Shown here piece after piece: positions 1 to 64,000 of a stretch of DNA of 64,000 nt (positions are counted from its first letter, which is position 1; each line of letters opens with the position of its first letter). The notes below the pieces were generated by a model, which ran no database searches, had not been told where the DNA came from, and saw only the letters and a list, made by a program, of their open reading frames with translations. Both the position numbers and the translations under genes were made by a program. The stretch spans positions 1 to 64,000 of IMG/VR virus record IMGVR_UViG_3300028832_000116, one strand, 5' to 3'. The DNA is from a virus. Its lineage: Duplodnaviria; Caudoviricetes.

Positions 1-40
1 GTGGGAAGCCGGCAAAGTTTTTTTTTTTTTTTTTTTTTAT

Positions 41-69
41 TCGCTATATAAACTAGGCCTATAATAGAG
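41..69 (+). promoter_or_regulatory. Early-type repeated promoter motif, copy 1
   Basis: TCGCTATATAAACTAGGCCTATAATAGAG; TATAAT 19 nt after the motif start, directly before RBS GGAGGTG. Confidence 0.75.
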
Positions 70-76
70 GAGGTGA

Positions 77-391
77 TTGAGAATGTGCAATCACGAACTT
101 ATTTTTATGGCCGAAAGATATGAGGGCACAATTGAGCAACTTCTCAATGAGGAGCTTGATTATACGCCTTTTTATGATATAACTGATCTTAAAAATCAGT
201 GTGATCTAATCATGGAACCTTATGGGTTTATTCATGATTGTGGATTCCATATTTATGTGGTTAAACACAATCAGGCTCGTAAGGGTCATGGTTGGGAAAC
301 TGCCGAGCGCGATTTTTGCGATGAGATCAGGAGGTGTGAACGAGCATGGGAAATTGCTCGCGATTTCTCATATCGCGGGACAGGAGACTAA
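77..391 (+). CDS. hypothetical protein
   Basis: 104-aa ORF after promoter and GAGGAGGTG RBS; followed by hairpin. Confidence 0.7.
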   Translation: MRMCNHELIFMAERYEGTIEQLLNEELDYTPFYDITDLKNQCDLIMEPYGFIHDCGFHIYVVKHNQARKGHGWETAERDFCDEIRRCERAWEIARDFSYRGTGD

Positions 392-409
392 ACAAGTCTC
401 CTAGATTTT
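382..409 (+). terminator. putative terminator hairpin
   Basis: AGGAGACT/AGTCTCCT stem then short T run. Confidence 0.55.
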
Positions 410-437
410 CGCATTTTTTTCAACGCTAATAATGAAA
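409..437 (+). promoter_or_regulatory. Early-type promoter motif, copy 2
   Basis: TCGCATTTTTTTCAACGCTAATAATGAAA aligns without gaps to the other copies. Confidence 0.7.
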
Positions 438-468
438 GATATAATAAAAAGGAGGATCTAATAAAACT

Positions 469-732
469 ATGACAGTTTGGGAAATGGTAATTATTATTCT
501 TGTTACCGCGCTTGCCGTAACTATTACGGCTTGTACAGTGATTCAGAAGATTTTCTTTGAATGTCGGAAGACCACGCAAGCAAAAAATAAGGCGGCTGCA
601 GAAACAGGAAAAATCATTTCAGAGGCAGTTACAAAATTGATTGATTCTCTGAAAGAAATGACAACAAAAAAGAAGGAGGATAATTCAGTAAGATACGCAG
701 ACTTACTGAAAGAAGAAATGAAAAAGGACTAA
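469..732 (+). CDS. membrane-anchored hypothetical protein
   Basis: AAGGAGG RBS; N-terminal hydrophobic helix. Confidence 0.75.
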   Translation: MTVWEMVIIILVTALAVTITACTVIQKIFFECRKTTQAKNKAAAETGKIISEAVTKLIDSLKEMTTKKKEDNSVRYADLLKEEMKKD

Positions 733-739
733 AGATAAT

Positions 740-772
740 GGAGTTCGCGGAAACGCGGCTCCTTTTATTTTT
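740..772 (+). terminator. intrinsic terminator
   Basis: GGAGTTCGCG-GAAA-CGCGGCTCC then T-rich tail. Confidence 0.7.
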
Positions 773-785
773 AAGGAGGGTTTAC

Positions 786-1100
786 ATGGATACTGAAAAC
801 GAATCCTATTATATTCCGAAAAGCGATACATTATTTGGATGTTGCACATTGCAAGTTAAAATTGAAAATGAAGAAGATTATGAAAAATGGAAAAAATATA
901 ATGGTGGGCGTAACAGATGGGATTTTCAAACCAGTTTTCCAGCAGTAATGCAGGCAGAGTATGATTTTCACACCTCATTAGATGTGGACATCATTTCCAG
1001 AAAAATTATTCAGCTTTTGCAAATGGGATTTAATGTACGAGCCGCTAATTGGAGACTCGCGGAATATAAATCACAATTAGAAAAGGAGAAAGATATTTAA
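786..1100 (+). CDS. hypothetical protein
   Basis: start moved to ATG 786 after AAGGAGG; upstream ATG 738 runs through the terminator. Confidence 0.7.
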   Translation: MDTENESYYIPKSDTLFGCCTLQVKIENEEDYEKWKKYNGGRNRWDFQTSFPAVMQAEYDFHTSLDVDIISRKIIQLLQMGFNVRAANWRLAEYKSQLEKEKDI

Positions 1101-1321
1101 TGGGAAGACATCCTGTAGATGATTTAAGTAGACGGTCAAAGCAATTACGTTTACGACTTACTCCTGCTGAATATTTTTGGATTAAAACAATAGCTAAAGA
1201 AAAAGGAATAAATATGCGACAAGCTTTATGGTATCCATTTCAGAAAGAATTACAACAAAAAACACCAGATGAAATTGGAGAATTAAACGTTAAAGTTGTT
1301 CAATTGATGAAAGAAAAATGA
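1100..1321 (+). CDS. ribbon-helix-helix (MobC/CopG-like) DNA-binding protein
   Basis: RSKQLRLRLTPAEYFWIKTIAKEKGINMRQAL beta-alpha-alpha pattern. Confidence 0.6.
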   Translation: MGRHPVDDLSRRSKQLRLRLTPAEYFWIKTIAKEKGINMRQALWYPFQKELQQKTPDEIGELNVKVVQLMKEK

Positions 1322-1350
1322 CCGCAAGTGGAACAACTCCTTTAATGAAC
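1322..1350 (+). promoter_or_regulatory. Early-type promoter motif, copy 3
   Basis: CCGCAAGTGGAACAACTCCTTTAATGAAC. Confidence 0.65.
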
Positions 1351-1388
1351 GGATGCGGATCTAATGAAAATTAAAGGAGGAAAAATAT

Positions 1389-1643
1389 ATGAATTGGAGT
1401 TTGGTCTGGTGGTTTTTTGGAGTATGTGCCACATTGACCGCATTGAAATTTGTGATCGTATTGTTTCGATCTATTTTCAATAAGGAGACAATGCAAAATG
1501 CAATCGAAACCGCTGGAAATAAAATTTCAGAAACAAGTGAAAAAATGACAGAAAAAATTAAAGAGAAAGCAGCCGAACGAAGAGTAAGAAAAGAAGAGGA
1601 AAAGAAAAATGGCTCACAGGTGATTAAGGGCTATATTCAATGA
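1389..1643 (+). CDS. membrane-anchored hypothetical protein
   Basis: AAAGGAGG RBS; N-terminal TM helix then charged coiled coil. Confidence 0.75.
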   Translation: MNWSLVWWFFGVCATLTALKFVIVLFRSIFNKETMQNAIETAGNKISETSEKMTEKIKEKAAERRVRKEEEKKNGSQVIKGYIQ

Positions 1644-1649
1644 TTATTA

Positions 1650-1693
1650 CGGAGCAAAGTTCGAAAGAACAAAGCTCCGAATCTTTATTTTTT
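1650..1693 (+). terminator. intrinsic terminator
   Basis: CGGAGC-AAA-GTTC-GAAA-GAAC-AAA-GCTCCG then T-rich tail. Confidence 0.65.
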
Positions 1694-1710
1694 AAAAGGA
1701 GTGAAACACG

Positions 1711-2055
1711 ATGAAACAAGTAACAAAGTATGAATGTAGTAAATGCCACAAATTATTTGACTCAGAAGAAGAATGCAAAGAATGTGAGGCATATCACGTT
1801 ATGCCAGAAAAAATGCAAACTGTGTGCTTTATGGACATTATTAATTCCGGAATAAACAATGTTTATTCTATAAATCGTGAAACAAATCTTGATCAAAAGT
1901 ATCCATTGTTAGTAACCATTCAAATGAAAGATGGAAAAACAGTAGACTATCGTATTGCTAATCCACAGAAAAAAGCGACAAAAGAAGATAAAGCACTTGA
2001 AGATACGCTTTCAAAATTTGATGAGACCATAAATAAAATATTTAAAAAGAGGTGA
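1711..2055 (+). CDS. Zn-finger-like hypothetical protein
   Basis: YECSKCHKLFDSEEECKECEAYH. Confidence 0.7.
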   Translation: MKQVTKYECSKCHKLFDSEEECKECEAYHVMPEKMQTVCFMDIINSGINNVYSINRETNLDQKYPLLVTIQMKDGKTVDYRIANPQKKATKEDKALEDTLSKFDETINKIFKKR

Positions 2056-2327
2056 TATTTATGGCTTTGTTAACAACCGATGTTCAATGGCATGATTTGA
2101 GAATTGATCCAGATGATCTTCCTGGAGAAGGTGAACCAATTATTGTAACTGTGCAAACATTTATGAATCGACAGACATGGCTCGATGTATTTACAAAAGA
2201 AGAATCTTCTGGAGAAATGATGTTTTATACAAAAGTGATGGGTGAGTATGGAAAAATAGAAGATCAAGCACTTTGGTATCCGGTAATTGCATGGGCATAT
2301 CCGCCTGCGCCATATGAATTCTTTTAA
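2052..2327 (+). CDS. DUF551-like phage protein
   Basis: WHDLRIDPDDLP...VIAWAYPPAPY termini. Confidence 0.55.
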   Translation: MIFMALLTTDVQWHDLRIDPDDLPGEGEPIIVTVQTFMNRQTWLDVFTKEESSGEMMFYTKVMGEYGKIEDQALWYPVIAWAYPPAPYEFF

Positions 2328-2339
2328 GGAGGTATATTT

Positions 2340-2690
2340 ATGAATCTTGGAATTGGTTTATTTGTTTGCGGTATACTGGTTGCTATTTTTGTTGTATTAA
2401 TGCGTATTTTAGATGTTCTTAATGAAGTTGGTGACGATTCTGAAATTATTAGGCGATGTGTATGGTCCTTAGTAGGTCACAACACAATTGATATTCAGAG
2501 TGCACATCCGACTGTTATTGCGACTGATGAATTTGGAACAGAATATTCTGCACAATTCGCAGAACGTTTAGATGCAATGAAAAAAGATGAGCAAGAAAAA
2601 AATGAACAACTTTTAGATCATATTCGAGAACTTAAAGTTCGCGTTGCTGATCTTGAATCTAAAGTCAATGAAATGTATGTTGAGGAGTAA
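2340..2690 (+). CDS. membrane-anchored coiled-coil protein
   Basis: AAGGAGG RBS; N-terminal TM helix. Confidence 0.75.
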   Translation: MNLGIGLFVCGILVAIFVVLMRILDVLNEVGDDSEIIRRCVWSLVGHNTIDIQSAHPTVIATDEFGTEYSAQFAERLDAMKKDEQEKNEQLLDHIRELKVRVADLESKVNEMYVEE

Positions 2691-2693
2691 AGA

Positions 2694-3437
2694 ATGGCTA
2701 TTAAAGAATCGCATAAGCTTATTTGGGATACTCTGATGTCATTTTTCGCAAATCCATATGGTGTTGCTGGTCTTATGGGGAACTTATTTGCAGAAAGTTC
2801 ATTAGACCCAAAGTGTCTAACTGGTGGAGGACTAAAAACTAAAGACCAAAAAGAAACATATTTAAAAAACGTAAAAAGCGGAAAAATAACACCTGAAGAT
2901 TTTACAAAAGATGGCATTGCAATCGGAATAGTACAATGGCGATATTGGAGCAGAAAAGAAGCTTTATTTTTGTACTGTAGAGATAATGGATTCGATATTG
3001 ATAATCTACTTGGTCAACTAAACTTTCTATATAAGGAAATTGCTACATATAAAACTGTTTATAACACAATATTAACGGCTAAGTCAATTAAAGAAGCTTC
3101 AGATATTGTTATGGAACGATACGAAAAACCTGGTAATATCACAGATAAAGCTAAAGAAAAAAGAGCAGCTTTTGGACAGGAGTGCTATGACATGTTTGCT
3201 CTGAATGATATTTCAACGCCTAAGCGTTATGTCACAACAACTGCAGACAAAGTAAATTTCAGAAATGGTAATGGAAAGAATTACGCAATTATATTTAAGT
3301 CTGGAAAAGCTGGAGAATATGCATATGAATGGGTAGCAACAGCAGATAATGGATGGCATGCAGTTGTTGCACATGTAGGAAATTCTCAGCGTGTTTTATG
3401 GGTATCTCCGGATTTTTCAAAAGTACTTACAGGATAA
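2694..3437 (+). CDS. phage-tail-lysozyme-type muramidase with C-terminal SH3b-like domain
   Basis: GVAGLMGNLFAES, GIVQW, QLNFLYKEI, YEKP; C-terminal VNFRNGNGKNYAII. Confidence 0.8.
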   Translation: MAIKESHKLIWDTLMSFFANPYGVAGLMGNLFAESSLDPKCLTGGGLKTKDQKETYLKNVKSGKITPEDFTKDGIAIGIVQWRYWSRKEALFLYCRDNGFDIDNLLGQLNFLYKEIATYKTVYNTILTAKSIKEASDIVMERYEKPGNITDKAKEKRAAFGQECYDMFALNDISTPKRYVTTTADKVNFRNGNGKNYAIIFKSGKAGEYAYEWVATADNGWHAVVAHVGNSQRVLWVSPDFSKVLTG

Positions 3438-3464
3438 GGAGGAATTTTTACGAGTCATACAACT

Positions 3465-3656
3465 ATGAAACAAAAGACATATTGTGGTTTAAATTATAAA
3501 CAACTTAGCGATGTTATGACAACTATGTCTGGTATAGAGGAACTAAATGATTTAAACGACTATCAAAGATTAGCATTTGATATTTCGATACAATGTGTAA
3601 CTGAGGTAATGAATCGAATGCGAGATGATAAACCAATAGAATTTGAGGTCGTTTAA
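3465..3656 (+). CDS. hypothetical protein
   Basis: ORF in packed run of genes. Confidence 0.6.
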   Translation: MKQKTYCGLNYKQLSDVMTTMSGIEELNDLNDYQRLAFDISIQCVTEVMNRMRDDKPIEFEVV

Positions 3657-3944
3657 ATGAAAGAACAGAAAAAACAAGATCTTGGATTTATGAGATCTGA
3701 AGATTTAAATTTGACAATCGGACAATTGAATAGCGCGATATCTAATCTTATTCTGAATAAGACAGTTGATGAATCATCCAAGATTTTATGGGCAGCGGAT
3801 GTCGAACGCGGTAGTAATTATGAAAAAACATATAATGTTCCACCTGGTAGTGTTATTTTTTGTCTGGAATGGGTTGAAAATGGCGAATCTGTTCGGGGAA
3901 CGTTAAAACTTGAACCTCCGTTTATAGCAAAAAATTTAAATTGA
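3657..3944 (+). CDS. hypothetical protein
   Basis: abuts previous stop; GAGGT RBS. Confidence 0.65.
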   Translation: MKEQKKQDLGFMRSEDLNLTIGQLNSAISNLILNKTVDESSKILWAADVERGSNYEKTYNVPPGSVIFCLEWVENGESVRGTLKLEPPFIAKNLN

Positions 3945-3948
3945 AAGG

Positions 3949-4245
3949 ATGAATATTTTTATGCTTATTAATATGCCGGTAGATGCAATTAGCGAGGCTT
4001 GCTTAACTTGTCCTGAATTGGAAATTGATATTGTTACAAAGGAATTTTATGAATTAGCATCTCCAGAAGAAGGAACAACGGAAGTTAAAAAAATAACTTA
4101 TGAGAATGTATTGCGTTGTAAACATTGCCATCGTTGTGAAATTATATTTAAGCATGGTAGTAAACAAAAAACTTCTACTAAATCCAAAACCAAACCTAAA
4201 ACAACAAAGAAAACCACAACCAGAAAAACGGTGGCGAAGAAATGA
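3949..4245 (+). CDS. Cys-rich protein with basic Lys/Thr tail
   Basis: CLTC, CKHCHRC; histone-H1-like tail. Confidence 0.65.
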   Translation: MNIFMLINMPVDAISEACLTCPELEIDIVTKEFYELASPEEGTTEVKKITYENVLRCKHCHRCEIIFKHGSKQKTSTKSKTKPKTTKKTTTRKTVAKK

Positions 4246-5399
4246 AAAATGTTAAAGTAGTTATCGGAGCTAATTTCGGAGATGAAGGTAAAGGCTTAAT
4301 GACTGATTATTTTTGCAGTCAAGCTCCTCCGAATGAAAAAGTTCTGAATGTACGGTTTAACGGTGGTGCTCAGGCAGGGCACACGGTTGTTGCTCCAGAT
4401 GGTAGAAGACATATTTTCAGTCACTTTGGAGCAGGTTCATTTTTGTCAAATGTGGCAACCTATTTAGGCCCCGAGTATATTATTAATCCAATTTTATTTC
4501 GTAGAGAGTATGAAAGGCTTGAGAAACTCGGGGTTATTCCTATGATATATTGCCACCCGAGGTGCTTGATTACTTTTCCGCAGGATATGATGGTAAATCA
4601 GTTCATTGAAAAAAGACGTGGAACAGATCGCCATGGATCCTGCGGGATTGGTATATTTGAAACATTACTTAGAAGTCGAAAAGACAGTGATATTTCAGCA
4701 AGCACTTTAACTGTTCTTGGAATGAAACATTGCCAGATTGATATTGACTATTATAGTAACGAAAGAGTTGAAAAGATATTTGGAGTTACTCTTGAACAAG
4801 ACGAAAAAGCGTTGCTAATCAATCAGAATATTCGAGCACATTTTAATCAGGACATTAAGTTCTTTATGGATCATGTTAGTTTTGTGGACGAAAAGATATT
4901 TAGGCATTTCAATCACGTAGTTTTCGAAGGTGCTCAAGGGTTATTACTTGATCAGAACAATTCTGCATATTTTCCTCATTTGACACCGAGTAATACTGGT
5001 ATACAGAATGTCGTGCCATATTTAGATCGATCTATGGATGTGGAAGTTTGTTATGTAACTCGTCCATATTTAACCAGACATGGTGCTGGCAAACTTCCTA
5101 ACGAATGCCCTAGAGAGATGACTGGAGCGAAACCCGATCTTACCAATCATATTAATGAATGGCAGGGTGAACTTCGGTATGGAAAATTAAATGTTGCGGA
5201 TCTTATGAAACGTTGTGAAGACGATATTGAGCCTATTTATTATTTTTCAAAAATTTCATATGCTGTTACGCATATGGATGAAGCTTTAAAGTCCGACTTG
5301 ATGCCATATTCTGATGACCTTTATTTGTCATACGGTCCATGCAGAACAAATGTTAAAAAGTTATTTGGAGAAGACGATGACATCAACAGAAGCGATTAA
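4242..5399 (+). CDS. divergent adenylosuccinate synthetase (PurA-fold) enzyme
   Basis: GANFGDEGKG, RFNGGAQAGHT, FEGAQG, YLTRHGAG; aspartate-binding TTGRxR loop absent. Confidence 0.85.
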   Translation: MKNVKVVIGANFGDEGKGLMTDYFCSQAPPNEKVLNVRFNGGAQAGHTVVAPDGRRHIFSHFGAGSFLSNVATYLGPEYIINPILFRREYERLEKLGVIPMIYCHPRCLITFPQDMMVNQFIEKRRGTDRHGSCGIGIFETLLRSRKDSDISASTLTVLGMKHCQIDIDYYSNERVEKIFGVTLEQDEKALLINQNIRAHFNQDIKFFMDHVSFVDEKIFRHFNHVVFEGAQGLLLDQNNSAYFPHLTPSNTGIQNVVPYLDRSMDVEVCYVTRPYLTRHGAGKLPNECPREMTGAKPDLTNHINEWQGELRYGKLNVADLMKRCEDDIEPIYYFSKISYAVTHMDEALKSDLMPYSDDLYLSYGPCRTNVKKLFGEDDDINRSD

Positions 5400-6414
5400 C
5401 ATCATTTTTAATGCAAGAACTGCCAAAGACATATTTCCTCCGGGAGAAGATACTATTCGTTCAACTTTTCATAAGTACGCAAAGGTTATTCACCCAGACG
5501 TATGCGATGATCCTAAAGGGCAAGATGCATTTTTACTGTTAAAAGATTATTATGAATATGCTCTAACTCATCCCAACATTGAAGACTTGTCCAGTCCATA
5601 TTCTGGGCAAAAAGTTATGCTCCGTAGAGCGCTGGATATTTCCTCATTCGAACTTGGTGGTAGGTATACTTCTGACAAAGACGTTACTTATATTCTGGAT
5701 TCAGGAAAAGAAAAATTTTTTGACAATTACTTAAATTCAGTTAAACAAATGCATAATCAACTAGAGCATGTTGTAGATGTAAACATGAAGAAGTTGTATT
5801 TGCCATTGATTCCTCAAGTTGAACATACTTTTAAAACTTCCCCATCTGGATATTTTGGAAGTCGCTTTGGAATCGTTATATTTCGGAATTCGAATGAGTA
5901 TCCTTTTGACTTATTTTTAAAAGCCTATAAAGACGAACTTACCGGTCGCGATATTGCTTGGATGATTTCCAGAATGACGGACTTATGCTGTTTTCTTAGA
6001 TGGTGCGGATGCCCTATGGTTTTAAATGGTTTTACAGAAAATAATTTATTCATCAATCCTGATAACCATTCTATCCATATTTATGGTGGCTGGTGGTATG
6101 CAACTCCGCTTGACGAGCCAATGATTGGTACCAGCAAAGACGTATATTCTGTAATGACTAACAAAACAAAAACTGATAAACGTTCAGCACAACTTACTGA
6201 TATTGAATGCGTAAAAGCAATTGCTCGCCATATTACAGAAGCTAATCCAGATATTCCAAAACCGATGCTGGATTGGATACGTCGGGGAAGCAATGATAAT
6301 CCGATTGAGGAAAAAATGAGATGGGATGATGCTTTAGAACGTGCGTATGGCCCTAGATCATTTACCAAGTTTAATTATGATTCGTCAAAAATATTTTATA
6401 AGCGAGGTATGTAG
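5377..6414 (+). CDS. J-domain protein fused to a degenerate protein-kinase-like domain
   Basis: FHKYAKVIHPD (J-domain HPD); WMISRMTDLCCFL...VLNGFTENNLFI...GGWWY resembles a kinase C-lobe lacking HRD/DFG; start at ATG 5377 after GGAG. Confidence 0.65.
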   Translation: MTSTEAINIIFNARTAKDIFPPGEDTIRSTFHKYAKVIHPDVCDDPKGQDAFLLLKDYYEYALTHPNIEDLSSPYSGQKVMLRRALDISSFELGGRYTSDKDVTYILDSGKEKFFDNYLNSVKQMHNQLEHVVDVNMKKLYLPLIPQVEHTFKTSPSGYFGSRFGIVIFRNSNEYPFDLFLKAYKDELTGRDIAWMISRMTDLCCFLRWCGCPMVLNGFTENNLFINPDNHSIHIYGGWWYATPLDEPMIGTSKDVYSVMTNKTKTDKRSAQLTDIECVKAIARHITEANPDIPKPMLDWIRRGSNDNPIEEKMRWDDALERAYGPRSFTKFNYDSSKIFYKRGM

Positions 6415-6415
6415 T

Positions 6416-6619
6416 ATGAGAGGCCCGTTTTATGTAAGGGATAAGGATTTTCAAGACCGGGAAGTATACAAACTTGCTCATATTTGTGAAGACTGTGCCT
6501 TTTGTGATGAGCGCTCTGGATTTTGCTGTTTAAGTACCTGTACATATTTCGAATTCATGAACGAGCAAGAAACTGAGGAAAATTTTAATAAAGAAAACTG
6601 TGAAGTTACGGATGATTAA
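6416..6619 (+). CDS. small Cys-rich protein
   Basis: CEDCAFC...CCLSTC; GAGGT RBS. Confidence 0.6.
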   Translation: MRGPFYVRDKDFQDREVYKLAHICEDCAFCDERSGFCCLSTCTYFEFMNEQETEENFNKENCEVTDD

Positions 6620-6632
6620 GGAGGATATTTAA

Positions 6633-7574
6633 ATGGGTAGCGGAACTTTTACAACTCAGGATTGGACACGGTATGCGCGTAGTAATGTTTATGGTAAAAG
6701 TACGAATGAAATATATACTTCCAAAGGATTAAAAACAGAATTTGATCCTAAAAATGTTTTACGTGAATCTCGAGATTCTGATGAGCATCCGAATAGTACC
6801 CCGATTATTATTGGATTAGATGTTACTGGATCAATGAACAATATTCTGTATGAGGTTGCACAGCAACTCGGATCTCTTGTTACTGAGATTCTGGAAAGGA
6901 AGCCCGTCAGTGATCCCCAGATTATGTTTAATGCTATTGGGGATAGTTATTGTGACGAGGTGCCTTTCCAGTGTACTCAGTTCGAATCCGATATTCGAAT
7001 CGCAGAACAACTTACACAGTTATATTTTGAACGCGGAGGCGGAGGAAACGATTTAGAGTCCTATCCCCTCGTCTGGTATTTTGCTGCTAATCATACATCT
7101 TGCGATAATTTTGAAAAGCGTGGTAAAAAGGGATTCTTATTCACAATGGGTGATGACGCATATCCTAAGACTCTTACATCTCGTGAACTTTCCAATATTT
7201 TTGGTGATAAGATCGAAGGCGCTTCAGAACTTACAATGAATGAGGTTTTAACTCAAACATCACGTGAATGGGAGATATTTCATTTGTGTTTGAAACAAGG
7301 TTCAAATATGTCTAGTAGCTGGTATGCCGATGGTGGTACAGAAGAAACCAATCGGGTACTTGATGAATGGACAAATTTAATTGGCGAACGCGCAATTCCA
7401 GTTTCTGATTATACGAAAATTCCGCAGATCATTGTTTCTATATTAGAACGAATGGCTGGTAAATCCGTAGAGGATATTGTGGATTCCTGGGATGGCAGCA
7501 CAGCAGTTGCTGTAAAGGAAGCCATTTCTGGTCTAGCAGAGACTAAAGAGAGGTCTGATCTGATTGAGTTTTAA
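6633..7574 (+). CDS. vWA-domain protein
   Basis: IIIGLDVTGSM MIDAS-like motif, GGGGNDLESY, LFTMGD. Confidence 0.85.
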   Translation: MGSGTFTTQDWTRYARSNVYGKSTNEIYTSKGLKTEFDPKNVLRESRDSDEHPNSTPIIIGLDVTGSMNNILYEVAQQLGSLVTEILERKPVSDPQIMFNAIGDSYCDEVPFQCTQFESDIRIAEQLTQLYFERGGGGNDLESYPLVWYFAANHTSCDNFEKRGKKGFLFTMGDDAYPKTLTSRELSNIFGDKIEGASELTMNEVLTQTSREWEIFHLCLKQGSNMSSSWYADGGTEETNRVLDEWTNLIGERAIPVSDYTKIPQIIVSILERMAGKSVEDIVDSWDGSTAVAVKEAISGLAETKERSDLIEF

Positions 7575-7684
7575 TTTTCAAGTATCATCTCCCTGGCAAG
7601 CAATTGTTGGGATATGCATGCTTATTTTATTGGTAATTTACTTATTCAAAAATATTAATCGAAACTTGTGAAGGAGATATCTGA

Positions 7685-7996
7685 ATGAATCCATTTCCTC
7701 AAAAAACAATACGACGAAATAAACATGCTGAACCAATGAGTTCCGGAAAATATCGTAAACTCGACAATTTCAAAACTGCAATTGGTATGGGAGCAAATTG
7801 GATCGATCAGGATACAGGTATTATGTATCATATTCAGGAATACTATGAGGCACTTCATAATCCTCAAATTCCAGCTGATCAGAAACCTACAAAAATACAT
7901 ATGACAAATTATAAAACTGGAGAAGATCTTGGATGGGCTGACGAATATTATGTCGCTATGAAAATGAAGGACCCAGAACCAGATCCTAAATATTAA
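7685..7996 (+). CDS. hypothetical protein
   Basis: AAGGAG RBS. Confidence 0.7.
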   Translation: MNPFPQKTIRRNKHAEPMSSGKYRKLDNFKTAIGMGANWIDQDTGIMYHIQEYYEALHNPQIPADQKPTKIHMTNYKTGEDLGWADEYYVAMKMKDPEPDPKY

Positions 7997-8006
7997 GGAG
8001 TTAATC

Positions 8007-8198
8007 ATGGTAAAAAATCATGCTTATTATTGTGACTTATGTAAAAAGGAAGTTTCCAGAAAAGAAGCAGAAGATTCCAGCATTGCTATGCGCAAAGCAA
8101 TGAAGAACGACGACCCAAACATATTTGACATTTGGTTTGGGGACTATTGTAAAAACTGCGCAAACAAATATATTTCAGGAGAGATTAAAAGCCTATGA
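8007..8198 (+). CDS. Zn-ribbon hypothetical protein
   Basis: CDLC...CKNC. Confidence 0.7.
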   Translation: MVKNHAYYCDLCKKEVSRKEAEDSSIAMRKAMKNDDPNIFDIWFGDYCKNCANKYISGEIKSL

Positions 8199-8428
8199 TT
8201 GTTGATCTTCCAGTTAAATGTGTATCCAAAAAACTATGCTCCAATTGTGAGTTTATTGACTTAACTTCGGATACTTTAAAAATGACAGATGGCTATGAAT
8301 CTGTTGGTACGATTACAGAAATCAGATGCAGAAACTATGAACTTTGCTCAAGGATGCTTCGATATTTAAACTTGGCTGCGGATGATTCTCATGATGATTT
8401 TAAATTTACAGGAAGAGATGGAGATTAA
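8195..8428 (+). CDS. Cys-rich hypothetical protein
   Basis: ATGA coupling; CSNC, CRNYELC. Confidence 0.65.
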   Translation: MIVDLPVKCVSKKLCSNCEFIDLTSDTLKMTDGYESVGTITEIRCRNYELCSRMLRYLNLAADDSHDDFKFTGRDGD

Positions 8429-8430
8429 AT

Positions 8431-8688
8431 ATGAATGAAACTGAAAAGAAAAGCTATTCTATTTTTCTGAAACCGAAAGATAAACTGAATAATACCCTAC
8501 CCTATGGTATTGCAAATTTACGAGTGAGTGCTTATGGAGAAAGTTTAACTGATGCATGTGAAAAAGCGGAAGTATATTTTTCAGGAGCACTTGGTGTGTC
8601 TCTTGTGACTGAAAGCGCGTACGAAGAGACCCTGTATGAAAATGATGGTGGTATTGGAAACGATATTGAAATTGAAGTTGAACCGTGA
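8431..8688 (+). CDS. hypothetical protein
   Basis: GGAG RBS, packed ORF. Confidence 0.65.
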   Translation: MNETEKKSYSIFLKPKDKLNNTLPYGIANLRVSAYGESLTDACEKAEVYFSGALGVSLVTESAYEETLYENDGGIGNDIEIEVEP

Positions 8689-8698
8689 TATTTCCAAA

Positions 8699-8727
8699 TC
8701 GCAACGGAAACAAGGCCTATTATAGAG
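8699..8727 (+). promoter_or_regulatory. Early-type promoter motif, copy 4
   Basis: TCGCAACGGAAACAAGGCCTATTATAGAG. Confidence 0.75.
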
Positions 8728-8810
8728 ACGGAGAGCGTTTGATTGATTAAAGCCGAACAGAGATTCGGAATCAATATTCAAGGAGCGCAAACGCCTCCTC
8801 TTTTTGTCTC
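8725..8810 (+). ncRNA. candidate structured small RNA or leader
   Basis: nested stems GAGAC/GTCTC, GCGTTTG/CAAACGC, ATTGATT/AATCAAT, CCGAA/TTCGG; no ORF. Confidence 0.55.
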
Positions 8811-8841
8811 TTATATTTTTTAAAAGGAGTTGGTGCTACAC

Positions 8842-9759
8842 ATGGCTGTTGGCAAAGCGCAACAAAGTCTCATGTATCTTGGTGGAAGATTCGGCGAATT
8901 TTATGAAGCGAATAAGCCGCATATTTACACCGGGATCGGAATCGGCGGAACTGTACTAACCGGTATTTTAGCAGCACAAAGTGGTGCACGATCAGCGAGA
9001 AAAATTGATCGAAGAGAAAAAGAATTAGGCAGACGCCTAACGTTTTTGGAAAAGAGCAAGCTGTGTTGGACAGACGCGATCGCTCCTGTTGCGGTTTGTG
9101 CAATCAGCGGATATTCCACATTCAAGGTTGATCGAACTTTATCTGCAGAACTTGCAAAGAGAACGACCATGCTTATTGCAAGTGAGAAAGCGTATGAAAA
9201 GTTATCCCAGAAAACTAAAGAAGTTTTAGGAGAAAAGAAAGCTAAACAAATTCAGGACGAGGTTGTAAAGGATAAAGTTCAGACGGCAGTTCAGAACGGT
9301 GTTATATCCATTGATGATTTTAACAATGCACCAAGAGTTGGTAATGGGCAATTAAGTATGTTTGTAGATGAATATACGATGTTGCCATTCTGGAGCAATA
9401 TTGATTATATTTCTCTCCAGGTTGCTGAGTTGCAGAATATGATGAATGATCTTGCTCCGAGAAATCCTGATAATGATTATAGTAATAAAGAGGTCGGTGT
9501 GCATTTTACAGAATGGTTGCATCGAATCGGATATACTAATCCGGATGTTCAGGCACGAATTGTTAAAACTCCTGAAAGGAAGCACCTCGGTTGGAATAAA
9601 GGGTTCGCCGGGAAACACGGAGTAGACGATGACGTGATTGATTTTTATAGAACACCGATTGAATGGAGTCCTGGTGTTTCTGTAACAGCCATTGGATTTA
9701 ATACAGAACCGACAGATATGAGAATGGGTCGGTTAATCAAAACATCCGGATTAGGATGA
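8842..9759 (+). CDS. DUF6353-like membrane-associated phage protein
   Basis: PHIYTGIGIGGTVLTGILAA N-terminal pattern; paralogue of 14736-15722. Confidence 0.65.
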   Translation: MAVGKAQQSLMYLGGRFGEFYEANKPHIYTGIGIGGTVLTGILAAQSGARSARKIDRREKELGRRLTFLEKSKLCWTDAIAPVAVCAISGYSTFKVDRTLSAELAKRTTMLIASEKAYEKLSQKTKEVLGEKKAKQIQDEVVKDKVQTAVQNGVISIDDFNNAPRVGNGQLSMFVDEYTMLPFWSNIDYISLQVAELQNMMNDLAPRNPDNDYSNKEVGVHFTEWLHRIGYTNPDVQARIVKTPERKHLGWNKGFAGKHGVDDDVIDFYRTPIEWSPGVSVTAIGFNTEPTDMRMGRLIKTSGLG

Positions 9760-9768
9760 AAGGACTAT

Positions 9769-9805
9769 GGCTCGGCTGAGAAACTCTTGGCCGAGCTTCA
9801 TTTTT
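9769..9805 (+). terminator. intrinsic terminator
   Basis: GCTCGGC...GCCGAGC then TTCATTTTT. Confidence 0.7.
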
Positions 9806-9820
9806 ACGGATGGATTTAAT

Positions 9821-9849
9821 TCGCAAATTTTGCAACGCTATAAGTGGAG
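9821..9849 (+). promoter_or_regulatory. Early-type promoter motif, copy 5
   Basis: TCGCAAATTTTGCAACGCTATAAGTGGAG. Confidence 0.65.
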
Positions 9850-9902
9850 CAGTAAAAGTTGCTCATAATGAAAAATGGTAAATAAATTAGGAGGGATATT
9901 TT

Positions 9903-10211
9903 ATGAGTGAAACAGCAAAGAAGGAAAACCCGGAAATGAATGAAACGGAAAAGGAAAAGAAGACCGCAGCAAAAAAGCCGAAGGAAAAAACGGAAGAGAA
10001 AAAGCCAAACGTATTCAAAAGAGGATGGCGCTGGTGCAAATCTCACAAAAAGGAGATCGGTGCATGCGCAATTAGCTTTGGAGCAGGAGTTGGAACAGCC
10101 GTTGGCGGTGGCTATCTGCTGCAAAAACGTGATGAACGTAGAGCAAGAAATGCTTACATTCCGCCGGAACAGGTAAATGATGATAATTCCCTGGACCCTA
10201 ATGTTTATTAA
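9903..10211 (+). CDS. hypothetical protein with Gly-rich TM helix
   Basis: AGGAGG RBS; IGACAISFGAGVGTAVGGGYLL. Confidence 0.75.
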   Translation: MSETAKKENPEMNETEKEKKTAAKKPKEKTEEKKPNVFKRGWRWCKSHKKEIGACAISFGAGVGTAVGGGYLLQKRDERRARNAYIPPEQVNDDNSLDPNVY

Positions 10212-10221
10212 GGAAGGAGAA

Positions 10222-10250
10222 GGAAGAGCACAACGCTCTTCCCATTTTTT
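10222..10250 (+). terminator. intrinsic terminator
   Basis: GGAAGAGC-ACAAC-GCTCTTCC then T run. Confidence 0.75.
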
Positions 10251-10256
10251 CTTTTC

Positions 10257-10625
10257 ATGTTTGAAAAGTTTACAAAGTGGTTCGCCAACAAAGCTGCCGA
10301 TGGTGCAGTAGCTGGTGTTAAAACGTCAATTAACGAAAAAGTGGACCAATACGGGGATATTATTCGGATAGGTCTGGTGATTGGCATAACCGCTCTCGGT
10401 GTACATCATATTACCAAACAGAACAGTTTAGGTCCACCTGGTAATTATCCAATGAGACTTCCCCAGTCTGGTCATCAACCAATTGTTATTAACAATTATT
10501 ATCCAGGATATTTGAATCAAGGTTATTCGACAAGTTCAACACGTGCTAGAAATGAAAGGAGATATTCTTATGAGCGAAGCTACTACATCCCTCAGCAAAC
10601 GCGAACGCCGTATAAAAAGCGCTAA
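10257..10625 (+). CDS. hypothetical membrane protein
   Basis: central hydrophobic helix; RBS poor. Confidence 0.55.
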   Translation: MFEKFTKWFANKAADGAVAGVKTSINEKVDQYGDIIRIGLVIGITALGVHHITKQNSLGPPGNYPMRLPQSGHQPIVINNYYPGYLNQGYSTSSTRARNERRYSYERSYYIPQQTRTPYKKR

Positions 10626-10887
10626 AAATATCGGAAGTATTCTGATGTATATTGGTAGCGCTGCAATCACAATTCCTGCGGTTCAACGCGTAAAGCAAAC
10701 TCAAAATGGTTTTATGGCCACCTGTGCTGCTGGTACAGGGGCTATGCTTTCTCTTGGTCTTGGTAAGATCGCATCTAATATTTTAGACAAGACGATCGAC
10801 AAAACTGCTGGATTTTTTGATGACGTTAAACCCAAAAAGCCTGTCGAAAATGATAGCGAGGACGCTTCAGCTGAGGAAAATGAATAA
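10569..10887 (+). CDS. hypothetical membrane protein
   Basis: GAAAGGAG RBS before MSEATT (start approximate); two hydrophobic segments. Confidence 0.7.
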
Positions 10888-10904
10888 ACAGGAGGCCACA
10901 TAAA

Positions 10905-11564
10905 ATGGCTGAACATCCTATTTTTATGAATGGCAAGAAATTTAATGTTCTTGTCAACAAACCTAATCAGCAACAAACTCAACAACCATCGAAAGATCCG
11001 GTTGTAAATTCTGCTCCCAAAGTGTCTGATGGGAAACCGACTGTAGCACAGCGGTTATCCAAATATGCATTTGGTGAGGAAGTAGCTGAACCTGGAAAAT
11101 ATGTTTGGCAGAGTTATTTGGAACCGACTGGAAAGCGTGTGGCTAATGATATTGTGGAATATTTTCTACAATTGATTAAACACACTTTCCAGCGGTGGAT
11201 CTGGAACGGAAAGATATTAGATGACGGGAACTGGAAAGACCGTGCATCTTATAGTCGTATATCTTCTGGATCTGGTAATGGTCCGATTCAGGCATCTGTG
11301 ATGATGTCTCCAGTTAAAGAATTGACATTTAACACGGAAATGGATGCCAGGAAAGTTCTGGGAGAACTGAAGGATACGATCGAGCGTGATGGGATGGTTA
11401 CAGTTCGCCAATATTATGAGGCGAGCAGCGTCCCACAGTTATGCGAAGGTGGGACTTCAAGTTCCAGTGGATGGAAAAATCTTTCTAAAGCAGAAATCAA
11501 ATCTCAACCCGATGGTAGCGGATATGTTATTAGTTTGCCTAGACCTGTTAGCTTATCACAGTAA
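10905..11564 (+). CDS. conserved phage hypothetical protein
   Basis: AGGAGG RBS; DARKVL...GMVTVRQYYE...GW...GYVISLPRP. Confidence 0.75.
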   Translation: MAEHPIFMNGKKFNVLVNKPNQQQTQQPSKDPVVNSAPKVSDGKPTVAQRLSKYAFGEEVAEPGKYVWQSYLEPTGKRVANDIVEYFLQLIKHTFQRWIWNGKILDDGNWKDRASYSRISSGSGNGPIQASVMMSPVKELTFNTEMDARKVLGELKDTIERDGMVTVRQYYEASSVPQLCEGGTSSSSGWKNLSKAEIKSQPDGSGYVISLPRPVSLSQ

Positions 11565-11586
11565 AAAAAAAGGAGAATATTTATTT

Positions 11587-11829
11587 ATGAAGGTTAAAAA
11601 GTTTATTGTTCACGGCGAATTTTACGACAAGAACCTCAAAAAAGAAGACGAAAATCAACCGATTAAATGGGCAAAATCTAATTATGATCTGACAGTTAAA
11701 GCAGATGATATGAAAAAGGCAATCGATATTGCAATTCAATATATGCCTGCTGGTTCTGAAATAGTATATATTGAGAACCATAGTCGTACATCATGTCGTC
11801 CTTGCCCAGATTCATATGATGACGACTGA
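11587..11829 (+). CDS. hypothetical protein
   Basis: AAGGAG RBS before MKVKKF. Confidence 0.65.
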   Translation: MKVKKFIVHGEFYDKNLKKEDENQPIKWAKSNYDLTVKADDMKKAIDIAIQYMPAGSEIVYIENHSRTSCRPCPDSYDDD

Positions 11830-12042
11830 TCAAACCCTCCTCCCTCTTATATCTCTGAACTTTAAATAATTTAAGTCGCGTTGTGGAAGTTCACTCATCC
11901 TATACATTCGAGGCTTTCAAACAACGCGCATTATTTCTGTGTATCCATAAAACTATGCTTATTGAAGGAGCATTTCTTATGAATGTCATTGAATGGGACA
12001 AATGGATGATTGAGCACCATATTAAGTTGAAAGGAACTGACC

Positions 12043-12267
12043 ATGACAATAGATCAAATGAGAAGTGCGTTAATACAAGCATATCCTGGCCCAAATTGGA
12101 AGATAAGAGTCCAGGAAATGCCAACCAGACAAATTGTCGCGGTGTATAAAAATCTTGAACGAACAGGAAACCTTAAAGAACATAAATGGAAAAAAACTAC
12201 TTTTAAGGAACCTTTGAAGCCTAATACAGAAAAATATGAGCAACTTACAATCTGGGATTTTTTATGA
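12043..12267 (+). CDS. conserved phage hypothetical protein
   Basis: QMRSALIQAYPGPNWKIRVQEMPTRQIVAVY. Confidence 0.7.
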   Translation: MTIDQMRSALIQAYPGPNWKIRVQEMPTRQIVAVYKNLERTGNLKEHKWKKTTFKEPLKPNTEKYEQLTIWDFL

Positions 12268-12272
12268 GGTAA

Positions 12273-12944
12273 ATGATGATTTTTGACGATGGTCTTTATT
12301 TCAAAATTAACGAAAAAGTTGTAATTCATCCGATATATTTTGTGGATCATGGATATTCAATTCCTATGACACCTGTATATGGAAGAATTATTTCTTTTGA
12401 GGTTGATTTGACAAAAAATCCTTCAACGAAATATATAGTTGAAGTTTTAGATCCATCAGGAAACCCGTTTATTGGAGTTGATGGAAAAACGATTATCGAA
12501 ATTTTAAATAAGTATTATTTGCTCAAATGCAGAGATGATGAAAAAGGAGAAAAAAACATGCCGCCTAAAATGGAAAATAAAAAGTATTTAACATTTTCAG
12601 ATCTTATTCAGCCGACTATTTACAAGTACGGCCTTGGTAATTCTAAAAACGATTTTGATGAAGCTGTAGCAGAAGGCGTAGATGACGAACTTGATCGAAT
12701 TTTTGGTGATATTCGAATCATTTACAATAATCCTGCTACTGTTGTTTTCTGGGGAGATGGCACGAAGACTGTTGTGAAACTTGCCAAAGGTGAAAAGTTT
12801 AATAAATATACAGCCTTCTGTGCAGCGTTGGGTAAGAAAATGTACGGAACCAACAGTAGTCTGAATAAAATTGTCAATTCCGGTTATGATCAGGAAGCTA
12901 AAAAGAAAAAGACAGATAAGAAGAAAGGATCTAAGAAGAAGTGA
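12273..12944 (+). CDS. phage hypothetical protein (possible internal start near 12558)
   Basis: IIYNNPATVVFWGDGTKTVVK motif common in phage proteins; internal AAAGGAG RBS. Confidence 0.7.
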   Translation: MMIFDDGLYFKINEKVVIHPIYFVDHGYSIPMTPVYGRIISFEVDLTKNPSTKYIVEVLDPSGNPFIGVDGKTIIEILNKYYLLKCRDDEKGEKNMPPKMENKKYLTFSDLIQPTIYKYGLGNSKNDFDEAVAEGVDDELDRIFGDIRIIYNNPATVVFWGDGTKTVVKLAKGEKFNKYTAFCAALGKKMYGTNSSLNKIVNSGYDQEAKKKKTDKKKGSKKK

Positions 12945-13468
12945 GCAAGAAAAATATGCCTCAAGGTGAAATGCTGCCAATTCGTTCAGTAAAACATTAT
13001 TATAATGAATTTATTGTCGAGGAGCTTAAAGACGTTTCTAAAGTTGAGGAAATTGATCTTATTCGTATTAAGACAAAACTGTTGAAGGCATTTCAGCAGG
13101 AACTGTATGGCCAGATTGTTTTTAAGCTTGGCGAGAAAGCTGCGGACATGGCTCCTGATGAACTGGCGAGTCTGGACGGGATTCAGAATATTCTGCAGCA
13201 GACTTTCCGGAAGTGGAGGCGACTCTGTATTCTCTGTAGTGAGAAGGGGCTCGGCAACTATTTCCGGTTAGAAGATCTGCAGGATGCTCTGAAGGATGGT
13301 CCTAACACGAACATTACTGTTCCGGATCCTGAGGAAGATGTTACTGATAAATTAGACGAAATTCTGCCACCTGGTGAAGATCCTGTATATTTGAATGAAG
13401 AAGCAGCAATCGAGGAACCTGCTAATGAAACTGCTGAACAAGCTGAAGAGGATATTTCGGATGAATGA
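12941..13468 (+). CDS. hypothetical protein, acidic C-terminus
   Basis: GTGA coupling to upstream gene. Confidence 0.7.
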   Translation: MSKKNMPQGEMLPIRSVKHYYNEFIVEELKDVSKVEEIDLIRIKTKLLKAFQQELYGQIVFKLGEKAADMAPDELASLDGIQNILQQTFRKWRRLCILCSEKGLGNYFRLEDLQDALKDGPNTNITVPDPEEDVTDKLDEILPPGEDPVYLNEEAAIEEPANETAEQAEEDISDE

Positions 13469-13697
13469 TTCTGAATTAGAAAAGAAACTTCCAAAACAAT
13501 GTGATATTTGTAAAGACGAGATTAAATTGTATAAGCCATATTATACAGTGATGGTTCGTCCGCATTTTACACAATTAAAAGAATCTGGCATCAAAGTATT
13601 TTGTCCTGATTGTTTTCATGCTTATGAAAACTTTTTAATTGAGCACGAAGTTCAGGAAAATCACAAACGAAATTATCAAGAGATGAAAGGGGTTTGA
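13461..13697 (+). CDS. Zn-ribbon hypothetical protein
   Basis: CDIC...CPDC; start at MNDSEL. Confidence 0.65.
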   Translation: MNDSELEKKLPKQCDICKDEIKLYKPYYTVMVRPHFTQLKESGIKVFCPDCFHAYENFLIEHEVQENHKRNYQEMKGV

Positions 13698-13703
13698 TTA
13701 TTT

Positions 13704-14303
13704 ATGAATGGTAAGGTTGACATGAACGTTGTTGGTAAGGGTATTGAAACGGTTAGTAATCTGAGCAAATTAGCTGTAAATCTGTCTAACGGAAAGCAGC
13801 AGCCGCAGGAGAAAAAGGTTTACAAAGATGGCGATAATACCAATCAGCCGCATAATCAGACGGTTGAAGTGAAAGTCGGATCTGAGCAGAATCAGAAACC
13901 GGTTATTGTGCACGAGAAAAAGGAGACACATGTGCATAAGCCATATCCTGACAGTCGTAATCTGACTGAAGAGGAATGCAAAGTCGAGACGTTGCGTATT
14001 CAGGCCGCTCATGAGGAAGCTATGGCGGAAATTGAATATCGACGTTGGCTTGAAGATGAAAATAGAAAGGAGCGCAGAGAGCGTGAAGAGCAGCTTCGTA
14101 AAGAACGTGAACGCAAAGCTGAGGAAAATAAGAAGTCAAATAAGAAACTCGCCATTTTTGCAGGTGCTTTCTGCGCGGGTCTGCTGGGTCTTACTGCTTA
14201 TGGTATCTATACCGATTCTCGGCGTCCTTCAACTCGCAGACTGGCTTTTCTCCCAGCGCAAAATGTAACCACTCCCATTTCTACGGAGGGTTCAGTTGAA
14301 TGA
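13704..14303 (+). CDS. coiled-coil protein with C-terminal TM helix
   Basis: charged coiled coil then LAIFAGAFCAGLLGLTAYGIY. Confidence 0.75.
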   Translation: MNGKVDMNVVGKGIETVSNLSKLAVNLSNGKQQPQEKKVYKDGDNTNQPHNQTVEVKVGSEQNQKPVIVHEKKETHVHKPYPDSRNLTEEECKVETLRIQAAHEEAMAEIEYRRWLEDENRKERREREEQLRKERERKAEENKKSNKKLAIFAGAFCAGLLGLTAYGIYTDSRRPSTRRLAFLPAQNVTTPISTEGSVE

Positions 14304-14560
14304 TTATTGTAACCGGATATGATACATGCCGACCTGCATATGTTGACGAAAAATGTATTGTGGATATCACAGAACATACTGAAACTGTGCAGGATCGGGT
14401 GTATCCATATTCTAAAATTCATATAAAAGACGACAAAGAGAAACATGACTATATTCTCGAGGTCGTTGAAAGTAAAAAGAAAATTGAACGACTTATTTCT
14501 GAAGCTAAAAAGAAACCTCCTAAAGAGAAACTTGGCCCTGAGCCGCCAGTTGATATTTGA
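14300..14560 (+). CDS. hypothetical protein
   Basis: GGAGG RBS, ATGA coupling. Confidence 0.7.
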   Translation: MIIVTGYDTCRPAYVDEKCIVDITEHTETVQDRVYPYSKIHIKDDKEKHDYILEVVESKKKIERLISEAKKKPPKEKLGPEPPVDI

Positions 14561-14683
14561 TTAACCTTCCCACACCAGGGTTAATACTGTCCTCTGAAGT
14601 CTTACCGCGAATTTAAGACCGTCAGTGAAAGCTCGTTCCGTCATCCTTCCGAAAATGAGAAAGACAGTATTTGTTTTATTTAT

Positions 14684-14712
14684 TCGCAAAGAAAACACCT
14701 CATATAGTAGAA
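14684..14712 (+). promoter_or_regulatory. Early-type promoter motif, copy 6
   Basis: TCGCAAAGAAAACACCTCATATAGTAGAA before AAGGAGG RBS. Confidence 0.7.
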
Positions 14713-14735
14713 CGAAAACAAGGAGGTTTATTTTT

Positions 14736-15722
14736 ATGAGCCAAATTCCAAAGACCCATTGGTATAATTCTTACCAATACGTAGGGCGTGATCTGAAATT
14801 ATTATGGACACGTAATGGCGGCAAGATTTGTACCATAGCAGGCACTACGGGTTTATTTTTAACCAGCGCTCATGCCTGCAGAAAGACTTATAAAATTCAC
14901 GACAAACTTAAAGGAAACGGAAACTATATTTCTGAAGTCAAAGAAAAGTATAAGAACGAAAAATGGTATAAACGTGTTGCTAAGACTGCCGGAGCTTATA
15001 TTTATTGCTCTGCCAAGACAACAAAGGATTACCTCCCGGATATTGTCGGAGGAGCTCTTAGCGCATATTGTGTGACAAAGGGCTGGGGAATTGAGCATAC
15101 GAACTATAAAAATGCGACTGCAATGGCTGGTATTATTGCCGGTTCATTTATGAACTATCGACAGAATGTTATTGCCGAGCATGGTGTCGAAGCGGACAGA
15201 AGATATTTAACAACTAAACATACTGATAAAAAAGCATTAGGTTTGCTTAATGCCGATCAATCCAATGACGGTGAAAACAAAGAATCTGCATCAGAAAATA
15301 ACGGTCTCGTAGTTCAGCTTAATCAAAACGCACTTAGAATCTTATATTCCAAAGAGACGACGCCTCAGGTTTGGAGTCCGAGTCACACAATTCGTATGCA
15401 ACAACTTGATACAATCACTTCAAAACTTAATACTCTCCTTATTTGTGGCGGTCATTACACAATTAATGACGTGAGACGTGAGTTTTATGGAGTTAAAGGC
15501 GATATTAAGGTCGGAGCTATGTTTGGTCGTGTCTGGGATCCCGGTAATCCTGCTCATCCTGAACGTGGTGCTAAAGTAAATCTGCATTATGAAGATGATG
15601 AAGATTTCAAATATGGTTTAAAAGATTCTTGTTGGATTATTATTGATATTGATGATGAACCGTTGATTGAATCCCTTGGTGAAGGCAACACGATTAATGA
15701 TATTCCTGGAGTTGAGGTATAA
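14736..15722 (+). CDS. DUF6353-like phage protein
   Basis: start at ATG 14736 after AAGGAGG; same layout as 8842-9759. Confidence 0.65.
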   Translation: MSQIPKTHWYNSYQYVGRDLKLLWTRNGGKICTIAGTTGLFLTSAHACRKTYKIHDKLKGNGNYISEVKEKYKNEKWYKRVAKTAGAYIYCSAKTTKDYLPDIVGGALSAYCVTKGWGIEHTNYKNATAMAGIIAGSFMNYRQNVIAEHGVEADRRYLTTKHTDKKALGLLNADQSNDGENKESASENNGLVVQLNQNALRILYSKETTPQVWSPSHTIRMQQLDTITSKLNTLLICGGHYTINDVRREFYGVKGDIKVGAMFGRVWDPGNPAHPERGAKVNLHYEDDEDFKYGLKDSCWIIIDIDDEPLIESLGEGNTINDIPGVEV

Positions 15723-15724
15723 GT

Positions 15725-16123
15725 ATGAAAGTTTTAAATCATGGTTCAACCTATAAAGAAGATAAAGATCCTCCAAAGTATGAAAAATTTAAATGTGAGA
15801 AGTGTGGCTGCCGATTTTCCTGTGAAGAGGACGAATATTATACAGACTATGGTACTTGCTGGCCGACATGGACCTGTGGCTCTGAGACTATAACGACGTC
15901 AGCTACTATTGTTAATAGTGGTTATTCGTCTACGGCGACAGATATTTTGGTCTGTTCTTGCCCGGAGTGCCATAAAATTGTTAAAAAGACAAAAACCAGA
16001 ACGGTATATAATCCATCAATCACACTTACCGGAACCGGAGATAAAGTCGCATTTCCTAAATATGACGTAACATGTTCATCTGAGGACTTAGCAAGTTTTA
16101 ACACGGAGGATATTCATGTCTAG
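15725..16123 (+). CDS. Zn-ribbon protein
   Basis: FKCEKCGCRF...CPEC. Confidence 0.7.
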   Translation: MKVLNHGSTYKEDKDPPKYEKFKCEKCGCRFSCEEDEYYTDYGTCWPTWTCGSETITTSATIVNSGYSSTATDILVCSCPECHKIVKKTKTRTVYNPSITLTGTGDKVAFPKYDVTCSSEDLASFNTEDIHV

Positions 16124-16256
16124 TTGGCTTGTTCTATTAATTGGTTTTGCATTCGGAGGTTTTTTAGGTCTCATTTGTGGCATTTTTATAGCTGACGAAT
16201 ATTGGAAGCGTAAAAATTGTCCCTTCTGTGAAAAGAAGCATCCATTCATTCGGTAA
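16116..16256 (+). CDS. 46-aa membrane peptide (not in ORF track)
   Basis: GGAGGA RBS; MSSWLVLLIGFAFGGFLGLICGIFIADEYWKRKNCPFCEKKHPFIR. Confidence 0.65.
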   Translation: MSSWLVLLIGFAFGGFLGLICGIFIADEYWKRKNCPFCEKKHPFIR

Positions 16257-16297
16257 AACTTCATATTTAAACAAGACGAAAGGAGCATTTTTAATCA

Positions 16298-17611
16298 ATG
16301 GATAATCAAAATCAGCAAAAAAAGCCTTTTAACAAGTCTCTTTGGGTCGGTATTGGCATCGGCTTCGCCGCTGGCGGTCTTATTTGTGGAACAACCAGTT
16401 ATTGTGTATCCAAAAAAGTACAACGTAAGAGATATTCTGAGCGTGTTAACAAGGAAAGACGTCGTGCTTATATGGATGGCAATCAGGTTGGCTATGATAA
16501 AGGATATTCTGAAGCCATTTCTGATGCCAAGAACAAAGGCGATAAGGTTATTGAAGCGGCATATAATCGTGGAGTTGAAGACACCTTAGCTGAAACTCAA
16601 AAATGGATGGACGAAAATCTTATTCAGGTGGATTCGAATGATCCGGAAGCAATTCAGAAGGCAATTGAAGCTCAAAAAATCGCCTCTGAGAAGGCTTCAA
16701 AAGAAGAAAATGATGAAAAAGTACCAGAAGAGACTTCTCAGGCCATTAGAAACGATGATATTTACGCTGAATCTGGTAGCATTCCTGTTAAAAAAGAGGA
16801 TAAAATTAGCGATCGGATTATTTCTGATGCTGAAGTTGAGGACATTTTTAGGAATGTTCAATCGCCAATGGAATTTTCCGGTCGAAAGTATTTGATTCAA
16901 ACAAGTGATGGGCAGACTTTAGAGTATCCTATTGAGATTTTCTGTGGCAAAGACGGATTTTTAGGTACAACTCAGGCTCGCGAGAATCTTAGGGAGTATG
17001 AAAAGAATCCTCAAAAGATCAAATTGGTATGGGCAGCACTTGGCTGGGGAGATTATTATCCAGAATATGATGATGGTATTCCTCCAGCTGAAATTGTTAA
17101 TAATTATGATCTTAACATTGAGGATGAAACAAATCCTAAAGGTGTCACTTATGAAGATGTGAAGCAAATGATGGAAGACGCTGAAGACGAAGAAGAACCA
17201 ATTGAACAAAAAATAGAAAGGGAAAGGTATTTAGACGAAGTGGATAGGTACAGGGCACATCCGGAGGAGGGTCCGCGTATCATTTCCAGACAGGAATTTG
17301 AAGAAGAGTCTCGTTTAGAACAAATTCGCATTGATTATTATGATGTTGACAATGTATTTTTACAGCCTGACAGCAATGACAAAGAACTTGAAGATCCTAT
17401 AAAAGATCTTGGTGTCACGGATGGTAAAGAACTGTTTGAGAAACGTACGCTAGACGAAGATGAAGATCCGGAAGTAGTTTATATTAAGAACTTTGGACAA
17501 AACTTTGTTGCTGAAGTCACACGGTACCATAAATCCTCTAAAGGACTAATTGATGGGAGTGCATATATAAATGGCGACACAAGTGTTGTTAGAGGAACTG
17601 TCGGGGTGTAA
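16298..17611 (+). CDS. membrane-anchored acidic hypothetical protein
   Basis: N-terminal Gly-rich TM helix; acidic body. Confidence 0.75.
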   Translation: MDNQNQQKKPFNKSLWVGIGIGFAAGGLICGTTSYCVSKKVQRKRYSERVNKERRRAYMDGNQVGYDKGYSEAISDAKNKGDKVIEAAYNRGVEDTLAETQKWMDENLIQVDSNDPEAIQKAIEAQKIASEKASKEENDEKVPEETSQAIRNDDIYAESGSIPVKKEDKISDRIISDAEVEDIFRNVQSPMEFSGRKYLIQTSDGQTLEYPIEIFCGKDGFLGTTQARENLREYEKNPQKIKLVWAALGWGDYYPEYDDGIPPAEIVNNYDLNIEDETNPKGVTYEDVKQMMEDAEDEEEPIEQKIERERYLDEVDRYRAHPEEGPRIISRQEFEEESRLEQIRIDYYDVDNVFLQPDSNDKELEDPIKDLGVTDGKELFEKRTLDEDEDPEVVYIKNFGQNFVAEVTRYHKSSKGLIDGSAYINGDTSVVRGTVGV

Positions 17612-18311
17612 AACATATCTGGGCTGGTTAATTGAGAAGCTGGATTATTTAGGTTCTGATGAGGATGACTCGGAAGTAAAATCAAAGATAAAATGGATGG
17701 GTTCTGAAATTAATTGGCTAAGTCCTGAGGCAAATCCAGAGCTGAAATGGATGTCTACCGAGATATCCAGAGAACTTTGCAGGTTGATGTTCGAGATAGA
17801 TTTCACCTGGTTGGAATCTGTGAAGGAGGACGAAATCAGGGCAAAGGATGCTCTGGAGATTCGGGAGAAATATGCACAGGAAGTTGGAAAATTAGCTGGA
17901 AAATCCTCTCGTGATATCGATAGAATTTGGAAAAGTGTGCACGGAAAAGTCTCTGTTTTGGAGATTATTTTCAGCTTATGTGTGCACTTGGATGAGATGT
18001 TTAATGAGGAAGAACCATGGAAAATGGTAGGATTTTTCTATAGAATTCTAATTAGAAATCTGGCTTTAGATGAGTTCGACGATGAAGATTTTGACCACCG
18101 TGAGAGCGAAATTCGAGATATTTGGAAAGGTCGAATTAAGCAATTTTTGAGACGAGAGTACTTCGAAAGCGGCTGTTGCGGTGGTCTATTTCCACTCAAT
18201 AATTGGGACAAAGATAGTGGAAAAAATCAGAAAGAAGTCGGCTTATGGTATCAAATGAATGCCTGGGTAAATGAGCATGTAGATGATGATGGGATGTTCA
18301 AAATTGAGTGA
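17571..18311 (+). CDS. conserved phage hypothetical protein
   Basis: GGLFPL...EVGLWYQMNAW; directly upstream of origin-like region. Confidence 0.7.
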   Translation: MATQVLLEELSGCKTYLGWLIEKLDYLGSDEDDSEVKSKIKWMGSEINWLSPEANPELKWMSTEISRELCRLMFEIDFTWLESVKEDEIRAKDALEIREKYAQEVGKLAGKSSRDIDRIWKSVHGKVSVLEIIFSLCVHLDEMFNEEEPWKMVGFFYRILIRNLALDEFDDEDFDHRESEIRDIWKGRIKQFLRREYFESGCCGGLFPLNNWDKDSGKNQKEVGLWYQMNAWVNEHVDDDGMFKIE

Positions 18312-18324
18312 AAAATTGGTGAAA

Positions 18325-18640
18325 ATTTGCTTCATTTTTGACTTCACTTTTATGTTTGACTTCACTTTTGTTTTTGAAAAAACGTAAATTTCGGAATTGT
18401 TGGCTACACAAAAACGAAAAAATAAGTGTGTACACAAAAATTTCCGTAGTAAATACTACGTTTTTTCTTCACTTTTGAGGGGTGTTTTTACAAAAATGAA
18501 GTCAAAGAATCCTTATTTTTCAAGGCTTCCAGGGTTTTGACTTCACTTTTACGAAAATTTTTCCAAAACTTTTTATGGGGGAACTTTTGTAAATATATAA
18601 ATAGTTTTCAAAAATTTGTGAAAAAATGAAGTCAAGCAAA
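18325..18640. repeat. iteron-like repeats, putative replication origin
   Basis: TTTGACTTCACTTTT at 18337, 18355, 18536; inverted AAAAATGAAGTCAA at 18492, 18622; AT-rich, non-coding. Confidence 0.65.
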
Positions 18641-18670
18641 AATGATAGGAAAGGAGGTTAAAATGAACAC

Positions 18671-21600
18671 GTGGATTTTTACAAAATTGAGGAACGTCCA
18701 ACACGAAAAAATGATCATTTTGAGGTCTATCCAGAGTTTATTATCAAGCGTTCAAAAGATCTAATGATTCGAGGCGGAGATTTTTACGTTGTATTTGATA
18801 AAGAAACTGGACTTTGGACAAGTGACAAGATAATTATTCAGGAAGCAATTGATTCTGATATTGAGAAGACAGTAAATGAATTACGGTCACAAGCAAGAGC
18901 TAATGGTGAACCATATAGATACACTCCAAAATATATGGGAACATTTAGCAGTAATCAATGGACTAAATTTGAACAGTATGTAAAGTCACTTCCTGATAAT
19001 GCAAAAGTACTTGATCAAAAAGTTACATTCAAAAATCCAGAATCTGATCCGAGTAAAATTCAGCCGTATAAGAAAACAGATTATGTTTCGAAAGTTCTTC
19101 CATATTCGTTATCGGAAGAACCATGCGAAGCGTGGGATCATTTACTTGATGTTTTGTATGAACCGGAAGAACGAGAAAAGATCGAATGGGCTATTGGCGC
19201 TATATTGTCCGGAGAAGCAAGCAAGATTCAGAAGTTCTTAGTATTTTATGGACCACAAGGAAGTGGTAAGAGTACAATATTAAATTTGGTTATGAAATTG
19301 CTTGATGGATATTATGCGACATTTAAAGCTGAGAATCTTGTTTCGAGCGGAGATCAGTTTGGTTGTAAATTTCTTTCGACGAATCCACTTGTTGCCATCG
19401 ATGAAGATACAAATTTAAGTCGAATTGAGACAAATGCTACAATTAATAAAATTGCTAGTCATGAAGAGCTTGAAGTGAATGAAAAATATAAAGCTCAGTA
19501 TGTGATCAAGCCGATGTGCATGATGATGCTTGGTACAAATAAGCCGGTTAGGATTACAGACGCTAAGAGCGGAATTATTCGAAGGCTTATTGATATTGAG
19601 CCAAGCGGAAGAAAAATTAAACCGATACGAAAATACGAAGAACTGATCGCGACGATATCCAGTCAGCTTGGTTCTGTAGCTCATCATTGTATGCAAGTTT
19701 ATAATGATCCAAAACGAGGAATGCATTATTATGATGACTATGTTCCAGAACGGATGATGTATCGAACTGATGCATTTTTCAATTTTATGGAAGAGAACAT
19801 CGAGGAGTTTAATGATCCTGAAGGTATAAGCGCTGGTCGTTTGTGGGATAAATGGAAAGATTATTGTGAAACAAGCGGAATAGAATTTAAGCGTAAACGA
19901 TATGAAATTGTTGATGAAGCTAAGAATTATTTTAAAGAGTTTAACAAAAATCCCACAGGAAAACACGGCGATCAGAGAAGAAGCGTTTTTAAAGGATTAA
20001 TACTTGAAAAGTTTACTCCAAATGAGAATCGAAAGAAGTCTAATGAGTCTACTTCTGAACTTTCTGAAAAGTTAGATGATATTTTTACACAAGATAGTAA
20101 AGAAGTTCTGAAGAGTGATAAGAAAGGATATTCTTATAAGTGGATTCATTTAGATAAAACTGAATCAATATTTGACAAGGAATTTGCAGAATGTCCAGCT
20201 CAATATGAAACGGGTGATCGAGATCATCCATTGAAATATAAGTGGGCAAATTGTAAGACTAAATTGAAGGATCTTGAAACATCTAATACACATTGGGTTA
20301 AAGGTCCTGGCAATTTGATATTTATGGATTTTGACAAGCATGGTCCTGATGGAGAAAAAAGTCTGGAGCTAAATTTGAAAGCCGCTGCAGAAATTGCTTT
20401 GCCAAAAACATATGTTGAATTGTCAAATAGTGGCGGAGGCATTCATTCATATTTCTATTATCATGGTAATGTTAAGGATCTTAGTAATATGTTTGGTCCA
20501 GAGATAGAGATCAAATCATTTCCGGATGATACAAATCTTTCGATTCGACGTAGAGTATCTTTTTGTAATGATCTTCCAATAGCTCATATTTCAAGCGGAC
20601 TGCCTTTTAAAGAGGAAAAGAAAACTATGGTTAATTGGGATGGAATTAAAGATGAACAGCATTTACGAAACACGATTAACAAAGCAATTAACAAAGAAAT
20701 TCGTCCGTTTGATCAAGAGCCAAAGACCGTAACATTGATAAAATATATAGATGGTGTTTTGAAGGATGCACAAACGAAAGGCATTAAGTATGATATTTCA
20801 GATCTTGAGAATTTGTTATATTCGTTTGCGGCAAGTAGCCATAATCATTCTTCAGAATGCATTAACATGTTTTACAGTTGGGATCTTATTTGGCCGAAGG
20901 AACGTAAAGATCCATCTAATGTAGAAAAGTATATTTCTGACTACAAGGAAGATGCCCCGATCATTATTTTAGACTGCGAAGTTACGAACAATCTTATATT
21001 AATCGTATACAAAGAGCTTGAGCCTGATGGAAAGGCAGCTATTTTGAAGAATTCTAATGATAGGCAGAAGAAGTGTGTACGGTTATATAATCCGAAGCCA
21101 AGTGAGGTTGAAAAGTTATTTGATATGCGCATAGTAGGTCATAATGTTGTTAATTATGATAATAAGATTTTGTATGCGTTATATCTTGGTTATAGTCCTC
21201 ACCAAATTTGTGAATTGAGTAGTCGCATTATTAATAATGATCAAAGTGTAAAGATGTATGAGTCTAAGAATATTTCTTACACAGATACTTTAGACGTTTC
21301 TAGTGAAAAGAAAGGTTTAAAGAAGATTGAGATCGAGATGCATATTCCGCATAAAGAGATGGAAATTGAATGGGGTGCTGATATTCCAGAGAGTGATTGG
21401 GAACGACTTGCGCAATATTGTGAGAATGATGTTCTGGCAACAGAAGCATATTTCTTGAGTAAGAAGTGGCAAGTGGATTTTAAAGCTCGAAAGATTTTAG
21501 CAGCATTAACCGGAATGACTGTGAATGATTCTACGAACAATTTGGTTGCACAGTTGATATTTGGCGATGTTCGTGAACCTTGGCATGAATTTAACTATCC

Positions 21601-23101
21601 TGATTTAAAGAAAGAATTTCCCAAGTATCGGTTCGAGAATCATAAAAGTTATTATGGTGACGAGCTTATTGGTGAAGGTGGTCGTGTTTATGCAGAACCT
21701 GGTGGATATTATGATGTCATAACATTTGATGTAGCCAGTATGCATCCGACTAGTATTATTGTTGAGAACGGTTTTGGTCCATATACGCAGGGTTATAAGG
21801 ATTTGTATGAGGCGAGAATTGCAATCAAGCACAAAGATTATGAGAAAGCACGTAAGTTATTTAATGGAAGGCTTGCTCCATATCTTGAGAACGATGAGGA
21901 TGCTGATGACCTGGCATATGCTCTGAAGATTGCATTAAATTCGACTTATGGTATGACTGCAGCATCGTTCCAAAATCGTTTTAAGGATCCCAGAAATGTG
22001 GATAACTGGGTTGCGAAGCGCGGAGCATTATTTATGGAGAAACTTCGACTTGAAGTGCAGAAGCGTGGAGGCCATGTAATTCATATTAAGACAGATTCAA
22101 TCAAATTAGTAAAGCCTAGCAAGGAACTTCAGGATTTTGTTATTCAGTTTGGTAAAGATCATGGTTATACTTTTGAGATTGAGAGTCGGTATGAACGTAT
22201 TTGTCTTGTAAATCACGCAGTTTATATTGCATTACGGGCAAAAGATGATGAGGATTGGTTAAAAGAATGTAAAAAGGCAAAGAAAGCAGCAGAAGAGCAT
22301 GAAACGCCATATTTTGAGCCAACAAGATGGACCGCTACAGGTGCTCAGTTTGCGCATCCGTTTGTATTTAAGCATTTATTTAGCCATGAGCCGATGGAGT
22401 TCTGGGATTTTTGTGAAACAAAGACTGTTAAAACGAGTTTATATTTAGATTTGAATGAGCAACTTAAAAATGTTGAGCAAGAGGAGAAAGAGAAGAAGAA
22501 AATAGAAACGAGAATCAGAAAGTTAAATAAGGATTTATTAAAAGAGGATATTTCTGATTTAGACAAGGAAAAGATCAAAGCAGAGCTTCAGGATCTCCCG
22601 AAAGATATTTCTGTACTTGATGAGATCATTGCCGAAGGTCATCACTATTTATTTGTTGGTAAGGCTGGCGAATTTATGCCGGTGAAGCCTGGGTGCGGCG
22701 GAGGTTTATTAGTACGGAAAGAGTCTGATGGAGGATTTGGTTTTGCAACAGGAGCTAAGGGATATCGGTGGTTGGAAAGTGAAACTCTTCAGAAATTTGA
22801 TAATTGGAGAGATTATATTGACATTCGATATTTCAGAGGACTTGTTGATGAAGCAGTTGAGACAGTTAGTAAGTATGTTGACTTTGAAATGTTTGTTAAA
22901 GGTGACGAAGGGGTCATATTACCGGAAGAACATATTTTAGATGATAACATAGACCCATGGATGCTTCCGTGTAAGACAGAGAAGTACGCATATTGTTCTG
23001 ATTGTCCTGATTTTACAAATGACGAACACGGTTATTCCTGTAAACAGGGATATAAGATTACAAACACTATTTTAGGTGAAAGCAAGGAGATTTTAGTATG
23101 A
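18671..23101 (+). CDS. fused SF3 (D5-like) helicase / primase-polymerase / family B DNA polymerase with 3'-5' exonuclease
   Basis: GPQGSGKS and VAIDED; FMDFD...ELSNSGGGIH; ILDCE, GHNVVNYD, YCENDV; FDVASMHP, KIALNSTYG, IKTDS. Confidence 0.9.
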   Translation: MDFYKIEERPTRKNDHFEVYPEFIIKRSKDLMIRGGDFYVVFDKETGLWTSDKIIIQEAIDSDIEKTVNELRSQARANGEPYRYTPKYMGTFSSNQWTKFEQYVKSLPDNAKVLDQKVTFKNPESDPSKIQPYKKTDYVSKVLPYSLSEEPCEAWDHLLDVLYEPEEREKIEWAIGAILSGEASKIQKFLVFYGPQGSGKSTILNLVMKLLDGYYATFKAENLVSSGDQFGCKFLSTNPLVAIDEDTNLSRIETNATINKIASHEELEVNEKYKAQYVIKPMCMMMLGTNKPVRITDAKSGIIRRLIDIEPSGRKIKPIRKYEELIATISSQLGSVAHHCMQVYNDPKRGMHYYDDYVPERMMYRTDAFFNFMEENIEEFNDPEGISAGRLWDKWKDYCETSGIEFKRKRYEIVDEAKNYFKEFNKNPTGKHGDQRRSVFKGLILEKFTPNENRKKSNESTSELSEKLDDIFTQDSKEVLKSDKKGYSYKWIHLDKTESIFDKEFAECPAQYETGDRDHPLKYKWANCKTKLKDLETSNTHWVKGPGNLIFMDFDKHGPDGEKSLELNLKAAAEIALPKTYVELSNSGGGIHSYFYYHGNVKDLSNMFGPEIEIKSFPDDTNLSIRRRVSFCNDLPIAHISSGLPFKEEKKTMVNWDGIKDEQHLRNTINKAINKEIRPFDQEPKTVTLIKYIDGVLKDAQTKGIKYDISDLENLLYSFAASSHNHSSECINMFYSWDLIWPKERKDPSNVEKYISDYKEDAPIIILDCEVTNNLILIVYKELEPDGKAAILKNSNDRQKKCVRLYNPKPSEVEKLFDMRIVGHNVVNYDNKILYALYLGYSPHQICELSSRIINNDQSVKMYESKNISYTDTLDVSSEKKGLKKIEIEMHIPHKEMEIEWGADIPESDWERLAQYCENDVLATEAYFLSKKWQVDFKARKILAALTGMTVNDSTNNLVAQLIFGDVREPWHEFNYPDLKKEFPKYRFENHKSYYGDELIGEGGRVYAEPGGYYDVITFDVASMHPTSIIVENGFGPYTQGYKDLYEARIAIKHKDYEKARKLFNGRLAPYLENDEDADDLAYALKIALNSTYGMTAASFQNRFKDPRNVDNWVAKRGALFMEKLRLEVQKRGGHVIHIKTDSIKLVKPSKELQDFVIQFGKDHGYTFEIESRYERICLVNHAVYIALRAKDDEDWLKECKKAKKAAEEHETPYFEPTRWTATGAQFAHPFVFKHLFSHEPMEFWDFCETKTVKTSLYLDLNEQLKNVEQEEKEKKKIETRIRKLNKDLLKEDISDLDKEKIKAELQDLPKDISVLDEIIAEGHHYLFVGKAGEFMPVKPGCGGGLLVRKESDGGFGFATGAKGYRWLESETLQKFDNWRDYIDIRYFRGLVDEAVETVSKYVDFEMFVKGDEGVILPEEHILDDNIDPWMLPCKTEKYAYCSDCPDFTNDEHGYSCKQGYKITNTILGESKEILV

Positions 23102-23706
23102 ATTACGTAGATACCATTAAGTATGTCAATGAGAATAGCAAATTTGAGCTTTTAGTTAATGGGAATTTAAATGTTGAGCAGGCCGGTATGATTTATAAGA
23201 ATTTTACAGGTAAGCCGACAAAAGTAAATCCTGCTGGTGGTAAGCGGACGTTTAGTCTTGTTTTAACAAAAGATTATGCAGAACGTCTGAATGATGCTGG
23301 TTGGAATATTAAGGTGAAAGAAGTTCGGGATCAGCTTGCTGAAGGTGAATTCACCAGAACTGTAAGTTGGGCCGATTATATTGATAATTTTCAGAACGAG
23401 TTTGATCATGCTCTTATTTACACGGAGATCGTTGTAAATGAGAATAGTGAGTATCCGCCTCGTATTTATAAGATTAGTGAATTTAATGGCGAAAAGACGA
23501 TGGCACTCGTTCCTCCGGAACAATGGCACAGACTTGATGAGAGTGAACTGATGAATGTAGATATTGTTATTCATCCGTATACTCATGGGCGTAGTGTAAT
23601 GAATCCGGATGCTAAGAAAGGATATTTGAAGTCCATGTATGCGGTTGCTGTTCCGGTGAATGATTTTGGTGGAAAGTACGCTGGTTATGCGATTGCAGGA
23701 GAATGA
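23098..23706 (+). CDS. phage single-stranded DNA-binding protein
   Basis: YKNFTGKPTKVNPAGGKRTFSLVL...KGYLKSMY; follows polymerase. Confidence 0.6.
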   Translation: MNYVDTIKYVNENSKFELLVNGNLNVEQAGMIYKNFTGKPTKVNPAGGKRTFSLVLTKDYAERLNDAGWNIKVKEVRDQLAEGEFTRTVSWADYIDNFQNEFDHALIYTEIVVNENSEYPPRIYKISEFNGEKTMALVPPEQWHRLDESELMNVDIVIHPYTHGRSVMNPDAKKGYLKSMYAVAVPVNDFGGKYAGYAIAGE

Positions 23707-23723
23707 TATTTAGTCGGATGTGA

Positions 23724-24935
23724 ATGCCGATGAGTAAAATTGAGTTATTTAGTTATCAAAGGGATGCTGTAAACCGATTGCGAAGCGGAAGTATATTATG
23801 CGCTGATGTTGGAATTGGTAAGAGCATTACAGCCCTCGCATATTTCGTTGAACGGGAGTGCGGGGGCTCCCTTACTCCTGAGAAAAATCTTCGTCCTGGT
23901 TGCATGAAAAAAGTTGATCTTTATATTATTACGACTGCGAAGAAGAGAGATGAACGGGAGTGGCATAAAGAGGCTGCTCGATTTGCTATTTTTGAAGATG
24001 GTAAAGGTATCGGAATTAAGATGGTCGTTGATAGTTGGAATAATATTTCTAAGTATTCCGATGTTAAGAATGCCTTCTTTATTTTTGATGAGCAGCGAGT
24101 TGTTGGAAGTGGTAAGTGGGTTAAAGCATTTTTGAAGATTGCTAAGTTTAATCATTGGATTTTATTAACGGCAACGCCGGGTGATACTTGGATTGAGTAT
24201 TGCCCGGTTTTTATTGCTAATGGATTTTTCTCTTCGAGAAGCGATTTTACAAATCATCATGCGATTTGGAAGCGATGGAGCAAATATCCTGTAATTCAGG
24301 GATATTACAATGAAGGACCATTGCTTAAGTATCGTAATCAGGTTCTTGTTCATATGGTTAAGAAAAAGGAGACTCACCAGCATCACGAGACCATATATTT
24401 ACCGTATGACATGGAGAAAAGTCGTGCGGTTATTAAGAACCGATGGAATCCATATACTAATGAACCAATTGATGACGCTGGCGAACTTTGTCGTGTTTTA
24501 CGAAAAATAACGAATGAGGATCCAAGTCGCTTTGAAAAAGTTTGTCAGTTGCTTGACGCAAATCCTAAGATCATAATTTTTTATAATTTTGATTATGAAC
24601 TTGAGACACTTAGAAAGCTCCCAACAAAAATAGCAGAGTGGAATGGTCATAAACATGAGAAACTTCCGAATGGCGCGAGTTGGGCATATTTAGTTCAGTA
24701 TAGTGCCGGCGCGGAAGGATGGAATTGTATTACTACTGATACAATTATTTTCTATTCACAAAGTTATAGTTATAAACTGATGACCCAGGCTGCAGGAAGA
24801 ATTGATAGGATTAATACTCCATTTTCAGATCTCTATTATTTTCACCTTAGCAGCAGATCAAAAATTGACACAGCGATTACAAGAGCTTTGAACAGAAAGA
24901 GGAATTTTAATGAAAAGGATTTTGCAGGCTTTTAA
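23724..24935 (+). CDS. SF2 (SNF2-like) helicase
   Basis: VGIGKS, FIFDEQ, LTATPG, QAAGRIDR. Confidence 0.9.
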   Translation: MPMSKIELFSYQRDAVNRLRSGSILCADVGIGKSITALAYFVERECGGSLTPEKNLRPGCMKKVDLYIITTAKKRDEREWHKEAARFAIFEDGKGIGIKMVVDSWNNISKYSDVKNAFFIFDEQRVVGSGKWVKAFLKIAKFNHWILLTATPGDTWIEYCPVFIANGFFSSRSDFTNHHAIWKRWSKYPVIQGYYNEGPLLKYRNQVLVHMVKKKETHQHHETIYLPYDMEKSRAVIKNRWNPYTNEPIDDAGELCRVLRKITNEDPSRFEKVCQLLDANPKIIIFYNFDYELETLRKLPTKIAEWNGHKHEKLPNGASWAYLVQYSAGAEGWNCITTDTIIFYSQSYSYKLMTQAAGRIDRINTPFSDLYYFHLSSRSKIDTAITRALNRKRNFNEKDFAGF

Positions 24936-25197
24936 GCGCTTATTTTCTAAGAGTGACAAAGTTGATCGAAAGAAGGTTTATATCTGCGATCCTTCAAAAG
25001 CAGTTGGATGTTCAAAGGATGGTTGTTGGAAAATTTACAAAGGGCCTTGTAAATGCACTTGTAATAAGAAGTATGCGATGCGTGATGAAGATGGAAAGGT
25101 TATTTTAGCTACTGATGATGATTTGTGTAATTTTGAGTGGCTAGAAACTAGCATTTTCAATGCTTTTGAAAAATCGCAAAAAAAACAAGGCCTATAA
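24910..25197 (+). CDS. Cys-rich hypothetical protein
   Basis: YICDP...CSKDGC...CKCTC. Confidence 0.6.
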   Translation: MKRILQAFKRLFSKSDKVDRKKVYICDPSKAVGCSKDGCWKIYKGPCKCTCNKKYAMRDEDGKVILATDDDLCNFEWLETSIFNAFEKSQKKQGL

Positions 25198-25202
25198 TAG
25201 AG
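25174..25202 (+). promoter_or_regulatory. Early-type promoter motif, copy 7
   Basis: TCGCAAAAAAAACAAGGCCTATAATAGAG. Confidence 0.75.
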
Positions 25203-25301
25203 GAGAAGGACAAGATGTGAAAATTTTGTCTCGCAAAGGATGTTTTTTTTGTGCCGGTGTGACATCGCATACACGGCCTAGTCATACTTTTTTTCTCCTC
25301 T
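25199..25301 (+). ncRNA. candidate structured small RNA
   Basis: closing stem AGAGGAGAA/TTCTCCTCT enclosing two hairpins; no credible ORF. Confidence 0.55.
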
Positions 25302-25353
25302 TTAATAATGTCCATAATTTTTATGGAATAAGAAGATTAAAAGGGGCCTTGAG

Positions 25354-25710
25354 ATGAAAAATGAGAATCAATTTCAGGCAGAGCTTATTAGGGAAATCCG
25401 TAGTGAACTCCCGGCCTGCATAGTTATTAAAAACGATGGTTCTAATATTCCTCAGGGTTTCCCTGATCTTCTTATTTTGTATAAAAAGCGTTGGGGTGCA
25501 CTCGAATGCAAACGAGATTCTGCATATTTGAACGATCCAAGTAAGCTTGAACCGAATCAACGATATTATGTGAATCTCTTGAACGCTATGTCATTCGCGA
25601 GGTTCATCAGTCCTGAGAATAAGGAAGAGGTACTGAATGAACTTTATTCATCACTCGGATTTAATCGGCCAGCACGCATTTCTAGGCGCAAGCAAGTACC
25701 ATTGGATTAA
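25354..25710 (+). CDS. VRR-NUC / Holliday-junction-resolvase-like nuclease
   Basis: ENQFQ...GFPDLLIL...LECK...PNQ. Confidence 0.8.
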   Translation: MKNENQFQAELIREIRSELPACIVIKNDGSNIPQGFPDLLILYKKRWGALECKRDSAYLNDPSKLEPNQRYYVNLLNAMSFARFISPENKEEVLNELYSSLGFNRPARISRRKQVPLD

Positions 25711-26197
25711 TTACGATGAAGAAAAATTGGTACAAGCATATTTGAGCAGCCTTGCTGTTCAGCGTGGAACGGAACTGCATGATTTTGCTTGCCAGTGTAT
25801 TAAACTAAAAATAGATCTACCTCCAGTTAACAAAACACTTAATATGTATGTTAATGATGCATTGCATTTTCGTCTTACTCCCGAACAACCTTTATATTAC
25901 TCACGCAATTGTTTTGGAACTGCTGATGCTATTTCCTACGATGAGCGAAAGAGATTTCTGCGGATTCATGATTTAAAGACAGGAGTCTCCCCTACTCATA
26001 TGGAGCAGCTCCAAATCTACGCTGCCTTATTTTGCCTGGAATACCACATGAAACCTGATCAATTCGATTGCGAGTTACGGATTTATCAGAACGATGCAAT
26101 TCAGATTTGTATACCCGATGGTAACGATATTGCTAGAATCATGGATACGATCATTCGCTTTGACGATAAGATCGAAAAAATGAAGATGGAGGAATAG
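25637..26197 (+). CDS. PD-(D/E)XK Cas4-like exonuclease
   Basis: GTELH, EQPL, GTADAI, IHDLKTG, QLQIY. Confidence 0.8.
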   Translation: MNFIHHSDLIGQHAFLGASKYHWINYDEEKLVQAYLSSLAVQRGTELHDFACQCIKLKIDLPPVNKTLNMYVNDALHFRLTPEQPLYYSRNCFGTADAISYDERKRFLRIHDLKTGVSPTHMEQLQIYAALFCLEYHMKPDQFDCELRIYQNDAIQICIPDGNDIARIMDTIIRFDDKIEKMKMEE

Positions 26198-26200
26198 CCC

Positions 26201-29200
26201 ATGAAACGCCAGGTAAAACCCAACCAGAAGGAACAAAAGGTACTGCAAACCGATATTCCAACTGAGGAATCAGAAGTCGTTGGCGAGAAAAAGCAACGTA
26301 AGAAAGAGTTATATCATTATGGAACGCCTAGACATTCTGGAAGATATCCTTGGGGTTCTGGTGAGAATCCTTATCAAGGCGACATGGATTTTAAGGCGCA
26401 TGTCGCGAGTCTGAAACAAAGAGGATGGAGTCAAAAGGAAATTGCCAAGAGCATGAAGATGAATACTTCTCAACTTCGTGCGAAGATTGATATTGCCAGT
26501 GAGAATATTTCTAGGGGCCGCGATTCTATGATTTTTAAACTTCGCGACAAAGGTTATTCGAAGATGGCAATTTCAAGGCAACTTCAAATTCCAGAGAGTA
26601 CTGTTCGAAATGTTTTAAAAAATGTTGATAAGATCAAGACAAATTCTACTAGGAATGTTGCCGAGGATTTAAAGAAAGCTGTTGGCGAACAGAAATATGT
26701 GGATGTTGGGCATGGATGCGAAGTTCAAATGGGTAATATTTCTAAAGATAAACTTCGCCATGCAGTTGCTTTAATGCTTGAAGAAGGATATGAAATTCAG
26801 TATCATGAGCAACCTCAGATGGGTACTGGCAAATCTACAATGATGAAGATATTAGTACCAAGGGGAACGCCTTGGGCTGAGGTTGAGAAGGCTAGAAAAA
26901 ATGCTGAGATTGATTATCCTGGTTTTCATTATGAGCATGGCGACTATGATAATCCTCATAAACTTGAAACCCCTGTTGCGGTTAATGAGAAACGTGTTAA
27001 GATTATTTATCCTAAAGATGGCGGTGATAAGAAGGATGGTCTTATTGAGATCAGACCTGGCTGCGAGGATTTAAATCTTGGGCGCAATTCATATGCTCAG
27101 GTTCGTATAGCCGTAGGCGAAGGTAATGGAACTCATTTTGCTAAAGGGGTTGCTGTTTATGGTGATCCAAAAGATTTTCCTAAAGGTGTAGATATTCTGG
27201 TTAACACGAGTAAGCCAAACGATTATCCAATGATGGGTTCAAAAGATAAAACGGTATTAAAACCGATGAAAAAAGATCCCATTACTAATAATCCATTTGG
27301 TGCTAGTATTAATCAGGATGATGAAGGAGAATCAAAGCATCCCCTTCGTTATTTCCAAGCACATTACACAGGTAAGGATGGTCAGACGCATTTATCCGCA
27401 TTGAATATTGTTAATGAGCAAGGCACTTGGGATGATTGGAATAGAAATTTGTCAAGTCAATTTTTGGCGAAGCAAACAGTTCCTCTTGCTAAGCGTCAGT
27501 TATCTTTAGATGCTCGTATGCGTAATGATGAATTCGAAGAGCTTAAGACAATAAATAATCCAGTAGTTCGTAAGAATTTATTAGAAAGCTTTGCGGATAA
27601 TTGTGATTCCGCTGCTGTACATTTAAAGGCGGCTGCTTTACCTAGGCAGGCAATGCAGTTGCTTATTCCATTTACTAATATTAAAGAGGATGAGATTTAT
27701 GCACCAAATTTTCATGATGGAGAAAAGGTTTGCCTAATTCGATTTCCTCATACAGGACGTTTTGAAATTCCTGAATTGACTGTTAACAATCGTTTTCCTG
27801 ATGGTCAACGGGTTATTGGTGGTAATGATCCAACTGTAAAGCGTGATGCTGTTGGTATAAATCCTAAGGTTGCGCAGCAGTTATCTGGCGCGGATTTTGA
27901 TGGCGATACTGTTTTGGTTATTCCAAACGATAAAGGTTATGTGAGAACTCATGGGCCTTTAGAGCAGCTTGATGGATTTGCTGAAGAGATGCATGAACGT
28001 TATAAACGTCCTGCTGATTCTCCATATCAACAGATGACTCCGCATGAGAAGGGCATGCAGATGGGTTTGGTATCAAATCTTATTACTGACATGACTTTAA
28101 AAGGTGCTACAAAACCTGAGTTGGCTAGAGCAGTTAAACATTCCATGGTTATTATTGATGCCGAGAAGCATGATTTGGATTGGCGACAATCGGCTGAAGA
28201 TAATAATATTCGGCAATTATATATTAAGTATCAAGGGCGATCTCAAGGAGGAGCATCGACACTTATTTCTAAAGCCTCAAGTGAGAAAGATATTCCATAT
28301 CGTAAACCCGGCGAGACCCGAGTCGATCCAGAAACAGGAAAGACCCGGGTTTTTTATACGGATCCAAAAACCGGAGCTAAATTATGGACTACCCCTAAGC
28401 CTGGGGAAAAAGGATATAAAGAAGTTGCTAAACGTGTTTTAAAAGAAGTTAAGGACCCCATTACTGGGAAGACTCTTATTGACGAAAAGACTAAACAAAA
28501 AATAAAGGAACCTGTGCTTGACGAGAACGGAAAGATTATTTATAAAAAGGTTCCAAAAATGATAAAGAGTCAGTGGATGTATGAAGAATCTGACGCTATG
28601 AATTTATCTTCTGGTACCCAAATGGAAAATATTTATGGAGAATATGCGAACGAGATGAAATCTTTAGCAAATAAAGCTCGTCTTGAAGCTTCTCATATTC
28701 GTCCACAAAAGCAAGATATTACAGCCAAGCAAGTTTATTTTAAGGAAATTAAAGAACTTGATGCTGCTTTAGCTTTGGCTAAAGAAAATGCTCCTCGTGA
28801 ACGTAAGGCGCAAATGCTTGCTAATAAGTTATTCCAAATGAAGAAAGAAGATAATCCCGAGCTTTCTTATGATAAAGATAAAATTAAGAAAGTTAAAGGG
28901 CAGTGTCTTGAAGAAGCACGATATCGTGTTGGAGCCAAAAAGACTCTTATTGATCCTACTGATCGTCAATGGGAAGCTATTCAGGCTGGCGCTATTTCTT
29001 CTAACAAGCTTGAAGAGATCATTAAGAATTGTGATACAGATAAGCTTAAGAAACGTGCAACTCCTCGTTCTCCTAAAGGTATTCCGCCTGCTAAGATTGC
29101 TACAGCCAAGCTTAGGTTGAATCGTGGTTATTCACCTGACGAAGTTGCTATGAGTCTTGGTGTTTCTATCTCTACTCTTTATCGTGCACTTGACCTTGAT

Positions 29201-29224
29201 GGTGACGGAAAGAAAGATAGCTAA
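26201..29224 (+). CDS. single-subunit two-barrel RNA-polymerase-like protein with terminal HTH domains
   Basis: LIRFPH and LSGADFDGD (DFDGD at 27893-27907); HTH-like segments at both ends; N-terminal LYHYG tag. Confidence 0.75.
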   Translation: MKRQVKPNQKEQKVLQTDIPTEESEVVGEKKQRKKELYHYGTPRHSGRYPWGSGENPYQGDMDFKAHVASLKQRGWSQKEIAKSMKMNTSQLRAKIDIASENISRGRDSMIFKLRDKGYSKMAISRQLQIPESTVRNVLKNVDKIKTNSTRNVAEDLKKAVGEQKYVDVGHGCEVQMGNISKDKLRHAVALMLEEGYEIQYHEQPQMGTGKSTMMKILVPRGTPWAEVEKARKNAEIDYPGFHYEHGDYDNPHKLETPVAVNEKRVKIIYPKDGGDKKDGLIEIRPGCEDLNLGRNSYAQVRIAVGEGNGTHFAKGVAVYGDPKDFPKGVDILVNTSKPNDYPMMGSKDKTVLKPMKKDPITNNPFGASINQDDEGESKHPLRYFQAHYTGKDGQTHLSALNIVNEQGTWDDWNRNLSSQFLAKQTVPLAKRQLSLDARMRNDEFEELKTINNPVVRKNLLESFADNCDSAAVHLKAAALPRQAMQLLIPFTNIKEDEIYAPNFHDGEKVCLIRFPHTGRFEIPELTVNNRFPDGQRVIGGNDPTVKRDAVGINPKVAQQLSGADFDGDTVLVIPNDKGYVRTHGPLEQLDGFAEEMHERYKRPADSPYQQMTPHEKGMQMGLVSNLITDMTLKGATKPELARAVKHSMVIIDAEKHDLDWRQSAEDNNIRQLYIKYQGRSQGGASTLISKASSEKDIPYRKPGETRVDPETGKTRVFYTDPKTGAKLWTTPKPGEKGYKEVAKRVLKEVKDPITGKTLIDEKTKQKIKEPVLDENGKIIYKKVPKMIKSQWMYEESDAMNLSSGTQMENIYGEYANEMKSLANKARLEASHIRPQKQDITAKQVYFKEIKELDAALALAKENAPRERKAQMLANKLFQMKKEDNPELSYDKDKIKKVKGQCLEEARYRVGAKKTLIDPTDRQWEAIQAGAISSNKLEEIIKNCDTDKLKKRATPRSPKGIPPAKIATAKLRLNRGYSPDEVAMSLGVSISTLYRALDLDGDGKKDS

Positions 29225-29234
29225 TCAGTTAGTT

Positions 29235-29274
29235 GCAAAGTCTTATGAATTAGTTTCATAGGGCTTTTGCTTTT
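29235..29274 (+). terminator. putative terminator
   Basis: GCAAAGTCTTATGAA / TTCATAGGGCTTTTGC then TTTT. Confidence 0.6.
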
Positions 29275-29324
29275 GGTACATCAAAGGTTGATGCAAATGC
29301 ATGACAAGGAGGTGATGATCTCAC

Positions 29325-29687
29325 ATGGTGAAAGAGACAGATATTCTATTAACAACTAAAGACAATCCTTACAATCCTTTCACAGAGTATGATGAATGGA
29401 AATACTTTGATGAGAAGATGAAACACTACAACACAGAAGCTTACATTGCTCGTGAAGTTGGTATGCTTGATCCTGATATTAGTGATGAAGCATTAGCTCA
29501 TGAACGAGTTGAAGCTTTCAAAGAGATCATCAGAATAAATGATGAACTGGGGCTGGACATTTATACAATGATATCCCGGGAGGGGGAAAAGTTAGACCCC
29601 ACCCCGTCTGTTTATCTCGGTCAAGATGAAGTGGAAGAGATATCAGACACTCCGGGGGAGGGTCCCGCAGAATCCCCCACCCCCTGA
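29325..29687 (+). CDS. conserved phage hypothetical protein before cos
   Basis: AAGGAGGTG RBS; LTTKDNPYNPF. Confidence 0.75.
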   Translation: MVKETDILLTTKDNPYNPFTEYDEWKYFDEKMKHYNTEAYIAREVGMLDPDISDEALAHERVEAFKEIIRINDELGLDIYTMISREGEKLDPTPSVYLGQDEVEEISDTPGEGPAESPTP

Positions 29688-29728
29688 CATCGCCGCCCTC
29701 TTTAAAAAATCTCCGGGGGGACATTTTG
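29651..29728. other. putative cos site (core CGCCGCCCT 29691-29699)
   Basis: GC island with G/C runs between the last replication-side gene and the packaging genes; HNH gene nearby. Confidence 0.65.
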
Positions 29729-29748
29729 TCAGAACTTTTTAAACCCTT

Positions 29749-29945
29749 TAGGACTTTAGAGGCACTTTCCATAGGTATCCTGGGACACATCACTCCTTTC
29801 GTCTCTGTCGTAGATTAGTGGTTGGGATCTACGATTTAGCGTCACCCAGTTTCTGGCGGCTGGTTCTTCATGTGCTGAAATTCCTCCAAAGATTGATACA
29901 CATAAAAGTCCCAGGATACTTATTGAAAGTGCCTCTAAAGTCTTA
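29749..29945 (+). repeat. 38-bp inverted repeat enclosing a 121-nt structured loop (candidate ncRNA)
   Basis: arms 29749-29786 and 29908-29945, 35/38 complementary, two differences are G-U compatible. Confidence 0.8.
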
Positions 29946-29995
29946 TTAAACTAATTTAATTCAATGGTTATCTCAGCCAAAGGAGGGATAGTCTT

Positions 29996-30328
29996 ATGAA
30001 AACTAAGACTAAAGTTGCTGAAGAGCCACTGCATCGTCAAACTCCCGCAATAACTCCAGAGGGTCGAGAGGACCAAATGATCGCTTATGCAGTGGATCTT
30101 GCTGAACAACAGCTCAGAAATGGAACTGCATCGAGTCAAGTGATTACACATTACTTGAAATTAGGTTCCATGCGCGAGCGGAAAGAAAAAGAGAAGCTTG
30201 AAGAAGAGATTAAACTTTTAAAAGCTAAGACCGAAGCTCTTAAAGCAGATAAAGAAAGAGATATCCTTTACGCTCAAGCTATCGAAGCTATGCGTAGGTA
30301 TACCCCGCATTCTTCAGACGAGTATTAA
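29996..30328 (+). CDS. putative terminase small subunit
   Basis: first gene after cos; helical, 110 aa; assignment by position. Confidence 0.45.
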   Translation: MKTKTKVAEEPLHRQTPAITPEGREDQMIAYAVDLAEQQLRNGTASSQVITHYLKLGSMRERKEKEKLEEEIKLLKAKTEALKADKERDILYAQAIEAMRRYTPHSSDEY

Positions 30329-30354
30329 ATCAAAATAAGTAGGAAGAAACTCAT

Positions 30355-30642
30355 ATGGCACATGTTATGAATTATCAAGAAATTCTCACTGCTGCTGAGA
30401 AAAGGAAAACCATTTATGAGGAGCTTCGACTTAAGGAAAGAATAAGACCGCTTAGATTTGATGGTGTTGATTTTGTCGGAGTTAAAGATAATTGCTTTCT
30501 TATGCTGATGGAATGCGACGAAGAAGTATGTATGGATTACAATTTGTATTATCGTTGTTGGAATAAAATGCCAAGTGATGAAGAGAGATCTAATGCGTTT
30601 TGGAAAGAGGATCCATACATGATTCCTCAGGAAAAAGAATGA
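30355..30642 (+). CDS. hypothetical protein
   Basis: ORF after AATCAAAAT motif. Confidence 0.65.
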   Translation: MAHVMNYQEILTAAEKRKTIYEELRLKERIRPLRFDGVDFVGVKDNCFLMLMECDEEVCMDYNLYYRCWNKMPSDEERSNAFWKEDPYMIPQEKE

Positions 30643-31058
30643 TGTTAAGATGCTATACAGATTTAATTCAATTATCAACATTCAAAGAGCGATATGAGTA
30701 TTTACGCCTTGGAGGAATAGTTGGTCAAGATACTTTTGGATTTGATCGTTATTTAAATCAGAAGTTTTATCATTCATACGAATGGAAACAGATTCGGAAT
30801 AAAGTGATTATGCGAGATGAAGGTCGTGATCTTGGAGTAGAAGGTTATGAACTTCATGGTAACATATTTATTCATCATATGAATCCGATTAAACCAGAAG
30901 ATCTTTCAAATGTTCCGGATGAAATACTAAATCCAGAATTTTTAATTTGTGTAAGTAAGCGAACGCATGATGCAATACATTTTGGAGACGCAAGTTTATT
31001 ACCAAAGTTGCCTACTGAGAGAACGCCGAATGACACGTGTCCATGGAAGTTAAACTGA
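30639..31058 (+). CDS. HNH endonuclease (packaging-associated)
   Basis: WKQIRNKVIMRD...IHHMNPI...LICVSKRTHDAIH. Confidence 0.85.
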   Translation: MMLRCYTDLIQLSTFKERYEYLRLGGIVGQDTFGFDRYLNQKFYHSYEWKQIRNKVIMRDEGRDLGVEGYELHGNIFIHHMNPIKPEDLSNVPDEILNPEFLICVSKRTHDAIHFGDASLLPKLPTERTPNDTCPWKLN

Positions 31059-31174
31059 TTTAAAAATCATTTAAACCACTTTCATAAGATGCAAGTGTTG
31101 TTCTGCGTTCTCTAGCATTGAGAACAAGGCTTTGCGTCTTTGCCTAAAATTTGAAAGAAAGGAGGGATTTGTTC

Positions 31175-31609
31175 ATGGCCCTCGTTAATAACAATAGCAT
31201 TCTAATGAGTGTTAAACAAATGCTGAATATTGAACCTGAAGAGATGGGGTTCGATGTTCAGATTGGGACATATATTAATGCTCAATTTATGACTTTGCAT
31301 CAACTTGGTATTGGTCCAGATGAAGGATTCTCAGTATGGGATGCTGATACAGTATGGACAGATTTCTCCACAGATAAAACGCTGCTCGAGGTTGTGAAGC
31401 AGTATGTATGCTTAAAAGTTCGAATGATGTTTGATCCACCGGCATCGTCAATTGTTTCAGATGCTATTAATAATCAAATTCACGAACTTGAATGGCGTTT
31501 AAACATTCAGGCTGAAAAAGCTTGGGAAGAGTATCCACAAGATAAAAATGAAGAGGAAACGAATTCGTCAGAAGATGATCTAGTTTCCGAGGAAGCTGGT
31601 GAACCATGA
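31175..31609 (+). CDS. head-to-tail adaptor (gp6-like), probable
   Basis: SILMSVKQML...VKQYVCLKVRMMFDPP...ELEWRL. Confidence 0.6.
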   Translation: MALVNNNSILMSVKQMLNIEPEEMGFDVQIGTYINAQFMTLHQLGIGPDEGFSVWDADTVWTDFSTDKTLLEVVKQYVCLKVRMMFDPPASSIVSDAINNQIHELEWRLNIQAEKAWEEYPQDKNEEETNSSEDDLVSEEAGEP

Positions 31610-33438
31610 AGTATTATGCCGTAACGGATGACCCGAGAGAGCTGTACCACTATGGCGTAAAAGGCATGAAGTGGGGCCAGCATATCTTTGGTGATAAACC
31701 TAAAAGCCCTGGATATCATAGAGCATCTAGAAAACTAAAGTCTTTAATGAGTAAAACTTCCAGCAGTTTAAAGAGTGTTGGAAAAGCGGCTCAGAAGTCT
31801 GTTGCTCAAATTTCGTATGATCTTAGAAAAAAGCAAGATGCGAGGTATCAGCAAAGAGTTCAAAAGAGTCAAGACAAATTTGATAAAAAAATGGTAAAGC
31901 TTGACTCTAAAATCGATAATTATTTTGCCAATAAACCGGTAAAAGATGCCAAACGAGCAGCCGCTATAAATAGTGCAAAGAATAATATCGCTGCAATTGG
32001 AAGTACAATTAAAAAAGCACCTGGCCAAATTGCTTATAATATTCGTAAACAGCAGGATTCGAGGTATGAAAAAGCTGTTCAGAAAGCGCAAGCTAGAAAT
32101 AATTTATCAAAGGCTTTATCATCCTTAGATAAAGAGGATAAATATAGAAAGCAGATTGACCGTGAACGCAAGATGGAATCTTTGCGTGAACGTCAAGCGG
32201 ATGTTCAGGCAGATAATGATCTTAAAGCATTATCTAAAGCGGTTCGAGCTGAAAAGCATATGCCGAAGTATATGCAGGAAGCTCGTACAGGAATGCTTAA
32301 ATATGGAAAGTTATCTGAAGATCAGATTGGTCGTGTTCAGGAACGTCTTGCTCTTGAAGCCCAAACTAGAAGACTGGGTAGCACAGAAGCTCCTTCATGG
32401 CGGCAGCAGAAGAAAGCAGCGCGTCGTGAAGGTTATCTTCAGGGTATTACTAAAGGTATTTCTGCTGGTATGGAAGAAGTTGGCCGTGCCAGTGTTCAGT
32501 ATGGTATCAAGAATCTTGCAAATCGTAAGAAGATGGATAATGCGTCTGAGCTTAAAGCAGAACGTGAAAAGACAGCTAATCGCATTAAGAATAAGAAGAC
32601 TCGTTCTGAAATGCGTGGAGATTTTAAACAGGATGTCTATAACGAACAGCTTAAAGCTGGTGTTAAAGCATCCGAACGTGGTGTTCCATGGCAGACTTCG
32701 AGAAAAGCGGCGCAGCGTCTTCAGGAAGCTAAGAGGATTCAAAATGAAAATCAGGGTAAACTTGAAGATGCGAATGCTGAACGCAAATTCCTTATGGATG
32801 AAAAACATGACACTATTCGTACAGAACGTAAGAATAAACTTGAAGATGCTCGTGCCGAACAAAAGTTTCTTACTGATGAAACGCATAATAAAATTCGCAA
32901 TGAACGTGAACGCCAAGAACGTCTTTCTGAAGATGAGGAAAAAGTTAAGCGTATTGGTGAGCAGATGTATAAATACGGTTTTGCTGTTCTTCCACAATAT
33001 AATAAAGATGGTAAATTTACAGGATATATGAAATATAATGCGGATGGTTCTATTGGTAAGGATAAAGCTGCTGCAGGTTTGGGTGAAATTTATAAGCAAG
33101 ATCATGATCGAGCCGAAGCTGAAAGGCAGCGTATAGAAGCTGAGGCAGCTAGAGAAAGAGCACGTGCCGAAGCTGAAGCTAAAGCAGAAAAACAGAGACA
33201 AGAGCATGATGAACAGGTTAAAAAAGATGAATTAAGAAGACAAAGAGAAGCACGTGAAGCTAGAAAAGAAACGGTTGAAGCTATAAGAATAATGGATAAA
33301 GCTCCTGATCGTTATAGAGCAATGGATAGAGCTTCTAATCGTTCTCATCCTAGCATGCTTAACCAATTTTTAAATCAGTTGGCAGTAGAACGTGAATATG
33401 TTAAACCTAAAAAACCAAAGAGGCGGCATAAAGGTTAA
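31606..33438 (+). CDS. HYG-tag basic coiled-coil protein
   Basis: ELYHYGVKGMKWG; Lys/Arg-rich; two pairs of internal repeats. Confidence 0.8.
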   Translation: MKYYAVTDDPRELYHYGVKGMKWGQHIFGDKPKSPGYHRASRKLKSLMSKTSSSLKSVGKAAQKSVAQISYDLRKKQDARYQQRVQKSQDKFDKKMVKLDSKIDNYFANKPVKDAKRAAAINSAKNNIAAIGSTIKKAPGQIAYNIRKQQDSRYEKAVQKAQARNNLSKALSSLDKEDKYRKQIDRERKMESLRERQADVQADNDLKALSKAVRAEKHMPKYMQEARTGMLKYGKLSEDQIGRVQERLALEAQTRRLGSTEAPSWRQQKKAARREGYLQGITKGISAGMEEVGRASVQYGIKNLANRKKMDNASELKAEREKTANRIKNKKTRSEMRGDFKQDVYNEQLKAGVKASERGVPWQTSRKAAQRLQEAKRIQNENQGKLEDANAERKFLMDEKHDTIRTERKNKLEDARAEQKFLTDETHNKIRNERERQERLSEDEEKVKRIGEQMYKYGFAVLPQYNKDGKFTGYMKYNADGSIGKDKAAAGLGEIYKQDHDRAEAERQRIEAEAARERARAEAEAKAEKQRQEHDEQVKKDELRRQREAREARKETVEAIRIMDKAPDRYRAMDRASNRSHPSMLNQFLNQLAVEREYVKPKKPKRRHKG

Positions 33439-35186
33439 TGCTGTATCTTAGCAATACAGCCACGCCAAAGTATTTTGCACAGTTTCGTGATCTGGTTGTA
33501 CGCGGTGAAATTCCGGTATGTAAAGAAATTTCAATGGAAATGTACCGGATTCAAGAACTTATAGATAATCCTGGGGTTTATTATGATCCTCAGCCAGTTG
33601 AGTGTTTTATAGATTTTTGTGAAGCAGAGATGTGTTTAACAGATGGTTCCGATTTAACACTTCTCGATTCATTCAAACTTTGGGCTGAGGAAGTATTTGG
33701 ATGGTATTATTTTGTTGAAAAAAGTGTTCCCGTCGTGAGTCCTGACGGTCATAGCGTTCATTATGAAACTCGCACGGTTAAGAAGCGCTTAATTACAAAA
33801 CAGTTTCTAATTGTTGGTCGAGGCGCGGCTAAATCGATTTATGCCAGTTGCATTCAGTCGTTCTTTCTGAATATCTATCCAGAAACAACTGATCAGATTG
33901 TTACCGCACCAACGATTAGACAATCAGATGAAACTTTGGGCCCGATTCGTACAGCAATTGTTCGAGCTCGTGGCCCTTTGTTTAAATTCCTTACTGAGGG
34001 AAGTTTACAAAACACGACAGGATCAAAAGCAAACCGCGTGAAATTAGCTTCCACGAAATTGGGAATACAAAATTTTATTAATGGCTCTATTATCGAACCT
34101 CGTCCAATGACAATCGATAAACTTCAGGGCCTTCGTCCTAAGGTGGCTACGATTGACGAATGGCTGTCGGGAGATATTCGCGAAGACGTCATAGGAGCTA
34201 TTGAACAGGGTGCTTCCAAACTTGATGATTACTTTATTTTAGCAACTTCGTCAGAAGGTACTGTTCGAAATGCTAGTGGTGATGATATCAAAATGGAATT
34301 ACTCAGTATTCTTAAGGGCGAGTATTATAATCCTCATGTTAGCATCTTCTATTATAAGTTAGATGATGTTAAAGAAGTTGGAAATCCGAATATGTGGCTT
34401 AAAGCTAACCCGAATCTCGGCAAAACGGTTAGCTATGAGGCTTATCAGCTTGATGTAGAAAGAGCAGAGAAAGCCCCGTCCGCTAGGAATGATATACTGG
34501 CAAAACGATTTGGAATTCCGCTCGAGGGTTATACGTATTTCTTTACTTATAACGAAACCCTCCCCCACAATCATCGTGACTTTTGGCAAATGCCTTGTTC
34601 TATGGGCATTGATCTTTCACGTGGCGATGACTTTTGTGCTTTCACATTCTTATTCCCGATTGGTGATGGTAGTTTTGGTGTTAAGACGCGTTGCTATATT
34701 TCAGCAGCAACTTATGCCAATTTGCCACAGTCGACCAGAAATAAGTATGATGAATTCATATCCGAGCATAGTCTTCAGGTATTAGATGGAACAATACTTG
34801 ATATGATGGATGTCTATGACGATCTCGATAGATTTATCGAGGAATCTAAATATGATGTTCGTTGTGTTGGTTATGACGTTTATAATGCTAAAGATTTTAT
34901 TGCTCGGTGGGCAAACGAAAATGGTCCATTTGGCATAGTTAAAGTTATACAGGGTGCAAAGACTGAGAGCGTTCCTTTAGGAGAGATAAAGAAACTTGCT
35001 GAAGAACGTGCTCTTATATTTGATCAGCAAATGATTACCTACACAATGGGTAATTGTATAACTTTAGTTGATACAAATGGTAACCGAAAACTTTACAAGA
35101 AACGTAACGATCAAAAGATCGACTCTGTAGCAGCTATGATGGACGCATTAGTTGCTTACAAGATTAATCGAGAGGCGTTCGATTGA
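33438..35186 (+). CDS. terL: terminase large subunit
   Basis: VGRGAAKS, ATIDEW, GIDLSRGDD, KIDSVAA. Confidence 0.92.
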   Translation: MLYLSNTATPKYFAQFRDLVVRGEIPVCKEISMEMYRIQELIDNPGVYYDPQPVECFIDFCEAEMCLTDGSDLTLLDSFKLWAEEVFGWYYFVEKSVPVVSPDGHSVHYETRTVKKRLITKQFLIVGRGAAKSIYASCIQSFFLNIYPETTDQIVTAPTIRQSDETLGPIRTAIVRARGPLFKFLTEGSLQNTTGSKANRVKLASTKLGIQNFINGSIIEPRPMTIDKLQGLRPKVATIDEWLSGDIREDVIGAIEQGASKLDDYFILATSSEGTVRNASGDDIKMELLSILKGEYYNPHVSIFYYKLDDVKEVGNPNMWLKANPNLGKTVSYEAYQLDVERAEKAPSARNDILAKRFGIPLEGYTYFFTYNETLPHNHRDFWQMPCSMGIDLSRGDDFCAFTFLFPIGDGSFGVKTRCYISAATYANLPQSTRNKYDEFISEHSLQVLDGTILDMMDVYDDLDRFIEESKYDVRCVGYDVYNAKDFIARWANENGPFGIVKVIQGAKTESVPLGEIKKLAEERALIFDQQMITYTMGNCITLVDTNGNRKLYKKRNDQKIDSVAAMMDALVAYKINREAFD

Positions 35187-35187
35187 T

Positions 35188-35910
35188 ATGAGTGAGTATT
35201 ATGGAGTAACAACGCCTACCGATGATTACCTGGCGCATTATGGCGTAAAAGGTATGAAATGGGGTGTACGAAGAGCTCTTGCTACAGGGAATGCTAAAGC
35301 ATTAGCAAGACAGTATTCAAAGGCAAGAAGAAAGCTCGATAAGTTAAATAAGAAATCTGATATTAAACAGCAAAAGAAAGAAATGTCAAAAGCAATAAAA
35401 CGTGCTGCAATAGGTGCAGGAGTTGTTGGTGCTGGATTAGGTATTAATATTGGTTCTAAAAAGTTGTTTAAGAAGGATGCTATTAAAAAACCAATTACCA
35501 TTCACGAAAATGTTATAAACGAGAAAATTATTCCTGAAAAAATAATTAGAGAGACAATTATTCCAGAAAAAGTAATTAAAGAAAAATATACAATGTGGGA
35601 TAATGTTCCAACACAAACATTTAACAAATCTACAGTAAGTGGTGTTAGCTCTAAGTTTAAAAGTGGAACAAAAAAAGCAAATGTCCGTAATGGAATTGGG
35701 AATGCTGCTAAAATTGCTAGTGTTGCTGCTCTTGGTTATACAGGATATAATATTGGAAAAGGTATTGCATCAGTATATAGACAGACATCAAAAGGCCATG
35801 TTAAAGCTGTAGTAAAACGTGATGATTGGCGCAATCATATGCTTGATACTTTTAAAGGAACCGAATATTCTAATTTTCCTAATATACAAAAGAAGAAAAA
35901 GAAGAGGTGA
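35188..35910 (+). CDS. HYG-tag protein (paralogue A)
   Basis: YLAHYGVKGMKWGVRR; two Gly/Ala helices; FKGTEY and basic tail. Confidence 0.8.
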   Translation: MSEYYGVTTPTDDYLAHYGVKGMKWGVRRALATGNAKALARQYSKARRKLDKLNKKSDIKQQKKEMSKAIKRAAIGAGVVGAGLGINIGSKKLFKKDAIKKPITIHENVINEKIIPEKIIRETIIPEKVIKEKYTMWDNVPTQTFNKSTVSGVSSKFKSGTKKANVRNGIGNAAKIASVAALGYTGYNIGKGIASVYRQTSKGHVKAVVKRDDWRNHMLDTFKGTEYSNFPNIQKKKKKR

Positions 35911-35915
35911 TTATT

Positions 35916-36638
35916 ATGTCTGAATATTATGGCATAAATAATCTCTCTGATTTTTTTGTGCATTATGGTATAAAAGGTATGAAGTGGGGTATTCGTAAGA
36001 AACAATCTTCTGGTCAAATTCTGTTTGTATCTGGAAGTTCTAGAACGCAAGATAAAAATTCGCCATATTATAGACGCAAATTACCAAAAAACGTTCGAAA
36101 AGTTTTGAAATCTTCAATAAAATCTGGAGATAAAATAGTTGTTGGCGATGCCCCTGGAATAGATCGTCAAACTCAGGATTATTTAAAGAAAAAGCATTAT
36201 AAAAATGTAGAAGTTTATAGTCCTGGAACTAGCGTTCGTTATTTAGCAAATCCTAAATGGAAGGCAAATATGATTAATGATAAAGATCATGAGCCGATGA
36301 GCCCCGAATGGCTTGCAAAGAAAGATATAGTCATGACGAATAAGTCTACAAAAGGGCTTGCTGTTATTTTAGACGAAGGGTCTAAAGCTACTCGAAATAA
36401 TGTACAGCGAATGATTAAGCAGAAAAAAAGTATGAAAATTTTTGAGCTTCATAATACTAATAAAGATCGCATAAAACCTTTAGTTAAGGGATTTGCTCAC
36501 CCTGATGATCAAGAGATTATTTATTGGGGAATTAATGATCCAAAGAAAAAGATTGGAAAAGGTTGGGATGTGAATGGTCATAATTATGCTGTTCAGTATC
36601 GAGGCCTTGTCGATCGAAGAACTAGAAATAAGTTGTAA
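35916..36638 (+). CDS. HYG-tag protein with SLOG (YspA/DprA-like) domain
   Basis: FVHYGIKGMKWG then LFVSGS, IVVGDAPGID, KDIVM...LAVILDEGSKAT. Confidence 0.65.
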   Translation: MSEYYGINNLSDFFVHYGIKGMKWGIRKKQSSGQILFVSGSSRTQDKNSPYYRRKLPKNVRKVLKSSIKSGDKIVVGDAPGIDRQTQDYLKKKHYKNVEVYSPGTSVRYLANPKWKANMINDKDHEPMSPEWLAKKDIVMTNKSTKGLAVILDEGSKATRNNVQRMIKQKKSMKIFELHNTNKDRIKPLVKGFAHPDDQEIIYWGINDPKKKIGKGWDVNGHNYAVQYRGLVDRRTRNKL

Positions 36639-36662
36639 ATAGTTTTAAGAAAGGAAATCAAA

Positions 36663-37166
36663 ATGGAAGATATGAAATTATCAGCTCCATGGATTACTTT
36701 TGTTCATGAGCTTGAAGCGCTTTTTTCAGAAGATCTCGAAGTGAAAGTAAAGTATGACGAAACAAATAATACTGTAAAGCTTTACGTTGCAGATTCTGAT
36801 AAGGCCATGGCTCTTGAAAAATTAATTCCTGCTAAAAAAGATTTTGGAAATGTTTCTATAGCTATTAGCGTTATTCCTCCGAATGTTGAGGAAATGACAA
36901 AAGAGGATTTATTTAATAAAGCTTTCCGTGGTAATCCTGCGGTATCTTTTACGGCTTCTTATGACAATCCTCTCGGCCATTTAACTTATATTGTTTTCGA
37001 AAAGAAGGTTGTTCAGTTTTTTAATGATCAGTTAGACGATATTAATGGTAATAAATCTATGCTTTTTCAGGAAATTGCATATGATGTGTTCGGATCTGAT
37101 CATGCAGTATTTTATTGTACAGATGCTGATAGAAATTTATCTAAACCCCTTGGTGAATGGCCGTAA
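36663..37166 (+). CDS. hypothetical protein
   Basis: AAAGGA RBS, 167 aa. Confidence 0.75.
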   Translation: MEDMKLSAPWITFVHELEALFSEDLEVKVKYDETNNTVKLYVADSDKAMALEKLIPAKKDFGNVSIAISVIPPNVEEMTKEDLFNKAFRGNPAVSFTASYDNPLGHLTYIVFEKKVVQFFNDQLDDINGNKSMLFQEIAYDVFGSDHAVFYCTDADRNLSKPLGEWP

Positions 37167-37189
37167 TAAATTAGGATACAGGTGATCAA

Positions 37190-37882
37190 ATGAATTATTA
37201 TGCAGTTGAACGCTCCACGGATCACCTGGAGCATTATGGCGTAAAAGGTATGCGGTGGGGCGTACGAAGGGCTCTTGCTACAGGAAACGCTAGAGCATTA
37301 GCAAGGCATTATCGTAAGGCAGCGAAAAAATTAGCTAAGCTTCAGAATATTGGTAATCATGCTGGTCGTTCGAAAGCAAAAGCTATTGCATATGGAACTG
37401 CTGCTGCTGGAACCGGCGCATTAGCTATTGGCGGAACTGGATTAGCTTCTAAAGTTTTTAAATATGGCGCCGCAGGAGCTAAAACATTAAGAACAAAAAG
37501 ATTAAAAGAAGATTTGCTTTCTAAAGGTTTAAAAGGCATAGAAACTGGTGCTGGAAAAGCTGCAGGAGCAATTGAAAATCTTGGTAAAGGTGAAACTAGA
37601 TTTTTGTTAAATAGGCCAGTTATTGGTAAAAATGGCACTTTGGAAAAGAAAGCCATTTTGGACAAAAAAATTTCCAATAATACTTTGTTCCGTCTTGGTG
37701 CTTTGGGTGCAACTGCTGGTTTTGCTGCTAAATCTGCTCAGCATGCTTATCGTGCTAGAAATGCAGATGCATATAGAGAAAAAGCAGAGCGATTTAAAGA
37801 AGCTATGGATGATGTTTTTGCTGGAACTGATTATGAAGGTCATTATGAAAAAGCGCGTCGTAGAAGACGTAATTATGGTTGA
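37190..37882 (+). CDS. HYG-tag protein (paralogue B)
   Basis: HLEHYGVKGMRWGVRR; FAGTDY and Arg tail. Confidence 0.8.
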   Translation: MNYYAVERSTDHLEHYGVKGMRWGVRRALATGNARALARHYRKAAKKLAKLQNIGNHAGRSKAKAIAYGTAAAGTGALAIGGTGLASKVFKYGAAGAKTLRTKRLKEDLLSKGLKGIETGAGKAAGAIENLGKGETRFLLNRPVIGKNGTLEKKAILDKKISNNTLFRLGALGATAGFAAKSAQHAYRARNADAYREKAERFKEAMDDVFAGTDYEGHYEKARRRRRNYG

Positions 37883-37896
37883 TGGAGGAGAATACA

Positions 37897-38721
37897 ATGA
37901 ATAACGAATATTATGGAGCTCCTACAACTCCGACTTCTGATTATCTTGCTCATTATGGCATTAAAGGTATGAAGTGGGGAGTTCGGAAAGCGGTTGCTAG
38001 TGGAAGTTCTAGGAGACTTGCTCGTCAGTATGCTAAGGCTTCTAAGAAATTAGCTAAATTAGAAAAACGGGCAGCTTCTGGTAAGAAATATGCGAAGCGT
38101 GCTGCTTTAATGGGTGCTGGCGCTGCTGGTATGGGAGCGGTTGCTGCTACTGGTACTGCTGGGATTTCTAACGCTATCGGCGCTGCTGGTACCGCATTTT
38201 CTCAGGGTGCTAAGGGTGCTGGTGGTTTAATGCAGCGTGTTGGTGGCGCTATGCAGCGTAGAGGTATTCGTGGTGGTGGTCGTATGACTGCTGCAGGTAA
38301 GGCTGTTTCTGGTCTTGGCAAGCATAATGCTAGTGGTGTTGCCGGACGTGTTGCAAATTGGGGCAAGCAGTCCCATGATGTTGCTACTGCTTCTAGGAAT
38401 ATTAGTGGTGAAGTAGCAAGGAGAATGGGCAATGCCGGTATTAAAGGTCAAAGTACAGTAAGAACTATAGGTAATAGAACTGCTGATACACTTGAAAAGT
38501 ATGGCCATGGCCGTATTTCTAATAGTGGTCTTGTTCGTCTTGGTGCAGCGGCTGCCGGTGCTGGTTTAGCTGGTGGTGCTGCATATAATGCTTATCGTGC
38601 TGCTACGACAAAACGTGCTGGTAGGAAAGCTGCTGAATTCCGTAAAGAAATGAATAAAGCCTTCGCTGGTACGCAGTATGCGAACGGTGGAGCTCAGAAA
38701 CGTAAGCGTCGTCGTGGATAA
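37897..38721 (+). CDS. HYG-tag protein (paralogue C)
   Basis: YLAHYGIKGMKWGVRK; Ala/Gly-rich; FAGTQY and basic tail. Confidence 0.8.
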   Translation: MNNEYYGAPTTPTSDYLAHYGIKGMKWGVRKAVASGSSRRLARQYAKASKKLAKLEKRAASGKKYAKRAALMGAGAAGMGAVAATGTAGISNAIGAAGTAFSQGAKGAGGLMQRVGGAMQRRGIRGGGRMTAAGKAVSGLGKHNASGVAGRVANWGKQSHDVATASRNISGEVARRMGNAGIKGQSTVRTIGNRTADTLEKYGHGRISNSGLVRLGAAAAGAGLAGGAAYNAYRAATTKRAGRKAAEFRKEMNKAFAGTQYANGGAQKRKRRRG

Positions 38722-38762
38722 TGCTTAATTAAAATCAAAATGAAAACATATGAGGTGATGCT

Positions 38763-40190
38763 ATGGCCTCAATCATGCAAAGGCTCCAGCACGCCTGGAA
38801 TGCCTTTCGAAATAACAGAGATCCTACTGAAGATATAGGAGCGGTTTATAATAAACCTGGCCGTTCTGTAATAGGTGGATACGCAAGTTCTATGCGACCG
38901 GATCGTTCTCGTTTAACTCGGGGCAAAGAAAGATCTATTGTTACTGCAATTTATAATCGCATTGCGGTGGATGTTTCTCAGGTGAAGATTCAGCATGTCA
39001 AACTTGATGAATCACAGAGATTCAAAGAAGTTATGAAGTCTGGTCTTAATGAATGCCTTACGTTAAGCGCAAATATCGATCAAACCGGAAGGCAACTGAT
39101 TCAGGATGCTGTACTGAGCATGTTTGATGAAGGCTGTGTCGCTTTGGTTCCCGTCGATACGGATATCAATCCAAAATTAAGTGGCGGGTATGATGTATTG
39201 TCCATTCGTACAGGTAAAGTTACACAGTGGTATCCTGAAGCTGTTAGAATACTTTTGTATAACGAAGAAAAAGGAATAAAGGAGGAAGTTACTCTTCCGA
39301 AATCGATGGTTTCGATTATCGAGAATCCTTTTTATGCTGTAATGAATGAGCCAAGTTCCACTCTTCAAAGGCTTCTTAGAAAGCTTATTTTAAAGGATAT
39401 GTTGGACGAGAAGAGCGGAGCTAATAAACTCGATTTGATTTTCCAGCTTCCCTATTCTATTAAAACTGAAATGCGGATGGCAGAAGCCGAAAAGAGAAAG
39501 AAGAAGATTGAAGAACAATTAGTGGATTCACAGTATGGCATCGCTTATATTGATGCTACCGAAAAGATTACACAGTTGAATCGTCCGGTTGAAAATAATC
39601 TTCTTGAACAAATCAGGGATTTAACAGATCAGTTATATGCACAGCTTGGTTTAACAGCGGAGATCATGAACGGTACTGCTGATGAAAAAGCCATGCTTAA
39701 TTATAACAATCGAATTATTGAGCCTATTCTTTCGGCACTTTGCAATGAAATGAAGAGGAAATTCCTGACAAAGACAGGTAGAACGCAAGGACAGTCTATT
39801 ATGTACTTCCAGGATCACTTTAAGCTTGCAACAATCGATAAGATTGCTGATCTTGGTGATAAGATGATCCGTAATGAAATTATGACCGCTAATGAAATGC
39901 GTTCTAAGCTTGGTTTACCGCCTGCTGATGATCCTGCTGCAGACAAACTTCGGAATCCTAATATGCCGCAATCAGAAGATAGTGGAGAACAGCCAGAAGA
40001 ACCTGTAGATCCTGAAGAGCTCGAGGAAGCGAAAAAAGTCCTCCTTGATGCGGGTCTTACAGAAAAGGATCTAAGTGAGCTTACCGATGCCGAGGTCGTT
40101 GAGCTTGCTGAAAGGTATAAGACTGGCAATCTTGAGGATGAAGAGGAAGAAGCTCCACCTGGAGAACCAGAAGAACAGAAGACTGGATAA
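38763..40190 (+). CDS. portal protein
   Basis: AIYNRIAVDVS...MTANEMRSKLGLPP; position; acidic C-terminal extension. Confidence 0.88.
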   Translation: MASIMQRLQHAWNAFRNNRDPTEDIGAVYNKPGRSVIGGYASSMRPDRSRLTRGKERSIVTAIYNRIAVDVSQVKIQHVKLDESQRFKEVMKSGLNECLTLSANIDQTGRQLIQDAVLSMFDEGCVALVPVDTDINPKLSGGYDVLSIRTGKVTQWYPEAVRILLYNEEKGIKEEVTLPKSMVSIIENPFYAVMNEPSSTLQRLLRKLILKDMLDEKSGANKLDLIFQLPYSIKTEMRMAEAEKRKKKIEEQLVDSQYGIAYIDATEKITQLNRPVENNLLEQIRDLTDQLYAQLGLTAEIMNGTADEKAMLNYNNRIIEPILSALCNEMKRKFLTKTGRTQGQSIMYFQDHFKLATIDKIADLGDKMIRNEIMTANEMRSKLGLPPADDPAADKLRNPNMPQSEDSGEQPEEPVDPEELEEAKKVLLDAGLTEKDLSELTDAEVVELAERYKTGNLEDEEEEAPPGEPEEQKTG

Positions 40191-40220
40191 ATCAAAATAG
40201 AAATTGGAGGACACATAACG

Positions 40221-42194
40221 ATGTCAATGGATAGACCTTATGACATTTCCGGTTGGGCAACGATGTGTAACATCAAATGCACTGATGGCCGGGTGATTCG
40301 TCCTAATGCCTTCATTGACAATGACGGTGAAGAAGTCCCCATGGTTTATCAGCATTGCCATACTGACCCTGAAAATGTTCTTGGTCATGCTCTGCTGGAG
40401 AATCGTGATGAGGGCGTCTATTGCTATTGTTGGTTCAATAAAAATCCGAAGGCGCAGGCAACGAAGAATGCAATCGAAAATGGTGATCTTAAACAGTTTT
40501 CGATTTATGCAAATCAGCTTGTGCAGCATGGAAACGATGTTGTTCACGGTTCCATTAAAGAAGTCAGTATTGTCATGAGCGGTGCCAATAAAGGTGCTCG
40601 GATTGAGAATCTGAATTTTGCGCATAGCGATGGTTCTTATAACACCGATGATGAAGAGGCATTTATTTATACAAAACCACAGAAAATCTTATGCCATTCA
40701 GAGTTGGAGGAAGATGACACGGAGGATGACGACATGAAAAATGATACGCTCGATGTCCAGGCAGTATTGGACGGTATGGATGAAGAGCAGCTGGCTGTTG
40801 TTCAGGCTCTTTATGAACAGGGACAGATTGATGCCCTTAATGAAGTAGTCGGCGAAGATGATGAAGAAGAAATCGAGGACGAAGACTACGAAGATGAAGA
40901 AGATGTAGTTGACGAAGACGATTACGAAGATGAAGACGTCGATGATGAAGAAGGCATCTATGACGAAGAAGACTTCGAAGACGAAGAGGATGAAGAAGAA
41001 TATGAAGATCCTGAAGACTTCGAAGACGAAGATGAAGAATACGATGAAGATTATGAAAGCGAAGGCAATTTAGCAGTCGCTCATTCTGATTTTGGAGGTT
41101 ATGATCCCATGAAATACAATGTTTTTGATGGTAGTGCTGTTGAGGTTAATGATGCGCAGAACACGTTAAGCCATTCCGAGATTCAGGAGATTTTTGCGGA
41201 TGCTGCTAAAGATCGTCTTGGCAGTCTGAAAGCTTCTGTGCTGGCTCATGCTCAGGATTATGGTATTGAACAGATCGATTGGCTGTTCCCGGATGCTCGT
41301 GAACTGAACAATCCCCCGTCTTTTATTCAGCGGGACATGGGGTGGGTAAGTAAAGTTATGCAGGGTACCCGCCACACTCCCTTTAGCCGTATTAAGACTA
41401 CGTTTGCTGATATTACTGCTGATGAAGCTCGGGCGAAGGGTTACGTCAAAGGTAATCGGAAACTGGAAGAAGTCTTCACTTTGCTGAAGAGAACGACTGA
41501 TCCGCAGACCATTTACAAAAAGCAGAAGCTGGATCGTGACGATGTCGTTGATATTACTGACTTCGACGTTGTTGCCTGGCTGAAGAGCGAAATGCGGATG
41601 ATGCTGGATGAGGAAATTGCTCGTGCTATCCTGATTGGTGATGGTCGGGCTACTTCCAGTGATGATAAGATTTCCGAGTCTCATGTTCGTAGCATCTTCC
41701 GGGATGATGATCTGTATGTTGTTCGTAAGGAACTGAAGGAAGTTGCTGGCGAAGCCAAAGCGAAGACCTTCATTAAGACCGTTCGGAAAGCTTGGAAGGA
41801 TTATAAGGGTTCTGGCAATGCGGTTGCTTTCGTGACTGAAGATTGGCTGAGCGAGCTGCTTCTGCTGGAAGATGGCATTGGACATTTCCTGTATCCCACC
41901 AAGGAGACGGCTGCTAATGTTCTGGGCGTTCGTGAGATTATTACTGTGCCGGTTATGGCTGATGCTTCTACGACTCGCCATGATACTACTGCCAATAAGG
42001 ATTACAAGCCTGCTGCGATTATTGTTAATCTGAGCGACTATAATGTTGGCGCTGATAAGGGTGGCTCTGTCAATATGTTCGAAGACTTCGATATCGATTA
42101 CAACCAGCAGAAATACCTGATTGAAACCCGTTGCAGCGGTGCTCTGGTGAAGCCCTACAGCGCGATCGTTATCGAGGAAGAAGTAAACCCTTAA
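40221..42194 (+). CDS. prohead protease - acidic scaffold - major capsid polyprotein
   Basis: N-terminal HK97-type protease (GWAT, YQH, FSI, EVSIV...GAN); D/E-rich linker; capsid-like C-half. Confidence 0.88.
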   Translation: MSMDRPYDISGWATMCNIKCTDGRVIRPNAFIDNDGEEVPMVYQHCHTDPENVLGHALLENRDEGVYCYCWFNKNPKAQATKNAIENGDLKQFSIYANQLVQHGNDVVHGSIKEVSIVMSGANKGARIENLNFAHSDGSYNTDDEEAFIYTKPQKILCHSELEEDDTEDDDMKNDTLDVQAVLDGMDEEQLAVVQALYEQGQIDALNEVVGEDDEEEIEDEDYEDEEDVVDEDDYEDEDVDDEEGIYDEEDFEDEEDEEEYEDPEDFEDEDEEYDEDYESEGNLAVAHSDFGGYDPMKYNVFDGSAVEVNDAQNTLSHSEIQEIFADAAKDRLGSLKASVLAHAQDYGIEQIDWLFPDARELNNPPSFIQRDMGWVSKVMQGTRHTPFSRIKTTFADITADEARAKGYVKGNRKLEEVFTLLKRTTDPQTIYKKQKLDRDDVVDITDFDVVAWLKSEMRMMLDEEIARAILIGDGRATSSDDKISESHVRSIFRDDDLYVVRKELKEVAGEAKAKTFIKTVRKAWKDYKGSGNAVAFVTEDWLSELLLLEDGIGHFLYPTKETAANVLGVREIITVPVMADASTTRHDTTANKDYKPAAIIVNLSDYNVGADKGGSVNMFEDFDIDYNQQKYLIETRCSGALVKPYSAIVIEEEVNP

Positions 42195-42230
42195 CACCCC
42201 CTGAGGAGGGGGATGAGGAACCGGTACCTC
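42185..42230 (+). other. programmed -1 frameshift signal
   Basis: A AAC CCT heptamer, 5-nt spacer, CCCCCT/AGGGGG stem. Confidence 0.75.
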
Positions 42231-43147
42231 CGGTTGAACCTGAACCTGTAGTAGATCCGAAAGACAAGTTTCTTGAAGATTTACAGTCTGGTGGAACAGT
42301 GAGCTTAAGCGGCGATATTGCATTGACCGCTTCAATTCCTGTTACTCAGGGTACAGTTATTGAATTGGCTGGTCATACCATTGAAGGTACGCTCTCCTCT
42401 GCCCTATTCGCAGTGAATGGCGCAAAGCTTACGCTTAGCGGTAATGGCACAATTCAAAATAAGAAATGGATTGCCAATGTTACTAATGGCGGTCAATTAA
42501 CAGTTAATGGTGGCACTTATATAAGTCAGAAAGAAGCATTTATTGCTAATAATGGTGGAACAATTATTTTTAATGATGGTCATATTATTTGTGATGAATG
42601 CGGGTTGAACATTGCTGGTAATGCAACGTTAGAGATGAATGGCGGTTTAGTTGAAACCAATGATAACATGGGCATTGGTACCAATGGTACGAATGGACGT
42701 GGCGGTAATACGATTACTATGAACGGTGGTAAAATTGACGCCAGTATTAAGTCTAGCGGTTATGAAGCGATTGGTGTTTATATTGCCAATAGCGATACAT
42801 TTATCATGAACGATGGTGAAATTATTGCTAATGGTGGCACTGGTCTGTGTATGCGTGGTGGCGATGTTCAGATTCATGGCGGTAAGATTACTGCAACCAA
42901 GACCGATAAGCAGGGTGTTGAAGTACCCGATGGTAAGATTGCTGATAGGAATAGTGTCATGCTGGGTTGTGCGGCTATTATTTATGATGAAGCTGCAAAT
43001 TATCCCGGTAAGGCCGGCATGAAGCTTACAGTTGATGGCGGTATTATTACTGGTGTTGATCATTCTATCCAGGTGCTTAGTAATGAGGAAATTCCGCAGG
43101 TTTTCGTGACTGGTGGAACATTAACTCCTGCTTATTCGGAAGGATAA
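42185..43147 (+). CDS. frameshift extension of capsid protein: Pro/Glu linker and beta-helix-like domain
   Basis: -1 frame ORF overlapping the capsid stop with no own start; repeated TMNGG/TVNGG turns. Confidence 0.7.
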   Translation, partial: KPLTPPEEGDEEPVPPVEPEPVVDPKDKFLEDLQSGGTVSLSGDIALTASIPVTQGTVIELAGHTIEGTLSSALFAVNGAKLTLSGNGTIQNKKWIANVTNGGQLTVNGGTYISQKEAFIANNGGTIIFNDGHIICDECGLNIAGNATLEMNGGLVETNDNMGIGTNGTNGRGGNTITMNGGKIDASIKSSGYEAIGVYIANSDTFIMNDGEIIANGGTGLCMRGGDVQIHGGKITATKTDKQGVEVPDGKIADRNSVMLGCAAIIYDEAANYPGKAGMKLTVDGGIITGVDHSIQVLSNEEIPQVFVTGGTLTPAYSEG

Positions 43148-43172
43148 TCAAAATGGAAATTGAGGAGGTGAT

Positions 43173-43553
43173 TTGATGGCCAGATTTTATGGAGAGATTG
43201 GTTTTCTTCGAACGGAAGAAGAAGATCATGATAATCGTCCAGGTATTTGGGTGGAAAAGATAACTAAACGTAAATATTATGGCGATGTTCTTTCTAACAG
43301 CCGTCGTTGGGAACAATCAGGAACTTTAAATGATAATCTGGTCATCAATAACCGAATCAGTATCGTTGCTGATAGTTTTGTCAAAGCAAATATTGGCGCG
43401 ATGAAATTTGTAAGATGGCAAGGAATAAATTGGAAAATCACAAATGTTGAAGTCCAATATCCTCGACTTATCTTAACGATCGGGGGTGAGTATCATGAGC
43501 CAGAGCAGGCGAATACAGTTGCACTTGAAGCTGGAACAATTACTTGGCAGTAG
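43173..43553 (+). CDS. head-to-tail stopper, probable
   Basis: RFYGEIGF...YYGDV...WKITNVEVQYPRLIL; position. Confidence 0.6.
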   Translation: MMARFYGEIGFLRTEEEDHDNRPGIWVEKITKRKYYGDVLSNSRRWEQSGTLNDNLVINNRISIVADSFVKANIGAMKFVRWQGINWKITNVEVQYPRLILTIGGEYHEPEQANTVALEAGTITWQ

Positions 43554-43806
43554 GAATGTGTATTTTCAGCCTCCTACAGGAACTAAGATCAATTATCCAT
43601 GTATTGTATATAGTCTTGCAACAGCAAATGATGTTCACGCCGATGACAAAATATATAGGCGGTTGTATAGATATACACTGAACTATATTACGAAGGATCC
43701 TGACGATCCTATGCGAGATAAGATTGACGATTTGCAATACTGCGCTTTCGATAGAGTTATTGTAAATGACAATCTTTATCATTATTACTATACGATCTAC
43801 AATTGA
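43495..43806 (+). CDS. tail terminator, probable
   Basis: NVYFQPP...YPCIVY; position. Confidence 0.6.
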   Translation: MSQSRRIQLHLKLEQLLGSRNVYFQPPTGTKINYPCIVYSLATANDVHADDKIYRRLYRYTLNYITKDPDDPMRDKIDDLQYCAFDRVIVNDNLYHYYYTIYN

Positions 43807-43821
43807 TGGAGGTATGTTACA

Positions 43822-44508
43822 ATGGCAGACTCTAAGAAACTTGTATGGGATAAAGACGCTACTCGAGAGTTTGAATCTGGTGTAAGTCAGGTTGCTTTAT
43901 TCCCGATGACTTCTGCTGGTACTTATGATAAAGGTATTGCCTGGAGTGGCGTTACCGGTATCGACGAAAATCCTAGTGGTGCGGATGCTACCGATCTGTA
44001 TGCGGATGATATTAAATACGCTACTCTGCGTTCTGCCGAGAAGTTTGACTTTACGATTTCCGCGTTTGATTACCCGGATGAGTGGGGCGAGTGCGACGGA
44101 AGTGCTGAAGCGGCTCCTGGCGTTTATCTTGGACAGCAGGGTCGTAAGGCATTTGGTCTTGTTTATAAGACCAAAATTGGTGACGACACTCATCCTGGAA
44201 TGGATAAGGGCTTTAAGATCCATGTTATTTATAACAGTACTGCTTCCCCGTCTAGTCGTAGCTATGCGACGATTAATGAGAATCCCGATGCTATTACTTT
44301 CAGTTGGAGTGCTACTTCTACGCCGACGAATGTGACTGGCTATAAGGCGGTTTCTACGATTGTTATTGATAGCACCAAAGTTCCGGAAGCAAAAATGACT
44401 TCACTTTTGGAGAAACTTTACGGTAGTGATAATACTGATGCCGCAATGCAGACTCCTGATCAGATTATTAATCTGCTGAAGGCTACTACTTCTGGTGGTA
44501 ATTCGTAA
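43822..44508 (+). CDS. major tail protein
   Basis: AWSGVTGIDENPSG...LYADDIKY; position. Confidence 0.85.
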   Translation: MADSKKLVWDKDATREFESGVSQVALFPMTSAGTYDKGIAWSGVTGIDENPSGADATDLYADDIKYATLRSAEKFDFTISAFDYPDEWGECDGSAEAAPGVYLGQQGRKAFGLVYKTKIGDDTHPGMDKGFKIHVIYNSTASPSSRSYATINENPDAITFSWSATSTPTNVTGYKAVSTIVIDSTKVPEAKMTSLLEKLYGSDNTDAAMQTPDQIINLLKATTSGGNS

Positions 44509-44518
44509 TTTTTGATTA

Positions 44519-44681
44519 TTAATAAGGGCGGATGACAGCTTCAGGCATGACTTATCTATTAGGAGGAGGCTTTGCAAATATGCATCGAACCGACCTCGTC
44601 ATGTACAGCGTACTGCAACGATGGAGCGTCTGATCAGCGCAACTACCAGAGGGGGTAGGGCTGGTAGAATGGACTTATTAA
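44519..44681 (+). ncRNA. candidate multi-stem intergenic RNA
   Basis: GC-richer spacer with closing stem TTAATAAG/CTTATTAA and several inner stems. Confidence 0.45.
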
Positions 44682-44683
44682 AT

Positions 44684-44745
44684 CCGTATGGTCATTCCGG
44701 GCATTTATGCGTACCTTCAGCCATACGGTATTTTTGATTTTTTTT
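44684..44745 (+). terminator. putative terminator
   Basis: CCGTATGG/CCATACGG (long loop) then T-rich tail. Confidence 0.55.
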
Positions 44746-44778
44746 CATTTTATTCGAAATTAAAGGAGCAGGGTATTT

Positions 44779-45291
44779 ATGTTAAAGAAGTTAATTAAAT
44801 ACGTCGATTATGACGGAAAAGAAAGAGCCGAGAATTTTTATTTCTATATGAGTAAAGCTGAATTAATGGAAATGGAACTTGGCACCGTTGGTGGTATGCA
44901 GAATCTTATTCAGCTGATTATTGATAAACAGGATATTCCGAAGATTATGGAGGCTTTTAAAACCATTATTCTTAAATCTTATGGTGAAAAATCTGCTGAT
45001 GGTCGTCGGTTTATCAAGAGTAAAGAACTTTCTGAAGCTTTCTCTCAGACAGAAGCATATTCGAATTTGTATATGGAATTGATTACAGATGCTGATGCAG
45101 CAGCAGTATTTATTAATGGAATAGTTCCTGAAGATGTTGCTGCGGCTGCTGCTCAGGCTCGTAAAGAACGTGAAGCAGAAGTTAAGGAAGAAGTTAAAGA
45201 AGAAAAAGAACCTGTTAAGTTTGAGAAGAAAGACGAGAAACCTAAGAATGAAAATAATGCAGATGCCCCCGTGCATTTGCTGAATAATTAA
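44779..45291 (+). CDS. tail assembly chaperone
   Basis: position between major tail and tape measure; YGEKSADGRRFIKS. Confidence 0.65.
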   Translation: MLKKLIKYVDYDGKERAENFYFYMSKAELMEMELGTVGGMQNLIQLIIDKQDIPKIMEAFKTIILKSYGEKSADGRRFIKSKELSEAFSQTEAYSNLYMELITDADAAAVFINGIVPEDVAAAAAQARKEREAEVKEEVKEEKEPVKFEKKDEKPKNENNADAPVHLLNN

Positions 45292-45308
45292 ATAAATGAG
45301 GTGAAAGA

Positions 45309-45845
45309 GTGCTTACAATTATAATTCCGGAGAAAGAGTTGTTTGATGAGTCTGATGGCTCTTTTTTAATGTTACCGGAAACTGAATTACATTTAGAGCA
45401 TTCTCTCATCTCGCTCTCTAAATGGGAATCAAAATGGAAGAAACCTTTTCTTAGCGAAGAAGATCATACAAAAGAAGAAATCACCAGTTATATTTACTTT
45501 ATGTCCATTGATCGAAATCCAGATATGAAAGTTATTGAACATATTGATTACGATCAGTATAAAGAAATACTTGAATATATTGGGGATTCACATACCGCTA
45601 CTAAAATTTATGATAGAAGACCTCAGAGGGGTGGAAAGAAAGAAATTTATACCTCTGAGGTTCTTTATTATCTTATGATTTATTATGGAATTCCATGGGC
45701 TGCTGAAAAATGGCATCTTAATAGATTGCTTACATTAATCAGAGTTTGTGGAATTAAAGGTGGTACTACGAATCAGGCAATGGATATGAATGCAATATTT
45801 GCACAAAATCGGGCATTGAATGCTGCTAGGAGAACTCCTAGGTAA
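45309..45845 (+). CDS. second tail assembly chaperone-like protein
   Basis: LEHSLISLSKWESKW...WHLNRLLTLI; position. Confidence 0.55.
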   Translation: MLTIIIPEKELFDESDGSFLMLPETELHLEHSLISLSKWESKWKKPFLSEEDHTKEEITSYIYFMSIDRNPDMKVIEHIDYDQYKEILEYIGDSHTATKIYDRRPQRGGKKEIYTSEVLYYLMIYYGIPWAAEKWHLNRLLTLIRVCGIKGGTTNQAMDMNAIFAQNRALNAARRTPR

Positions 45846-46264
45846 TGGCTGATAAATCTCCGATACGATTTATTCATAAAGGTGATTTTACAAAACTTGA
45901 AGGTTTTCTTGCTAAGTCTATTGGATTTAAACCAATTATCAGGACTATTCTGAATAAATATGGCAGACTTGGAGTAGAAGCATTAAAAGAAGCCACTCCC
46001 AAGGACACCGGCAAAACATCTGAATCCTGGTATTATACAATTGATGAAGATCAAAATGGCAATTTGAAGATAACTTGGCGAAATTCGAATTTAGGAAATG
46101 GCTGGGCTCCAATTGCCATTCTTCTTCAATATGGTCATGCCACAGGAAATGGCGGATATGTTCAGGGCCGGGATTATATCAATCCGGCAATTGATAAAGT
46201 TTTTCATAGAATTGCCGATGAAGCATGGGAGGAGGTAAATCGAAATGGCGGTAGAAACCGTTGA
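45845..46264 (+). CDS. HK97 gp10-like tail completion protein
   Basis: TPKDTGKT...LQYGH...GRDYINPA. Confidence 0.65.
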   Translation: MADKSPIRFIHKGDFTKLEGFLAKSIGFKPIIRTILNKYGRLGVEALKEATPKDTGKTSESWYYTIDEDQNGNLKITWRNSNLGNGWAPIAILLQYGHATGNGGYVQGRDYINPAIDKVFHRIADEAWEEVNRNGGRNR

Positions 46265-49200
46265 CACTCGAGTTGTAGAAGCGCGATTTGATTCAAAGCA
46301 ATTCGAAAAAGGTGTAGATAAGACTGTTAAAAAACTTGATGAGCTTAAAAAGTCTTTGAATCTTAAGGATACAGGAAAATCAGTTGCGGATCTTGGCGAT
46401 AAGATTTCTGAGTCTACTAGTAAAGCATCCGATTCTTTAGAAAAACTACAAAATCGGTTTACTTCTTTCGCAGGAATGCTTAAGCAGAAATTTCTTGGTG
46501 GAATTGCTGATGAAATTGTTGGCGTGTTTTTTAAGCTTAAGAATAGTTTTGAAAGCTTAGTTTCGAGTATGTCCACTGCGCAAATAAGCAGAGGTATGCA
46601 AAGATATACTGATATTCTAACTTCTGTTCGAACTTTAACCGCTGCTGGTGTTTCGGAAAATGCGGCGTATGAATCAATTGAACGGTTAGGTATGTATGCA
46701 GATCAAACTTCGTATTCGTTAGATGAACTTGTTTCAACGATGTCTAAGTTCAAAACAGCTGGTGCGTCGCTAGATACAGCTCGTCGAATGGTTGAAGGTT
46801 TATCTAACGCGGCTGCGTCAATGGGTGTTAATGCTCAGCAGGCTGCTAGGGCATATTTGAATTTGCAGCAGGCCTATTCCAAAGGAAAGATGACTCAGGC
46901 GGACTGGATTAGTTTTGAGTCACTTCCGATGGTTGGTGAGAAATTTAACCAAGCAATTTTGGATGCTGCGGAAAAAGTTGGTACTTTAAAGAAAAATGCA
47001 AAAGGTACTTATGAAGTTGTTTCTAAAGCAGTTAAAGCAGATGGTGGAGTAGGTGGAAGAGTTTCTGGTGCAGCAGCAAAAGGAATTACTGCTGAAAATA
47101 TGGGAACTAAACTTGCTTCAGGCTGGTTTAATAAAAAGGTAATGGAAGAGGTTTTCGGTAATACTTATTATTTTGAGGACATTGGTATTGCTGAAGTTAA
47201 TAAGATAAAGAAAAAAGAAGAGCAAATTAAAGCTGATTTAAGAAAAGAAATTGAAAAAGGTATTGTTGCAGAAAAAGATTTTGATAAAGAAGTTACCAAA
47301 AGGCTTCAGGATTATTTTGATGAAACTAATAAGGCATCATTAGAAGAAAAGAAAAAAGAGATTGCAGAACGTAAAAAGACTAAGCAATTAGAATATGACG
47401 CAGCTGTTAAAGATTTAAAAGGTGACGAACGTAAAAAGGCAATGGAAGAATATCGTAAGTCCATTGCTGAATTAGATAAAGAGCTTACAGATTTTGAAAA
47501 TGCTCATCATTTAAGTGCTTTTGCTTATCAGGCGTTTAGAGCAGGTCAGGAAGCTAGAAGCTTTACAGATGTTCTGAATACTTTAAAGGACGCTATTTCA
47601 AGAGGCTGGGCAACATCATTTGAACTTATATTTGGTAAACTTGATGAAGCTTCTGCATTTTTTACTAAATTAACGGAAAGCCAATTTGCAGAAGGAATTT
47701 ATGCTATTGGTGAATTTCGTAATGCAGTTCTTGAAAGTTGGAGAAATAATGGTGGCCGTGAGGATATGCTAAGTGTTCTTGAATATATGGATGATCTTGC
47801 AGGAAATATATTTAAGAAACTTGGTTTAATCACTGACGAAGAAGATTATTTTAATAAGCATTTTGATGAGCATAAATATATGGCTTTAAATCAGAGAGAT
47901 CCGGAAGCTGCCGAACAATATAAACAATCTATTCAGGATGAGGCTGCTGATCATTCTCCATTTGAAGATATGGCAAAAGAGCTTGGTCAGAGATTATCTA
48001 TTGTTGGGAGAAATATAAAAGATTTCTTTGAAGGTGTTAAAAAATGGTTCACTGAAGCTGATACTACAGGTGTTTCTAGGCTTCAGAGAATTACGAATAT
48101 TATCAATAATTTTAGTAATGTTTTTACTGGTGCTGCAACTGCAGTTGGTATGGGTTTAGAATTTATTGGTAATATTTATTTAAGTCTTAAAACTACCTTT
48201 GATCATCTTTGGCAAGCTTTAGATCGGTTAACTCAGAAATTTTTTAGTTTATTTAATCCGAAGGCATCACAGGAAGGCTTGACAGTATTTAGAGCAATTG
48301 AAGATACTTTTAATAATATATTGAAAGTTGTTCAGCCTTTAGATGAACCTTTAGGAAAAATAATAGATATACTTACAGATATAATAAGTTTTGCCATTGA
48401 TATTGGTGCGGGAACTGTAGTTGGTAATATTCAGTTTTTTGCTGATGCTTTTGGTTTATTATTAGAACTTTTAGGAATTGGATCTTCTCAGCAAGATCGC
48501 AAAGCTGGAGTTCTTGATGGTATCACTAAAGAAATTGAAAATTTTGGCGAGGTTTGTAAAAGTGCTATTAAATCTATTGGCGAGTTTTTCGATTCTATAT
48601 TTAAGGATTTAAGGATTTTCTTAGGATTAGATAAAGAAAACAAACTTAAAGAAGGCGGAATATTCGCTAATATTCAAGATTTCTTTAAGACGAATGAATT
48701 TGTCGAAACTGTTAAGGGTTGGATTGATAATGCTATAAAGAATATTGGAGAATTTATTAGAAGTATACCAAGTAGACTTGGCAAGATATTTTCTGGAATA
48801 AAAGAAGGTATTTTAGATCTATTTTATGAAGGTTTTTATATTGATTCAAAAGGTGAAAAAACTTGGATTAAAAAGCCATTACTTCAGTGGCTCGAAACTG
48901 CCTATAATACGGTAGCAAATTTTATAACTATAGATATTCCGAATTTTATAAAGAGTCTCCCCTCTTTGATTGGTAAATTTTTAGAAGGAATTTTCTATAC
49001 GACAGACGGCGCTACTTCTTATTATAAAGATGGTAAGTTGCAGCCTTTGTATAATAAAGTTCCGAATGCACTTAAACAATGGTTAGATCAAGCTATAAAG
49101 GATGTCACGGAGTTTATTTCTTCTATTCCTGGGGAAATAGCTAAAATTCCTTCAATTATTGGAGAATTCTTTTCTGGGTTATTTTATGAAAAGAAAACGG

Positions 49201-52200
49201 CTAAGAAAAATGTTAAGGGATTTTATGAATATCAGGATACAAGAACGCCGTTAAAGAGATGGCTTGACCAGGCGGTTCTTGATGTTAGAAATTTTATAAA
49301 ATCTATTCCCGGAAAACTTAAGAAAATTCCAAATATAATTAGTGAGTTTTTTAAAAACTTACTTTATACAGGCTTTTATAAAGATTCAAAAGGAAATAAA
49401 ACGTGGGTTAAAAAGCCATTTGTGCAATGGGTGGATGATAACTTAATTAAACCACTTTCCGAATTCGTTAAGAATCTTCCTACTTATATTGGGCAAGGAA
49501 TTGGAAATGTGTTTAATTTTGTTAAGACTGTTGTTGGTGCTATATTTGGAAAAGAAAATGGTGAACCTGTAACTTCTACAGATATTGAAAATGAACTTCA
49601 GGAACCATTTTCTGGTATAAATTTAAATGGCGTTTTAGAGACAATTAAAGATATTGGAAAAAATATTTTAAATGGCATTATTAGCGCGTTTACTGGGAAT
49701 CTTGATTGGGAAAATAATAAAGATTGGATTCAAACAAAAGTTGCTAATGCTATTGACGGAATTCGTAAAAAAGCAGAAGAAGTTTGGCCAAAAGTTCGTG
49801 ATTGGTTTGTTAGTTTACCTGAAAGTATAGCAAATTTCTTTAAAGGTGAAGATGGGACTAAAAATGAATCAACGCCAATTGGATCTGCGATTAGCGCATT
49901 TATCAAATCTGTTGGTGAATGGTTAAGTTCAATTCCAGATACTTTATTAACCGTATGGGAAAATATAGAAAAGCAAAGCGGTACTATATGGGACTCTATT
50001 ATTGGATGGATAACTGGAAATCCTAAAGACACGTCTAAATTAAAATCAGAGTATCAATCTTATTATGATGACTTAATTCGCGGAGGAGCTTTTTCTGATG
50101 CGGAAGATTATAAGAAATTTGCTTTATATCAACAGTGGCGTGATGATAATCCAATTGCTGCTAATATAGAAGATTTCTTTAAGCATCTTGTAGATTATTT
50201 TGGCGAAAAAATAACAGCCATTCCAGGTCAGATAGAAGATGCATGGAATTCACTAGTTACAGTAGCAACTATTGTTTGGGATGTTATCACTGGTCAATAC
50301 GATCCAGACGATCCTAAAGATTATGGCAATCCTATTTTTAATAAAATTGAAGAATTTGTTGGCGAATTTGCAATTCAGATTGCCACTAAATTTAAAGAGC
50401 TTCCTTCAAAGTTAAAAGGTGCTTGGGATACGGCTGTAGATATTGGCAAGATGATTAAAAATGTTATATTTGGTAATACAGGAAAGCCATTATTTGATCA
50501 AGTTACATACAATAATATTTTGTTTGGTAAAAATTTCGCGAGTGAAAATTGGTCTCAAGAAACTCGTGAAAGAATGGCTGAATTATATAAAAATAGTACT
50601 ACCGATTATACAAATGGTAATTCTAATAATCCTTTATACAAATCTATCGAATCGTTCTTTGATGGAATTGTTAAATGGGTAGTTTCAGAAGCGAATGCAT
50701 TGCCTAATAAAATTAGAATTGCTTGGGGTTCCGTAGTCGATATTTCAAAAACCATTGGCGAAGTTATATTTGGAACTGGTAAACCAGTATTTGATAAAAA
50801 TATGTATAATAAAATGCTGGGTGCCGATGGTCATGGAACTGCTGCGGCTGAAGCATATAAGAATTCTGTTAAAGACTTTGGTAATCCAATTATAAATTCC
50901 ATTTCTTTATTTTTTGAGAAAATTAGAGATTGGGTTCGTGAATCTATTAATAAATTGCCGAGTCTTATAGCAGAAAGTTGGACAGTTACTAAAACAATAG
51001 GTTTGGTTATTTGGGATATAATTACTGGGCAATATGAATCTAAAAAAGAAAATCAAGATGATACATTATATAATAGTATTGGGACATTTATTGAATCATT
51101 TGCTAAAAAAGTTGGAATTAAACTAAAAGAAATTCCTGATAAGATTAAATCTGCTATTGGAACGATTGGTGATATAGCAACAATAATTAAAAATGTTATA
51201 TTTCACAATACAGGAAAGCCATTATTTGATGAAGCTACTTATAATAGTATATTATTTGGAACGAACAATGCGAGCGAAAAATGGTCTCAAGAAATTCGTG
51301 AAAGAATGGCCGAACTGTATAAAAATAGCACAACCGATTATACAGAAGGTGAATCTAATAATCCTTTATACAAAGCTATAGAGTCATTTTTCAATGGAAT
51401 TGTCAATTGGATTAGAGATCAAATTACGTCATTACCTGATAAAATTAGGAACCTTTGGTCAACGGCTAAAGATATTGGGTCTATTATCAGAGATACTTTA
51501 TTTGGTTCGGCGCATGTTATTGACGAAAAAGAAATTGAAAGGCTAATGGCTATAGATCCTTCTGGTTACGCCGCAAAGATGTATAAAGATACGGCAATGG
51601 AATATAATAATCCTTTATATACATCTTTAGCTAACTTTTTTGTAAGGGTTCGCGATTGGATACGTGGATTTATTACTGATTTACCAGACAATATAGCTAA
51701 AGGTTGGAATGCTGCTAAAGAATTTATGAAAGAAATTGGCCCAATTATTTTATCAGGTTTACAAAGCGCTTTAGATTGGGTTGGAGATAGATTTAACGAT
51801 ATAACAAATTTTATGAATGATGCGCATAATGATAATATATCTGTATTTACAGCGATAAAAGAAAAATTAAAATATACTGATGATACTGGAAAAGAAATTG
51901 AAAATCCAATATGGACAGCTATTCAGAAGATAGGCGAATCAATAAAGAGGATCATTGTAGAAGTTATACCAAGTTTTATTACAAGCGCAATTGATGAAAT
52001 TAAAATAAGTTTCCCATCATTAATTTCAAATTTATTTAATATTGGTGGAAATGATAAAAATGATGCTGAAAAAATATTAATTGATTCCGTGATTCCAAAA
52101 TTTGATCAGAATTATTATGATTCTTTAATTAATGCTGGTGCATTTGGAGATGCTGAAGAATATAAAAAGAAATTTGAAGAAAGAAAAGACGAACTGATTA

Positions 52201-55200
52201 AAACGAATTCGAATTTAGTTGTAGATTATTATGAAGCAATGGCTGACCAGTATGGTGTCAGTGTAGACGAAATAAAATCTATAATGTCAGATTCGAATGG
52301 ATCGATTTCAGGTTTTGGTTTTATAGTTGGGGCATTTGCAGACAGCATTTCTGAAGAAGATATTAAAAAAGCTGAAGAACTTAAAGAAAATGATAAAAAA
52401 ATACAAGAACTTACTGCTGAATTAATTAAGAATAAAGAAATAGCAATAGCATACGCTGGAGATAAGGATCATAAAAGAGAATATGATGATGCTGTTGCAG
52501 AGCAACGTAGATTACAAAAATTAATTGACGAATTACAAATAACAGAAGAAAAAAGTAGTGATATACAAAAGCAAGATACAAAATTAGATAATAAAGTAGA
52601 TAAATCATCAAAAAGTGGTCTTCCAGGAGTTGACACGATAGTAAATGGATTTGGGAATTTATTTTCTACGATAGGTAATGTATTTGGTAGTGAAACTGGT
52701 AAAACGGTTGCATTACTAGTTGCGGCATCTGTTGTATTATATGCGTTACGTGATATGCTTAGCCTTTCAGATGAAATTGAGGCGCTTGGAACTACAGCAT
52801 TAAAAATAGCATTTGGTGGAATAGTCGCAATTGTTGGCTATATGGTATATTTAGCAACGCAAACGGATCAAACAAAGTTTAATCGTGTTAAAGAAATGTT
52901 TACTCATATTGAAAAGTTTTTAGAAAATTTAGCTGGCGTTTTAATTTTATTGAAAGCAATGGATTTAGGATCTGACATAGCGGAAACTATAACTGAATTT
53001 AAAAAAGCTGGTAATGGAGCTACTGGCGGGGTTGGAATTATTGGAAAAGCTTTTGATGTATTAAGTGGCCCATTGAATATATTATTTGGGTCAAGCGCAG
53101 TTGGAGTTGGAATCGAAAGTATTACCGGAAAATTGACAGATAGTGCAATTAAAATTGGCCAGTCATTTGATGTATTGGTTGATGTCATGGCCCCGTCAAT
53201 AGATAATTTAGCTGGATTAAATACAAATATTGATTCCGCTATAGAAGTTCTTGGAAAAGTTGGAACATTAATTGCTTCTTTTACTGGTATGGTTTCGGAA
53301 GAGCAAGACAACGTTTTTTGGGAGCAAGTAAATGATTCTTTAATACGTTGGGGAGAAGAAACAAGCGAGGAAACTGGAACTAATCGACATACATTGTTAC
53401 ATAATTTAGATAATAAAATGTCTTTAATTTATATGATGTCTGTTGTTTTCAGAGAACTTGGAAATGCATTAAATGCCATTTCAAATGCGGGGAGCATTGA
53501 AGAAATAAAAGAAAAATTAAAAACAATGTCGGAAGTTATTATTAGTGATGAATTTTATAACGTATATCTAAATTTATTAAAAGGTATATATAGATTATGT
53601 CAAATAGAAGATGATGTTTCTATTCAAACTGGATCTAGATTGGCGGATATTAGCCAAATTGGTATTGTAACAAGATTTATGGCGGATTCATTATCTGTTT
53701 TTTCTGATTCTATAACAGGGATTGATGACGAATCTATAACGGCTATGAATCACTTTTTTGAATTATTAGATAAATTAGCAGAAATCATTGGAACTAATAA
53801 ATTTACTGGTACGCAAGGTTCGGAATGGAAGCAATTCTTCTTTGGTGACACAAGTCTTGGAGCATTTGGAAAAACATTAAATACTTTTGCAGTTTATATG
53901 GTTCCTGTTTTTAGATCAATAAAGAATGTAAAAGATGTGTTATTTGGTGAAGATATTATGGATGTTGAATCTTCCGATTTTAAAAATCGATACGGAATGA
54001 TTGAACAAACGATTACTGAAATTGTAAGTTTTTCAAGACAACTATTATCATTAGCCAATTGGATGTCGTTTACAGCTTTTGATAGATCTAAAATAGAATC
54101 GGTAGGATCTGTACTTCCAAAATTAGGAACTCAAATAAATGAATTTTTGCAAAATGTTAAAATTACTGAAAGTGGAGATATTATAAATTTAGAGTATGCG
54201 ACTACGATCGGTACATTTTTAGAAACATTAAAAGATTCTATTTTAGGAGCATTGACATATTTTGAATCGGCTCCAGAAAAGTTTGATTATTTAGCAGATG
54301 CACTTATTGGAAAAGATGGAAAAAGTGGTTTTATTGGTAGAATAAATTCAATAGGATCTGTAATAACAAAAGATAGTGATATTTATGATACAGTTGATAT
54401 TTTATGGAAATTATCAGAGGTTATAAATTCATTTTCTGGTTCGGATTCTTCTGGAAAATTTATATATCAAACAGCTTTAGAAAATATTATGTCATTAGCT
54501 TCTAATGGGGATTTTGATATAGTAGCTCCTATTATTTCTGCTTTAGATAAGTTGAAAGAATATCCTTGGTCTGATATTTTAACAGATGACTTTTATAGTT
54601 TTGCAAAGAATTTTAGTATGAATTTAGGTATTGCAGATCCAGCAACTGGTCGTGATACACAACCGATATTTGCTATTATTGATGCGTTTGATTGTTTAAA
54701 AGAATATTCTTGGTCTTCTATTTTATCCGATGACTTTTACACTTTTGCTGAGCAATTTAGAAATGCCCTTGGTATTTTATCATTTGATGATAATAATTCC
54801 ATGACTGCATTGTCCGAATCACTTAATGAACTTGCATCGTTTAAGTGGGAAGATGTTAATACTGATTTTACGGCGCCAATGATTACACCTGTATTAAATT
54901 TAGAAGATCAGAATTTTAAAGATCAGATTGCAAAAATGCATCAGATGCTTGGCTTTACAATGGATGAAACTGGTATGCTTGTTAATCCCGAATTAACGTT
55001 TAATAATAATTTGGATCTTCCTAAACTTGATGATATTTCTAATAAACTTGATTATCTTAATACGATTGCTCTTTATATTAGTCAGCTTAAAGAAACTGCT
55101 GATCAGTTTAATACTTCTTTATCGAATATGCAATTTATTATTAATGGCGAAGAATTTACAAAAGTTATTGGACCGACAATGGATCGGTGGCTTGGAACAG

Positions 55201-55232
55201 AAGGGTTCTATGCTGCGCGTTTGATAACTTAA
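46245..55232 (+). CDS. tape measure protein
   Basis: 2995 aa; N-terminal YADQTSYS tape-measure domain; Trp/Phe-periodic helical repeats. Confidence 0.92.
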   Translation: MAVETVDTRVVEARFDSKQFEKGVDKTVKKLDELKKSLNLKDTGKSVADLGDKISESTSKASDSLEKLQNRFTSFAGMLKQKFLGGIADEIVGVFFKLKNSFESLVSSMSTAQISRGMQRYTDILTSVRTLTAAGVSENAAYESIERLGMYADQTSYSLDELVSTMSKFKTAGASLDTARRMVEGLSNAAASMGVNAQQAARAYLNLQQAYSKGKMTQADWISFESLPMVGEKFNQAILDAAEKVGTLKKNAKGTYEVVSKAVKADGGVGGRVSGAAAKGITAENMGTKLASGWFNKKVMEEVFGNTYYFEDIGIAEVNKIKKKEEQIKADLRKEIEKGIVAEKDFDKEVTKRLQDYFDETNKASLEEKKKEIAERKKTKQLEYDAAVKDLKGDERKKAMEEYRKSIAELDKELTDFENAHHLSAFAYQAFRAGQEARSFTDVLNTLKDAISRGWATSFELIFGKLDEASAFFTKLTESQFAEGIYAIGEFRNAVLESWRNNGGREDMLSVLEYMDDLAGNIFKKLGLITDEEDYFNKHFDEHKYMALNQRDPEAAEQYKQSIQDEAADHSPFEDMAKELGQRLSIVGRNIKDFFEGVKKWFTEADTTGVSRLQRITNIINNFSNVFTGAATAVGMGLEFIGNIYLSLKTTFDHLWQALDRLTQKFFSLFNPKASQEGLTVFRAIEDTFNNILKVVQPLDEPLGKIIDILTDIISFAIDIGAGTVVGNIQFFADAFGLLLELLGIGSSQQDRKAGVLDGITKEIENFGEVCKSAIKSIGEFFDSIFKDLRIFLGLDKENKLKEGGIFANIQDFFKTNEFVETVKGWIDNAIKNIGEFIRSIPSRLGKIFSGIKEGILDLFYEGFYIDSKGEKTWIKKPLLQWLETAYNTVANFITIDIPNFIKSLPSLIGKFLEGIFYTTDGATSYYKDGKLQPLYNKVPNALKQWLDQAIKDVTEFISSIPGEIAKIPSIIGEFFSGLFYEKKTAKKNVKGFYEYQDTRTPLKRWLDQAVLDVRNFIKSIPGKLKKIPNIISEFFKNLLYTGFYKDSKGNKTWVKKPFVQWVDDNLIKPLSEFVKNLPTYIGQGIGNVFNFVKTVVGAIFGKENGEPVTSTDIENELQEPFSGINLNGVLETIKDIGKNILNGIISAFTGNLDWENNKDWIQTKVANAIDGIRKKAEEVWPKVRDWFVSLPESIANFFKGEDGTKNESTPIGSAISAFIKSVGEWLSSIPDTLLTVWENIEKQSGTIWDSIIGWITGNPKDTSKLKSEYQSYYDDLIRGGAFSDAEDYKKFALYQQWRDDNPIAANIEDFFKHLVDYFGEKITAIPGQIEDAWNSLVTVATIVWDVITGQYDPDDPKDYGNPIFNKIEEFVGEFAIQIATKFKELPSKLKGAWDTAVDIGKMIKNVIFGNTGKPLFDQVTYNNILFGKNFASENWSQETRERMAELYKNSTTDYTNGNSNNPLYKSIESFFDGIVKWVVSEANALPNKIRIAWGSVVDISKTIGEVIFGTGKPVFDKNMYNKMLGADGHGTAAAEAYKNSVKDFGNPIINSISLFFEKIRDWVRESINKLPSLIAESWTVTKTIGLVIWDIITGQYESKKENQDDTLYNSIGTFIESFAKKVGIKLKEIPDKIKSAIGTIGDIATIIKNVIFHNTGKPLFDEATYNSILFGTNNASEKWSQEIRERMAELYKNSTTDYTEGESNNPLYKAIESFFNGIVNWIRDQITSLPDKIRNLWSTAKDIGSIIRDTLFGSAHVIDEKEIERLMAIDPSGYAAKMYKDTAMEYNNPLYTSLANFFVRVRDWIRGFITDLPDNIAKGWNAAKEFMKEIGPIILSGLQSALDWVGDRFNDITNFMNDAHNDNISVFTAIKEKLKYTDDTGKEIENPIWTAIQKIGESIKRIIVEVIPSFITSAIDEIKISFPSLISNLFNIGGNDKNDAEKILIDSVIPKFDQNYYDSLINAGAFGDAEEYKKKFEERKDELIKTNSNLVVDYYEAMADQYGVSVDEIKSIMSDSNGSISGFGFIVGAFADSISEEDIKKAEELKENDKKIQELTAELIKNKEIAIAYAGDKDHKREYDDAVAEQRRLQKLIDELQITEEKSSDIQKQDTKLDNKVDKSSKSGLPGVDTIVNGFGNLFSTIGNVFGSETGKTVALLVAASVVLYALRDMLSLSDEIEALGTTALKIAFGGIVAIVGYMVYLATQTDQTKFNRVKEMFTHIEKFLENLAGVLILLKAMDLGSDIAETITEFKKAGNGATGGVGIIGKAFDVLSGPLNILFGSSAVGVGIESITGKLTDSAIKIGQSFDVLVDVMAPSIDNLAGLNTNIDSAIEVLGKVGTLIASFTGMVSEEQDNVFWEQVNDSLIRWGEETSEETGTNRHTLLHNLDNKMSLIYMMSVVFRELGNALNAISNAGSIEEIKEKLKTMSEVIISDEFYNVYLNLLKGIYRLCQIEDDVSIQTGSRLADISQIGIVTRFMADSLSVFSDSITGIDDESITAMNHFFELLDKLAEIIGTNKFTGTQGSEWKQFFFGDTSLGAFGKTLNTFAVYMVPVFRSIKNVKDVLFGEDIMDVESSDFKNRYGMIEQTITEIVSFSRQLLSLANWMSFTAFDRSKIESVGSVLPKLGTQINEFLQNVKITESGDIINLEYATTIGTFLETLKDSILGALTYFESAPEKFDYLADALIGKDGKSGFIGRINSIGSVITKDSDIYDTVDILWKLSEVINSFSGSDSSGKFIYQTALENIMSLASNGDFDIVAPIISALDKLKEYPWSDILTDDFYSFAKNFSMNLGIADPATGRDTQPIFAIIDAFDCLKEYSWSSILSDDFYTFAEQFRNALGILSFDDNNSMTALSESLNELASFKWEDVNTDFTAPMITPVLNLEDQNFKDQIAKMHQMLGFTMDETGMLVNPELTFNNNLDLPKLDDISNKLDYLNTIALYISQLKETADQFNTSLSNMQFIINGEEFTKVIGPTMDRWLGTEGFYAARLIT

Positions 55233-55253
55233 AGAAAAGGAGGAGATACCAGT

Positions 55254-55805
55254 ATGGCTTCACAAATTTCTCAAGCTGCTTTATATCATTCAGTAATATT
55301 TAATGACGGTAAAGTTACAAGGAACACGTGGACAGACTGGTATCTCATTCCTTCTTCTCGCCCAGTTATTGTTCAGCCTACTCCAATTTATAAATATGTG
55401 GAGATTCCTGGAAGAAATGGATCGTTAGATCTTACGGATTATTTGGTTGGAGAACCAACTTATTCTGATCGCAAAGGTTCTTTAGAATTTATCGTTGTTA
55501 ATAATGTTGGTAATTATTTAGATTATGGTAAAAAGAACAATCCAAAAAAGCCAAATGATAAGTCAACATTTCCTCATAAGGCTGCAGAATCTTTGGGCAA
55601 TTGGGTTGCAAGAAAAGATGTTATAGCAGATTTTTTAAATGGACGTAAAATGAAAGTCACTTTAGAAGACGATCCTGAATATTATTATTATGGTCGAGTA
55701 TTTTTTAAAGAATGGCGAGCCGATGCACAGTTTTCAAGAGTAGTAATTGAATATCAATTAGAACCATATAAACGTTATAGAGATGGTAAGGAGGCCGGTT
55801 TATAA
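55254..55805 (+). CDS. distal tail protein (Dit-like)
   Basis: YVEIPGRNGSLDLT...DDPEYYYYGR; follows tape measure. Confidence 0.75.
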   Translation: MASQISQAALYHSVIFNDGKVTRNTWTDWYLIPSSRPVIVQPTPIYKYVEIPGRNGSLDLTDYLVGEPTYSDRKGSLEFIVVNNVGNYLDYGKKNNPKKPNDKSTFPHKAAESLGNWVARKDVIADFLNGRKMKVTLEDDPEYYYYGRVFFKEWRADAQFSRVVIEYQLEPYKRYRDGKEAGL

Positions 55806-58800
55806 TGTTTGACATTTATATTAAAGATTATAACGATGCAAACGGAAAACTGGTTTCCACAGAAACGCTTGTTCAAACCATTCCTGCTGAAAAGCCTGGA
55901 GATTTAAAACTTATTTCTCCTATTGTTAAAGCAGAAATGGGTAGCGCAGAATCGTTTAATTTTGATATAGAAGGCGGAACTAAATTTTATGATTCCTTCC
56001 ATCAAATGAAAACGTTTATGCGTGTTGTTTATGATGGTGAAACTATATTTTATGGGCGCGTTCTTTCGATTGAAAACGGCTTTTATGGAACACGTAAACT
56101 TCGCTTAGAAGGTCCTTTGGCATTTCTTAATGATACTTCTATTGAGGGCATAAAAGAGGAGTCTAGAACTAAAATAAGTGTGTATTCGTATCTTTCAAGA
56201 CTTATCAATAATCATAATTCTATGGTTGCGGATTCTAAACGTACTATTTCTTTAGGTGAAGTACCTGGAGATTATTCTTCTAATATTTCTTTTGATCAGA
56301 GAATTGATAATGCTGAGCGTAAATTTGGAGAAGATAATTGGACAGATACAAAAGCTGCCGTAGAAGATCTTCGAAGCCATTATGGTGGATATTTAAGAGT
56401 ACATTGTAATGGCCATAAAGGTGCGAATAATACTTATGTTGATGATGGTCATTATCTGGATTGGATGAACCATTATTTTAACAAGAGTGAAAATACACAA
56501 ACAATAGAAGTTGGAAAAAATGTTATTGATATTAGTACATCTACGGAAATTGATAATATTTTTACCGTAGTTATTCCGATTGGAAATTCGAAGACAACAT
56601 CTTATGAAAGTGCTGATGGAACTAAAAAATCCACTGGTCCTAAGCATTTTTATATAGATGGTAGAGAAATGACAGTACCGAGTATTTGTAAAGAAAATGG
56701 TGGTCGTTATAGTGCATGGGAATTAAATTCTGGTTATCATACGCATGACGATTATGCCAATGCCATAAAGAAATATGGTCGGATTGTTAAAACTGTTGTT
56801 TTCGATGATGCAGAAACCGCACAGGAACTTTACAACAAATGCCAAGAATGGATTAAGAATAATTATCAAGGCGAAGTTACTAAATTTACAATAAAAGCCG
56901 TTGACATGCACCAAATTGGTGATAAAAAAGTATCAAAAATATCTGTTGGAGATAGAGTTCGAATTATTTACCCTGTTATTAAAGAAAACGGTAAAATTGA
57001 AAAAAAAGAACTAGTTCGAACTTGTCTCAGTATAAGTTATGATCTTTATAACCCAGAAAATAATCAGTATACATTTGGTATTCCTGCGAACATCCTTACA
57101 AAATCATATGGTGTTACTAAGCAAGGAAAGAAAGCTCAAACAGCTTCTTCTAGTCCGAAAGTAGAATCAAGTGGAGGCGGGTCTACAAAAACTGTAGAAT
57201 GGCTTGATAAAGTAACAGATTGGCTTGCTCATCATAAAATATGCTATAAACATAAAGCTGATGGTAGAACTATAGATTCTGATGTTTATAATCCAAGTGC
57301 ATCTTCAGATCGTTTTCCATGGCAATCTAATTACGTGAGTTACGAAAAAGGTCCATATACTGGAACAAATTACCATCGTAATTATTTTTATGATGTAGAA
57401 TATTCTATTGGTGTTGGTCAGTTCACCTTATGGAAATTTACACCAAATGGAGAAGGAAAAGATTTTGATCAGCATGAATTAGATCAAATTCTTTTTCAGA
57501 TTGATCAAAGCATGGCTGGTTATCCTGATGCTACTAAAAAACAAGCTAAACAATATGCTGAAAAAGAGTATCGCAGAAGTAGAGAATATCATTCTTGGAA
57601 TCGAGAGCTAATTACTTTACATGGTATTTTAACACACGAATTAATTGTAAATTGCAATATTATTCAGTATGTTCAAGAGGAATATGGTTATGATTTGTCA
57701 AATATGAGTGGCGTTACAATGCCTAATTTAACATATACTGATGAAAATGGCGTTCAAACAACTGTCGTTGCTGGTGAAGGTGGAAAACTTGTAACTAAAG
57801 AAATGTTTAAGCCAGACTATAAAGGCGATCTTCCTGCAGGTTTTCATATTGTTAATACAAAAAACGGTCGTAGTGTTGCTTCAGTTCTTGACGAAGATGG
57901 TAATTGGCGTTATTGGGAAGTTGATAAAGAAGGTAACGTTGTAGAAACATCTATTCGAGAACTTAAATGGTATACAGACGAAAGTAAAGATTTTCGTGGC
58001 TCAATGATAAAAGAAGGATATGCTGGCGAAGATGGCGAAATTCATATTTACAAATTTGGTCAAGAAATTGAAAAATGGGCTAATGGTGAAATAGTAGTCG
58101 CTAGCGTTGATGGTGATGTTGTTCAGATTGGTAGTAGAAGAACCAAATGGGCTACTAATGTTGCACAAAATTTTAATGGAACATTTCTGAATTCCATAGA
58201 ATTTATTGTAGAAGATTCTGAAGATCCTAGAGCAAAAAAGGCGATTCGAGTTGGCTCGGTTGGTCAAGCAAGTTATATTGCCAAATATGATGAAACTTTG
58301 CATTGTTATGTTTGGGATAAAGATGCAACAATGGCTGACGTTGCTGCTGGAACGCACGTGCTTTTAACTGGCGATGGTTTTTGGGATACGAACAATTTAG
58401 CTTTACAAGGTGGAGTGCAAACTGTACAAAATCCAGATGGAACTAGGGTAACATATATTAATTCTGATAGAACAGTTATTGGCGATGTTGACACAGATTT
58501 TACAGTTCTTGAAGCTTTAAAAGCTGCTGGTGTGATAATAGAAACATCTGGTGGGCATTATAAAAGAAATGCACTTGTTGCAGAATCTATTTATACAGTA
58601 GATATTAATGGTGTCAAAGCACGTTTACAAACAATTGAATCTGATTACATTACTACTCAAAATTTATCTTCGCATATAGCGCATCTGGATATAGTAACAG
58701 TTCAAAGTTTAAAGTCAACTGGTGATGTGTCTGGTAAAAATATACGCTGCAATAATGGCGATATTTATTTGCATCGTGAAACGGCAACTGGAATGGAAAT

Positions 58801-60931
58801 ATTAAATGTGGCAATGAGTTCCGCCGTATGGTCTGCTAAAATTACATTGTCAGATAATATTTATACATTAAAACTTTATGATATGACCGGTTCTGAAATC
58901 ACCAAAACATCGCAGTATACTCCACAAACTTTTAGCCGAGCCATTTCAGCGTTTAGCGGTAGCTGGAGTGGCAAAACGTTAACCGTTACAGCAACACCGC
59001 AAAATCAAACATGGGTCAAAAGTTTTCAACTTAAAAATACTGCTTGGTCTGGAGCTCAATATACGATATATTTTGACACATATACTCCTCCAACAACTGG
59101 TGGTATCGTTGTCGATACTGGAGAAGCGGAATGTAAATTATATCATACAATATTAGTGTCAAGCTTGATTTCTGCAATTACAGCGGATACTTTAAATGAT
59201 ATTCCTGGGAGTAATACAAGATCGACAGTAACCATTAAGGCTGTAAATTCAGAAAATACTCAATTAAAAGCTGCTGATTTTACGATTAGTGATCCAACGA
59301 CATATTACTATACCACGTCTGGTTCAGATAATAGGAAGCATTGTGTAAATTTAATGCTTGGTAATACGTTAGTTGGCAGAAAAGATATTGAAGCTTTTTA
59401 CACTACCGCATACAGTTCTGGTGAAGGTACAGGTAAATCTGAAGGTTGGAATGCTGCAAGAAATGTTGTTGTAAATAATTTTCCAACAACAACGAATACT
59501 AGTCGCACTGGTATTTCAATTATATATCCTTCAGCAACTCCAATGGCTACTGGTGAAGGTAATGATTTATCCCGTGCTTATACGATGATGAATTACGATA
59601 ATGATAATGTCGATTTAAGAACACCAGTAGGCACATCGTCAATTACTGTTGCTCGTTTCCCACATAATAAATATACAAGTGCATGGAATGCTGCTCGTAA
59701 AATAGTTACTGATAATTTACCGCAAACTGCAAATACATCAAATACTTCGATTGCAATCAAATATCCATCTGCGACTGTTGGAGGCACAACACCTTCTCAA
59801 GTATCATATTATTTATCCGAATATGATAAGAACACAATGGATATTAAAACAAGTGTCAATGGAACAGCTGTAACCGTGGCTAGAAAAGCTCATAATCAAT
59901 GGACTGCTGGAGAAACATCAGGTAAGGAAACTGGTTGGGCAAAAGCTTATGGTAAAACTTCAGTTCCAAGAGCTACTGCGACTTCAAATTCTTATACTGT
60001 TAAAAATCCAGCTCAAGATTATGATACCCAATCAGTATGGAATTATAAAATGGTCAACACGTCTGGAAGCGATAATATAGATAAAGTTGATCTTCAAATT
60101 AATACTACTGGTTCCACTTGGGTTACAGTTGCTAGATTTACGCATGGAAGATATTCTGGTGGATGGACCGTAGCAACTAGTAAAGTAAATTTACCTACAA
60201 CGGAAAATACATCAAATACTTCGATTGCGATTAAATATCCATCTGCAACAGTTGGTACTTCTGAGCCATTACAACGTTCATATTATTTATCCGAATATGA
60301 TAAGAACACAATAGATATTAAAACAAGTGTTAATGGAACAGCTGTAACCGTGGCTAGAAAAGCTCATAATCAATGGACTGCAGGTTATGAAGATGGCTCT
60401 AGTAATGCATTATCAAAATTAACGACATCTATAGGAAATGTCGTAACCACTGGTTCTAATGGAAGATTATGGGCTAGTTCATATAGAGACGTTACTGTTA
60501 AAAATAATGGTTCAGTTATATCATCGCTTACCCAAAGAGTTTATACGCCATGGCTTGTTTATACAGATAGTACTCCAAATCAAGGCTCATTTACTTCTGG
60601 ACTTAATATTGCTTTAACATGGGCTGGTACGGAGCTTGGCGTTTGGGGTGTTCCTGCAGATCGTTGGCAAGCTGGTAGAGAATATGGTTACGAAGAGTGT
60701 TACAACGAATACGCAGATATAATCGAAGGCGGTGGTGGTGGAAGTGGTGAATCAACGTCACATTCCATAAGTGTTGATACAAAATTATATACTGCTGGAG
60801 CCGCATATTCATCTGGAGGTAAATCTGGAGGAACAATTTCTAAAGGAAGTATTACTTTAGGTTATTATATGGAAGTAGTTGTAAAATGTGGAAATACTCG
60901 CCAAAGTATTTATTTCCAAGTAGTTGCATAA
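55805..60931 (+). CDS. Tal/tail-tip protein with long C-terminal fibre or receptor-binding region
   Basis: IFYGRV, YGRIVKTVVFDD tail-hub signatures; Thr/Ser-rich repeated C-terminus. Confidence 0.8.
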   Translation: MFDIYIKDYNDANGKLVSTETLVQTIPAEKPGDLKLISPIVKAEMGSAESFNFDIEGGTKFYDSFHQMKTFMRVVYDGETIFYGRVLSIENGFYGTRKLRLEGPLAFLNDTSIEGIKEESRTKISVYSYLSRLINNHNSMVADSKRTISLGEVPGDYSSNISFDQRIDNAERKFGEDNWTDTKAAVEDLRSHYGGYLRVHCNGHKGANNTYVDDGHYLDWMNHYFNKSENTQTIEVGKNVIDISTSTEIDNIFTVVIPIGNSKTTSYESADGTKKSTGPKHFYIDGREMTVPSICKENGGRYSAWELNSGYHTHDDYANAIKKYGRIVKTVVFDDAETAQELYNKCQEWIKNNYQGEVTKFTIKAVDMHQIGDKKVSKISVGDRVRIIYPVIKENGKIEKKELVRTCLSISYDLYNPENNQYTFGIPANILTKSYGVTKQGKKAQTASSSPKVESSGGGSTKTVEWLDKVTDWLAHHKICYKHKADGRTIDSDVYNPSASSDRFPWQSNYVSYEKGPYTGTNYHRNYFYDVEYSIGVGQFTLWKFTPNGEGKDFDQHELDQILFQIDQSMAGYPDATKKQAKQYAEKEYRRSREYHSWNRELITLHGILTHELIVNCNIIQYVQEEYGYDLSNMSGVTMPNLTYTDENGVQTTVVAGEGGKLVTKEMFKPDYKGDLPAGFHIVNTKNGRSVASVLDEDGNWRYWEVDKEGNVVETSIRELKWYTDESKDFRGSMIKEGYAGEDGEIHIYKFGQEIEKWANGEIVVASVDGDVVQIGSRRTKWATNVAQNFNGTFLNSIEFIVEDSEDPRAKKAIRVGSVGQASYIAKYDETLHCYVWDKDATMADVAAGTHVLLTGDGFWDTNNLALQGGVQTVQNPDGTRVTYINSDRTVIGDVDTDFTVLEALKAAGVIIETSGGHYKRNALVAESIYTVDINGVKARLQTIESDYITTQNLSSHIAHLDIVTVQSLKSTGDVSGKNIRCNNGDIYLHRETATGMEILNVAMSSAVWSAKITLSDNIYTLKLYDMTGSEITKTSQYTPQTFSRAISAFSGSWSGKTLTVTATPQNQTWVKSFQLKNTAWSGAQYTIYFDTYTPPTTGGIVVDTGEAECKLYHTILVSSLISAITADTLNDIPGSNTRSTVTIKAVNSENTQLKAADFTISDPTTYYYTTSGSDNRKHCVNLMLGNTLVGRKDIEAFYTTAYSSGEGTGKSEGWNAARNVVVNNFPTTTNTSRTGISIIYPSATPMATGEGNDLSRAYTMMNYDNDNVDLRTPVGTSSITVARFPHNKYTSAWNAARKIVTDNLPQTANTSNTSIAIKYPSATVGGTTPSQVSYYLSEYDKNTMDIKTSVNGTAVTVARKAHNQWTAGETSGKETGWAKAYGKTSVPRATATSNSYTVKNPAQDYDTQSVWNYKMVNTSGSDNIDKVDLQINTTGSTWVTVARFTHGRYSGGWTVATSKVNLPTTENTSNTSIAIKYPSATVGTSEPLQRSYYLSEYDKNTIDIKTSVNGTAVTVARKAHNQWTAGYEDGSSNALSKLTTSIGNVVTTGSNGRLWASSYRDVTVKNNGSVISSLTQRVYTPWLVYTDSTPNQGSFTSGLNIALTWAGTELGVWGVPADRWQAGREYGYEECYNEYADIIEGGGGGSGESTSHSISVDTKLYTAGAAYSSGGKSGGTISKGSITLGYYMEVVVKCGNTRQSIYFQVVA
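59804..60381 (+). repeat. 104-nt direct repeat within tail-tip gene
   Basis: 59804-59907 vs 60278-60381, 2 mismatches, offset 474 nt. Confidence 0.9.
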
Positions 60932-60963
60932 TTTTATAATTAAATAAAAAGGAGCAAATCAAA

Positions 60964-61368
60964 ATGAAAATTAGTCAGAGTGAAGCAATTAAAGCTTATA
61001 AGACAGTTTTAAATCTTAATAAGCAAAAGTTTTCATCCGGAAAAATTGCAAAGAATATTTACGATCTTTATACCGAACTTCAGCCTATTTTCCAGTTCCA
61101 GATTCAGGAAGAAAACAAGATATTTTCTGAATATCCAGATTTCGATCCTCAGCTTGGTGGAATTAAGTTGACCAACGATCCTGAACAGCGTGAAAAAGCT
61201 AAACGGGATTCAGATCAGATTGATGACAAGCTGAAAGAATTAGCTGAACTGGAAAATGAAATTAAGTTTGAGCCTTTCGAGTTATCTTTTGATCAGCTCG
61301 AAGCAGATTCTATCAAGATTTCCGGAGAAGATATTGGGAATCTTTCTAAGTTTATCAAATTTATTTAA
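60964..61368 (+). CDS. hypothetical protein
   Basis: AAGGAG RBS. Confidence 0.75.
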   Translation: MKISQSEAIKAYKTVLNLNKQKFSSGKIAKNIYDLYTELQPIFQFQIQEENKIFSEYPDFDPQLGGIKLTNDPEQREKAKRDSDQIDDKLKELAELENEIKFEPFELSFDQLEADSIKISGEDIGNLSKFIKFI

Positions 61369-61408
61369 GTAATCTAAAGTTTATATTTTTGAAAGGAGAT
61401 TTACTGAA

Positions 61409-61747
61409 ATGCCTGAGGAGAATGAATTTTATAAGAGACTTATTTTGGCGGACGGAACGGTTCTGAACAACTGCGAATGCGGTTACTATGAAAAGACACT
61501 CTGGTGCTATATCAATAAGGATATTCCTCTCCTCAGTGTATTTCAGTACTTCTCCGATATCGATAAGTACAACATGATTATATTTGAATTCGGAACAGAC
61601 TCTGTTGCAAAGCGGATTACTTATACCGGCTTTGACGAATTCAAAACACTTGATATTACTGAAGATAACTATGCTGTTAGATTAACAGGTCCTAAAATCG
61701 ATAAGGAAGAGGAGAATATTTTTGGAAGTTCCGAAGGCGGTGAGTAA
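61409..61747 (+). CDS. hypothetical protein
   Basis: GAAAGGAG RBS. Confidence 0.75.
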   Translation: MPEENEFYKRLILADGTVLNNCECGYYEKTLWCYINKDIPLLSVFQYFSDIDKYNMIIFEFGTDSVAKRITYTGFDEFKTLDITEDNYAVRLTGPKIDKEEENIFGSSEGGE

Positions 61748-61752
61748 AACGC

Positions 61753-63630
61753 ATGCAACAGATATTTACAACTAAAGTTCAAACGAATTTGGATGGCGTT
61801 TTGCAGACTACCCAGATGATTGATGGTATTATGATGACGGGTGATAATGCCGCTAACCAGATTTTAGTTGAACTGTATGACGGGATAGATAGAATAGATA
61901 TTGCACAAGATACTAAAATTGTTGGGTATTTCATTAGATCTGATGGCTTTACTCTCGAAGTCGATGGTAATGTTATTCAGGAGGATGGCGATGAATATCA
62001 TTCTATTCAGGTAGTTATTCCGGAAGCTGCATATCAGGTTTCCGGTAATCTGTCGATTGCTATTCGTATATTTAGAGATCCTGAATCAAAAACTGTTGTT
62101 ACAAGGCAGTATGCTGTTGTTACCACAGTAAGAAAATATCAGAAAATTGAAACCACAAGAAAGTATCTTAATATTATTATTGACAGGCGGTATTACAATA
62201 GTGAAACCGGAGAATGGGTTATTTTAGAAGATGGTGAAGAAGTTCCTGATGGAGCAGTTGTTGAAGAAACACAATCATCTGAATGGGTTAAACTTGAAGA
62301 TGGAGAAGAAGCTCCCGCTGGTGCAGAAATTGAAGAAACTGTCAATTATGTAACTGTTATTTTAGAAGATGGAATCGAGCCTCCAGTTGGTGTTGAAGTT
62401 GAAACTGTCGAGATTAAGAACTGGGTAACTTTAGGTGATAATGAAGAGCCGCCTCCTGGTGCAGAAGTTCAGTCGACATCTACGAATGTAGTTACATGGG
62501 GAACAAAAATCGTTGTTGCAACTCTTAATTGTTATGTTAAGATAACCGAGACAAATTCGATTATTGATGTTTATCATCATATTCCGGATGTTCAGGAATT
62601 ACTTGAATACATTGAGTTGCTTGATCAGAAGCAATTAATTGTAGATGAGAATGAAGCAGCTCGTGTAGCAGCAGAGAGAAGTAGAGTAAGTGCTGAAGGA
62701 CAGCGTGTTTTAAATGAAAGCGAACGTGTTCAAAATGAATTAGATCGTATTTCAGCAGAAGAAGGTCGATCTGGAGCAGAGGAACAGCGTGTTTCAAATG
62801 AAGACGAGCGTTATCAAGCTGAAGAACAACGTGTTCAAAATGAACAAGAACGTGTTCAAAATGAAAGCGATCGTGTAGATGCTGAATTAAATCGAGAAGC
62901 CAAAATTAATGGGATGACGGTAGAAGCTCAGGATCTTCCTCCATTTTCTACCCCTACCGCAACCATTTCTGAGGTTAATGGACATAAGCACATTATATTT
63001 GGTTTAAGACCCGGTGATCCGTTTGTGATCAGAAGAACGTTTAATTCTGTTGAGGAAATGAATTCGTATTCTGGCACAGATGTTGAAACTGGGCAATTTG
63101 TTATCATTGCATCTAATGTTAATGATCCGCATAATGCGGAAATGTATGTCAAAACGACCAATGGTTATAGTTTTGTTACTGATTTATCAGGTGCTCAGGG
63201 TATTCAGGGTCCCACCGGTTTAACTGGCAATGGTATTTCTTCTGCTGTTTTAAATGCGGATTATACCTTAACCCTGAATTTTACAGATGGAACTTCTTAT
63301 ACTAGTTCTTCTATTCGTGGTGCTAAAGGTGATACTGGAGTTAGCATTGCATCGGTTGTTTTGAATCCCGATTACACAATAACTATTAATTTCTCAGATA
63401 ATACTTCATATACAACATCAGAATCTGTTCGTGGACCTCAGGGAGCTACAGGAGAAACTGGTAAGGGCATAGATTATGTTGAGCAGAATACTGAGAACTA
63501 TCGTTTGATCATACATTTCACTGATGGTACAACGTATACGACTGAACCAATGAAGGGTGAAACTGGTGATGCTGGAACATTCTTTGATTACAATTCAGAG
63601 AATAATACATTGGAAATTTCATTCTATTAA
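61753..63630 (+). CDS. BppU-like baseplate/fibre protein with coiled-coil and collagen-like repeats
   Basis: GDNAAN...GYFIRSDG N-terminus; ExxRVxNE heptads; G-X-Y triplets. Confidence 0.7.
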   Translation: MQQIFTTKVQTNLDGVLQTTQMIDGIMMTGDNAANQILVELYDGIDRIDIAQDTKIVGYFIRSDGFTLEVDGNVIQEDGDEYHSIQVVIPEAAYQVSGNLSIAIRIFRDPESKTVVTRQYAVVTTVRKYQKIETTRKYLNIIIDRRYYNSETGEWVILEDGEEVPDGAVVEETQSSEWVKLEDGEEAPAGAEIEETVNYVTVILEDGIEPPVGVEVETVEIKNWVTLGDNEEPPPGAEVQSTSTNVVTWGTKIVVATLNCYVKITETNSIIDVYHHIPDVQELLEYIELLDQKQLIVDENEAARVAAERSRVSAEGQRVLNESERVQNELDRISAEEGRSGAEEQRVSNEDERYQAEEQRVQNEQERVQNESDRVDAELNREAKINGMTVEAQDLPPFSTPTATISEVNGHKHIIFGLRPGDPFVIRRTFNSVEEMNSYSGTDVETGQFVIIASNVNDPHNAEMYVKTTNGYSFVTDLSGAQGIQGPTGLTGNGISSAVLNADYTLTLNFTDGTSYTSSSIRGAKGDTGVSIASVVLNPDYTITINFSDNTSYTTSESVRGPQGATGETGKGIDYVEQNTENYRLIIHFTDGTTYTTEPMKGETGDAGTFFDYNSENNTLEISFY

Positions 63631-63662
63631 CAATCAAAATGGAAACAGGAGGTTGATTTCCT

Positions 63663-63938
63663 ATGACTAAAATTAACTGGAAGGTTCGTTTTAAGAACAA
63701 AGTTTGGTTAACCTCGTTTATTAGTTTACTTGTTGGTTTTATATTTAATGTTTTAAAGCTGTTTGATATTGTTCCTTCAGTTACTCAGAATCTTGTTATG
63801 GATATTGTTGGACAGTTTTTAACATTCCTTGGTCTGTTTGGTGTTGTAGTTGACCCGACGACAGCTGGATTTGGAGATAGCAATCGTGCTCTGAATTATG
63901 AAGAGCCGTGGAACGACGAAACAGATAAGGATGAGTAA
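63663..63938 (+). CDS. holin (phi LC3 type)
   Basis: INWKVRFKNK...GVVVDPTTAGFGDS; two TM helices. Confidence 0.9.
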   Translation: MTKINWKVRFKNKVWLTSFISLLVGFIFNVLKLFDIVPSVTQNLVMDIVGQFLTFLGLFGVVVDPTTAGFGDSNRALNYEEPWNDETDKDE

Positions 63939-64000
63939 TGCATGTCAGAGATTACAAAGGCCGTTGGACAATTCGTAGCAAGCCACGTAAGTCTTTCGGT

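Follow-up and report, generated by a model that had tools for sequence, protein, structure and literature searches.

Adenylosuccinate synthetase, PurA (EC 6.3.4.4; Escherichia coli 1ADE and 1KJX), has a phage-borne relative of altered substrate range, PurZ, in phages phiVC8 and S-2L. PurZ displays the motif GSTGKG and still uses aspartate; in phiVC8 it sits with DatZ (a dATPase) and PolI. Genes for cytosolic MIDAS vWA proteins are known to adjoin those of a client enzyme of their own and of a partner that is either ATPase-linked or kinase-like. Examples are the MoxR-vWA pairs (CbbQ/CbbO, NorQ/NorD and RavA/ViaA), in which the vWA adaptors bind via their metal site, and the TerY-P triad, which consists of a vWA protein, a kinase and PP2C. 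In addition, RB43 Rki and polyomavirus large T antigen are viral J-domain proteins that carry the HPD motif and would borrow the Hsp70 of the host. A PurA-like protein, a vWA protein and a J-domain protein are encoded together in the phage locus described here.

The stretch of DNA analysed, termed the window, is 64,000 nt long and belongs to a 100,880-bp (~101 kb) phage record with a CheckV completeness of 100%. Four co-oriented, closely packed genes occupy positions 4242-7574 of the plus strand:

4242..5399, plus strand: PurA-like ligase of 385 amino acids, with the P-loop GDEGKG and a match to PF00709
5377..6414, plus strand: J-domain pseudokinase of 345 amino acids from its likely start; the longest open reading frame begins at 5314
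6416..6619, plus strand: small Cys-rich open reading frame of 67 amino acids with 7 Cys; GAGG lies upstream
6633..7574, plus strand: vWA-fold partner protein of 313 amino acids with MIDAS residues and a strong AAGGAGG ribosome-binding site

Together they make up the copy, in this phage, of a module that is widespread yet undescribed. A literature search yielded no paper describing the module or its function, such genes being mentioned only in passing, and biochemical data on any family member were not found. An earlier note, made from the sequence of the window, had singled out the cluster, and all motifs quoted in it were located in the translations: the protein of 4242-5399 contains GDEGKG, AGHT, EGAQG, HGSCGIGIF, DLTNHINEWQGELRYG and THMD, the J-protein contains HPD, and the 6633-7574 protein has DVTGSM and an N-terminal MGSG. 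A search of the phage collection for near-identical DNA gave no match, and a scan of positions 3400-9000 for sigma-70 promoters and terminators gave a number of sites not above that of shuffled sequence. The reading preferred here, with a probability of about 40%, is that the module centres on a ligase that acts at purine C6, depends on GTP and takes an amine other than aspartate; the vWA protein would be its adaptor partner, and the J-domain pseudokinase would engage host DnaK.

A check of gene neighbourhoods among homologues, as the earlier note had suggested, was performed on 163 loci retrieved via the vWA gene (80 cellular, 83 viral), and the three genes proved to be very strongly linked. 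The PurA-like gene immediately follows the vWA gene in ~76 of the 80 cellular loci. Wherever the contig was long enough, it was found downstream of vWA in the same orientation, in cellular and viral loci alike; in the viral loci the two are mostly adjacent and in some cases up to ~6 kb apart. The J-pseudokinase is encoded upstream in ~60% of viral and ~70% of cellular loci; in the clade of the window the gene order is rearranged. The obligatory core of the module is the vWA protein and the PurA-like enzyme, with the J-domain pseudokinase as a frequent third part. As ~30-40% of the loci do not have the pseudokinase, DnaK recruitment is not essential. Two candidate replacement partners at such loci showed no relation to the pseudokinase. 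A fourth conserved phage gene was not found, every neighbour family being present in at most 5 of 62 viral locus groups.

The Cys-rich open reading frame, which most likely spans 6416-6619, is a lineage-specific insert outside the core module. Its presence in the cluster had been reported correctly, but it does not belong to the module in general: a counterpart, with 55% identity, was found only in a close relative (L087:7031-7210). Proteins of the module number in the thousands, and its genes occur on at least 545 viral contigs and in a wide range of bacterial phyla, recurring together in hundreds of large phages. The module is present in ~200 sequenced mycobacteriophages (lytic, cluster C), and its carriers include Mycobacterium smegmatis cluster C phages as well as cultured Desulfosporosinus, Ruminococcus flavefaciens and Acetobacter malorum. 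In the window's phage it stands alone; no Hsp70, PurB, MazG, Nudix or NAPRTase was found across the complete 100,880-bp record. The lack of MazG sets the phage apart from Z-genome phages, in which PurZ accompanies DatZ, MazZ and DpoZ. With no Hsp70 of the phage's own, the module would have to depend on host DnaK.

The PurA-like protein matches Pfam PF00709 with an E value of 4e-37, over profile positions 1-280 of 416 only, and also matches PHROG 1211, which includes PurZ as well. The fold of PurA extends across residues 1-328, with profile E values between 5e-37 and 3e-35, and the C-terminal domain is shorter than that of PurA. The window's ligase keeps the P-loop GDEGKG, the catalytic residues Asp14, Lys17 and His47, and the IMP-site residues Gln232 and Thr248. 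In E. coli numbering, the corresponding positions across the family are Asp13 (152/152), Lys16 (152/152), His41 (152/154), Gln224 (154/154) and Thr239 (152/154), and the likely guanine-reading Asp of the TKLD motif is retained in 144 of 154 members. Two other IMP-site positions are altered, with Asn38 replaced by Gln in 149/154 and Thr129 by Cys in 132/154. The Arg131 position is hydrophobic, and the Val273 position is His in all 154. Partial conservation of the site suggests a nucleotide substrate, but it speaks against this that Asn38, Thr129, Arg131 and Val273 all differ.

The aspartate loop of PurA is replaced. R303 of PurA touches both the free aspartate and the ribose O2′ (PMC8342488). 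In the window's ligase, TNHINEWQGELRYG is found in place of the loop; on profile alignment with E. coli PurA, W307, Q308 and E310 correspond to Thr300, Thr301 and Arg303, and Arg305 is deleted. The same pattern is seen throughout the family. Thr301 is Gln in 154/154 and Thr300 is aromatic in 143/154; the Arg303 position is occupied by Ser, Thr, Asn, Ala or Lys and never by Arg, Arg304 has become Leu or Phe, and Arg305 is missing. The proposal that the aspartate loop is lacking while the catalytic residues are kept therefore holds for the family as a whole, in both the profile alignment and the residue counts. Judged by these alignments, and with the changes at Val273 and Asn38 included, the acceptor pocket of the family is re-tooled and then fixed. 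Arg306 is retained, however, and might rebuild a site for an acidic substrate, which would argue against a non-aspartate amine.

The ligase is a paralogue of purA and is neither PurZ nor the housekeeping enzyme. The exclusion of PurZ, based originally on a Ser at the catalytic Asp, is upheld: in a pairwise alignment the GSTGKG of phiVC8 PurZ falls at the position of GDEGKG, and the ligase scores 56.8 bits against the PurZ model NF038379, for which the cut-off is 300. The simplest assumption, that of an ordinary if divergent adenylosuccinate synthetase that raises AMP supply during infection next to unrelated neighbours, would account for the PF00709 and PHROG 1211 matches and for the label 'adenylosuccinate synthase' that relatives carry in database records. 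It is nevertheless highly improbable. The protein reaches only 93.2 bits against TIGR00184 (cut-off 395.55) and 102.5 bits against NF002223 (cut-off 402), its aspartate contacts are all replaced, and the neighbours are linked in 163 loci. Furthermore, each of five bacteria with the module that were checked also has a true purA above cut-off (5/5 genomes), and the module homologues score 94-117 bits where the true purA encoded alongside them reaches 424-615. A search for informative domain fusions of the ligase detected only an intein and unannotated extensions.

The vWA partner was identified by its fold. No Pfam vWA model matches its sequence and a profile of the family gave no match to solved structures, so that the identification depended on a fold search; an ESM Atlas search returned 'hypothetical protein' clusters only. 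The AlphaFold model (pLDDT 87) matches integrin beta-I and alpha-I domains, SpaC and the Ku80 vWA domain with a Foldseek probability of 1.00. The window's protein displays Asp63-x-Thr65-x-Ser67 and Asp174, and the putative MIDAS residues are nearly invariant among 167 homologues (D63 167/167, T65 166/167, S67 167/167, T155 159/167, D174 167/167), which bears out the MIDAS vWA assignment in the earlier note. The C-terminal tail of the protein ends in LIEF.

A second invariant feature is at the amino terminus. Gly2 is found in 165 of 165 aligned rows, from phages and many bacterial phyla, with Met1 kept in 162, and is thus as invariant as the MIDAS residues. It could be hypothesized that the ligase is directed at a protein, whereby an activated purine nucleotide would be joined via C6 to the free alpha-amine of this Gly once Met is removed; the product would be a nucleotide-tagged vWA protein, and the J-pseudokinase with DnaK would present or release the partner. 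Such a reaction would be consistent with the obligatory pairing of the vWA and PurA-like genes. It would also fit the pocket, where the residues that bind the aspartate side chain have given way to Gln and to aromatic or hydrophobic ones, a change that would suit an amine without a carboxylate. An invariant N-terminus could equally serve folding or docking, however, and one homologue from the protein search begins MAEKK, although from a putative start codon. This form of ligation is considered very unlikely.

The J-domain assignment is supported by a match of the family profile to solved J domains at an E value of 7e-6 and by conservation of the HPD motif (H 109/109, P 106/109, D 108/109); the single sequence is below the Pfam J-domain cut-off (19.2 vs 27.8 bits). 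HPD represents residues 60-62 of the long open reading frame starting at 5314. The gene most likely begins at 5377, however, because GGAG is present 8 nt upstream and homologues are ~340 amino acids long. Counted from this start, the J-protein gene and the ligase gene share 23 nt and not 86, so the overlap described earlier stands and only its extent is revised. The AlphaFold model (pLDDT 88) matches protein kinases and a J-PKA chimera in Foldseek, with a probability of 1.00 to CDK2, TGF-beta receptor, VRK and PKA. The earlier note had described a kinase-like C-lobe without HRD or DFG. The loss of motifs is correct, but the model displays a whole kinase fold. In the window's protein HRD reads LNG and DFG reads GGWW; across the family the HRD Asp and the beta-3 Lys are each present in only 13/109, and GGWW replaces DFG in 109/109.

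Compared with the MoxR-vWA pairs and TerY-P, the module has no MoxR AAA+ ATPase and no phosphatase, and its client or effector is a PurA-fold ligase. Since the kinase-like protein is dead and bears a J domain, the ATPase would be host DnaK, unlike in those systems. The module also differs from RB43 Rki and large T antigen in two respects: one polypeptide combines the J domain with a pseudokinase, and bacterial chromosomes encode this protein as well.

In the preferred reading, the PurA-like enzyme would be an active nucleotide ligase. As in PurA, a purine nucleoside monophosphate would be phosphorylated on its 6-oxo group at the expense of GTP, and a non-aspartate amine would then displace the phosphate at purine C6. 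With an amine other than aspartate, an N6-substituted nucleotide of the adenylate type would result; ammonia as the amine would give AMP itself. The vWA protein may bind the enzyme or its target through the putative metal site. The pseudokinase would grip a partner, and host DnaK, brought in by the J domain, might then remodel the complex or switch its state. The folds, the kept and the altered residues, the gene linkage and the paralogy to purA are direct observations. Substrate, amine, complex and biological role are inferred, contact between vWA protein, ligase and pseudokinase from gene order alone.

The module is not limited to phages. Where checked, the bacterial chromosomal copies are outside prophages, and the sole other recurrent neighbour in cells is an NrtR-type regulator (Nudix and winged-helix), present in 49 of 83 cellular loci and spanning Bacillota, Pseudomonadota, Acidobacteriota and Myxococcota. 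As the same module is found in bacterial chromosomes beside this regulator, its role is not specific to phage attack, and the suggestion of host takeover or anti-defence is weakened. Another possibility is that a protein or a metabolic cue is sensed by the vWA protein together with the pseudokinase, in response to which the PurA-like enzyme forms or breaks down a nucleotide signal; bacteria would use this as a defence or stress system, and phages would have borrowed it for counter-defence or rival exclusion. The ligase tree, with at least 5-10 switches of the module between phages and cells, is in keeping with this, as is the adjoining NrtR-type regulator. Pairs of vWA and kinase-like proteins also occur in conflict systems, the TerY-P triad being one. 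On the other hand, the four window proteins gave no match in PADLOC-DB 2.0 at E values up to 0.1, and a linked nuclease, NADase or pore-former was sought at module loci and not found. Around the Desulfosporosinus module there are metabolic genes and a PhdYeFM/ParE pair, among which no defence system was recognised, and the cluster C mycobacteriophages that carry the module in such numbers are lytic. A signalling or conflict role is therefore regarded as unlikely.

The NrtR-type regulator, as sole recurrent cellular neighbour in four phyla, might instead point to upkeep of purine and NAD pools. The enzyme would re-aminate IMP-type nucleotides, for example with ammonia, and so restore adenylate and NAD after NAD breakdown; NrtR would be the switch in cells, and phages would sustain ATP and dATP. 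NAD-salvage genes do adjoin the module in some phages: NAMPT and NMNAT-Nudix in three viral loci (L158, L134, L167), a phosphoribosyltransferase and NMNAT/Nudix in Rhizobium phages, and an isochorismatase in L087. This enrichment is weak: NAMPT is a frequent gene among phages in general (2007 of 50,697 phage records), and only ~4 of 62 viral locus groups have it close to the module. No NAD genes were found in the window's phage, and the vWA protein and J-pseudokinase are left unexplained, which makes pool upkeep decidedly unlikely.

PurZ is a phage variant of PurA that rewrites DNA chemistry, and the PurA-like module represents a second re-tooled branch, which is much larger. Identification of the product of the PurA-like ligase would bring to light a nucleotide metabolite or a nucleotide-protein linkage of a new kind, or else a new mode of enzyme control via a vWA adaptor and Hsp70. 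Ligation directed at Gly, if true, would be a new protein modification under the control of Hsp70, carried out by an enzyme re-tooled from purine biosynthesis and common to bacteria and large phages. The module can be readily studied, as its carriers include M. smegmatis cluster C phages and cultured bacteria, and a function would then be assigned to genes that hundreds of genomes list as 'adenylosuccinate synthase', 'kinase' or 'hypothetical protein'.

Positions 4242-7574 of the window carry four tightly packed genes in one orientation:

4242-5399, + strand: PurA-like ligase, 385 aa
5377-6414 (most likely; longest open reading frame from 5314), + strand: J-domain pseudokinase, the second gene
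6416-6619, + strand: Cys-rich open reading frame, 67 aa, the third gene, GAGG upstream
6633-7574, + strand: vWA protein, 313 aa, the fourth gene, AAGGAGG upstream, start MGSG, DVTGSM motif

Homologues of the second protein are ∼340 aa in length, their alignments begin at residue 22 of the longest open reading frame, and GGAG lies 8 nt 5′ of the ATG at 5377; the gene therefore most likely starts there, sharing 23 nt with the end of the ligase gene. The Cys-rich sequence is 55% identical to a 59-aa open reading frame in the corresponding position of a related 104-kb contig and has no counterpart elsewhere. The source virus genome is 100,880 bp, complete according to CheckV, and its host probably belongs to the Clostridia.

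The gene at 2694-3437, 0.8 kb upstream of the module and among small early-looking genes, encodes 247 aa including a phage tail lysozyme domain (PF18013, E 9e-23); this arrangement is also present in the close relative L087. In this relative an isochorismatase-family gene and then ThyX follow the vWA gene (L087:8961-10433); at the corresponding position the window lacks both and displays instead small open reading frames and a DUF6353 gene (8830-9759).

The ligase motifs described in the earlier note, GDEGKG, AGHT, FEGAQG, HGSCGIGIF, DLTNHINEWQGELRYG and VTHMDE, are all present in the translation of 4242-5399. The protein matches Pfam Adenylsucc_synt (E 4e-37) over profile positions 1-280 of 416 only, and PHROG 1211, a family that also contains PurZ. 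The statement that it is not PurZ stands: the P-loop is GSTGKG in PurZ of phiVC8 versus GDEGKG here, and the score on the NCBI curated PurZ model is 56.8 bits with 300 needed. PurZ of phiVC8 is also found with different neighbours, a dATPase and PolI. The complete genome of the window's phage has no MazG family gene. On the NCBI curated PurA model the ligase scores 102.5 bits, the cut-off being 402, and a plain PurA is highly improbable.

The acceptor loop was mapped with a profile from 19 family members, whose alignment with E. coli PurA extends to residue 321 (E about 3e-35). Window residues N302, W307, Q308, G309, E310, L311 and R312 correspond to N295, T300, T301, G302, R303, R304 and R306 of E. 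coli PurA, and R305 is without a counterpart. PurA R303 touches both the IMP ribose O2′ and free aspartate (PMC8342488). Counted over 155 phage and cellular family members, and in E. coli numbering, the residues of the catalytic and nucleotide sites are conserved: D13 and K16 (each 152/152), H41 (152/154), Q224 (154/154) and T239 (152/154). The Asp of T-H/C-x-D, the likely TKLD equivalent, is kept in 144 of 154. Acceptor-side residues are altered and fixed: T301 is replaced by Gln in 154/154 and T300 by Tyr, Phe or Trp in 143/154; R303 becomes Ser, Thr, Asn, Ala or Lys, and R304 becomes Leu or Phe. V273 is His in all 154, N38 is Gln in 149/154, T129 is Cys in 132/154 and R131 is hydrophobic. 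Judged by conservation, the pattern is that of a working enzyme with a changed second substrate and not of a decaying gene.

A degenerate PurA-like copy, P0218, is encoded on a 102-kb metagenome contig. It has GNEELG for GDEGKG and GHRV for GHTV, the acceptor loop is deleted and the C-terminal end resembles that of the window ligase; it may represent a related phage's inactivated copy. In Paenibacillus sp. J5C2022 (L035:6980-9289) the PurA-like gene carries an intein soon after the P-loop region (Pfam Intein_splicing, residues 72-387).

The second protein was described in the earlier note as a J-domain (HPD) protein with a kinase-like part lacking HRD/DFG, and profile, model and family counts all bear this out. 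The family profile matches solved J domains (E 7e-6), and the AlphaFold model (pLDDT 88) matches protein kinases, with an engineered J-PKA chimera ranking top. Among 109 family members the HPD positions are kept in 109, 106 and 108, the HRD Asp and the beta-3 Lys are each found in 13, and Gly-Gly-Trp occupies the DFG position in every one, which makes the protein a J-domain pseudokinase. When searched exhaustively, the family profile recovered 807 representative clusters with E below 1e-30, and almost all have lengths of 300-375 aa.

The fourth protein is without a sequence match in Pfam or PDB. Its model (pLDDT 87) has a vWA fold that matches integrin I-domains, SpaC and Ku80. The protein carries DVTGSM, and its MIDAS residues are invariant across 167 family members, in agreement with the proposed MIDAS vWA protein starting with MGSG. 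More than 5,000 proteins of the collection belong to this family, none of them named. As the earlier note speculated, the N-terminal glycine of this partner might itself be the amine used by the ligase, and Gly2 is present in 165/165 aligned partners; this reading is nonetheless quite unlikely. The vWA C-terminus (window 7554-7571 and 166 related loci) has the form hydrophobic-hydrophobic-[Arg/Glu/Lys]-Phe after a low-confidence linker, LIEF in the window. The final residue is Phe in 89 of 167 loci, and this end resembles a short docking tail.

No paper describing the module was found in the literature searched. Its genes are clearly linked in other genomes, as 80 cellular and 83 viral loci demonstrate, contrary to the absence of linkage that the earlier note set as a refuting condition. 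Cellular loci were fetched via the vWA gene alone and all open reading frames were scored with three family profiles: the PurA-like gene directly follows vWA in about 76 of 80, the remainder being cut by contig ends, and the pseudokinase is upstream of vWA in about 70%. The viral loci, scored in the same way, are the 80 best among the matching contigs, which number at least 545, together with three from relatives. The order pseudokinase-vWA-ligase is found in 48 and vWA-ligase in 30; the window's order, ligase-pseudokinase-vWA, is found elsewhere only in its two close relatives. The ligase gene adjoins the vWA gene in most; in some it lies further downstream, at a distance of up to about 6 kb and on the same strand. 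In Vibrio and Rhizobium phages the vWA gene is immediately 5′ of the PurA-like gene, and Mycobacterium phage Tonenili has consecutive 'kinase', vWA-like and PurA-like genes. Matches to vWA and PurA-like proteins span identical phage groups (200-201 Mycobacterium, 10 Rhizobium and 6 Vibrio records). The core is vWA plus ligase, with the pseudokinase a frequent extra. In some cluster C mycobacteriophages (e.g. NC_054717 CharlieB, 151575-152171) the vWA-like gene matches query residues 1-200 only (64%); it may be split by a mobile element, because an HNH endonuclease is annotated there.

In cells, the sole recurrent neighbour is a ∼250-aa protein with NUDIX and NrtR winged-helix domains. The gene is found just upstream of the module on either strand (42 loci by clustering, 49 by profile) in Bacillota, Pseudomonadota, Acidobacteriota and Myxococcota. 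The four genes of Desulfosporosinus orientis are surrounded by ordinary chromosomal genes. A true purA above the curated cut-off is also present in 5/5 module-bearing bacteria checked. No recurrent fourth gene was found among the viral loci. A role in the purine or NAD pool is unlikely; NAD-salvage genes do adjoin the module in a few phage lineages, a weak association as NAMPT is common in phages anyway, and genes for NAPRTase, Nudix, Hsp70 and PurB are absent from the window's phage.

Within a few kb of the module, several phages encode DUF2828/DUF7788 proteins or, as annotated in Vibrio phage phiKT1024, a TROVE-domain protein (loci L099:5081-6637, L001:8403-9911 and those of three further viral locus groups); RNA ligase, DNA ligase and metallophosphatase genes also occur there. 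These associations are weak, none exceeding 5 of 62 groups.

In a FastTree phylogeny of 128 ligases, the window ligase and four others, all from phages, form a clade with support 100. This group is nested in a larger one from Bacillota and phages of Bacillota (support 97), and the tree requires at least 5-10 switches between phage and cell; only such broad statements are safe, because some branches are long. The role in host takeover suggested in the earlier note is disfavoured by the presence of this module in bacteria, which keep it under a regulator of their own. Involvement in signalling or conflict is rather unlikely.

The module displays a ligase whose phosphoryl-transfer machinery is intact and whose acceptor pocket has been rebuilt, paired obligatorily with a vWA protein and often with a J-domain pseudokinase. 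The best joint reading, to which a probability of roughly 0.4 is assigned, is that the ligase would join a non-aspartate amine to C6 of a purine nucleotide in a GTP-dependent reaction, that the vWA protein would act as adaptor, in an arrangement resembling MoxR-vWA pairs, which service a client enzyme, and that the J-domain pseudokinase would bring in host DnaK.

Follow-up and report, generated by a model that had tools for sequence, protein, structure and literature searches.

Several described systems bear on the sorting of proteins into a phage head or on proteolysis during its maturation. The prohead protease gp21 of phage T4 recognizes sites of the form (L/I)-x-Glu; N4 and crAss-like phages begin early transcription with a virion RNA polymerase; the capsid and scaffold proteins of Staphylococcus phage 80alpha are cleaved by Prp, a protease of the host; and the MuF-fused polymorphic toxins of temperate phages were reportedly described by Jamet and colleagues in 2017. 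Mullaney and Black (1996), as relayed via PMC12991175, describe a ‘capsid-targeting sequence’ on the T4 internal proteins IPI-III and Alt, which is removed by gp21. The prohead proteases of giant phages (phiKZ gp175 and SPN3US gp245) similarly trim head and ejection propeptides (PMC7411985, PMC10052503).

By analogy, the proposed system considered here, from an uncultured tailed phage of roughly 101 kb, is classed as a variation on capsid targeting and prohead proteolysis of the T4 type. As in T4, a short N-terminal peptide is found on unrelated proteins, enzymes are among the cargo, and a site with a hydrophobic P3 residue ahead of P1 occurs in the capsid and scaffold precursors as well (in this phage as read from motifs alone); T4 delivers its cargo enzymes with the DNA, and the enzymes described below would be delivered likewise. 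In contrast to T4, the P1 residue is His instead of Glu; the protease forms one chain with the capsid protein and is an HK97-type enzyme of family S78 (instead of belonging to the gp21 family); conservation continues for about 12 residues past the His; the cargo often takes the form of multi-tag polyproteins; the tag is unrelated in sequence to the T4 signal; and the phages are of the siphovirus-type 1706/actinophage lineage, with Gram-positive hosts. Membership in the T4 system itself was considered and rejected, on the grounds of the S78 protease and the P1 His; the two would work alike.

The giant phages offer a second likeness, in that a single consensus site serves the prohead protease for trimming numerous head proteins, virion RNA polymerase subunits among them; however, their site is (S/A/G)-x-Glu, and their proteases are T4-like and free-standing, with no block resembling the one described here. 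In encapsulins, a short, portable, Gly-containing peptide sends unrelated cargo inside an HK97-fold shell, but those peptides are mostly C-terminal and have no tie to a protease site. The MuF toxins likewise place variable effector domains on a head-associated module for delivery with DNA, whereas the adaptor in this phage is a 20-residue tag as opposed to a folded domain; no Phage_Mu_F Pfam domain was found in the proteins of the window or in 60 multi-tag proteins. In the library of papers that was searched, none names the tag motif.

The phage, its lineage and its gene order

The record comprises 100,880 bp, of which a stretch of 64,000 nucleotides (‘the window’) was analysed and contains the head module; all of the features described below lie on its plus strand. 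The phage belongs to the lineage of Lactococcus phage 1706 and actinophage AM-AU-AW-DJ-CC-EL-BI, which has already been published (Koert et al., bioRxiv 10.1101/842583), and shares with it a common connector, large terminase subunit (TerL), portal, protease-capsid fusion and HTH RNA-polymerase-like gene. Faecalibacterium phage FP_oengus is a further member. Identity to cluster members amounts to 45-56% over aligned parts for the capsid polyprotein and 35-46% for the RNA polymerase, and the gene order is identical.

That order begins with a tagged gene at 31606, followed by TerL (33438..35186; Pfam TerL_nuclease, E 3e-33, and TerL_ATPase), tagged genes at 35188 and 35916, an untagged gene at 36663, tagged genes at 37190 and 37897, the portal gene (38763..40190; Pfam Phage_portal, phrog_12) and the polyprotein gene at 40221. 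The head-tail connector protein (31151..31609; Pfam Phage_connect_2, E 3e-31) is untagged. The untagged gene inside the tagged array (36663..37166) encodes an acidic protein of 167 residues that has no Pfam or PHROG match; its N-terminus reads ITFVH|EL.

A capsid precursor with histidine sites

The polyprotein opens with a prohead serine protease domain (residues 1-130; 40221..40610) that matches Pfam Peptidase_S78 at 26.7 bits against a cut-off of 21 bits, is modelled by AlphaFold2 with a pLDDT of about 80-90, and retains H45, H56, S94 and S116 without exception in 23 diverse homologues, which places it in the S78 family. A scaffold-like, extremely acidic linker follows (residues 131-343; 40611..41249), in which a single helical hairpin is found at residues 179-209. 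It contains five His residues, each in a hydrophobic-x-His site (NFAH135|SD, ILCH159|SE, AVAH288|SD, TLSH318|SE and VLAH343|AQ; His codons at nt 40623, 40695, 41082, 41172 and 41247), all five of which present L, F or V at P3 and S or A at P1'. The corresponding figures for the four His residues in the capsid domain are one hydrophobic P3 and no small P1'. Three of the linker sites lie in stretches that AlphaFold2 renders as disordered, and those at 318 and 343 lie at or inside helices of middling confidence.

The remainder of the chain (41250..42194; Pfam Phage_capsid) is an HK97-fold major capsid protein, which aligns by VIA-align to HK97-fold capsids with Z scores of 12-16 (including 15.1 to HK97 itself, 1ohg_A, over 255 aligned residues, and 16.4 to 9gyi_B). 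The mature N-termini of the HK97, T5, DT57C, cf-PICI and phiXacJX1 capsids align to residues 341-345 of the model, at VLAH343|A (HK97 residue 106, T5 residue 164 and DT57C residue 162 fall at residues 341-342), and the mature capsid protein is accordingly predicted, from the model, to start at Ala344. An earlier reading of this DNA, made from the sequence only, had expected the mature capsid protein to begin after a His site; the start predicted from the structural alignment with HK97, T5 and DT57C does so.

The same reading had made its case dependent on conservation of the sites in homologous polyproteins, and they are conserved. Neither His135 nor His159 varies among 120 close or 23 diverse homologues, position 318 is His in 20 of the 23, and the remaining linker sites are near-invariant, within a linker that is otherwise hypervariable. 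A His site is always present just ahead of the conserved GIxxIDxLFPDA, and scaffold-like repeats are flanked by the same sites. Across 59 distinct linkers, which together contain 426 His residues, P3 is L, I, V, M or F in 378 (91±8.5 after shuffling), P1' is small in 341 (140±9) and both positions fit in 310 (31±5.5), an enrichment of about ten-fold; the pattern is beyond chance, although the shuffle z-scores overstate independence because the linkers are related sequences. The portal N-terminus (MASIMQRLQH10|AWNAF) contains a possible further site, and an equivalent L-x-H-[AGS]-[WY] is present in six of seven portals read (OhMyWard having Q instead), but this counts for little because the downstream AWNAF is conserved too.

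That a host protease would cut at these sites, as Prp does for 80alpha, with the phage domain serving some other role, has a precedent in the Firmicutes. It is nevertheless highly improbable here, given that an identical site motif is found in phages of both Actinobacteria and Firmicutes, that it is unlike the Prp site, and that the phage S78 domain is always present with its His and Ser residues invariant. Cleavage by the phage’s own protease domain is the reading that we prefer.

The DUF7211 tag and its carriers

The sequence-only reading had also claimed that several proteins share an N-terminal tag. Its six tagged N-termini, along with the five polyprotein sites and the portal site, were all found where it had placed them, and five of the six tagged proteins match Pfam DUF7211 (PF23847) at 35-53 bits (E 1e-8 to 2e-14), above the gathering score of 27 bits; these are the only DUF7211 matches in the whole 100,880-bp record. 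The tags read ELYHYGV (31606), YLAHYGV (35188), FFVHYGI (35916), HLEHYGV (37190) and YLAHYGI (37897), and the sixth protein, an RNA polymerase (26201), carries a conserved variant, ELYHYGT. The tag is about 20 residues long, lies near the N-terminus and consists of a conserved block that straddles the His (V-[DE]-x-F-L-x-H-Y-G-V-K-G-M-K-W-G-V-R-K). The His and its hydrophobic P3 are invariant in all tags examined, the diverged polymerase version included. At P1' the tags have Tyr, His, Phe, Arg or Lys, with Gly after it, where the linker sites have a small residue; given this difference, and the conserved residues that flank the His, the tag may bind uncut at that position.

The first tagged protein (31606..33438; 610 residues; DUF7211 at nt 31636-31683, with His15) has a long, very basic body rich in K, R, E and Q that is probably a coiled coil, and occupies the same place upstream of TerL as 1706 orf7 and ReqiPoco6 gp015. 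The second (35188..35910; 240 residues; DUF7211 at nt 35212-35277) is a basic protein whose hydrophobic segments are of the glycine-zipper type and whose C-terminus is rich in Lys; the fourth (37190..37882; 230 residues; DUF7211 at nt 37214-37273) is its paralogue, and the fifth (37897..38721; 274 residues; DUF7211 at nt 37930-37992) is a Gly/Ala-rich basic paralogue. In the third (35916..36638; 240 residues), the tag (nt 35940-36008) precedes a domain at residues 35-178 that, judged from its AlphaFold2 model, belongs to the SLOG superfamily as a YpsA/DprA-like Rossmann domain: Foldseek matched it to YpsA (2nx2), DprA (4ljr) and ShosA (8zva) with E values of 1e-4 to 4e-4 and a probability of 1.00, at TM scores of only 0.43-0.55. 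The pLDDT is 86-97 in the domain and 37-54 in the tag, the model puts the tag beyond the globular part as a flexible appendage, and an N-terminal tag is retained in all 26 homologues that were aligned. Portability of the tag is supported by its occurrence on unrelated folds and by this flexible placement; the proposal requires amendment in that the conserved block lies on both sides of the His.

The RNA polymerase (26201..29224; 1007 residues) is a YonO-like two-barrel enzyme with HTH domains (phrog_4291 at E=0), in which LIRFPH and LSGADFDGD can be read, the latter containing the DxDGD metal loop (ADFDGD). A variable leader of 35 residues precedes the variant tag, ELYH39-YGTPRHSGRYPWGSG (about nt 26306-26362). 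The protein has no Pfam match at E<=0.01, and so falls short of the 27-bit DUF7211 score; its orthologues give weak, partial DUF7211 matches (14-15 bits, at profile positions 5-13 only). As judged from sequence, its N-terminus is related to the tag but has diverged from it, and by the curated cut-off it lies outside DUF7211. Alignment of orthologues from about 250 phages starts at residue 36/37, and L-x-H-Y-G-x-x-R-x-S-G-R-Y-P-W-G-S-G is common to five of six orthologue N-termini, the BitterVaud1 protein having merely a degenerate form. The virion polymerases of N4-like and crAss-like phages are comparable as phage polymerases carried in the particle, those of the crAss-like type being two-barrel enzymes; the one described here, in contrast, is a compact YonO-like protein with HTH domains, whose location in the virion is suggested by the tag variant and by a label in the record of phage 1706.

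In that original record (EU081845), orf7, which has two tags, and orf75, the polymerase, were both labelled ‘structural protein’ by the depositors. Phage 1706 is the one relative with such labels, and both of its carriers are so labelled; as far as these labels go, they give no sign of the absence of tagged proteins from virions that the earlier reading had named as counting against it. The orf75 gene is located in the replication module despite its structural label.

Distribution of the tag and its possible functions

Phages ReqiPoco6, OhMyWard, Count and Bing each have five to seven DUF7211 tags (1706 has two), mostly between TerL and portal, with some upstream of TerL or internal. Tag, polyprotein and polymerase travel together throughout the 1706/actinophage lineage, and tblastn matches to a tag protein were confined to phage groups that also have the polyprotein. 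When 79 IMG/VR loci were seeded solely by HYG[VI]KGM, a protease-capsid fusion was found downstream in 62; almost all of the others are too short, and the sole long exception has the fusion 20 kb away. Because these loci are the best matches to the tags of this phage, the sampling could have overlooked tags in phages whose heads are of another type.

The tag profile matched 22,822 representative proteins (protein clusters), many of which, the top ones included, have three to five tags. In three multi-tag proteins that were read (P0122, P0133 and P0136), nearly all internal tags have a hydrophobic-x-His|Ser site 3-28 residues upstream, at the position that the start Met occupies in single-tag proteins, and the motifs lie at boundaries between modules; in P0136 the entire cargo array is fused in one gene, and the order of TerL, cargo, portal and polyprotein is unchanged. 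The bodies borne by tags include SLOG, 2H phosphoesterase, GNAT and CW_7 domains, basic coiled coils, glycine-zipper proteins and RNA polymerase.

The tag’s basic and aromatic character (KGMKWGVRK), the position of its genes between terminase and portal, and the match of one tagged protein to the C-terminal part of PHROG ‘head morphogenesis / minor head protein’ families would suit a tag that binds something else (portal, terminase, DNA or host membrane), its Leu-x-His likeness to the linker being a coincidence. We consider this decidedly unlikely, in view of the invariance of the His and its hydrophobic P3 even in the polymerase version, the linker-type His|Ser site before nearly every internal tag read, and the strict co-occurrence of the tag with this one polyprotein family. 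It is also unlikely, if a little less so, that the protease cuts the His sites while the tag marks its carriers for disposal instead of loading, the small basic tagged proteins being auxiliary scaffolds or charge-balancers for the linker that are chopped and expelled on maturation instead of being retained and delivered. Three of the five tagged proteins are indeed small, basic and of low complexity, and the linker is extremely acidic, with scaffold-like repeats bounded by the same sites; against disposal, tags are also found on enzymes (SLOG, 2H phosphoesterase and GNAT) and on RNA polymerase, and both 1706 carriers are labelled as proteins of the mature virion.

We regard it as reasonably probable, from the sequence evidence, that the His sites are processed by the protease and that the tag drives loading into the head, retention there and delivery. 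The capsid would be made as a single chain of S78 prohead protease, scaffold-like acidic linker and HK97-fold capsid domain, and the protease domain would cut after His at (L/I/V/M/F)-x-His|(S/A/G)-(D/E), fragmenting the linker and freeing the capsid domain at VLAH343|A. Since the tag opens with the same hydrophobic-x-His as the spacer in the capsid precursor, its carriers are probably loaded into the head and trimmed by the protease. The tag would act as an extended recognition element that recruits its carriers into the assembling procapsid, most likely via the protease or scaffold part present on every capsid subunit, and they would be processed there; the cut need not fall precisely at H|YG, because a separate His|Ser site precedes nearly all internal tags in multi-tag precursors and is the second candidate. 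Tagged proteins would then remain in the head with the DNA, and would probably enter the host along with it. Cleavage after His, the role of the tag as a loading signal and delivery into the host are what we infer from these patterns.

A more specific version is put forward as a tentative possibility: the tag may be a substrate-like ‘bait’ for the capsid-fused protease, such that each subunit brings its own cargo dock and a cut after His frees the cargo inside the closed shell. DUF7211 might then serve a very large set of phages of Gram-positive hosts as a general, programmable packaging tag, loading counter-defence enzymes (2H phosphoesterase, SLOG and GNAT) together with an RNA polymerase by which the virion would initiate early transcription, as N4 and crAss-like phages do.

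If the proposed system is correct, it would supply a function for a domain of unknown function that its profile finds in about 22,800 protein clusters, and would establish that a head protease of the HK97 type can have an unusual specificity for His. The short tag would be usable for loading chosen proteins into the heads of phages of Gram-positive hosts, and since harmless relatives are in culture (Lactococcus 1706, and Arthrobacter and Gordonia phages), the system is open to direct tests. For the phages themselves, the analysis suggests that the particle would contain an RNA polymerase of the phage’s own, and the set of proteins injected by a large group of phages of gut, rumen, dairy and soil would become predictable from sequence alone.

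Head-module genes and the shared tag

The record is 100,880 bp long and rated complete by CheckV, and the window is its first 64 kb. From 26.2 to 42.2 kb of the window, the genes from the RNA polymerase through the polyprotein all lie on the plus strand. By start coordinate, they encode an RNA-polymerase-like protein of 1007 residues (26201; phrog_4291, E=0); a connector protein (31151); a tagged 610-residue protein that is basic, long and probably coiled-coil (31606); the large terminase (33438); three paralogous, tagged basic proteins with glycine-zipper segments (35188, 37190 and 37897); a tagged SLOG-superfamily protein (35916, which like those three paralogues falls within 230-274 residues); the portal (38763); and a 657-residue polyprotein (40221) with an N-terminal match to Peptidase_S78 and a C-terminal one to Phage_capsid. 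Directly after the SLOG protein, within the putative cargo array, the same strand carries an untagged acidic ORF of 167 residues (36663-37166), for which neither a family search nor the ESM Atlas returned a match and which might conceivably encode a partner or inhibitor of one of the adjoining cargo proteins.

Downstream of the capsid gene, both here and in a further phage locus (L095), lies a gene for a DUF7253 protein (43173-43553 in the window), another conserved unknown of the head module. A 338-residue ORF in another frame (42131-43147) begins upstream of the capsid stop, within the last stretch of the polyprotein gene, and some close polyprotein homologues (P0079 and others, 775-790 residues) carry an in-frame C-terminal extension and those of actinophages one of about 60 residues. 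These extensions and the overlapping ORF fit a frameshift by which some copies of the capsid protein may gain a surface domain.

The sequence-only reading had described a tag common to six of these proteins, and every string that it quoted is present in the window sequence. Five of the six match the Pfam family DUF7211 (PF23847) above its curated cut-off, as does no other protein in the whole record. When aligned, the five share an invariant H-Y-G-x-K-G-M-x-W-G and, within this phage, a common start, M-x-(E)-Y-Y-(G/A)-(V/I). The sixth, the RNA polymerase (26201), lacks a Pfam match and has a related yet distinct block, ELYH-YGTPRHSGRYPWGSG. In five of six polymerase N-termini that were compared, L-x-H-Y-G-(T/I/V)-x-(R/K)-x-S-G-R-Y-P-W-G-S-G comes after a variable leader (that of BitterVaud1 has only a degenerate form), which identifies the block as a conserved variant form of the tag rather than a local accident. 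A further sub-variant, ...WG-x-RRFQN-x-DG-(S/T)-x-T, occurs in A4 and in the multi-tag protein P0136, so that at least three forms of the tag exist: ‘classic’, RRFQN-extended, and polymerase-type (SGRYPWGSG).

Relatives of the phage display the same combination of tags and histidine sites (an arrow marks the proposed cut). In ReqiPoco6, six consecutive genes located between TerL and the portal each start with a leader of 6-12 residues followed by (D/N)FLAH-YGVKGMKWG; the portal starts KLMH↓AY, and the polyprotein linker contains NIAH↓GD, ELTH↓SE, TIAH↓AE, TLSH↓SE and ALKH↓GI. The orf7 protein of Lactococcus phage 1706 carries two tags (ILQH-RGVIGMRWG and, internally, ILLH-KGVKGMKWG), its portal starts RLLH↓SW, and six sites of the same type lie in its polyprotein linker. 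OhMyWard, Count and Bing each encode five DUF7211 tags, together with linker sites of this type, and one OhMyWard protein, distinct from the 2H phosphoesterase carrier described below, is tagged twice, at residues 10 and 251. No entry among solved structures carries the tag (a single match, at E 1.1, is a chance one), and a literature search for ‘DUF7211’ or the letters of the motif found neither in any of the papers searched.

Histidine sites in the polyprotein and the portal

The polyprotein of this phage contains 14 histidines, five of which fall in the linker that separates the protease from the capsid domain, each in the context hydrophobic-x-His-(S/A); the four in the capsid domain have a hydrophobic P3 residue in one case and a small P1' residue in none. 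Across 59 distinct linkers from tag-seeded loci, with composition-preserving shuffles as the control, L, I, V, M or F occupied P3 at 378 of 426 histidines (91±8.5 when shuffled), a small residue occupied P1' at 341 (140±9), and both occurred together at 310 (31±5.5), the corresponding z-scores being inflated because the linkers, although otherwise hypervariable, are related sequences. The resulting logo reads L>I>V>M at P3, a variable P2, His at P1, S/A/G at P1' and D/E at P2'.

Conservation of these sites in homologous polyproteins, on which the sequence-only reading had staked its protease model, was borne out at four of the five positions in 120 close homologues, where His135, His159, His318 and His343 never vary; at site 288 (nt 41082-41084), 59 have His and 61 have Gln. 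His135 and His159 are likewise unchanged in all 23 diverse homologues (41-82% identity), 20 of which keep His at site 318, while two, both Streptomyces-type, have Gln there. The last site is found in all 23, as LAH↓A-x-x-YGI or L-x-H↓GI, immediately ahead of a conserved GIxxIDxLFPDA. The diverse linkers also contain one to three copies of a scaffold-like helical repeat, with L-x-H↓A sites between the copies.

The start of the portal had been noted alongside these sites. L-x-H-(A/G/S)-(W/Y) does occur in six of seven portals read by eye (OhMyWard, the exception, has Gln in place of His), but this constitutes weaker evidence because the residues downstream of the histidine are also conserved. 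The Gln at sites 288 and 318 and in that one portal suggests that Gln may be an occasional P1 residue. In actinophages, a protein of about 200 residues encoded between portal and polyprotein (11342-11992 in ReqiPoco6, L001; 8330-8944 in OhMyWard, L003; 8330-8971 in L004; 7748-8266 in L005) has hydrophobic-x-His at its start, followed by YDP(V/I)K(A/R)REYYL(R/K)TR; it is likely another substrate of the protease, and a counterpart is absent from the present genome.

An AlphaFold2 model of the polyprotein, built with a homologue alignment (mean pLDDT 66.9), places these sites relative to its domains. A confident protease domain (residues 5-120) is followed by a disordered segment with His135 and His159 (121-177), a helical hairpin (179-209), a disordered acidic segment with His288 (210-313), two helices with His318 and His343 (318-347), and an HK97 fold from about residue 370 onward. 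No solved structure matched the polyprotein by sequence; an all-against-all structural search with the model recovered HK97-fold capsids at Z 12-16, and in processed capsid proteins the first ordered mature residues align to model residues 341-345. HK97 (1ohg_A) 106..383 aligns with 341..655, the mature HK97 capsid protein starting at Ser104; residue 164 of T5 (5tjt_A) aligns with 342, residue 162 of DT57C and residue 93 of cf-PICI with 341, and residue 111 of phiXacJX1 with 343. VLAH343↓A344 in the predicted model thus coincides with the position of the maturation cut in HK97 and T5.

The predicted mature capsid N-terminus (window 41250-41290), H-AQD-YGIEQIDW, resembles the tag core H-YGVKGMKW, both following Y-G-(V/I)-x-x-(M/I)-x-W. 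Other lineages do not retain the Trp, and the resemblance is possibly due to chance.

Distribution of the tag and multi-tag proteins

Homologues of the polyprotein, annotated ‘major capsid and protease fusion protein’, occur in phages of Arthrobacter, Gordonia, Streptomyces, Rhodococcus, Microbacterium and Curtobacterium, and further ones in the Lactococcus 1706 group, Faecalibacterium phages and human faecal contigs; polymerase homologues come from essentially the same roughly 250 records. Common ancestry of this lineage across Actinobacteria and Firmicutes hosts, with an HTH/RdRP-like protein as its signature gene, was described by Koert et al. (bioRxiv 10.1101/842583), and the capsid-protease fusion was noted by Klyczek et al. 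(PMC5513430); neither paper mentions the tag or the His site. More generally, the papers searched on capsid-protease fusions, on the genera of the lineage and on YonO/1706 describe the fusion and the polymerase homology; the tag, the His site and a virion location were not found in them.

A scan of IMG/VR with HYG(V/I)KGM yielded 522 confirmed stretches, from which the best 79 loci, biased towards relatives of this phage, were kept. The expected co-occurrence was evident: in 62 of these 79, the same strand encodes the protease-capsid fusion further downstream, the fusion-bearing loci having one to eight tags each, and almost all of the others are too short to reach it. The single long exception, L041, was discarded as a case of a tag without the polyprotein, since its record does contain the fusion, at a distance of 20 kb.

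A profile built from the five tags in the window, searched against 1.84 billion representative proteins, matched 22,822 at E<=1e-3, of which 1,788 reached E<=1e-10; the top 150 are mostly 400-1,500 residues long, with three to five tags. In three such proteins (P0122, P0133 and P0136), a linker-type site (for example VSH↓SD, VEH↓SN, IKH↓SE, MSH↓SD or FKH↓SD, with one H↓DD) stands 3-28 residues upstream of nearly every internal tag, in the place that the start Met occupies in single-tag proteins; none was evident ahead of the last tag of P0136. This arrangement is as expected if the proteins are precursors that are cut into modules, each starting with a short leader and a tag. P0136 itself (1,335 residues, five tags) is located between terminase and portal; that portal starts MGLGDRLSH↓AWNAF, and it is followed by a 596-residue protease-capsid fusion, in which sites of this type recur, and then by a DUF7253 gene, as in the window.

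Virion labels, cargo domains and interpretation

Structural labels in phage 1706 are said to derive from a gel and mass-spectrometry analysis of virions by Garneau et al. in 2008. In the original GenBank record (EU081845), ‘structural protein’ is applied to orf7, with its two tags, and to orf75, the polymerase homologue, which is encoded in the replication module; phage 1706 has no tag carriers besides these two. The same label in the Rhodococcus phages ReqiPepy6 and ReqiPoco6 was not counted as independent evidence, having been copied from 1706 by similarity. Ruprich-Robert and Thuriaux (PMC2919709) placed the 1706 protein among YonO-like polymerases, with no mention of its virion label.

The tag and the His sites are most economically read as a T4-like system for capsid targeting and processing that is assembled from other components. 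In contrast to T4, the protease here is an HK97-type S78 enzyme fused to the capsid protein, and it would cut after the histidine of hydrophobic-x-His sites; a tag of about 20 residues, itself containing such a site, would assign a variable set of proteins to the head. The original proposal of a shared, portable tag on varied domains is supported, but the conserved block is not one-sided, spanning both sides of the histidine. Cleavage at the tag's own histidine, also part of that proposal, is a candidate only: given the separate His↓Ser site that precedes nearly every internal tag read, the predicted cut may fall upstream of the leader, at the tag histidine, or at both.

Portability is illustrated by the SLOG protein (35916), whose AlphaFold2 model reaches pLDDT 86-97 at residues 35-178 and 37-54 in the tag region, and for which Foldseek retrieved YpsA, DprA and ShosA. 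Its N-terminal tag is kept in 26 of 26 aligned homologues, one of which has a kinase-like domain inserted between tag and SLOG domain; the tag is therefore a flexible, portable N-terminal appendage. A survey of 60 multi-tag proteins bore out the variety of domains behind it, with 2H phosphoesterase the commonest Pfam family (14), followed by GNAT acetyltransferase (5) and CW_7 (1). A 2H phosphoesterase domain with both H-x-T-L motifs precedes an internal tag within one fused protein in ReqiPoco6 gp015 (L001 2112-3728) and in OhMyWard gp16 (L003 1329-3050). Such a domain, if packaged as a cyclic-nucleotide or RNA-end phosphodiesterase, would be a candidate for counter-defence.

Follow-up and report, generated by a model that had tools for sequence, protein, structure and literature searches.

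A SLOG-fold protein joined to the DUF7211 tag in the head module of a phage

We found that the head module of a phage encodes a protein in which a SLOG-fold domain stands behind an N-terminal DUF7211 tag, and the combination of a SLOG payload with this tag is new here. The gene lies at 35916..36638 on the + strand of the window, which is the whole stretch of 64,000 nt analysed from the virus record IMGVR_UViG_3300028832_000116, and its product is 240 aa long. Since the tag is joined to a SLOG domain and the gene sits between the packaging and portal genes, analysis of the locus suggests that the protein is probably virion cargo, carried in the head and delivered together with the DNA. As to what it does in the cell, we tentatively favour a head-loaded, co-injected DprA-like DNA binder over a hydrolase or binder of ADPR-type signals. 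To our knowledge, SLOG proteins are common in phages and none of them has been characterised.

The open reading frame is real, and the observation made on it in the earlier note holds, as all of the strings quoted there are present in the translation: HYGIKGMKWGIRKK (aa 16–29), LFVSGS (aa 36–41), IVVGDAPGID (aa 74–83), KKDIVM (aa 135–140) and LAVILDEGSKAT (aa 148–159). The longest form of the frame spans 35907..36638 with a GTG start. We chose the ATG at 35916, with the stop codon at 36636–36638; it has a GAGG 8 nt upstream (35904–35907, within the 3' end of the preceding tagged gene), and the homologues likewise begin with MSEYYG or MNEYYG. The protein can be divided into three parts, all on the + strand. 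First, a leader of 30 aa (aa 1–30, 35916..36005), supported by PF23847 and AF2, begins with MSEYYG, continues into the DUF7211 peptide DFFVHYGIKGMKWGIRKK and is disordered in the AF2 model (pLDDT 49–67). Second, a SLOG-fold Rossmannoid core of 155 aa (aa 31–185, 36006..36470) is delimited by AF2, structure matches and conservation. Third, a basic C-terminal tail of 55 aa (aa 186–240, 36471..36635; pI 9.8) is modelled with low confidence; it is present in the closest relatives only, and most relatives stop near aa 185.

The Pfam family DUF7211 (PF23847) matches the protein at aa 10–31 (E 7.8e-10; 38.4 bits, the cut-off being 27), and the search of the phage's own genome scored 41.2 bits at 35940–36008. 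The tag is not a chance match. The pattern H[YFH]G[VI]KGM[KR]WG has 5 matches in the six-frame translation of the window, all on the + strand and at ORF starts, and each of 100 shuffled controls gave 0. The whole phage genome (100,880 bases) contains exactly 5 DUF7211 matches, at 31.6–38.0 kb around the TerL and portal genes, borne by 5 unrelated basic proteins. In relatives, the tag is attached to, or stands between, domains of the GNAT, papain-like deamidase, P-loop kinase, DUF5662 and 2H types, with up to 4 copies of DUF7211 per protein and a longest protein of 1131 aa, and the SLOG core also occurs without the tag. The earlier note had called the tag modular; the five unrelated proteins, the varied payloads and the tagless SLOG cores bear this out, and the tag is very probably a portable module. 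The idea that the tag DNA serves as a recombination linker was rejected, the five tag-coding stretches having only 63% mean column identity and no long identical run. Our literature search found no mention of DUF7211 or KGMKWG.

The tagged genes are interspersed with those for packaging and head formation, all on the + strand. A tagged basic protein of 610 aa (31606..33438; pI 10.0; DUF7211 E 1e-8) is encoded directly upstream of the terminase large subunit, TerL (33438..35186), which has 69% identity to TerL of Streptomyces phage Rima. Then come a tagged protein of 240 aa (35188..35910; pI 10.3; E 2.1e-14), which has a hydrophobic stretch rich in Gly and Ala and ends in poly-Lys, and the tagged SLOG gene itself, followed by two tagged proteins of the paralogue type, one of 230 aa with a poly-Arg end (37190..37882; pI 10.4; E 1.7e-11) and one of 275 aa with a KRKRRR end (37894..38721; pI 11.6; E 3e-13). 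The portal protein (38763..40190; 51% identity to the Rima portal) and a fusion of an S78 prohead protease, an acidic spacer and an HK97-type capsid protein (40221..42194; Pfam Peptidase_S78 and Phage_capsid; 42–48% identity to Rima gp14) complete the module. The capsid fusion contains four x-H-S-[DE] sites (aa 135, 159, 288 and 318), and such sites recur in all seven distinct complete capsid fusions. A candidate protease site, Leu-x-His, is present both in the leader, before YG, and in the spacer of the capsid precursor. A complex prediction of the portal (14-sequence alignment) with leader aa 1–35 gave scores of 0.01 and 0.00 (mark 0.32), was run without controls and counts neither way. Between the SLOG gene and the next tagged gene lies an acidic protein of 167 aa (36663–37166), which matched no Pfam, PHROG, NCBIfam or PADLOC family; it was rejected as a partner, with homologues in just 2 distinct other loci of 51 (L017, and the duplicates L002 and L003).

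The same arrangement is found elsewhere. We collected 51 related viral loci, including at least 7 near-duplicate pairs; a SLOG ORF tagged according to the pattern is present in 36, TerL shares the locus with it in 35 of these 36, and at least one other tagged ORF occurs in 35 of the 51. Moreover, the module of TerL, tagged genes, portal and protease-capsid fusion is also present in the cultured phages Rima, Count, ReqiPoco6 and 1706, so that a shared N-terminal leader is carried by unrelated head-encoded proteins here (five), in 35/51 related loci and in four cultured phages, which range from a Lactococcus phage to a Streptomyces phage. Rima has 3 tagged genes in the TerL-portal interval, Count has 5 and ReqiPoco6 has 7; a 2H/LigT payload is carried by gp015 of ReqiPoco6. 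In Lactococcus phage 1706, gp07 matches DUF7211 twice (E 6.9e-11) and is labelled ‘structural protein’ in GenBank; the labels in ReqiPoco6 and ReqiPepy6 were assigned by similarity to it.

Head-targeting leaders of this general kind are known from phage T4, in which the capsid-targeting sequences of IPI–III and Alt are removed by the prohead protease. The two cases are alike in that a short N-terminal leader is found on unrelated basic proteins encoded with head genes, and in that a candidate protease site, here the Leu-x-His that recurs in the capsid spacer, is present. They differ in sequence and in head type, here that of an HK97-like S78 protease-capsid fusion. A second likeness is with polyvalent and MuF-fused effectors (PMC5512222), which deliver several effectors at invasion, because relatives of our protein string SLOG together with GNAT, papain-like deamidase, P-loop kinase and DUF5662 domains. 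The protein in the window, however, carries one payload only, although relatives as long as 1131 aa have two or more effector domains, and the joints are DUF7211 rather than MuF or metallopeptidase domains. SLOG is absent from the text of PMC5512222, and it is not among the head-packaged domains named in the consulted part of PMC9503650.

The core is predicted with near certainty to have the SLOG fold, as the earlier note had claimed, and the AF2 model, a search against 48,161 chains, Foldseek against the PDB and BFVD agree on this. In the AF2 model, the core has a pLDDT of 91–98 with alternating strands and helices. Ranks 1–22 of the chain search (Z 13.3 to 7.7) are SLOG members going by their titles. 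The top matches were YpsA (Z 13.3, 151 aa aligned), TM1055 (12.6), DprA (12.0) and ShosA (11.9); structures of the LOG family were matched at Z 9.4–12.6, and the SLOG chains of Thoeris ThsA (PDB 7uxs and 7uxt) scored lower, at 8.4 and 7.9. Foldseek against the PDB, a check proposed in the earlier note, gave 4 matches at E<=1e-3, all of them the SLOG proteins DprA (E 1.8e-4) or YpsA (E 4.7e-4), with ShosA at E 1.4e-3. In BFVD, 24 matches reached E<=1e-3; those that bear a name are DprA-like, DUF2493, YspA-SLOG and ‘Rossmann-fold nucleotide-binding’ proteins, together with one D29 gp61-like protein and two entries that are uncharacterised. Judging from the model, the core appears to belong to the DprA / YpsA-YspA branch of SLOG with its nucleotide-binding pocket intact. 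Section 3.3.3 of PMC9503650 treats the SLOG superfamily within the TIR-DrHyd-SLOG Rossmannoid class. Sequence comparison with solved structures gave no match at E<=10 for the protein as query and just 2 irrelevant matches (E 0.97 and 3.4) for the family profile.

The family is large, with 682 of 887 candidate proteins at E<=1e-3 and, among representatives at 50% identity, 1248 at E<=1e-3, of which 201 at <=1e-10. The Rossmann-like strings quoted in the earlier note are its best-conserved columns. Strands 1, 2 and 3 of the core are followed by an SGSS loop, by GDAPGID and by PG..R108, respectively, and the motifs KD137..M and EGSxAT..N162 come next. In an alignment of 60 sequences, F37, G40, G77, G81, D83, Q87, V98, R108, W115, K136, D137, T159 and N162 are invariant. 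The residues S39, G40, S41 and S42 come directly after the strand at 35–40, with S39 and S42 at least 90% conserved in the 60 sequences, and the G-S of this first loop is invariant in tagless relatives too. P103, G104 and R108, after the strand at 98–103, are conserved and may correspond to active-site positions of solved members. Six pocket-type polar residues, D78, D83, R108, D137, S156 and N162, are invariant across tagged and tagless relatives. A 10-aa insertion that follows the first loop and a conserved hairpin with R108, W115 and K116 are specific to the family.

Links to named families are weak at the sequence level. The Pfam SLOG models gave no match to the query at E<=1, including PF02481, and the curated cut-offs for DprA/Smf were not reached (TIGR00732: E 0.16, 11.1 bits, far under its cut-off of 191.15). 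Among the 60 family members, PF02481 matches 10 (best E 3.7e-4) and PF10686 weakly 4, and one distant relative, L064, is above the PF02481 cut-off (34.9 against 29.6 bits). The YpsA model PF06908 matched neither the query nor, among the matches listed, any of the 60 members. The PADLOC model PD-Lambda-4_B covers aa 38–203 of the query (E 3.7e-4). By tblastn against 50,697 phage records, the whole protein found nothing at 1e-5 and the core nothing at E<=1; judging by these searches, the SLOG-core family seems confined to uncultured phages.

DprA/Smf (PF02481; PDB 3uqz and 4ljk, Z 12.0 and 11.4), a recombination mediator that binds ssDNA and loads RecA, is like the phage protein in its fold, in the order of the motifs (a GS loop after strand 1, G-x-A-x-G-I-D and a GS..T loop) and in weak but repeated sequence matches among the members. 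In contrast, the phage protein has no SAM or C-terminal domain, only 30 disordered aa before the core and 55 low-confidence aa after it, and it bears the DUF7211 tag and is encoded within a head operon. The layout of SAM, Rossmann-like and extra domain is the ShosA/DprA type described in PMC11961720. YpsA (PF06908; PDB 2nx2) is the best structural match to the core, and like YpsA and the viral YspA/DUF2493 proteins (PF10686) the core has a G-x-D motif at the beginning of helix 2. We know of no DNA-binding role for YpsA. Many of the BFVD matches are viral YspA/DUF2493 proteins from phages and giant viruses; these, like phage SLOG proteins in general, are treated as stand-alone in the consulted part of PMC9503650, unlike the tagged protein of this head module. 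ShosA, the antitoxin of ShosTA (PDB 8zva), is close in structure, and its basic surface and ssDNA binding compare with the basic phage core; however, ShosA is a host protein of 308 aa with a SAM domain and a toxin partner, and the phage protein is a late protein of 240 aa with no toxin neighbour. According to PMC11961720, ShosA prefers ssDNA to dsDNA and needs this binding to neutralise the toxin. DprA and ShosA, the nearest characterised relatives, are both ssDNA binders in that source, and YpsA is also near.

We therefore lean, without much confidence, towards the DprA-like DNA binder, and would put DNA rather than a free nucleotide as ligand at somewhat below an even chance. The tagged SLOG protein would be synthesised late, with the head proteins, and its leader would direct it to the procapsid of this head type, where the S78 protease may trim the leader at Leu-x-His before YG. 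The strongly basic protein would travel in the head with the DNA and enter the cell upon infection; once there, it would bind nucleic acid through its SLOG pocket and 12 conserved basic positions. The likeliest target would be the incoming DNA of the phage itself, in its single-stranded parts or at its ends, as DprA and ShosA bind ssDNA, and the outcome may be shielding from host nucleases, or aid to repair or circularisation. The charge of the family is compatible with such binding: the full protein has a pI of 10.05 and its core 10.1, the cores of 50 of the 60 members exceed 9 (median 9.74), and Lys/Arg makes up at least 80% at 12 core positions; the pI of tagless relatives runs from 5.2 to 9.85. 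But all five tagged proteins are basic (pI 10–11.6, against 4.2–5.1 for TerL, portal and capsid fusion), so the charge may reflect a DNA-filled head and not DNA binding. Other points also stand against the DNA binder. The conserved pocket-type polar residues would suit a small ligand equally, DUF4326 is fused to two distant relatives, the SAM and C-terminal domains known from DprA and ShosA are missing and the scores are far under the DprA cut-offs, YpsA tops the structural matches, though only about 1 Z from DprA, and the SLOG core is absent from the cultured phages in the 50,697-record collection.

The earlier note had proposed either an injected sponge or hydrolase of nucleotide signals or a DNA-protecting protein; we regard the DNA-protecting role as at least as likely as a signal hydrolase. 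A head-loaded, injected enzyme or binder of ADPR-type immune signals (cADPR isomers, His-ADPR or NAD-derived toxins) is an alternative only slightly less probable than the DNA binder, in which the pocket would bind the messenger or cleave its N-glycosidic bond and so blunt TIR/Thoeris-like defences on arrival. It draws on the rank of YpsA, on the match to the 3'cADPR-bound ThsA SLOG (Z 8.4), on the pocket residues that are invariant in tagged and tagless proteins alike, and on other tagged payloads that are anti-signal-type enzymes, such as the 2H/LigT of ReqiPoco6 gp015. The DUF4326 fusions (L046, E 1e-13; L060, E 2.3e-11) also favour it, as DUF4326 is predicted in PMC9503650, in the part consulted, to process ADPR-derived molecules; the function assigned there to viral SLOG is likewise a prediction. 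ThsA shares the superfamily fold and binds a nucleotide-derived signal in the equivalent pocket, but it is a host effector with SIR2, which the phage protein lacks, it is a weaker structural match than DprA, YpsA and ShosA, and no PADLOC ThsA model matches the query or any of the 60 members. The phage's own genome yielded neither a Macro nor a DUF4326 partner, and a stoichiometric, non-catalytic sponge would be a poor fit, since it would presumably need many copies where a capsid supplies few. Asn162 also speaks against this reading. The LOG motif is PGGxGTxxE with a catalytic Glu whose position here is that of Asn162, invariant in the 60 sequences and nearly so in tagless relatives; the stretch here reads D-E-G-S-K-A-T-R-N-N, the equivalence coming from motif order and not from superposition.

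Distinctly less probable is a protein that serves only within the head or its assembly and does nothing after ejection, acting in DNA condensation, as counter-ions to the spacer or in scaffolding-like help, or a tag that is a protease or regulatory site on a protein that stays in the producing cell. The gene does lie within the late head operon, and the uniformly basic tagged proteins face a capsid-fusion spacer that is extremely acidic (pI 4.2, 156 D+E). A charge role, however, does not need a pocket whose conservation extends across more than 200 divergent clusters and to tagless relatives, and the payloads on the tag in relatives (GNAT, deamidase, kinase, 2H) are typical effector enzymes; the structural annotation of the tag-bearing 1706 gp07 is also counted against it.

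Two further readings are improbable. An injected DprA-like domain could mimic a ShosA-type antitoxin, replacing the host antitoxin and restraining a ShosTA-like toxin; the structural closeness of ShosA (Z 11.9; Foldseek E 1.4e-3), the PD-Lambda-4_B match over the whole core and the ‘addiction module antidote’ clusters with a similar domain listed in the Atlas structure search speak for it, but the PD-Lambda-4_B and ShosA models of PADLOC each match only 1 of 60 members and the SAM domain is missing, and because ShosA works by DNA binding and repair this reading largely merges into that of a DNA binder. Slightly less probable still, a late cytoplasmic enzyme of nucleotide metabolism, such as a LOG-like nucleotide N-glycosidase tied to a PurA/PurZ-like base pathway, would agree with the LOG-family matches, with the direct fusions of a P-loop kinase to the SLOG core in some relatives (P0128 and P0149) and with an adenylosuccinate-synthetase-like (PurA/PurZ-like) gene in the phage, but it is opposed by Asn at the LOG Glu position and by a place in the head module, away from replication genes, and the link to the PurA/PurZ-like gene was rejected because, of 10 related records that are near-complete and carry SLOG, only 2 have that gene; the model used for it is not PurZ-specific, as host PurA matched in 14/14 control genomes.

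In this large family, the SLOG domain follows a peptide that is a mark of head-module proteins. Should the tag act as a loading signal, it would give a simple rule for the proteins that these phages deliver at infection, and it would put a DprA-like or signal-processing activity at the earliest moment of infection. Loading is directly testable, as the tag is carried by the cultured Streptomyces phage Rima, Microbacterium phage Count, Rhodococcus phage ReqiPoco6 and Lactococcus phage 1706. At its boldest, and on a long shot, this SLOG domain would be the first one known to be injected along with phage DNA, destroying TIR-made ADPR-type alarms or blocking their sensors before phage expression, with DUF7211 as a portable address, possibly also a cut site, for any payload in heads of the 1706/actinophage type. 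If that were true, proteins of choice could be loaded into these capsids by means of the tag, and the family, with its more than 200 clusters, would represent a large unstudied class of pre-emptive anti-defence cargo.

The 100,880-base virus record whose initial 64 kb make up the window is complete according to CheckV. Nearly all long ORFs of the window lie on the plus strand, and the GC content is 31–45%. Opened from a GTG, the focal ORF spans 35907–36638 (+). Its start codon is likely the ATG at 35916, which gives a protein of 240 aa; 8 nt before it is a GAGG that overlaps the stop of the preceding gene, and MSEYYG or MNEYYG opens the closest homologues. All strings quoted in the earlier note are present in the translation, which holds HYGIKGMKWGIRKK at aa 16–29, LFVSGS at aa 36–41, IVVGDAPGID at aa 74–83, KKDIVM at aa 135–140 and LAVILDEGSKAT at aa 148–159.

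Residues 10–31 of the protein match DUF7211 (Pfam PF23847; E 7.8e-10; 38.4 bits against a cut-off of 27), here referred to as the tag. Further Pfam matches to DUF7211 were found at the starts of the neighbouring ORFs beginning at 31606, 35188, 37190 and 37894, and a genome-wide search returned exactly these five copies. A strict tag pattern occurred five times in six frames, against none in 100 shuffles. Elsewhere, the N-terminal stretch of a 1007-aa protein (26201–29224, +) resembles a degenerate tag (..L-Y-H-Y-G-T...W-G-S-G) and was not matched by DUF7211 in the genome-wide search. This protein carries a G-A-D-F-D-G-D motif and HTH domains at either end, gives a full-length match to phrog_4291, "RNA-dependent RNA polymerase" (E 0), and may be a virion-borne RNA polymerase.

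The five tagged genes flank TerL (33438–35186) and come before the portal gene (38763–40190), which is followed by a 657-aa fusion (40221–42194, +) in which a very acidic spacer joins an S78 prohead protease to an HK97-type capsid domain. The five tagged proteins are all strongly basic (pI 10.0–11.6), whereas TerL, portal and capsid fusion are acidic (pI 4.2–5.1), the fusion having 156 Asp plus Glu residues and a pI of 4.2. Three tagged paralogues (35188–35910, 37190–37882 and 37894–38721, all +) have Gly/Ala-rich hydrophobic middles and ends in which a poly-Lys/Arg tract comes after F-[AK]-G-T-x-Y; they are candidate membrane-active ejection proteins. Amid the tagged cluster lies an untagged acidic protein of 167 aa (36663–37166, +; pI 4.6), which matched no family in Pfam, PHROGs, NCBIfam or PADLOC and has homologues at two distinct other loci among those retrieved (L017 and the duplicate pair L002/L003).

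We compared 51 related viral loci, at least seven pairs of which are near-duplicates. A SLOG ORF is present in 50 of them and is tagged, by the strict pattern, in 36. TerL occurs within the same locus in 35 of these 36. It lies at most 1.5 kb away in 29 loci and at most 100 bp away in 19, and at least one additional tagged ORF was found in 35 loci. Untagged SLOG ORFs occur in 14 loci, including all the distant ones, and TerL is nearby in only five of these. Among cultured phages, tagged genes number three in Streptomyces phage Rima, where they lie between TerL and portal, five in Microbacterium phage Count, around TerL, and seven in Rhodococcus phage ReqiPoco6, with the 13-residue peptide L-x-H-Y-G-V-K-G-M-K-W-G-V almost unchanged in all three. 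Identity to Rima is 69% for TerL, 51% for portal and 42–48% for the protease-capsid fusion; a phage of 31–45% GC has a head module in common with high-GC actinophages. The available part of the preprint 10.1101/842583 describes a structural block common to actinophages and to phages of Firmicutes, Lactococcus phage 1706 among them, comprising HNH endonuclease, connector, TerL, portal and capsid maturation protease, and makes no mention of the tag. In phage 1706, gp07 carries DUF7211 twice (E 6.9e-11) and is annotated as "structural protein"; similarity to it is the basis on which proteins of ReqiPoco6 and ReqiPepy6 are labelled "virion structural protein".

Sequence searches of solved structures gave no match. 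An AlphaFold2 model was built from an alignment of 60 sequences, hand-picked for diversity and short length from 268 retrieved proteins. The pLDDT is 91–98 over aa 31–180, while the leader (49–67) and the last 55 residues (47–66) are poorly modelled. Foldseek against the PDB returned four matches at E<=1e-3, all DprA or YpsA, with ShosA, TRPM2 N-terminal domains and LOG proteins next below. In a second, Foldseek-independent search of 48,161 chains, YpsA ranked top (Z 13.3 over 151 aa), and TM1055 (12.6), DprA (12.0, 11.7 and 11.4), ShosA (11.9) and a molybdenum-cofactor carrier (11.6) also scored highly; TT1887, LOG proteins, TRPM2 and the ThsA SLOG domain (8.4 and 7.9) came further down. We take ranks 1–22 to be SLOG-superfamily proteins, and unrelated Rossmann folds begin near Z 7.5. 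Among viral predicted structures there were 24 matches at E<=1e-3; those with names are DprA-like, DUF2493, YspA-SLOG or "Rossmann-fold nucleotide-binding" proteins, and there are also one D29 gp61-like protein and two uncharacterised entries. The earlier note had named a fold other than SLOG as one result that would overturn its proposal; the model and the structural searches firmly place the predicted fold of the core in SLOG.

Placement inside the superfamily is less direct. Pfam SLOG models do not match the focal protein; of the 60 sequences in the alignment, 10 are matched by PF02481 (DprA; best E 3.7e-4) and four by PF10686 (YspA; best E 0.016). NCBIfam dprA reaches the focal protein at E 0.16, far under its cut-off, PADLOC PD-Lambda-4_B matches aa 38–203 (E 3.7e-4), and phrog_289 ("GTP-binding domain") matches aa 53–190 (E 4.7e-8); PD-Lambda-4_B and ShosA each match one of the 60 members in PADLOC. 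Tagless relatives of 25–33% identity are stand-alone proteins of 127–219 aa in other phages and bacterial genomes, one of them (at distant locus L064) above the PF02481 cut-off. Two others are fused to DUF4326, which is C-terminal in a phage contig (L046, 5956–6672) and N-terminal in a 1112-aa Acidobacteriota MAG protein (L060, 5569–8907); the phage form has relatives in 568 phage records, some annotated as "DNA processing protein". Tagged and tagless proteins have in common the invariant G40-S41, G77-D78-(A-P)-G81-x-D83, V98, R108, D137..M140 and S156 and the nearly invariant D153 and N162. The tagged family has two further conserved features, a 10-residue insertion behind the first loop and an R108/W115/K116 hairpin. 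The focal stretch matching the LOG motif, which we take to be PGGxGTxxE, has Asn162 rather than Glu at its last position. On these grounds we file the protein as an unclassified SLOG family, nearest to DprA/ShosA by sequence and YpsA/YspA by structure, and as no member of DprA, YpsA, LOG or ThsA proper.

The family is large and nearly all metagenomic, with 682 proteins matching at E<=1e-3 (887 candidates) and a single named entry among them, a "hypothetical protein" of a Bacteroidota MAG. At E<=1e-3, matches comprise 1248 representatives of a 50%-identity library, and stricter limits of 1e-10 and 1e-30 leave 201 and 111, respectively. All 150 representatives listed contain the core by its own HMM; the tag lies at most 40 aa upstream in 76 and further upstream, with another region between, in 20, and the 54 without a tag by the strict pattern include N-terminally cut proteins and variant tags that Pfam still recognises. 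Members are usually about 180 aa long, i.e. tag plus core, and the C-terminal tail of the focal protein is common to its closest relatives only. The SLOG core was found in none of the cultured phages of a 50,697-record collection, and 185,579 species genomes gave only nine distant relatives.

As to function, the earlier note proposed an injected nucleotide-signal sponge or hydrolase, or a DNA-protecting protein. By analogy, we tentatively favour DNA binding: DprA and ShosA, closest to the focal protein in sequence among characterised relatives, bind ssDNA, the LOG catalytic Glu is missing, and the cores are very basic (pI >9 in 50 of 60), with 12 positions of conserved Lys/Arg, while tagless relatives are not consistently basic. 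A few capsid-borne copies would be enough for a role at DNA ends and too few for a sponge. An HNH endonuclease adjoins the terminase, and HNH-terminase pairs mark cos-type packaging, which hints at cohesive single-stranded ends that the focal protein could cover. Action on a free-nucleotide signal, in our estimate only slightly less likely, would fit the invariant residues, which are pocket residues common to tagless forms, the DUF4326 fusions of distant relatives, and the other payloads on the tag, which are enzymes; viral SLOGs are also predicted to degrade ADPR-derived signals in the available part of the 2022 survey PMC9503650. DNA binding and nucleotide-signal action remain close, and the remaining probability is divided among a role confined to head assembly, mimicry of ShosA and a metabolic enzyme activity. 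The last, tied to a PurA/PurZ-like gene of the phage, is weak because that gene occurs in only two of 10 related complete records.

The gene itself (4242–5399, +) is adenylosuccinate-synthetase-like (PF00709, E 4e-37; phrog_1211, "2-aminooxy adenylosuccinate synthetase", E 1e-65), and, being PurZ-like, suggests that the phage may use 2-aminoadenine, with the reservation that the model for this gene also picks up host PurA in all 14 control genomes. In a 1476-aa protein (18671–23101, +), the N-terminus is primase-helicase-like (DUF5906, phrog DNA primase) and is fused to a DNA polymerase (phrog_4210, E 0).

Viral SLOG proteins and head-packaged effectors are already known, as is the DUF7211 family entry. 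Our literature search found no paper naming DUF7211 or the tag peptide, "SLOG" has no occurrence in the polyvalent-protein paper PMC5512222, and the head-packaged domains named in the available part of PMC9503650 include ART, Macro, NADAR, Nudix and 2H, without SLOG. Delivery of the focal protein with the virion is putative, and its proposed ligands are candidate readings.

The leader alone is disordered in the AlphaFold2 model, as would be expected of a peptide that docks or is cleaved. At its start the tag reads [L/F]-x-H-Y-G, and x-H-S-[DE] sites occur four times in the capsid fusion, lying where its protease domain and spacer end. Two to five such sites occur in all seven distinct complete fusions from related loci, among which L-S-H-S-E just before the capsid domain is conserved; the Rima fusion keeps His at three of these sites. 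This pattern would agree with the tag being a putative protease site in common with the capsid precursor and a candidate capsid-targeting signal like that of T4. DUF7211 was found in 26 of 31 long relatives scanned, with up to four copies per protein. Beside the SLOG core, they contain GNAT acetyltransferase (four proteins), P-loop kinase-like (four), DUF5662 (three), DUF6582 (three), papain-fold glutamine deamidase (two) and transglutaminase-like (one) domains. In cultured phages the tag stands ahead of small proteins without known function, and ReqiPoco6 gp015 (L054, 2260–3876) has a 2H/LigT phosphoesterase (E 1e-6), an internal DUF7211 (aa 330–352) and a further region, an enzyme payload on the same tag in a cultured phage. 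The suggestion that the focal gene reveals a modular tag is well supported by the varied domains beside it in relatives and cultured phages, and we regard this modularity as solid.
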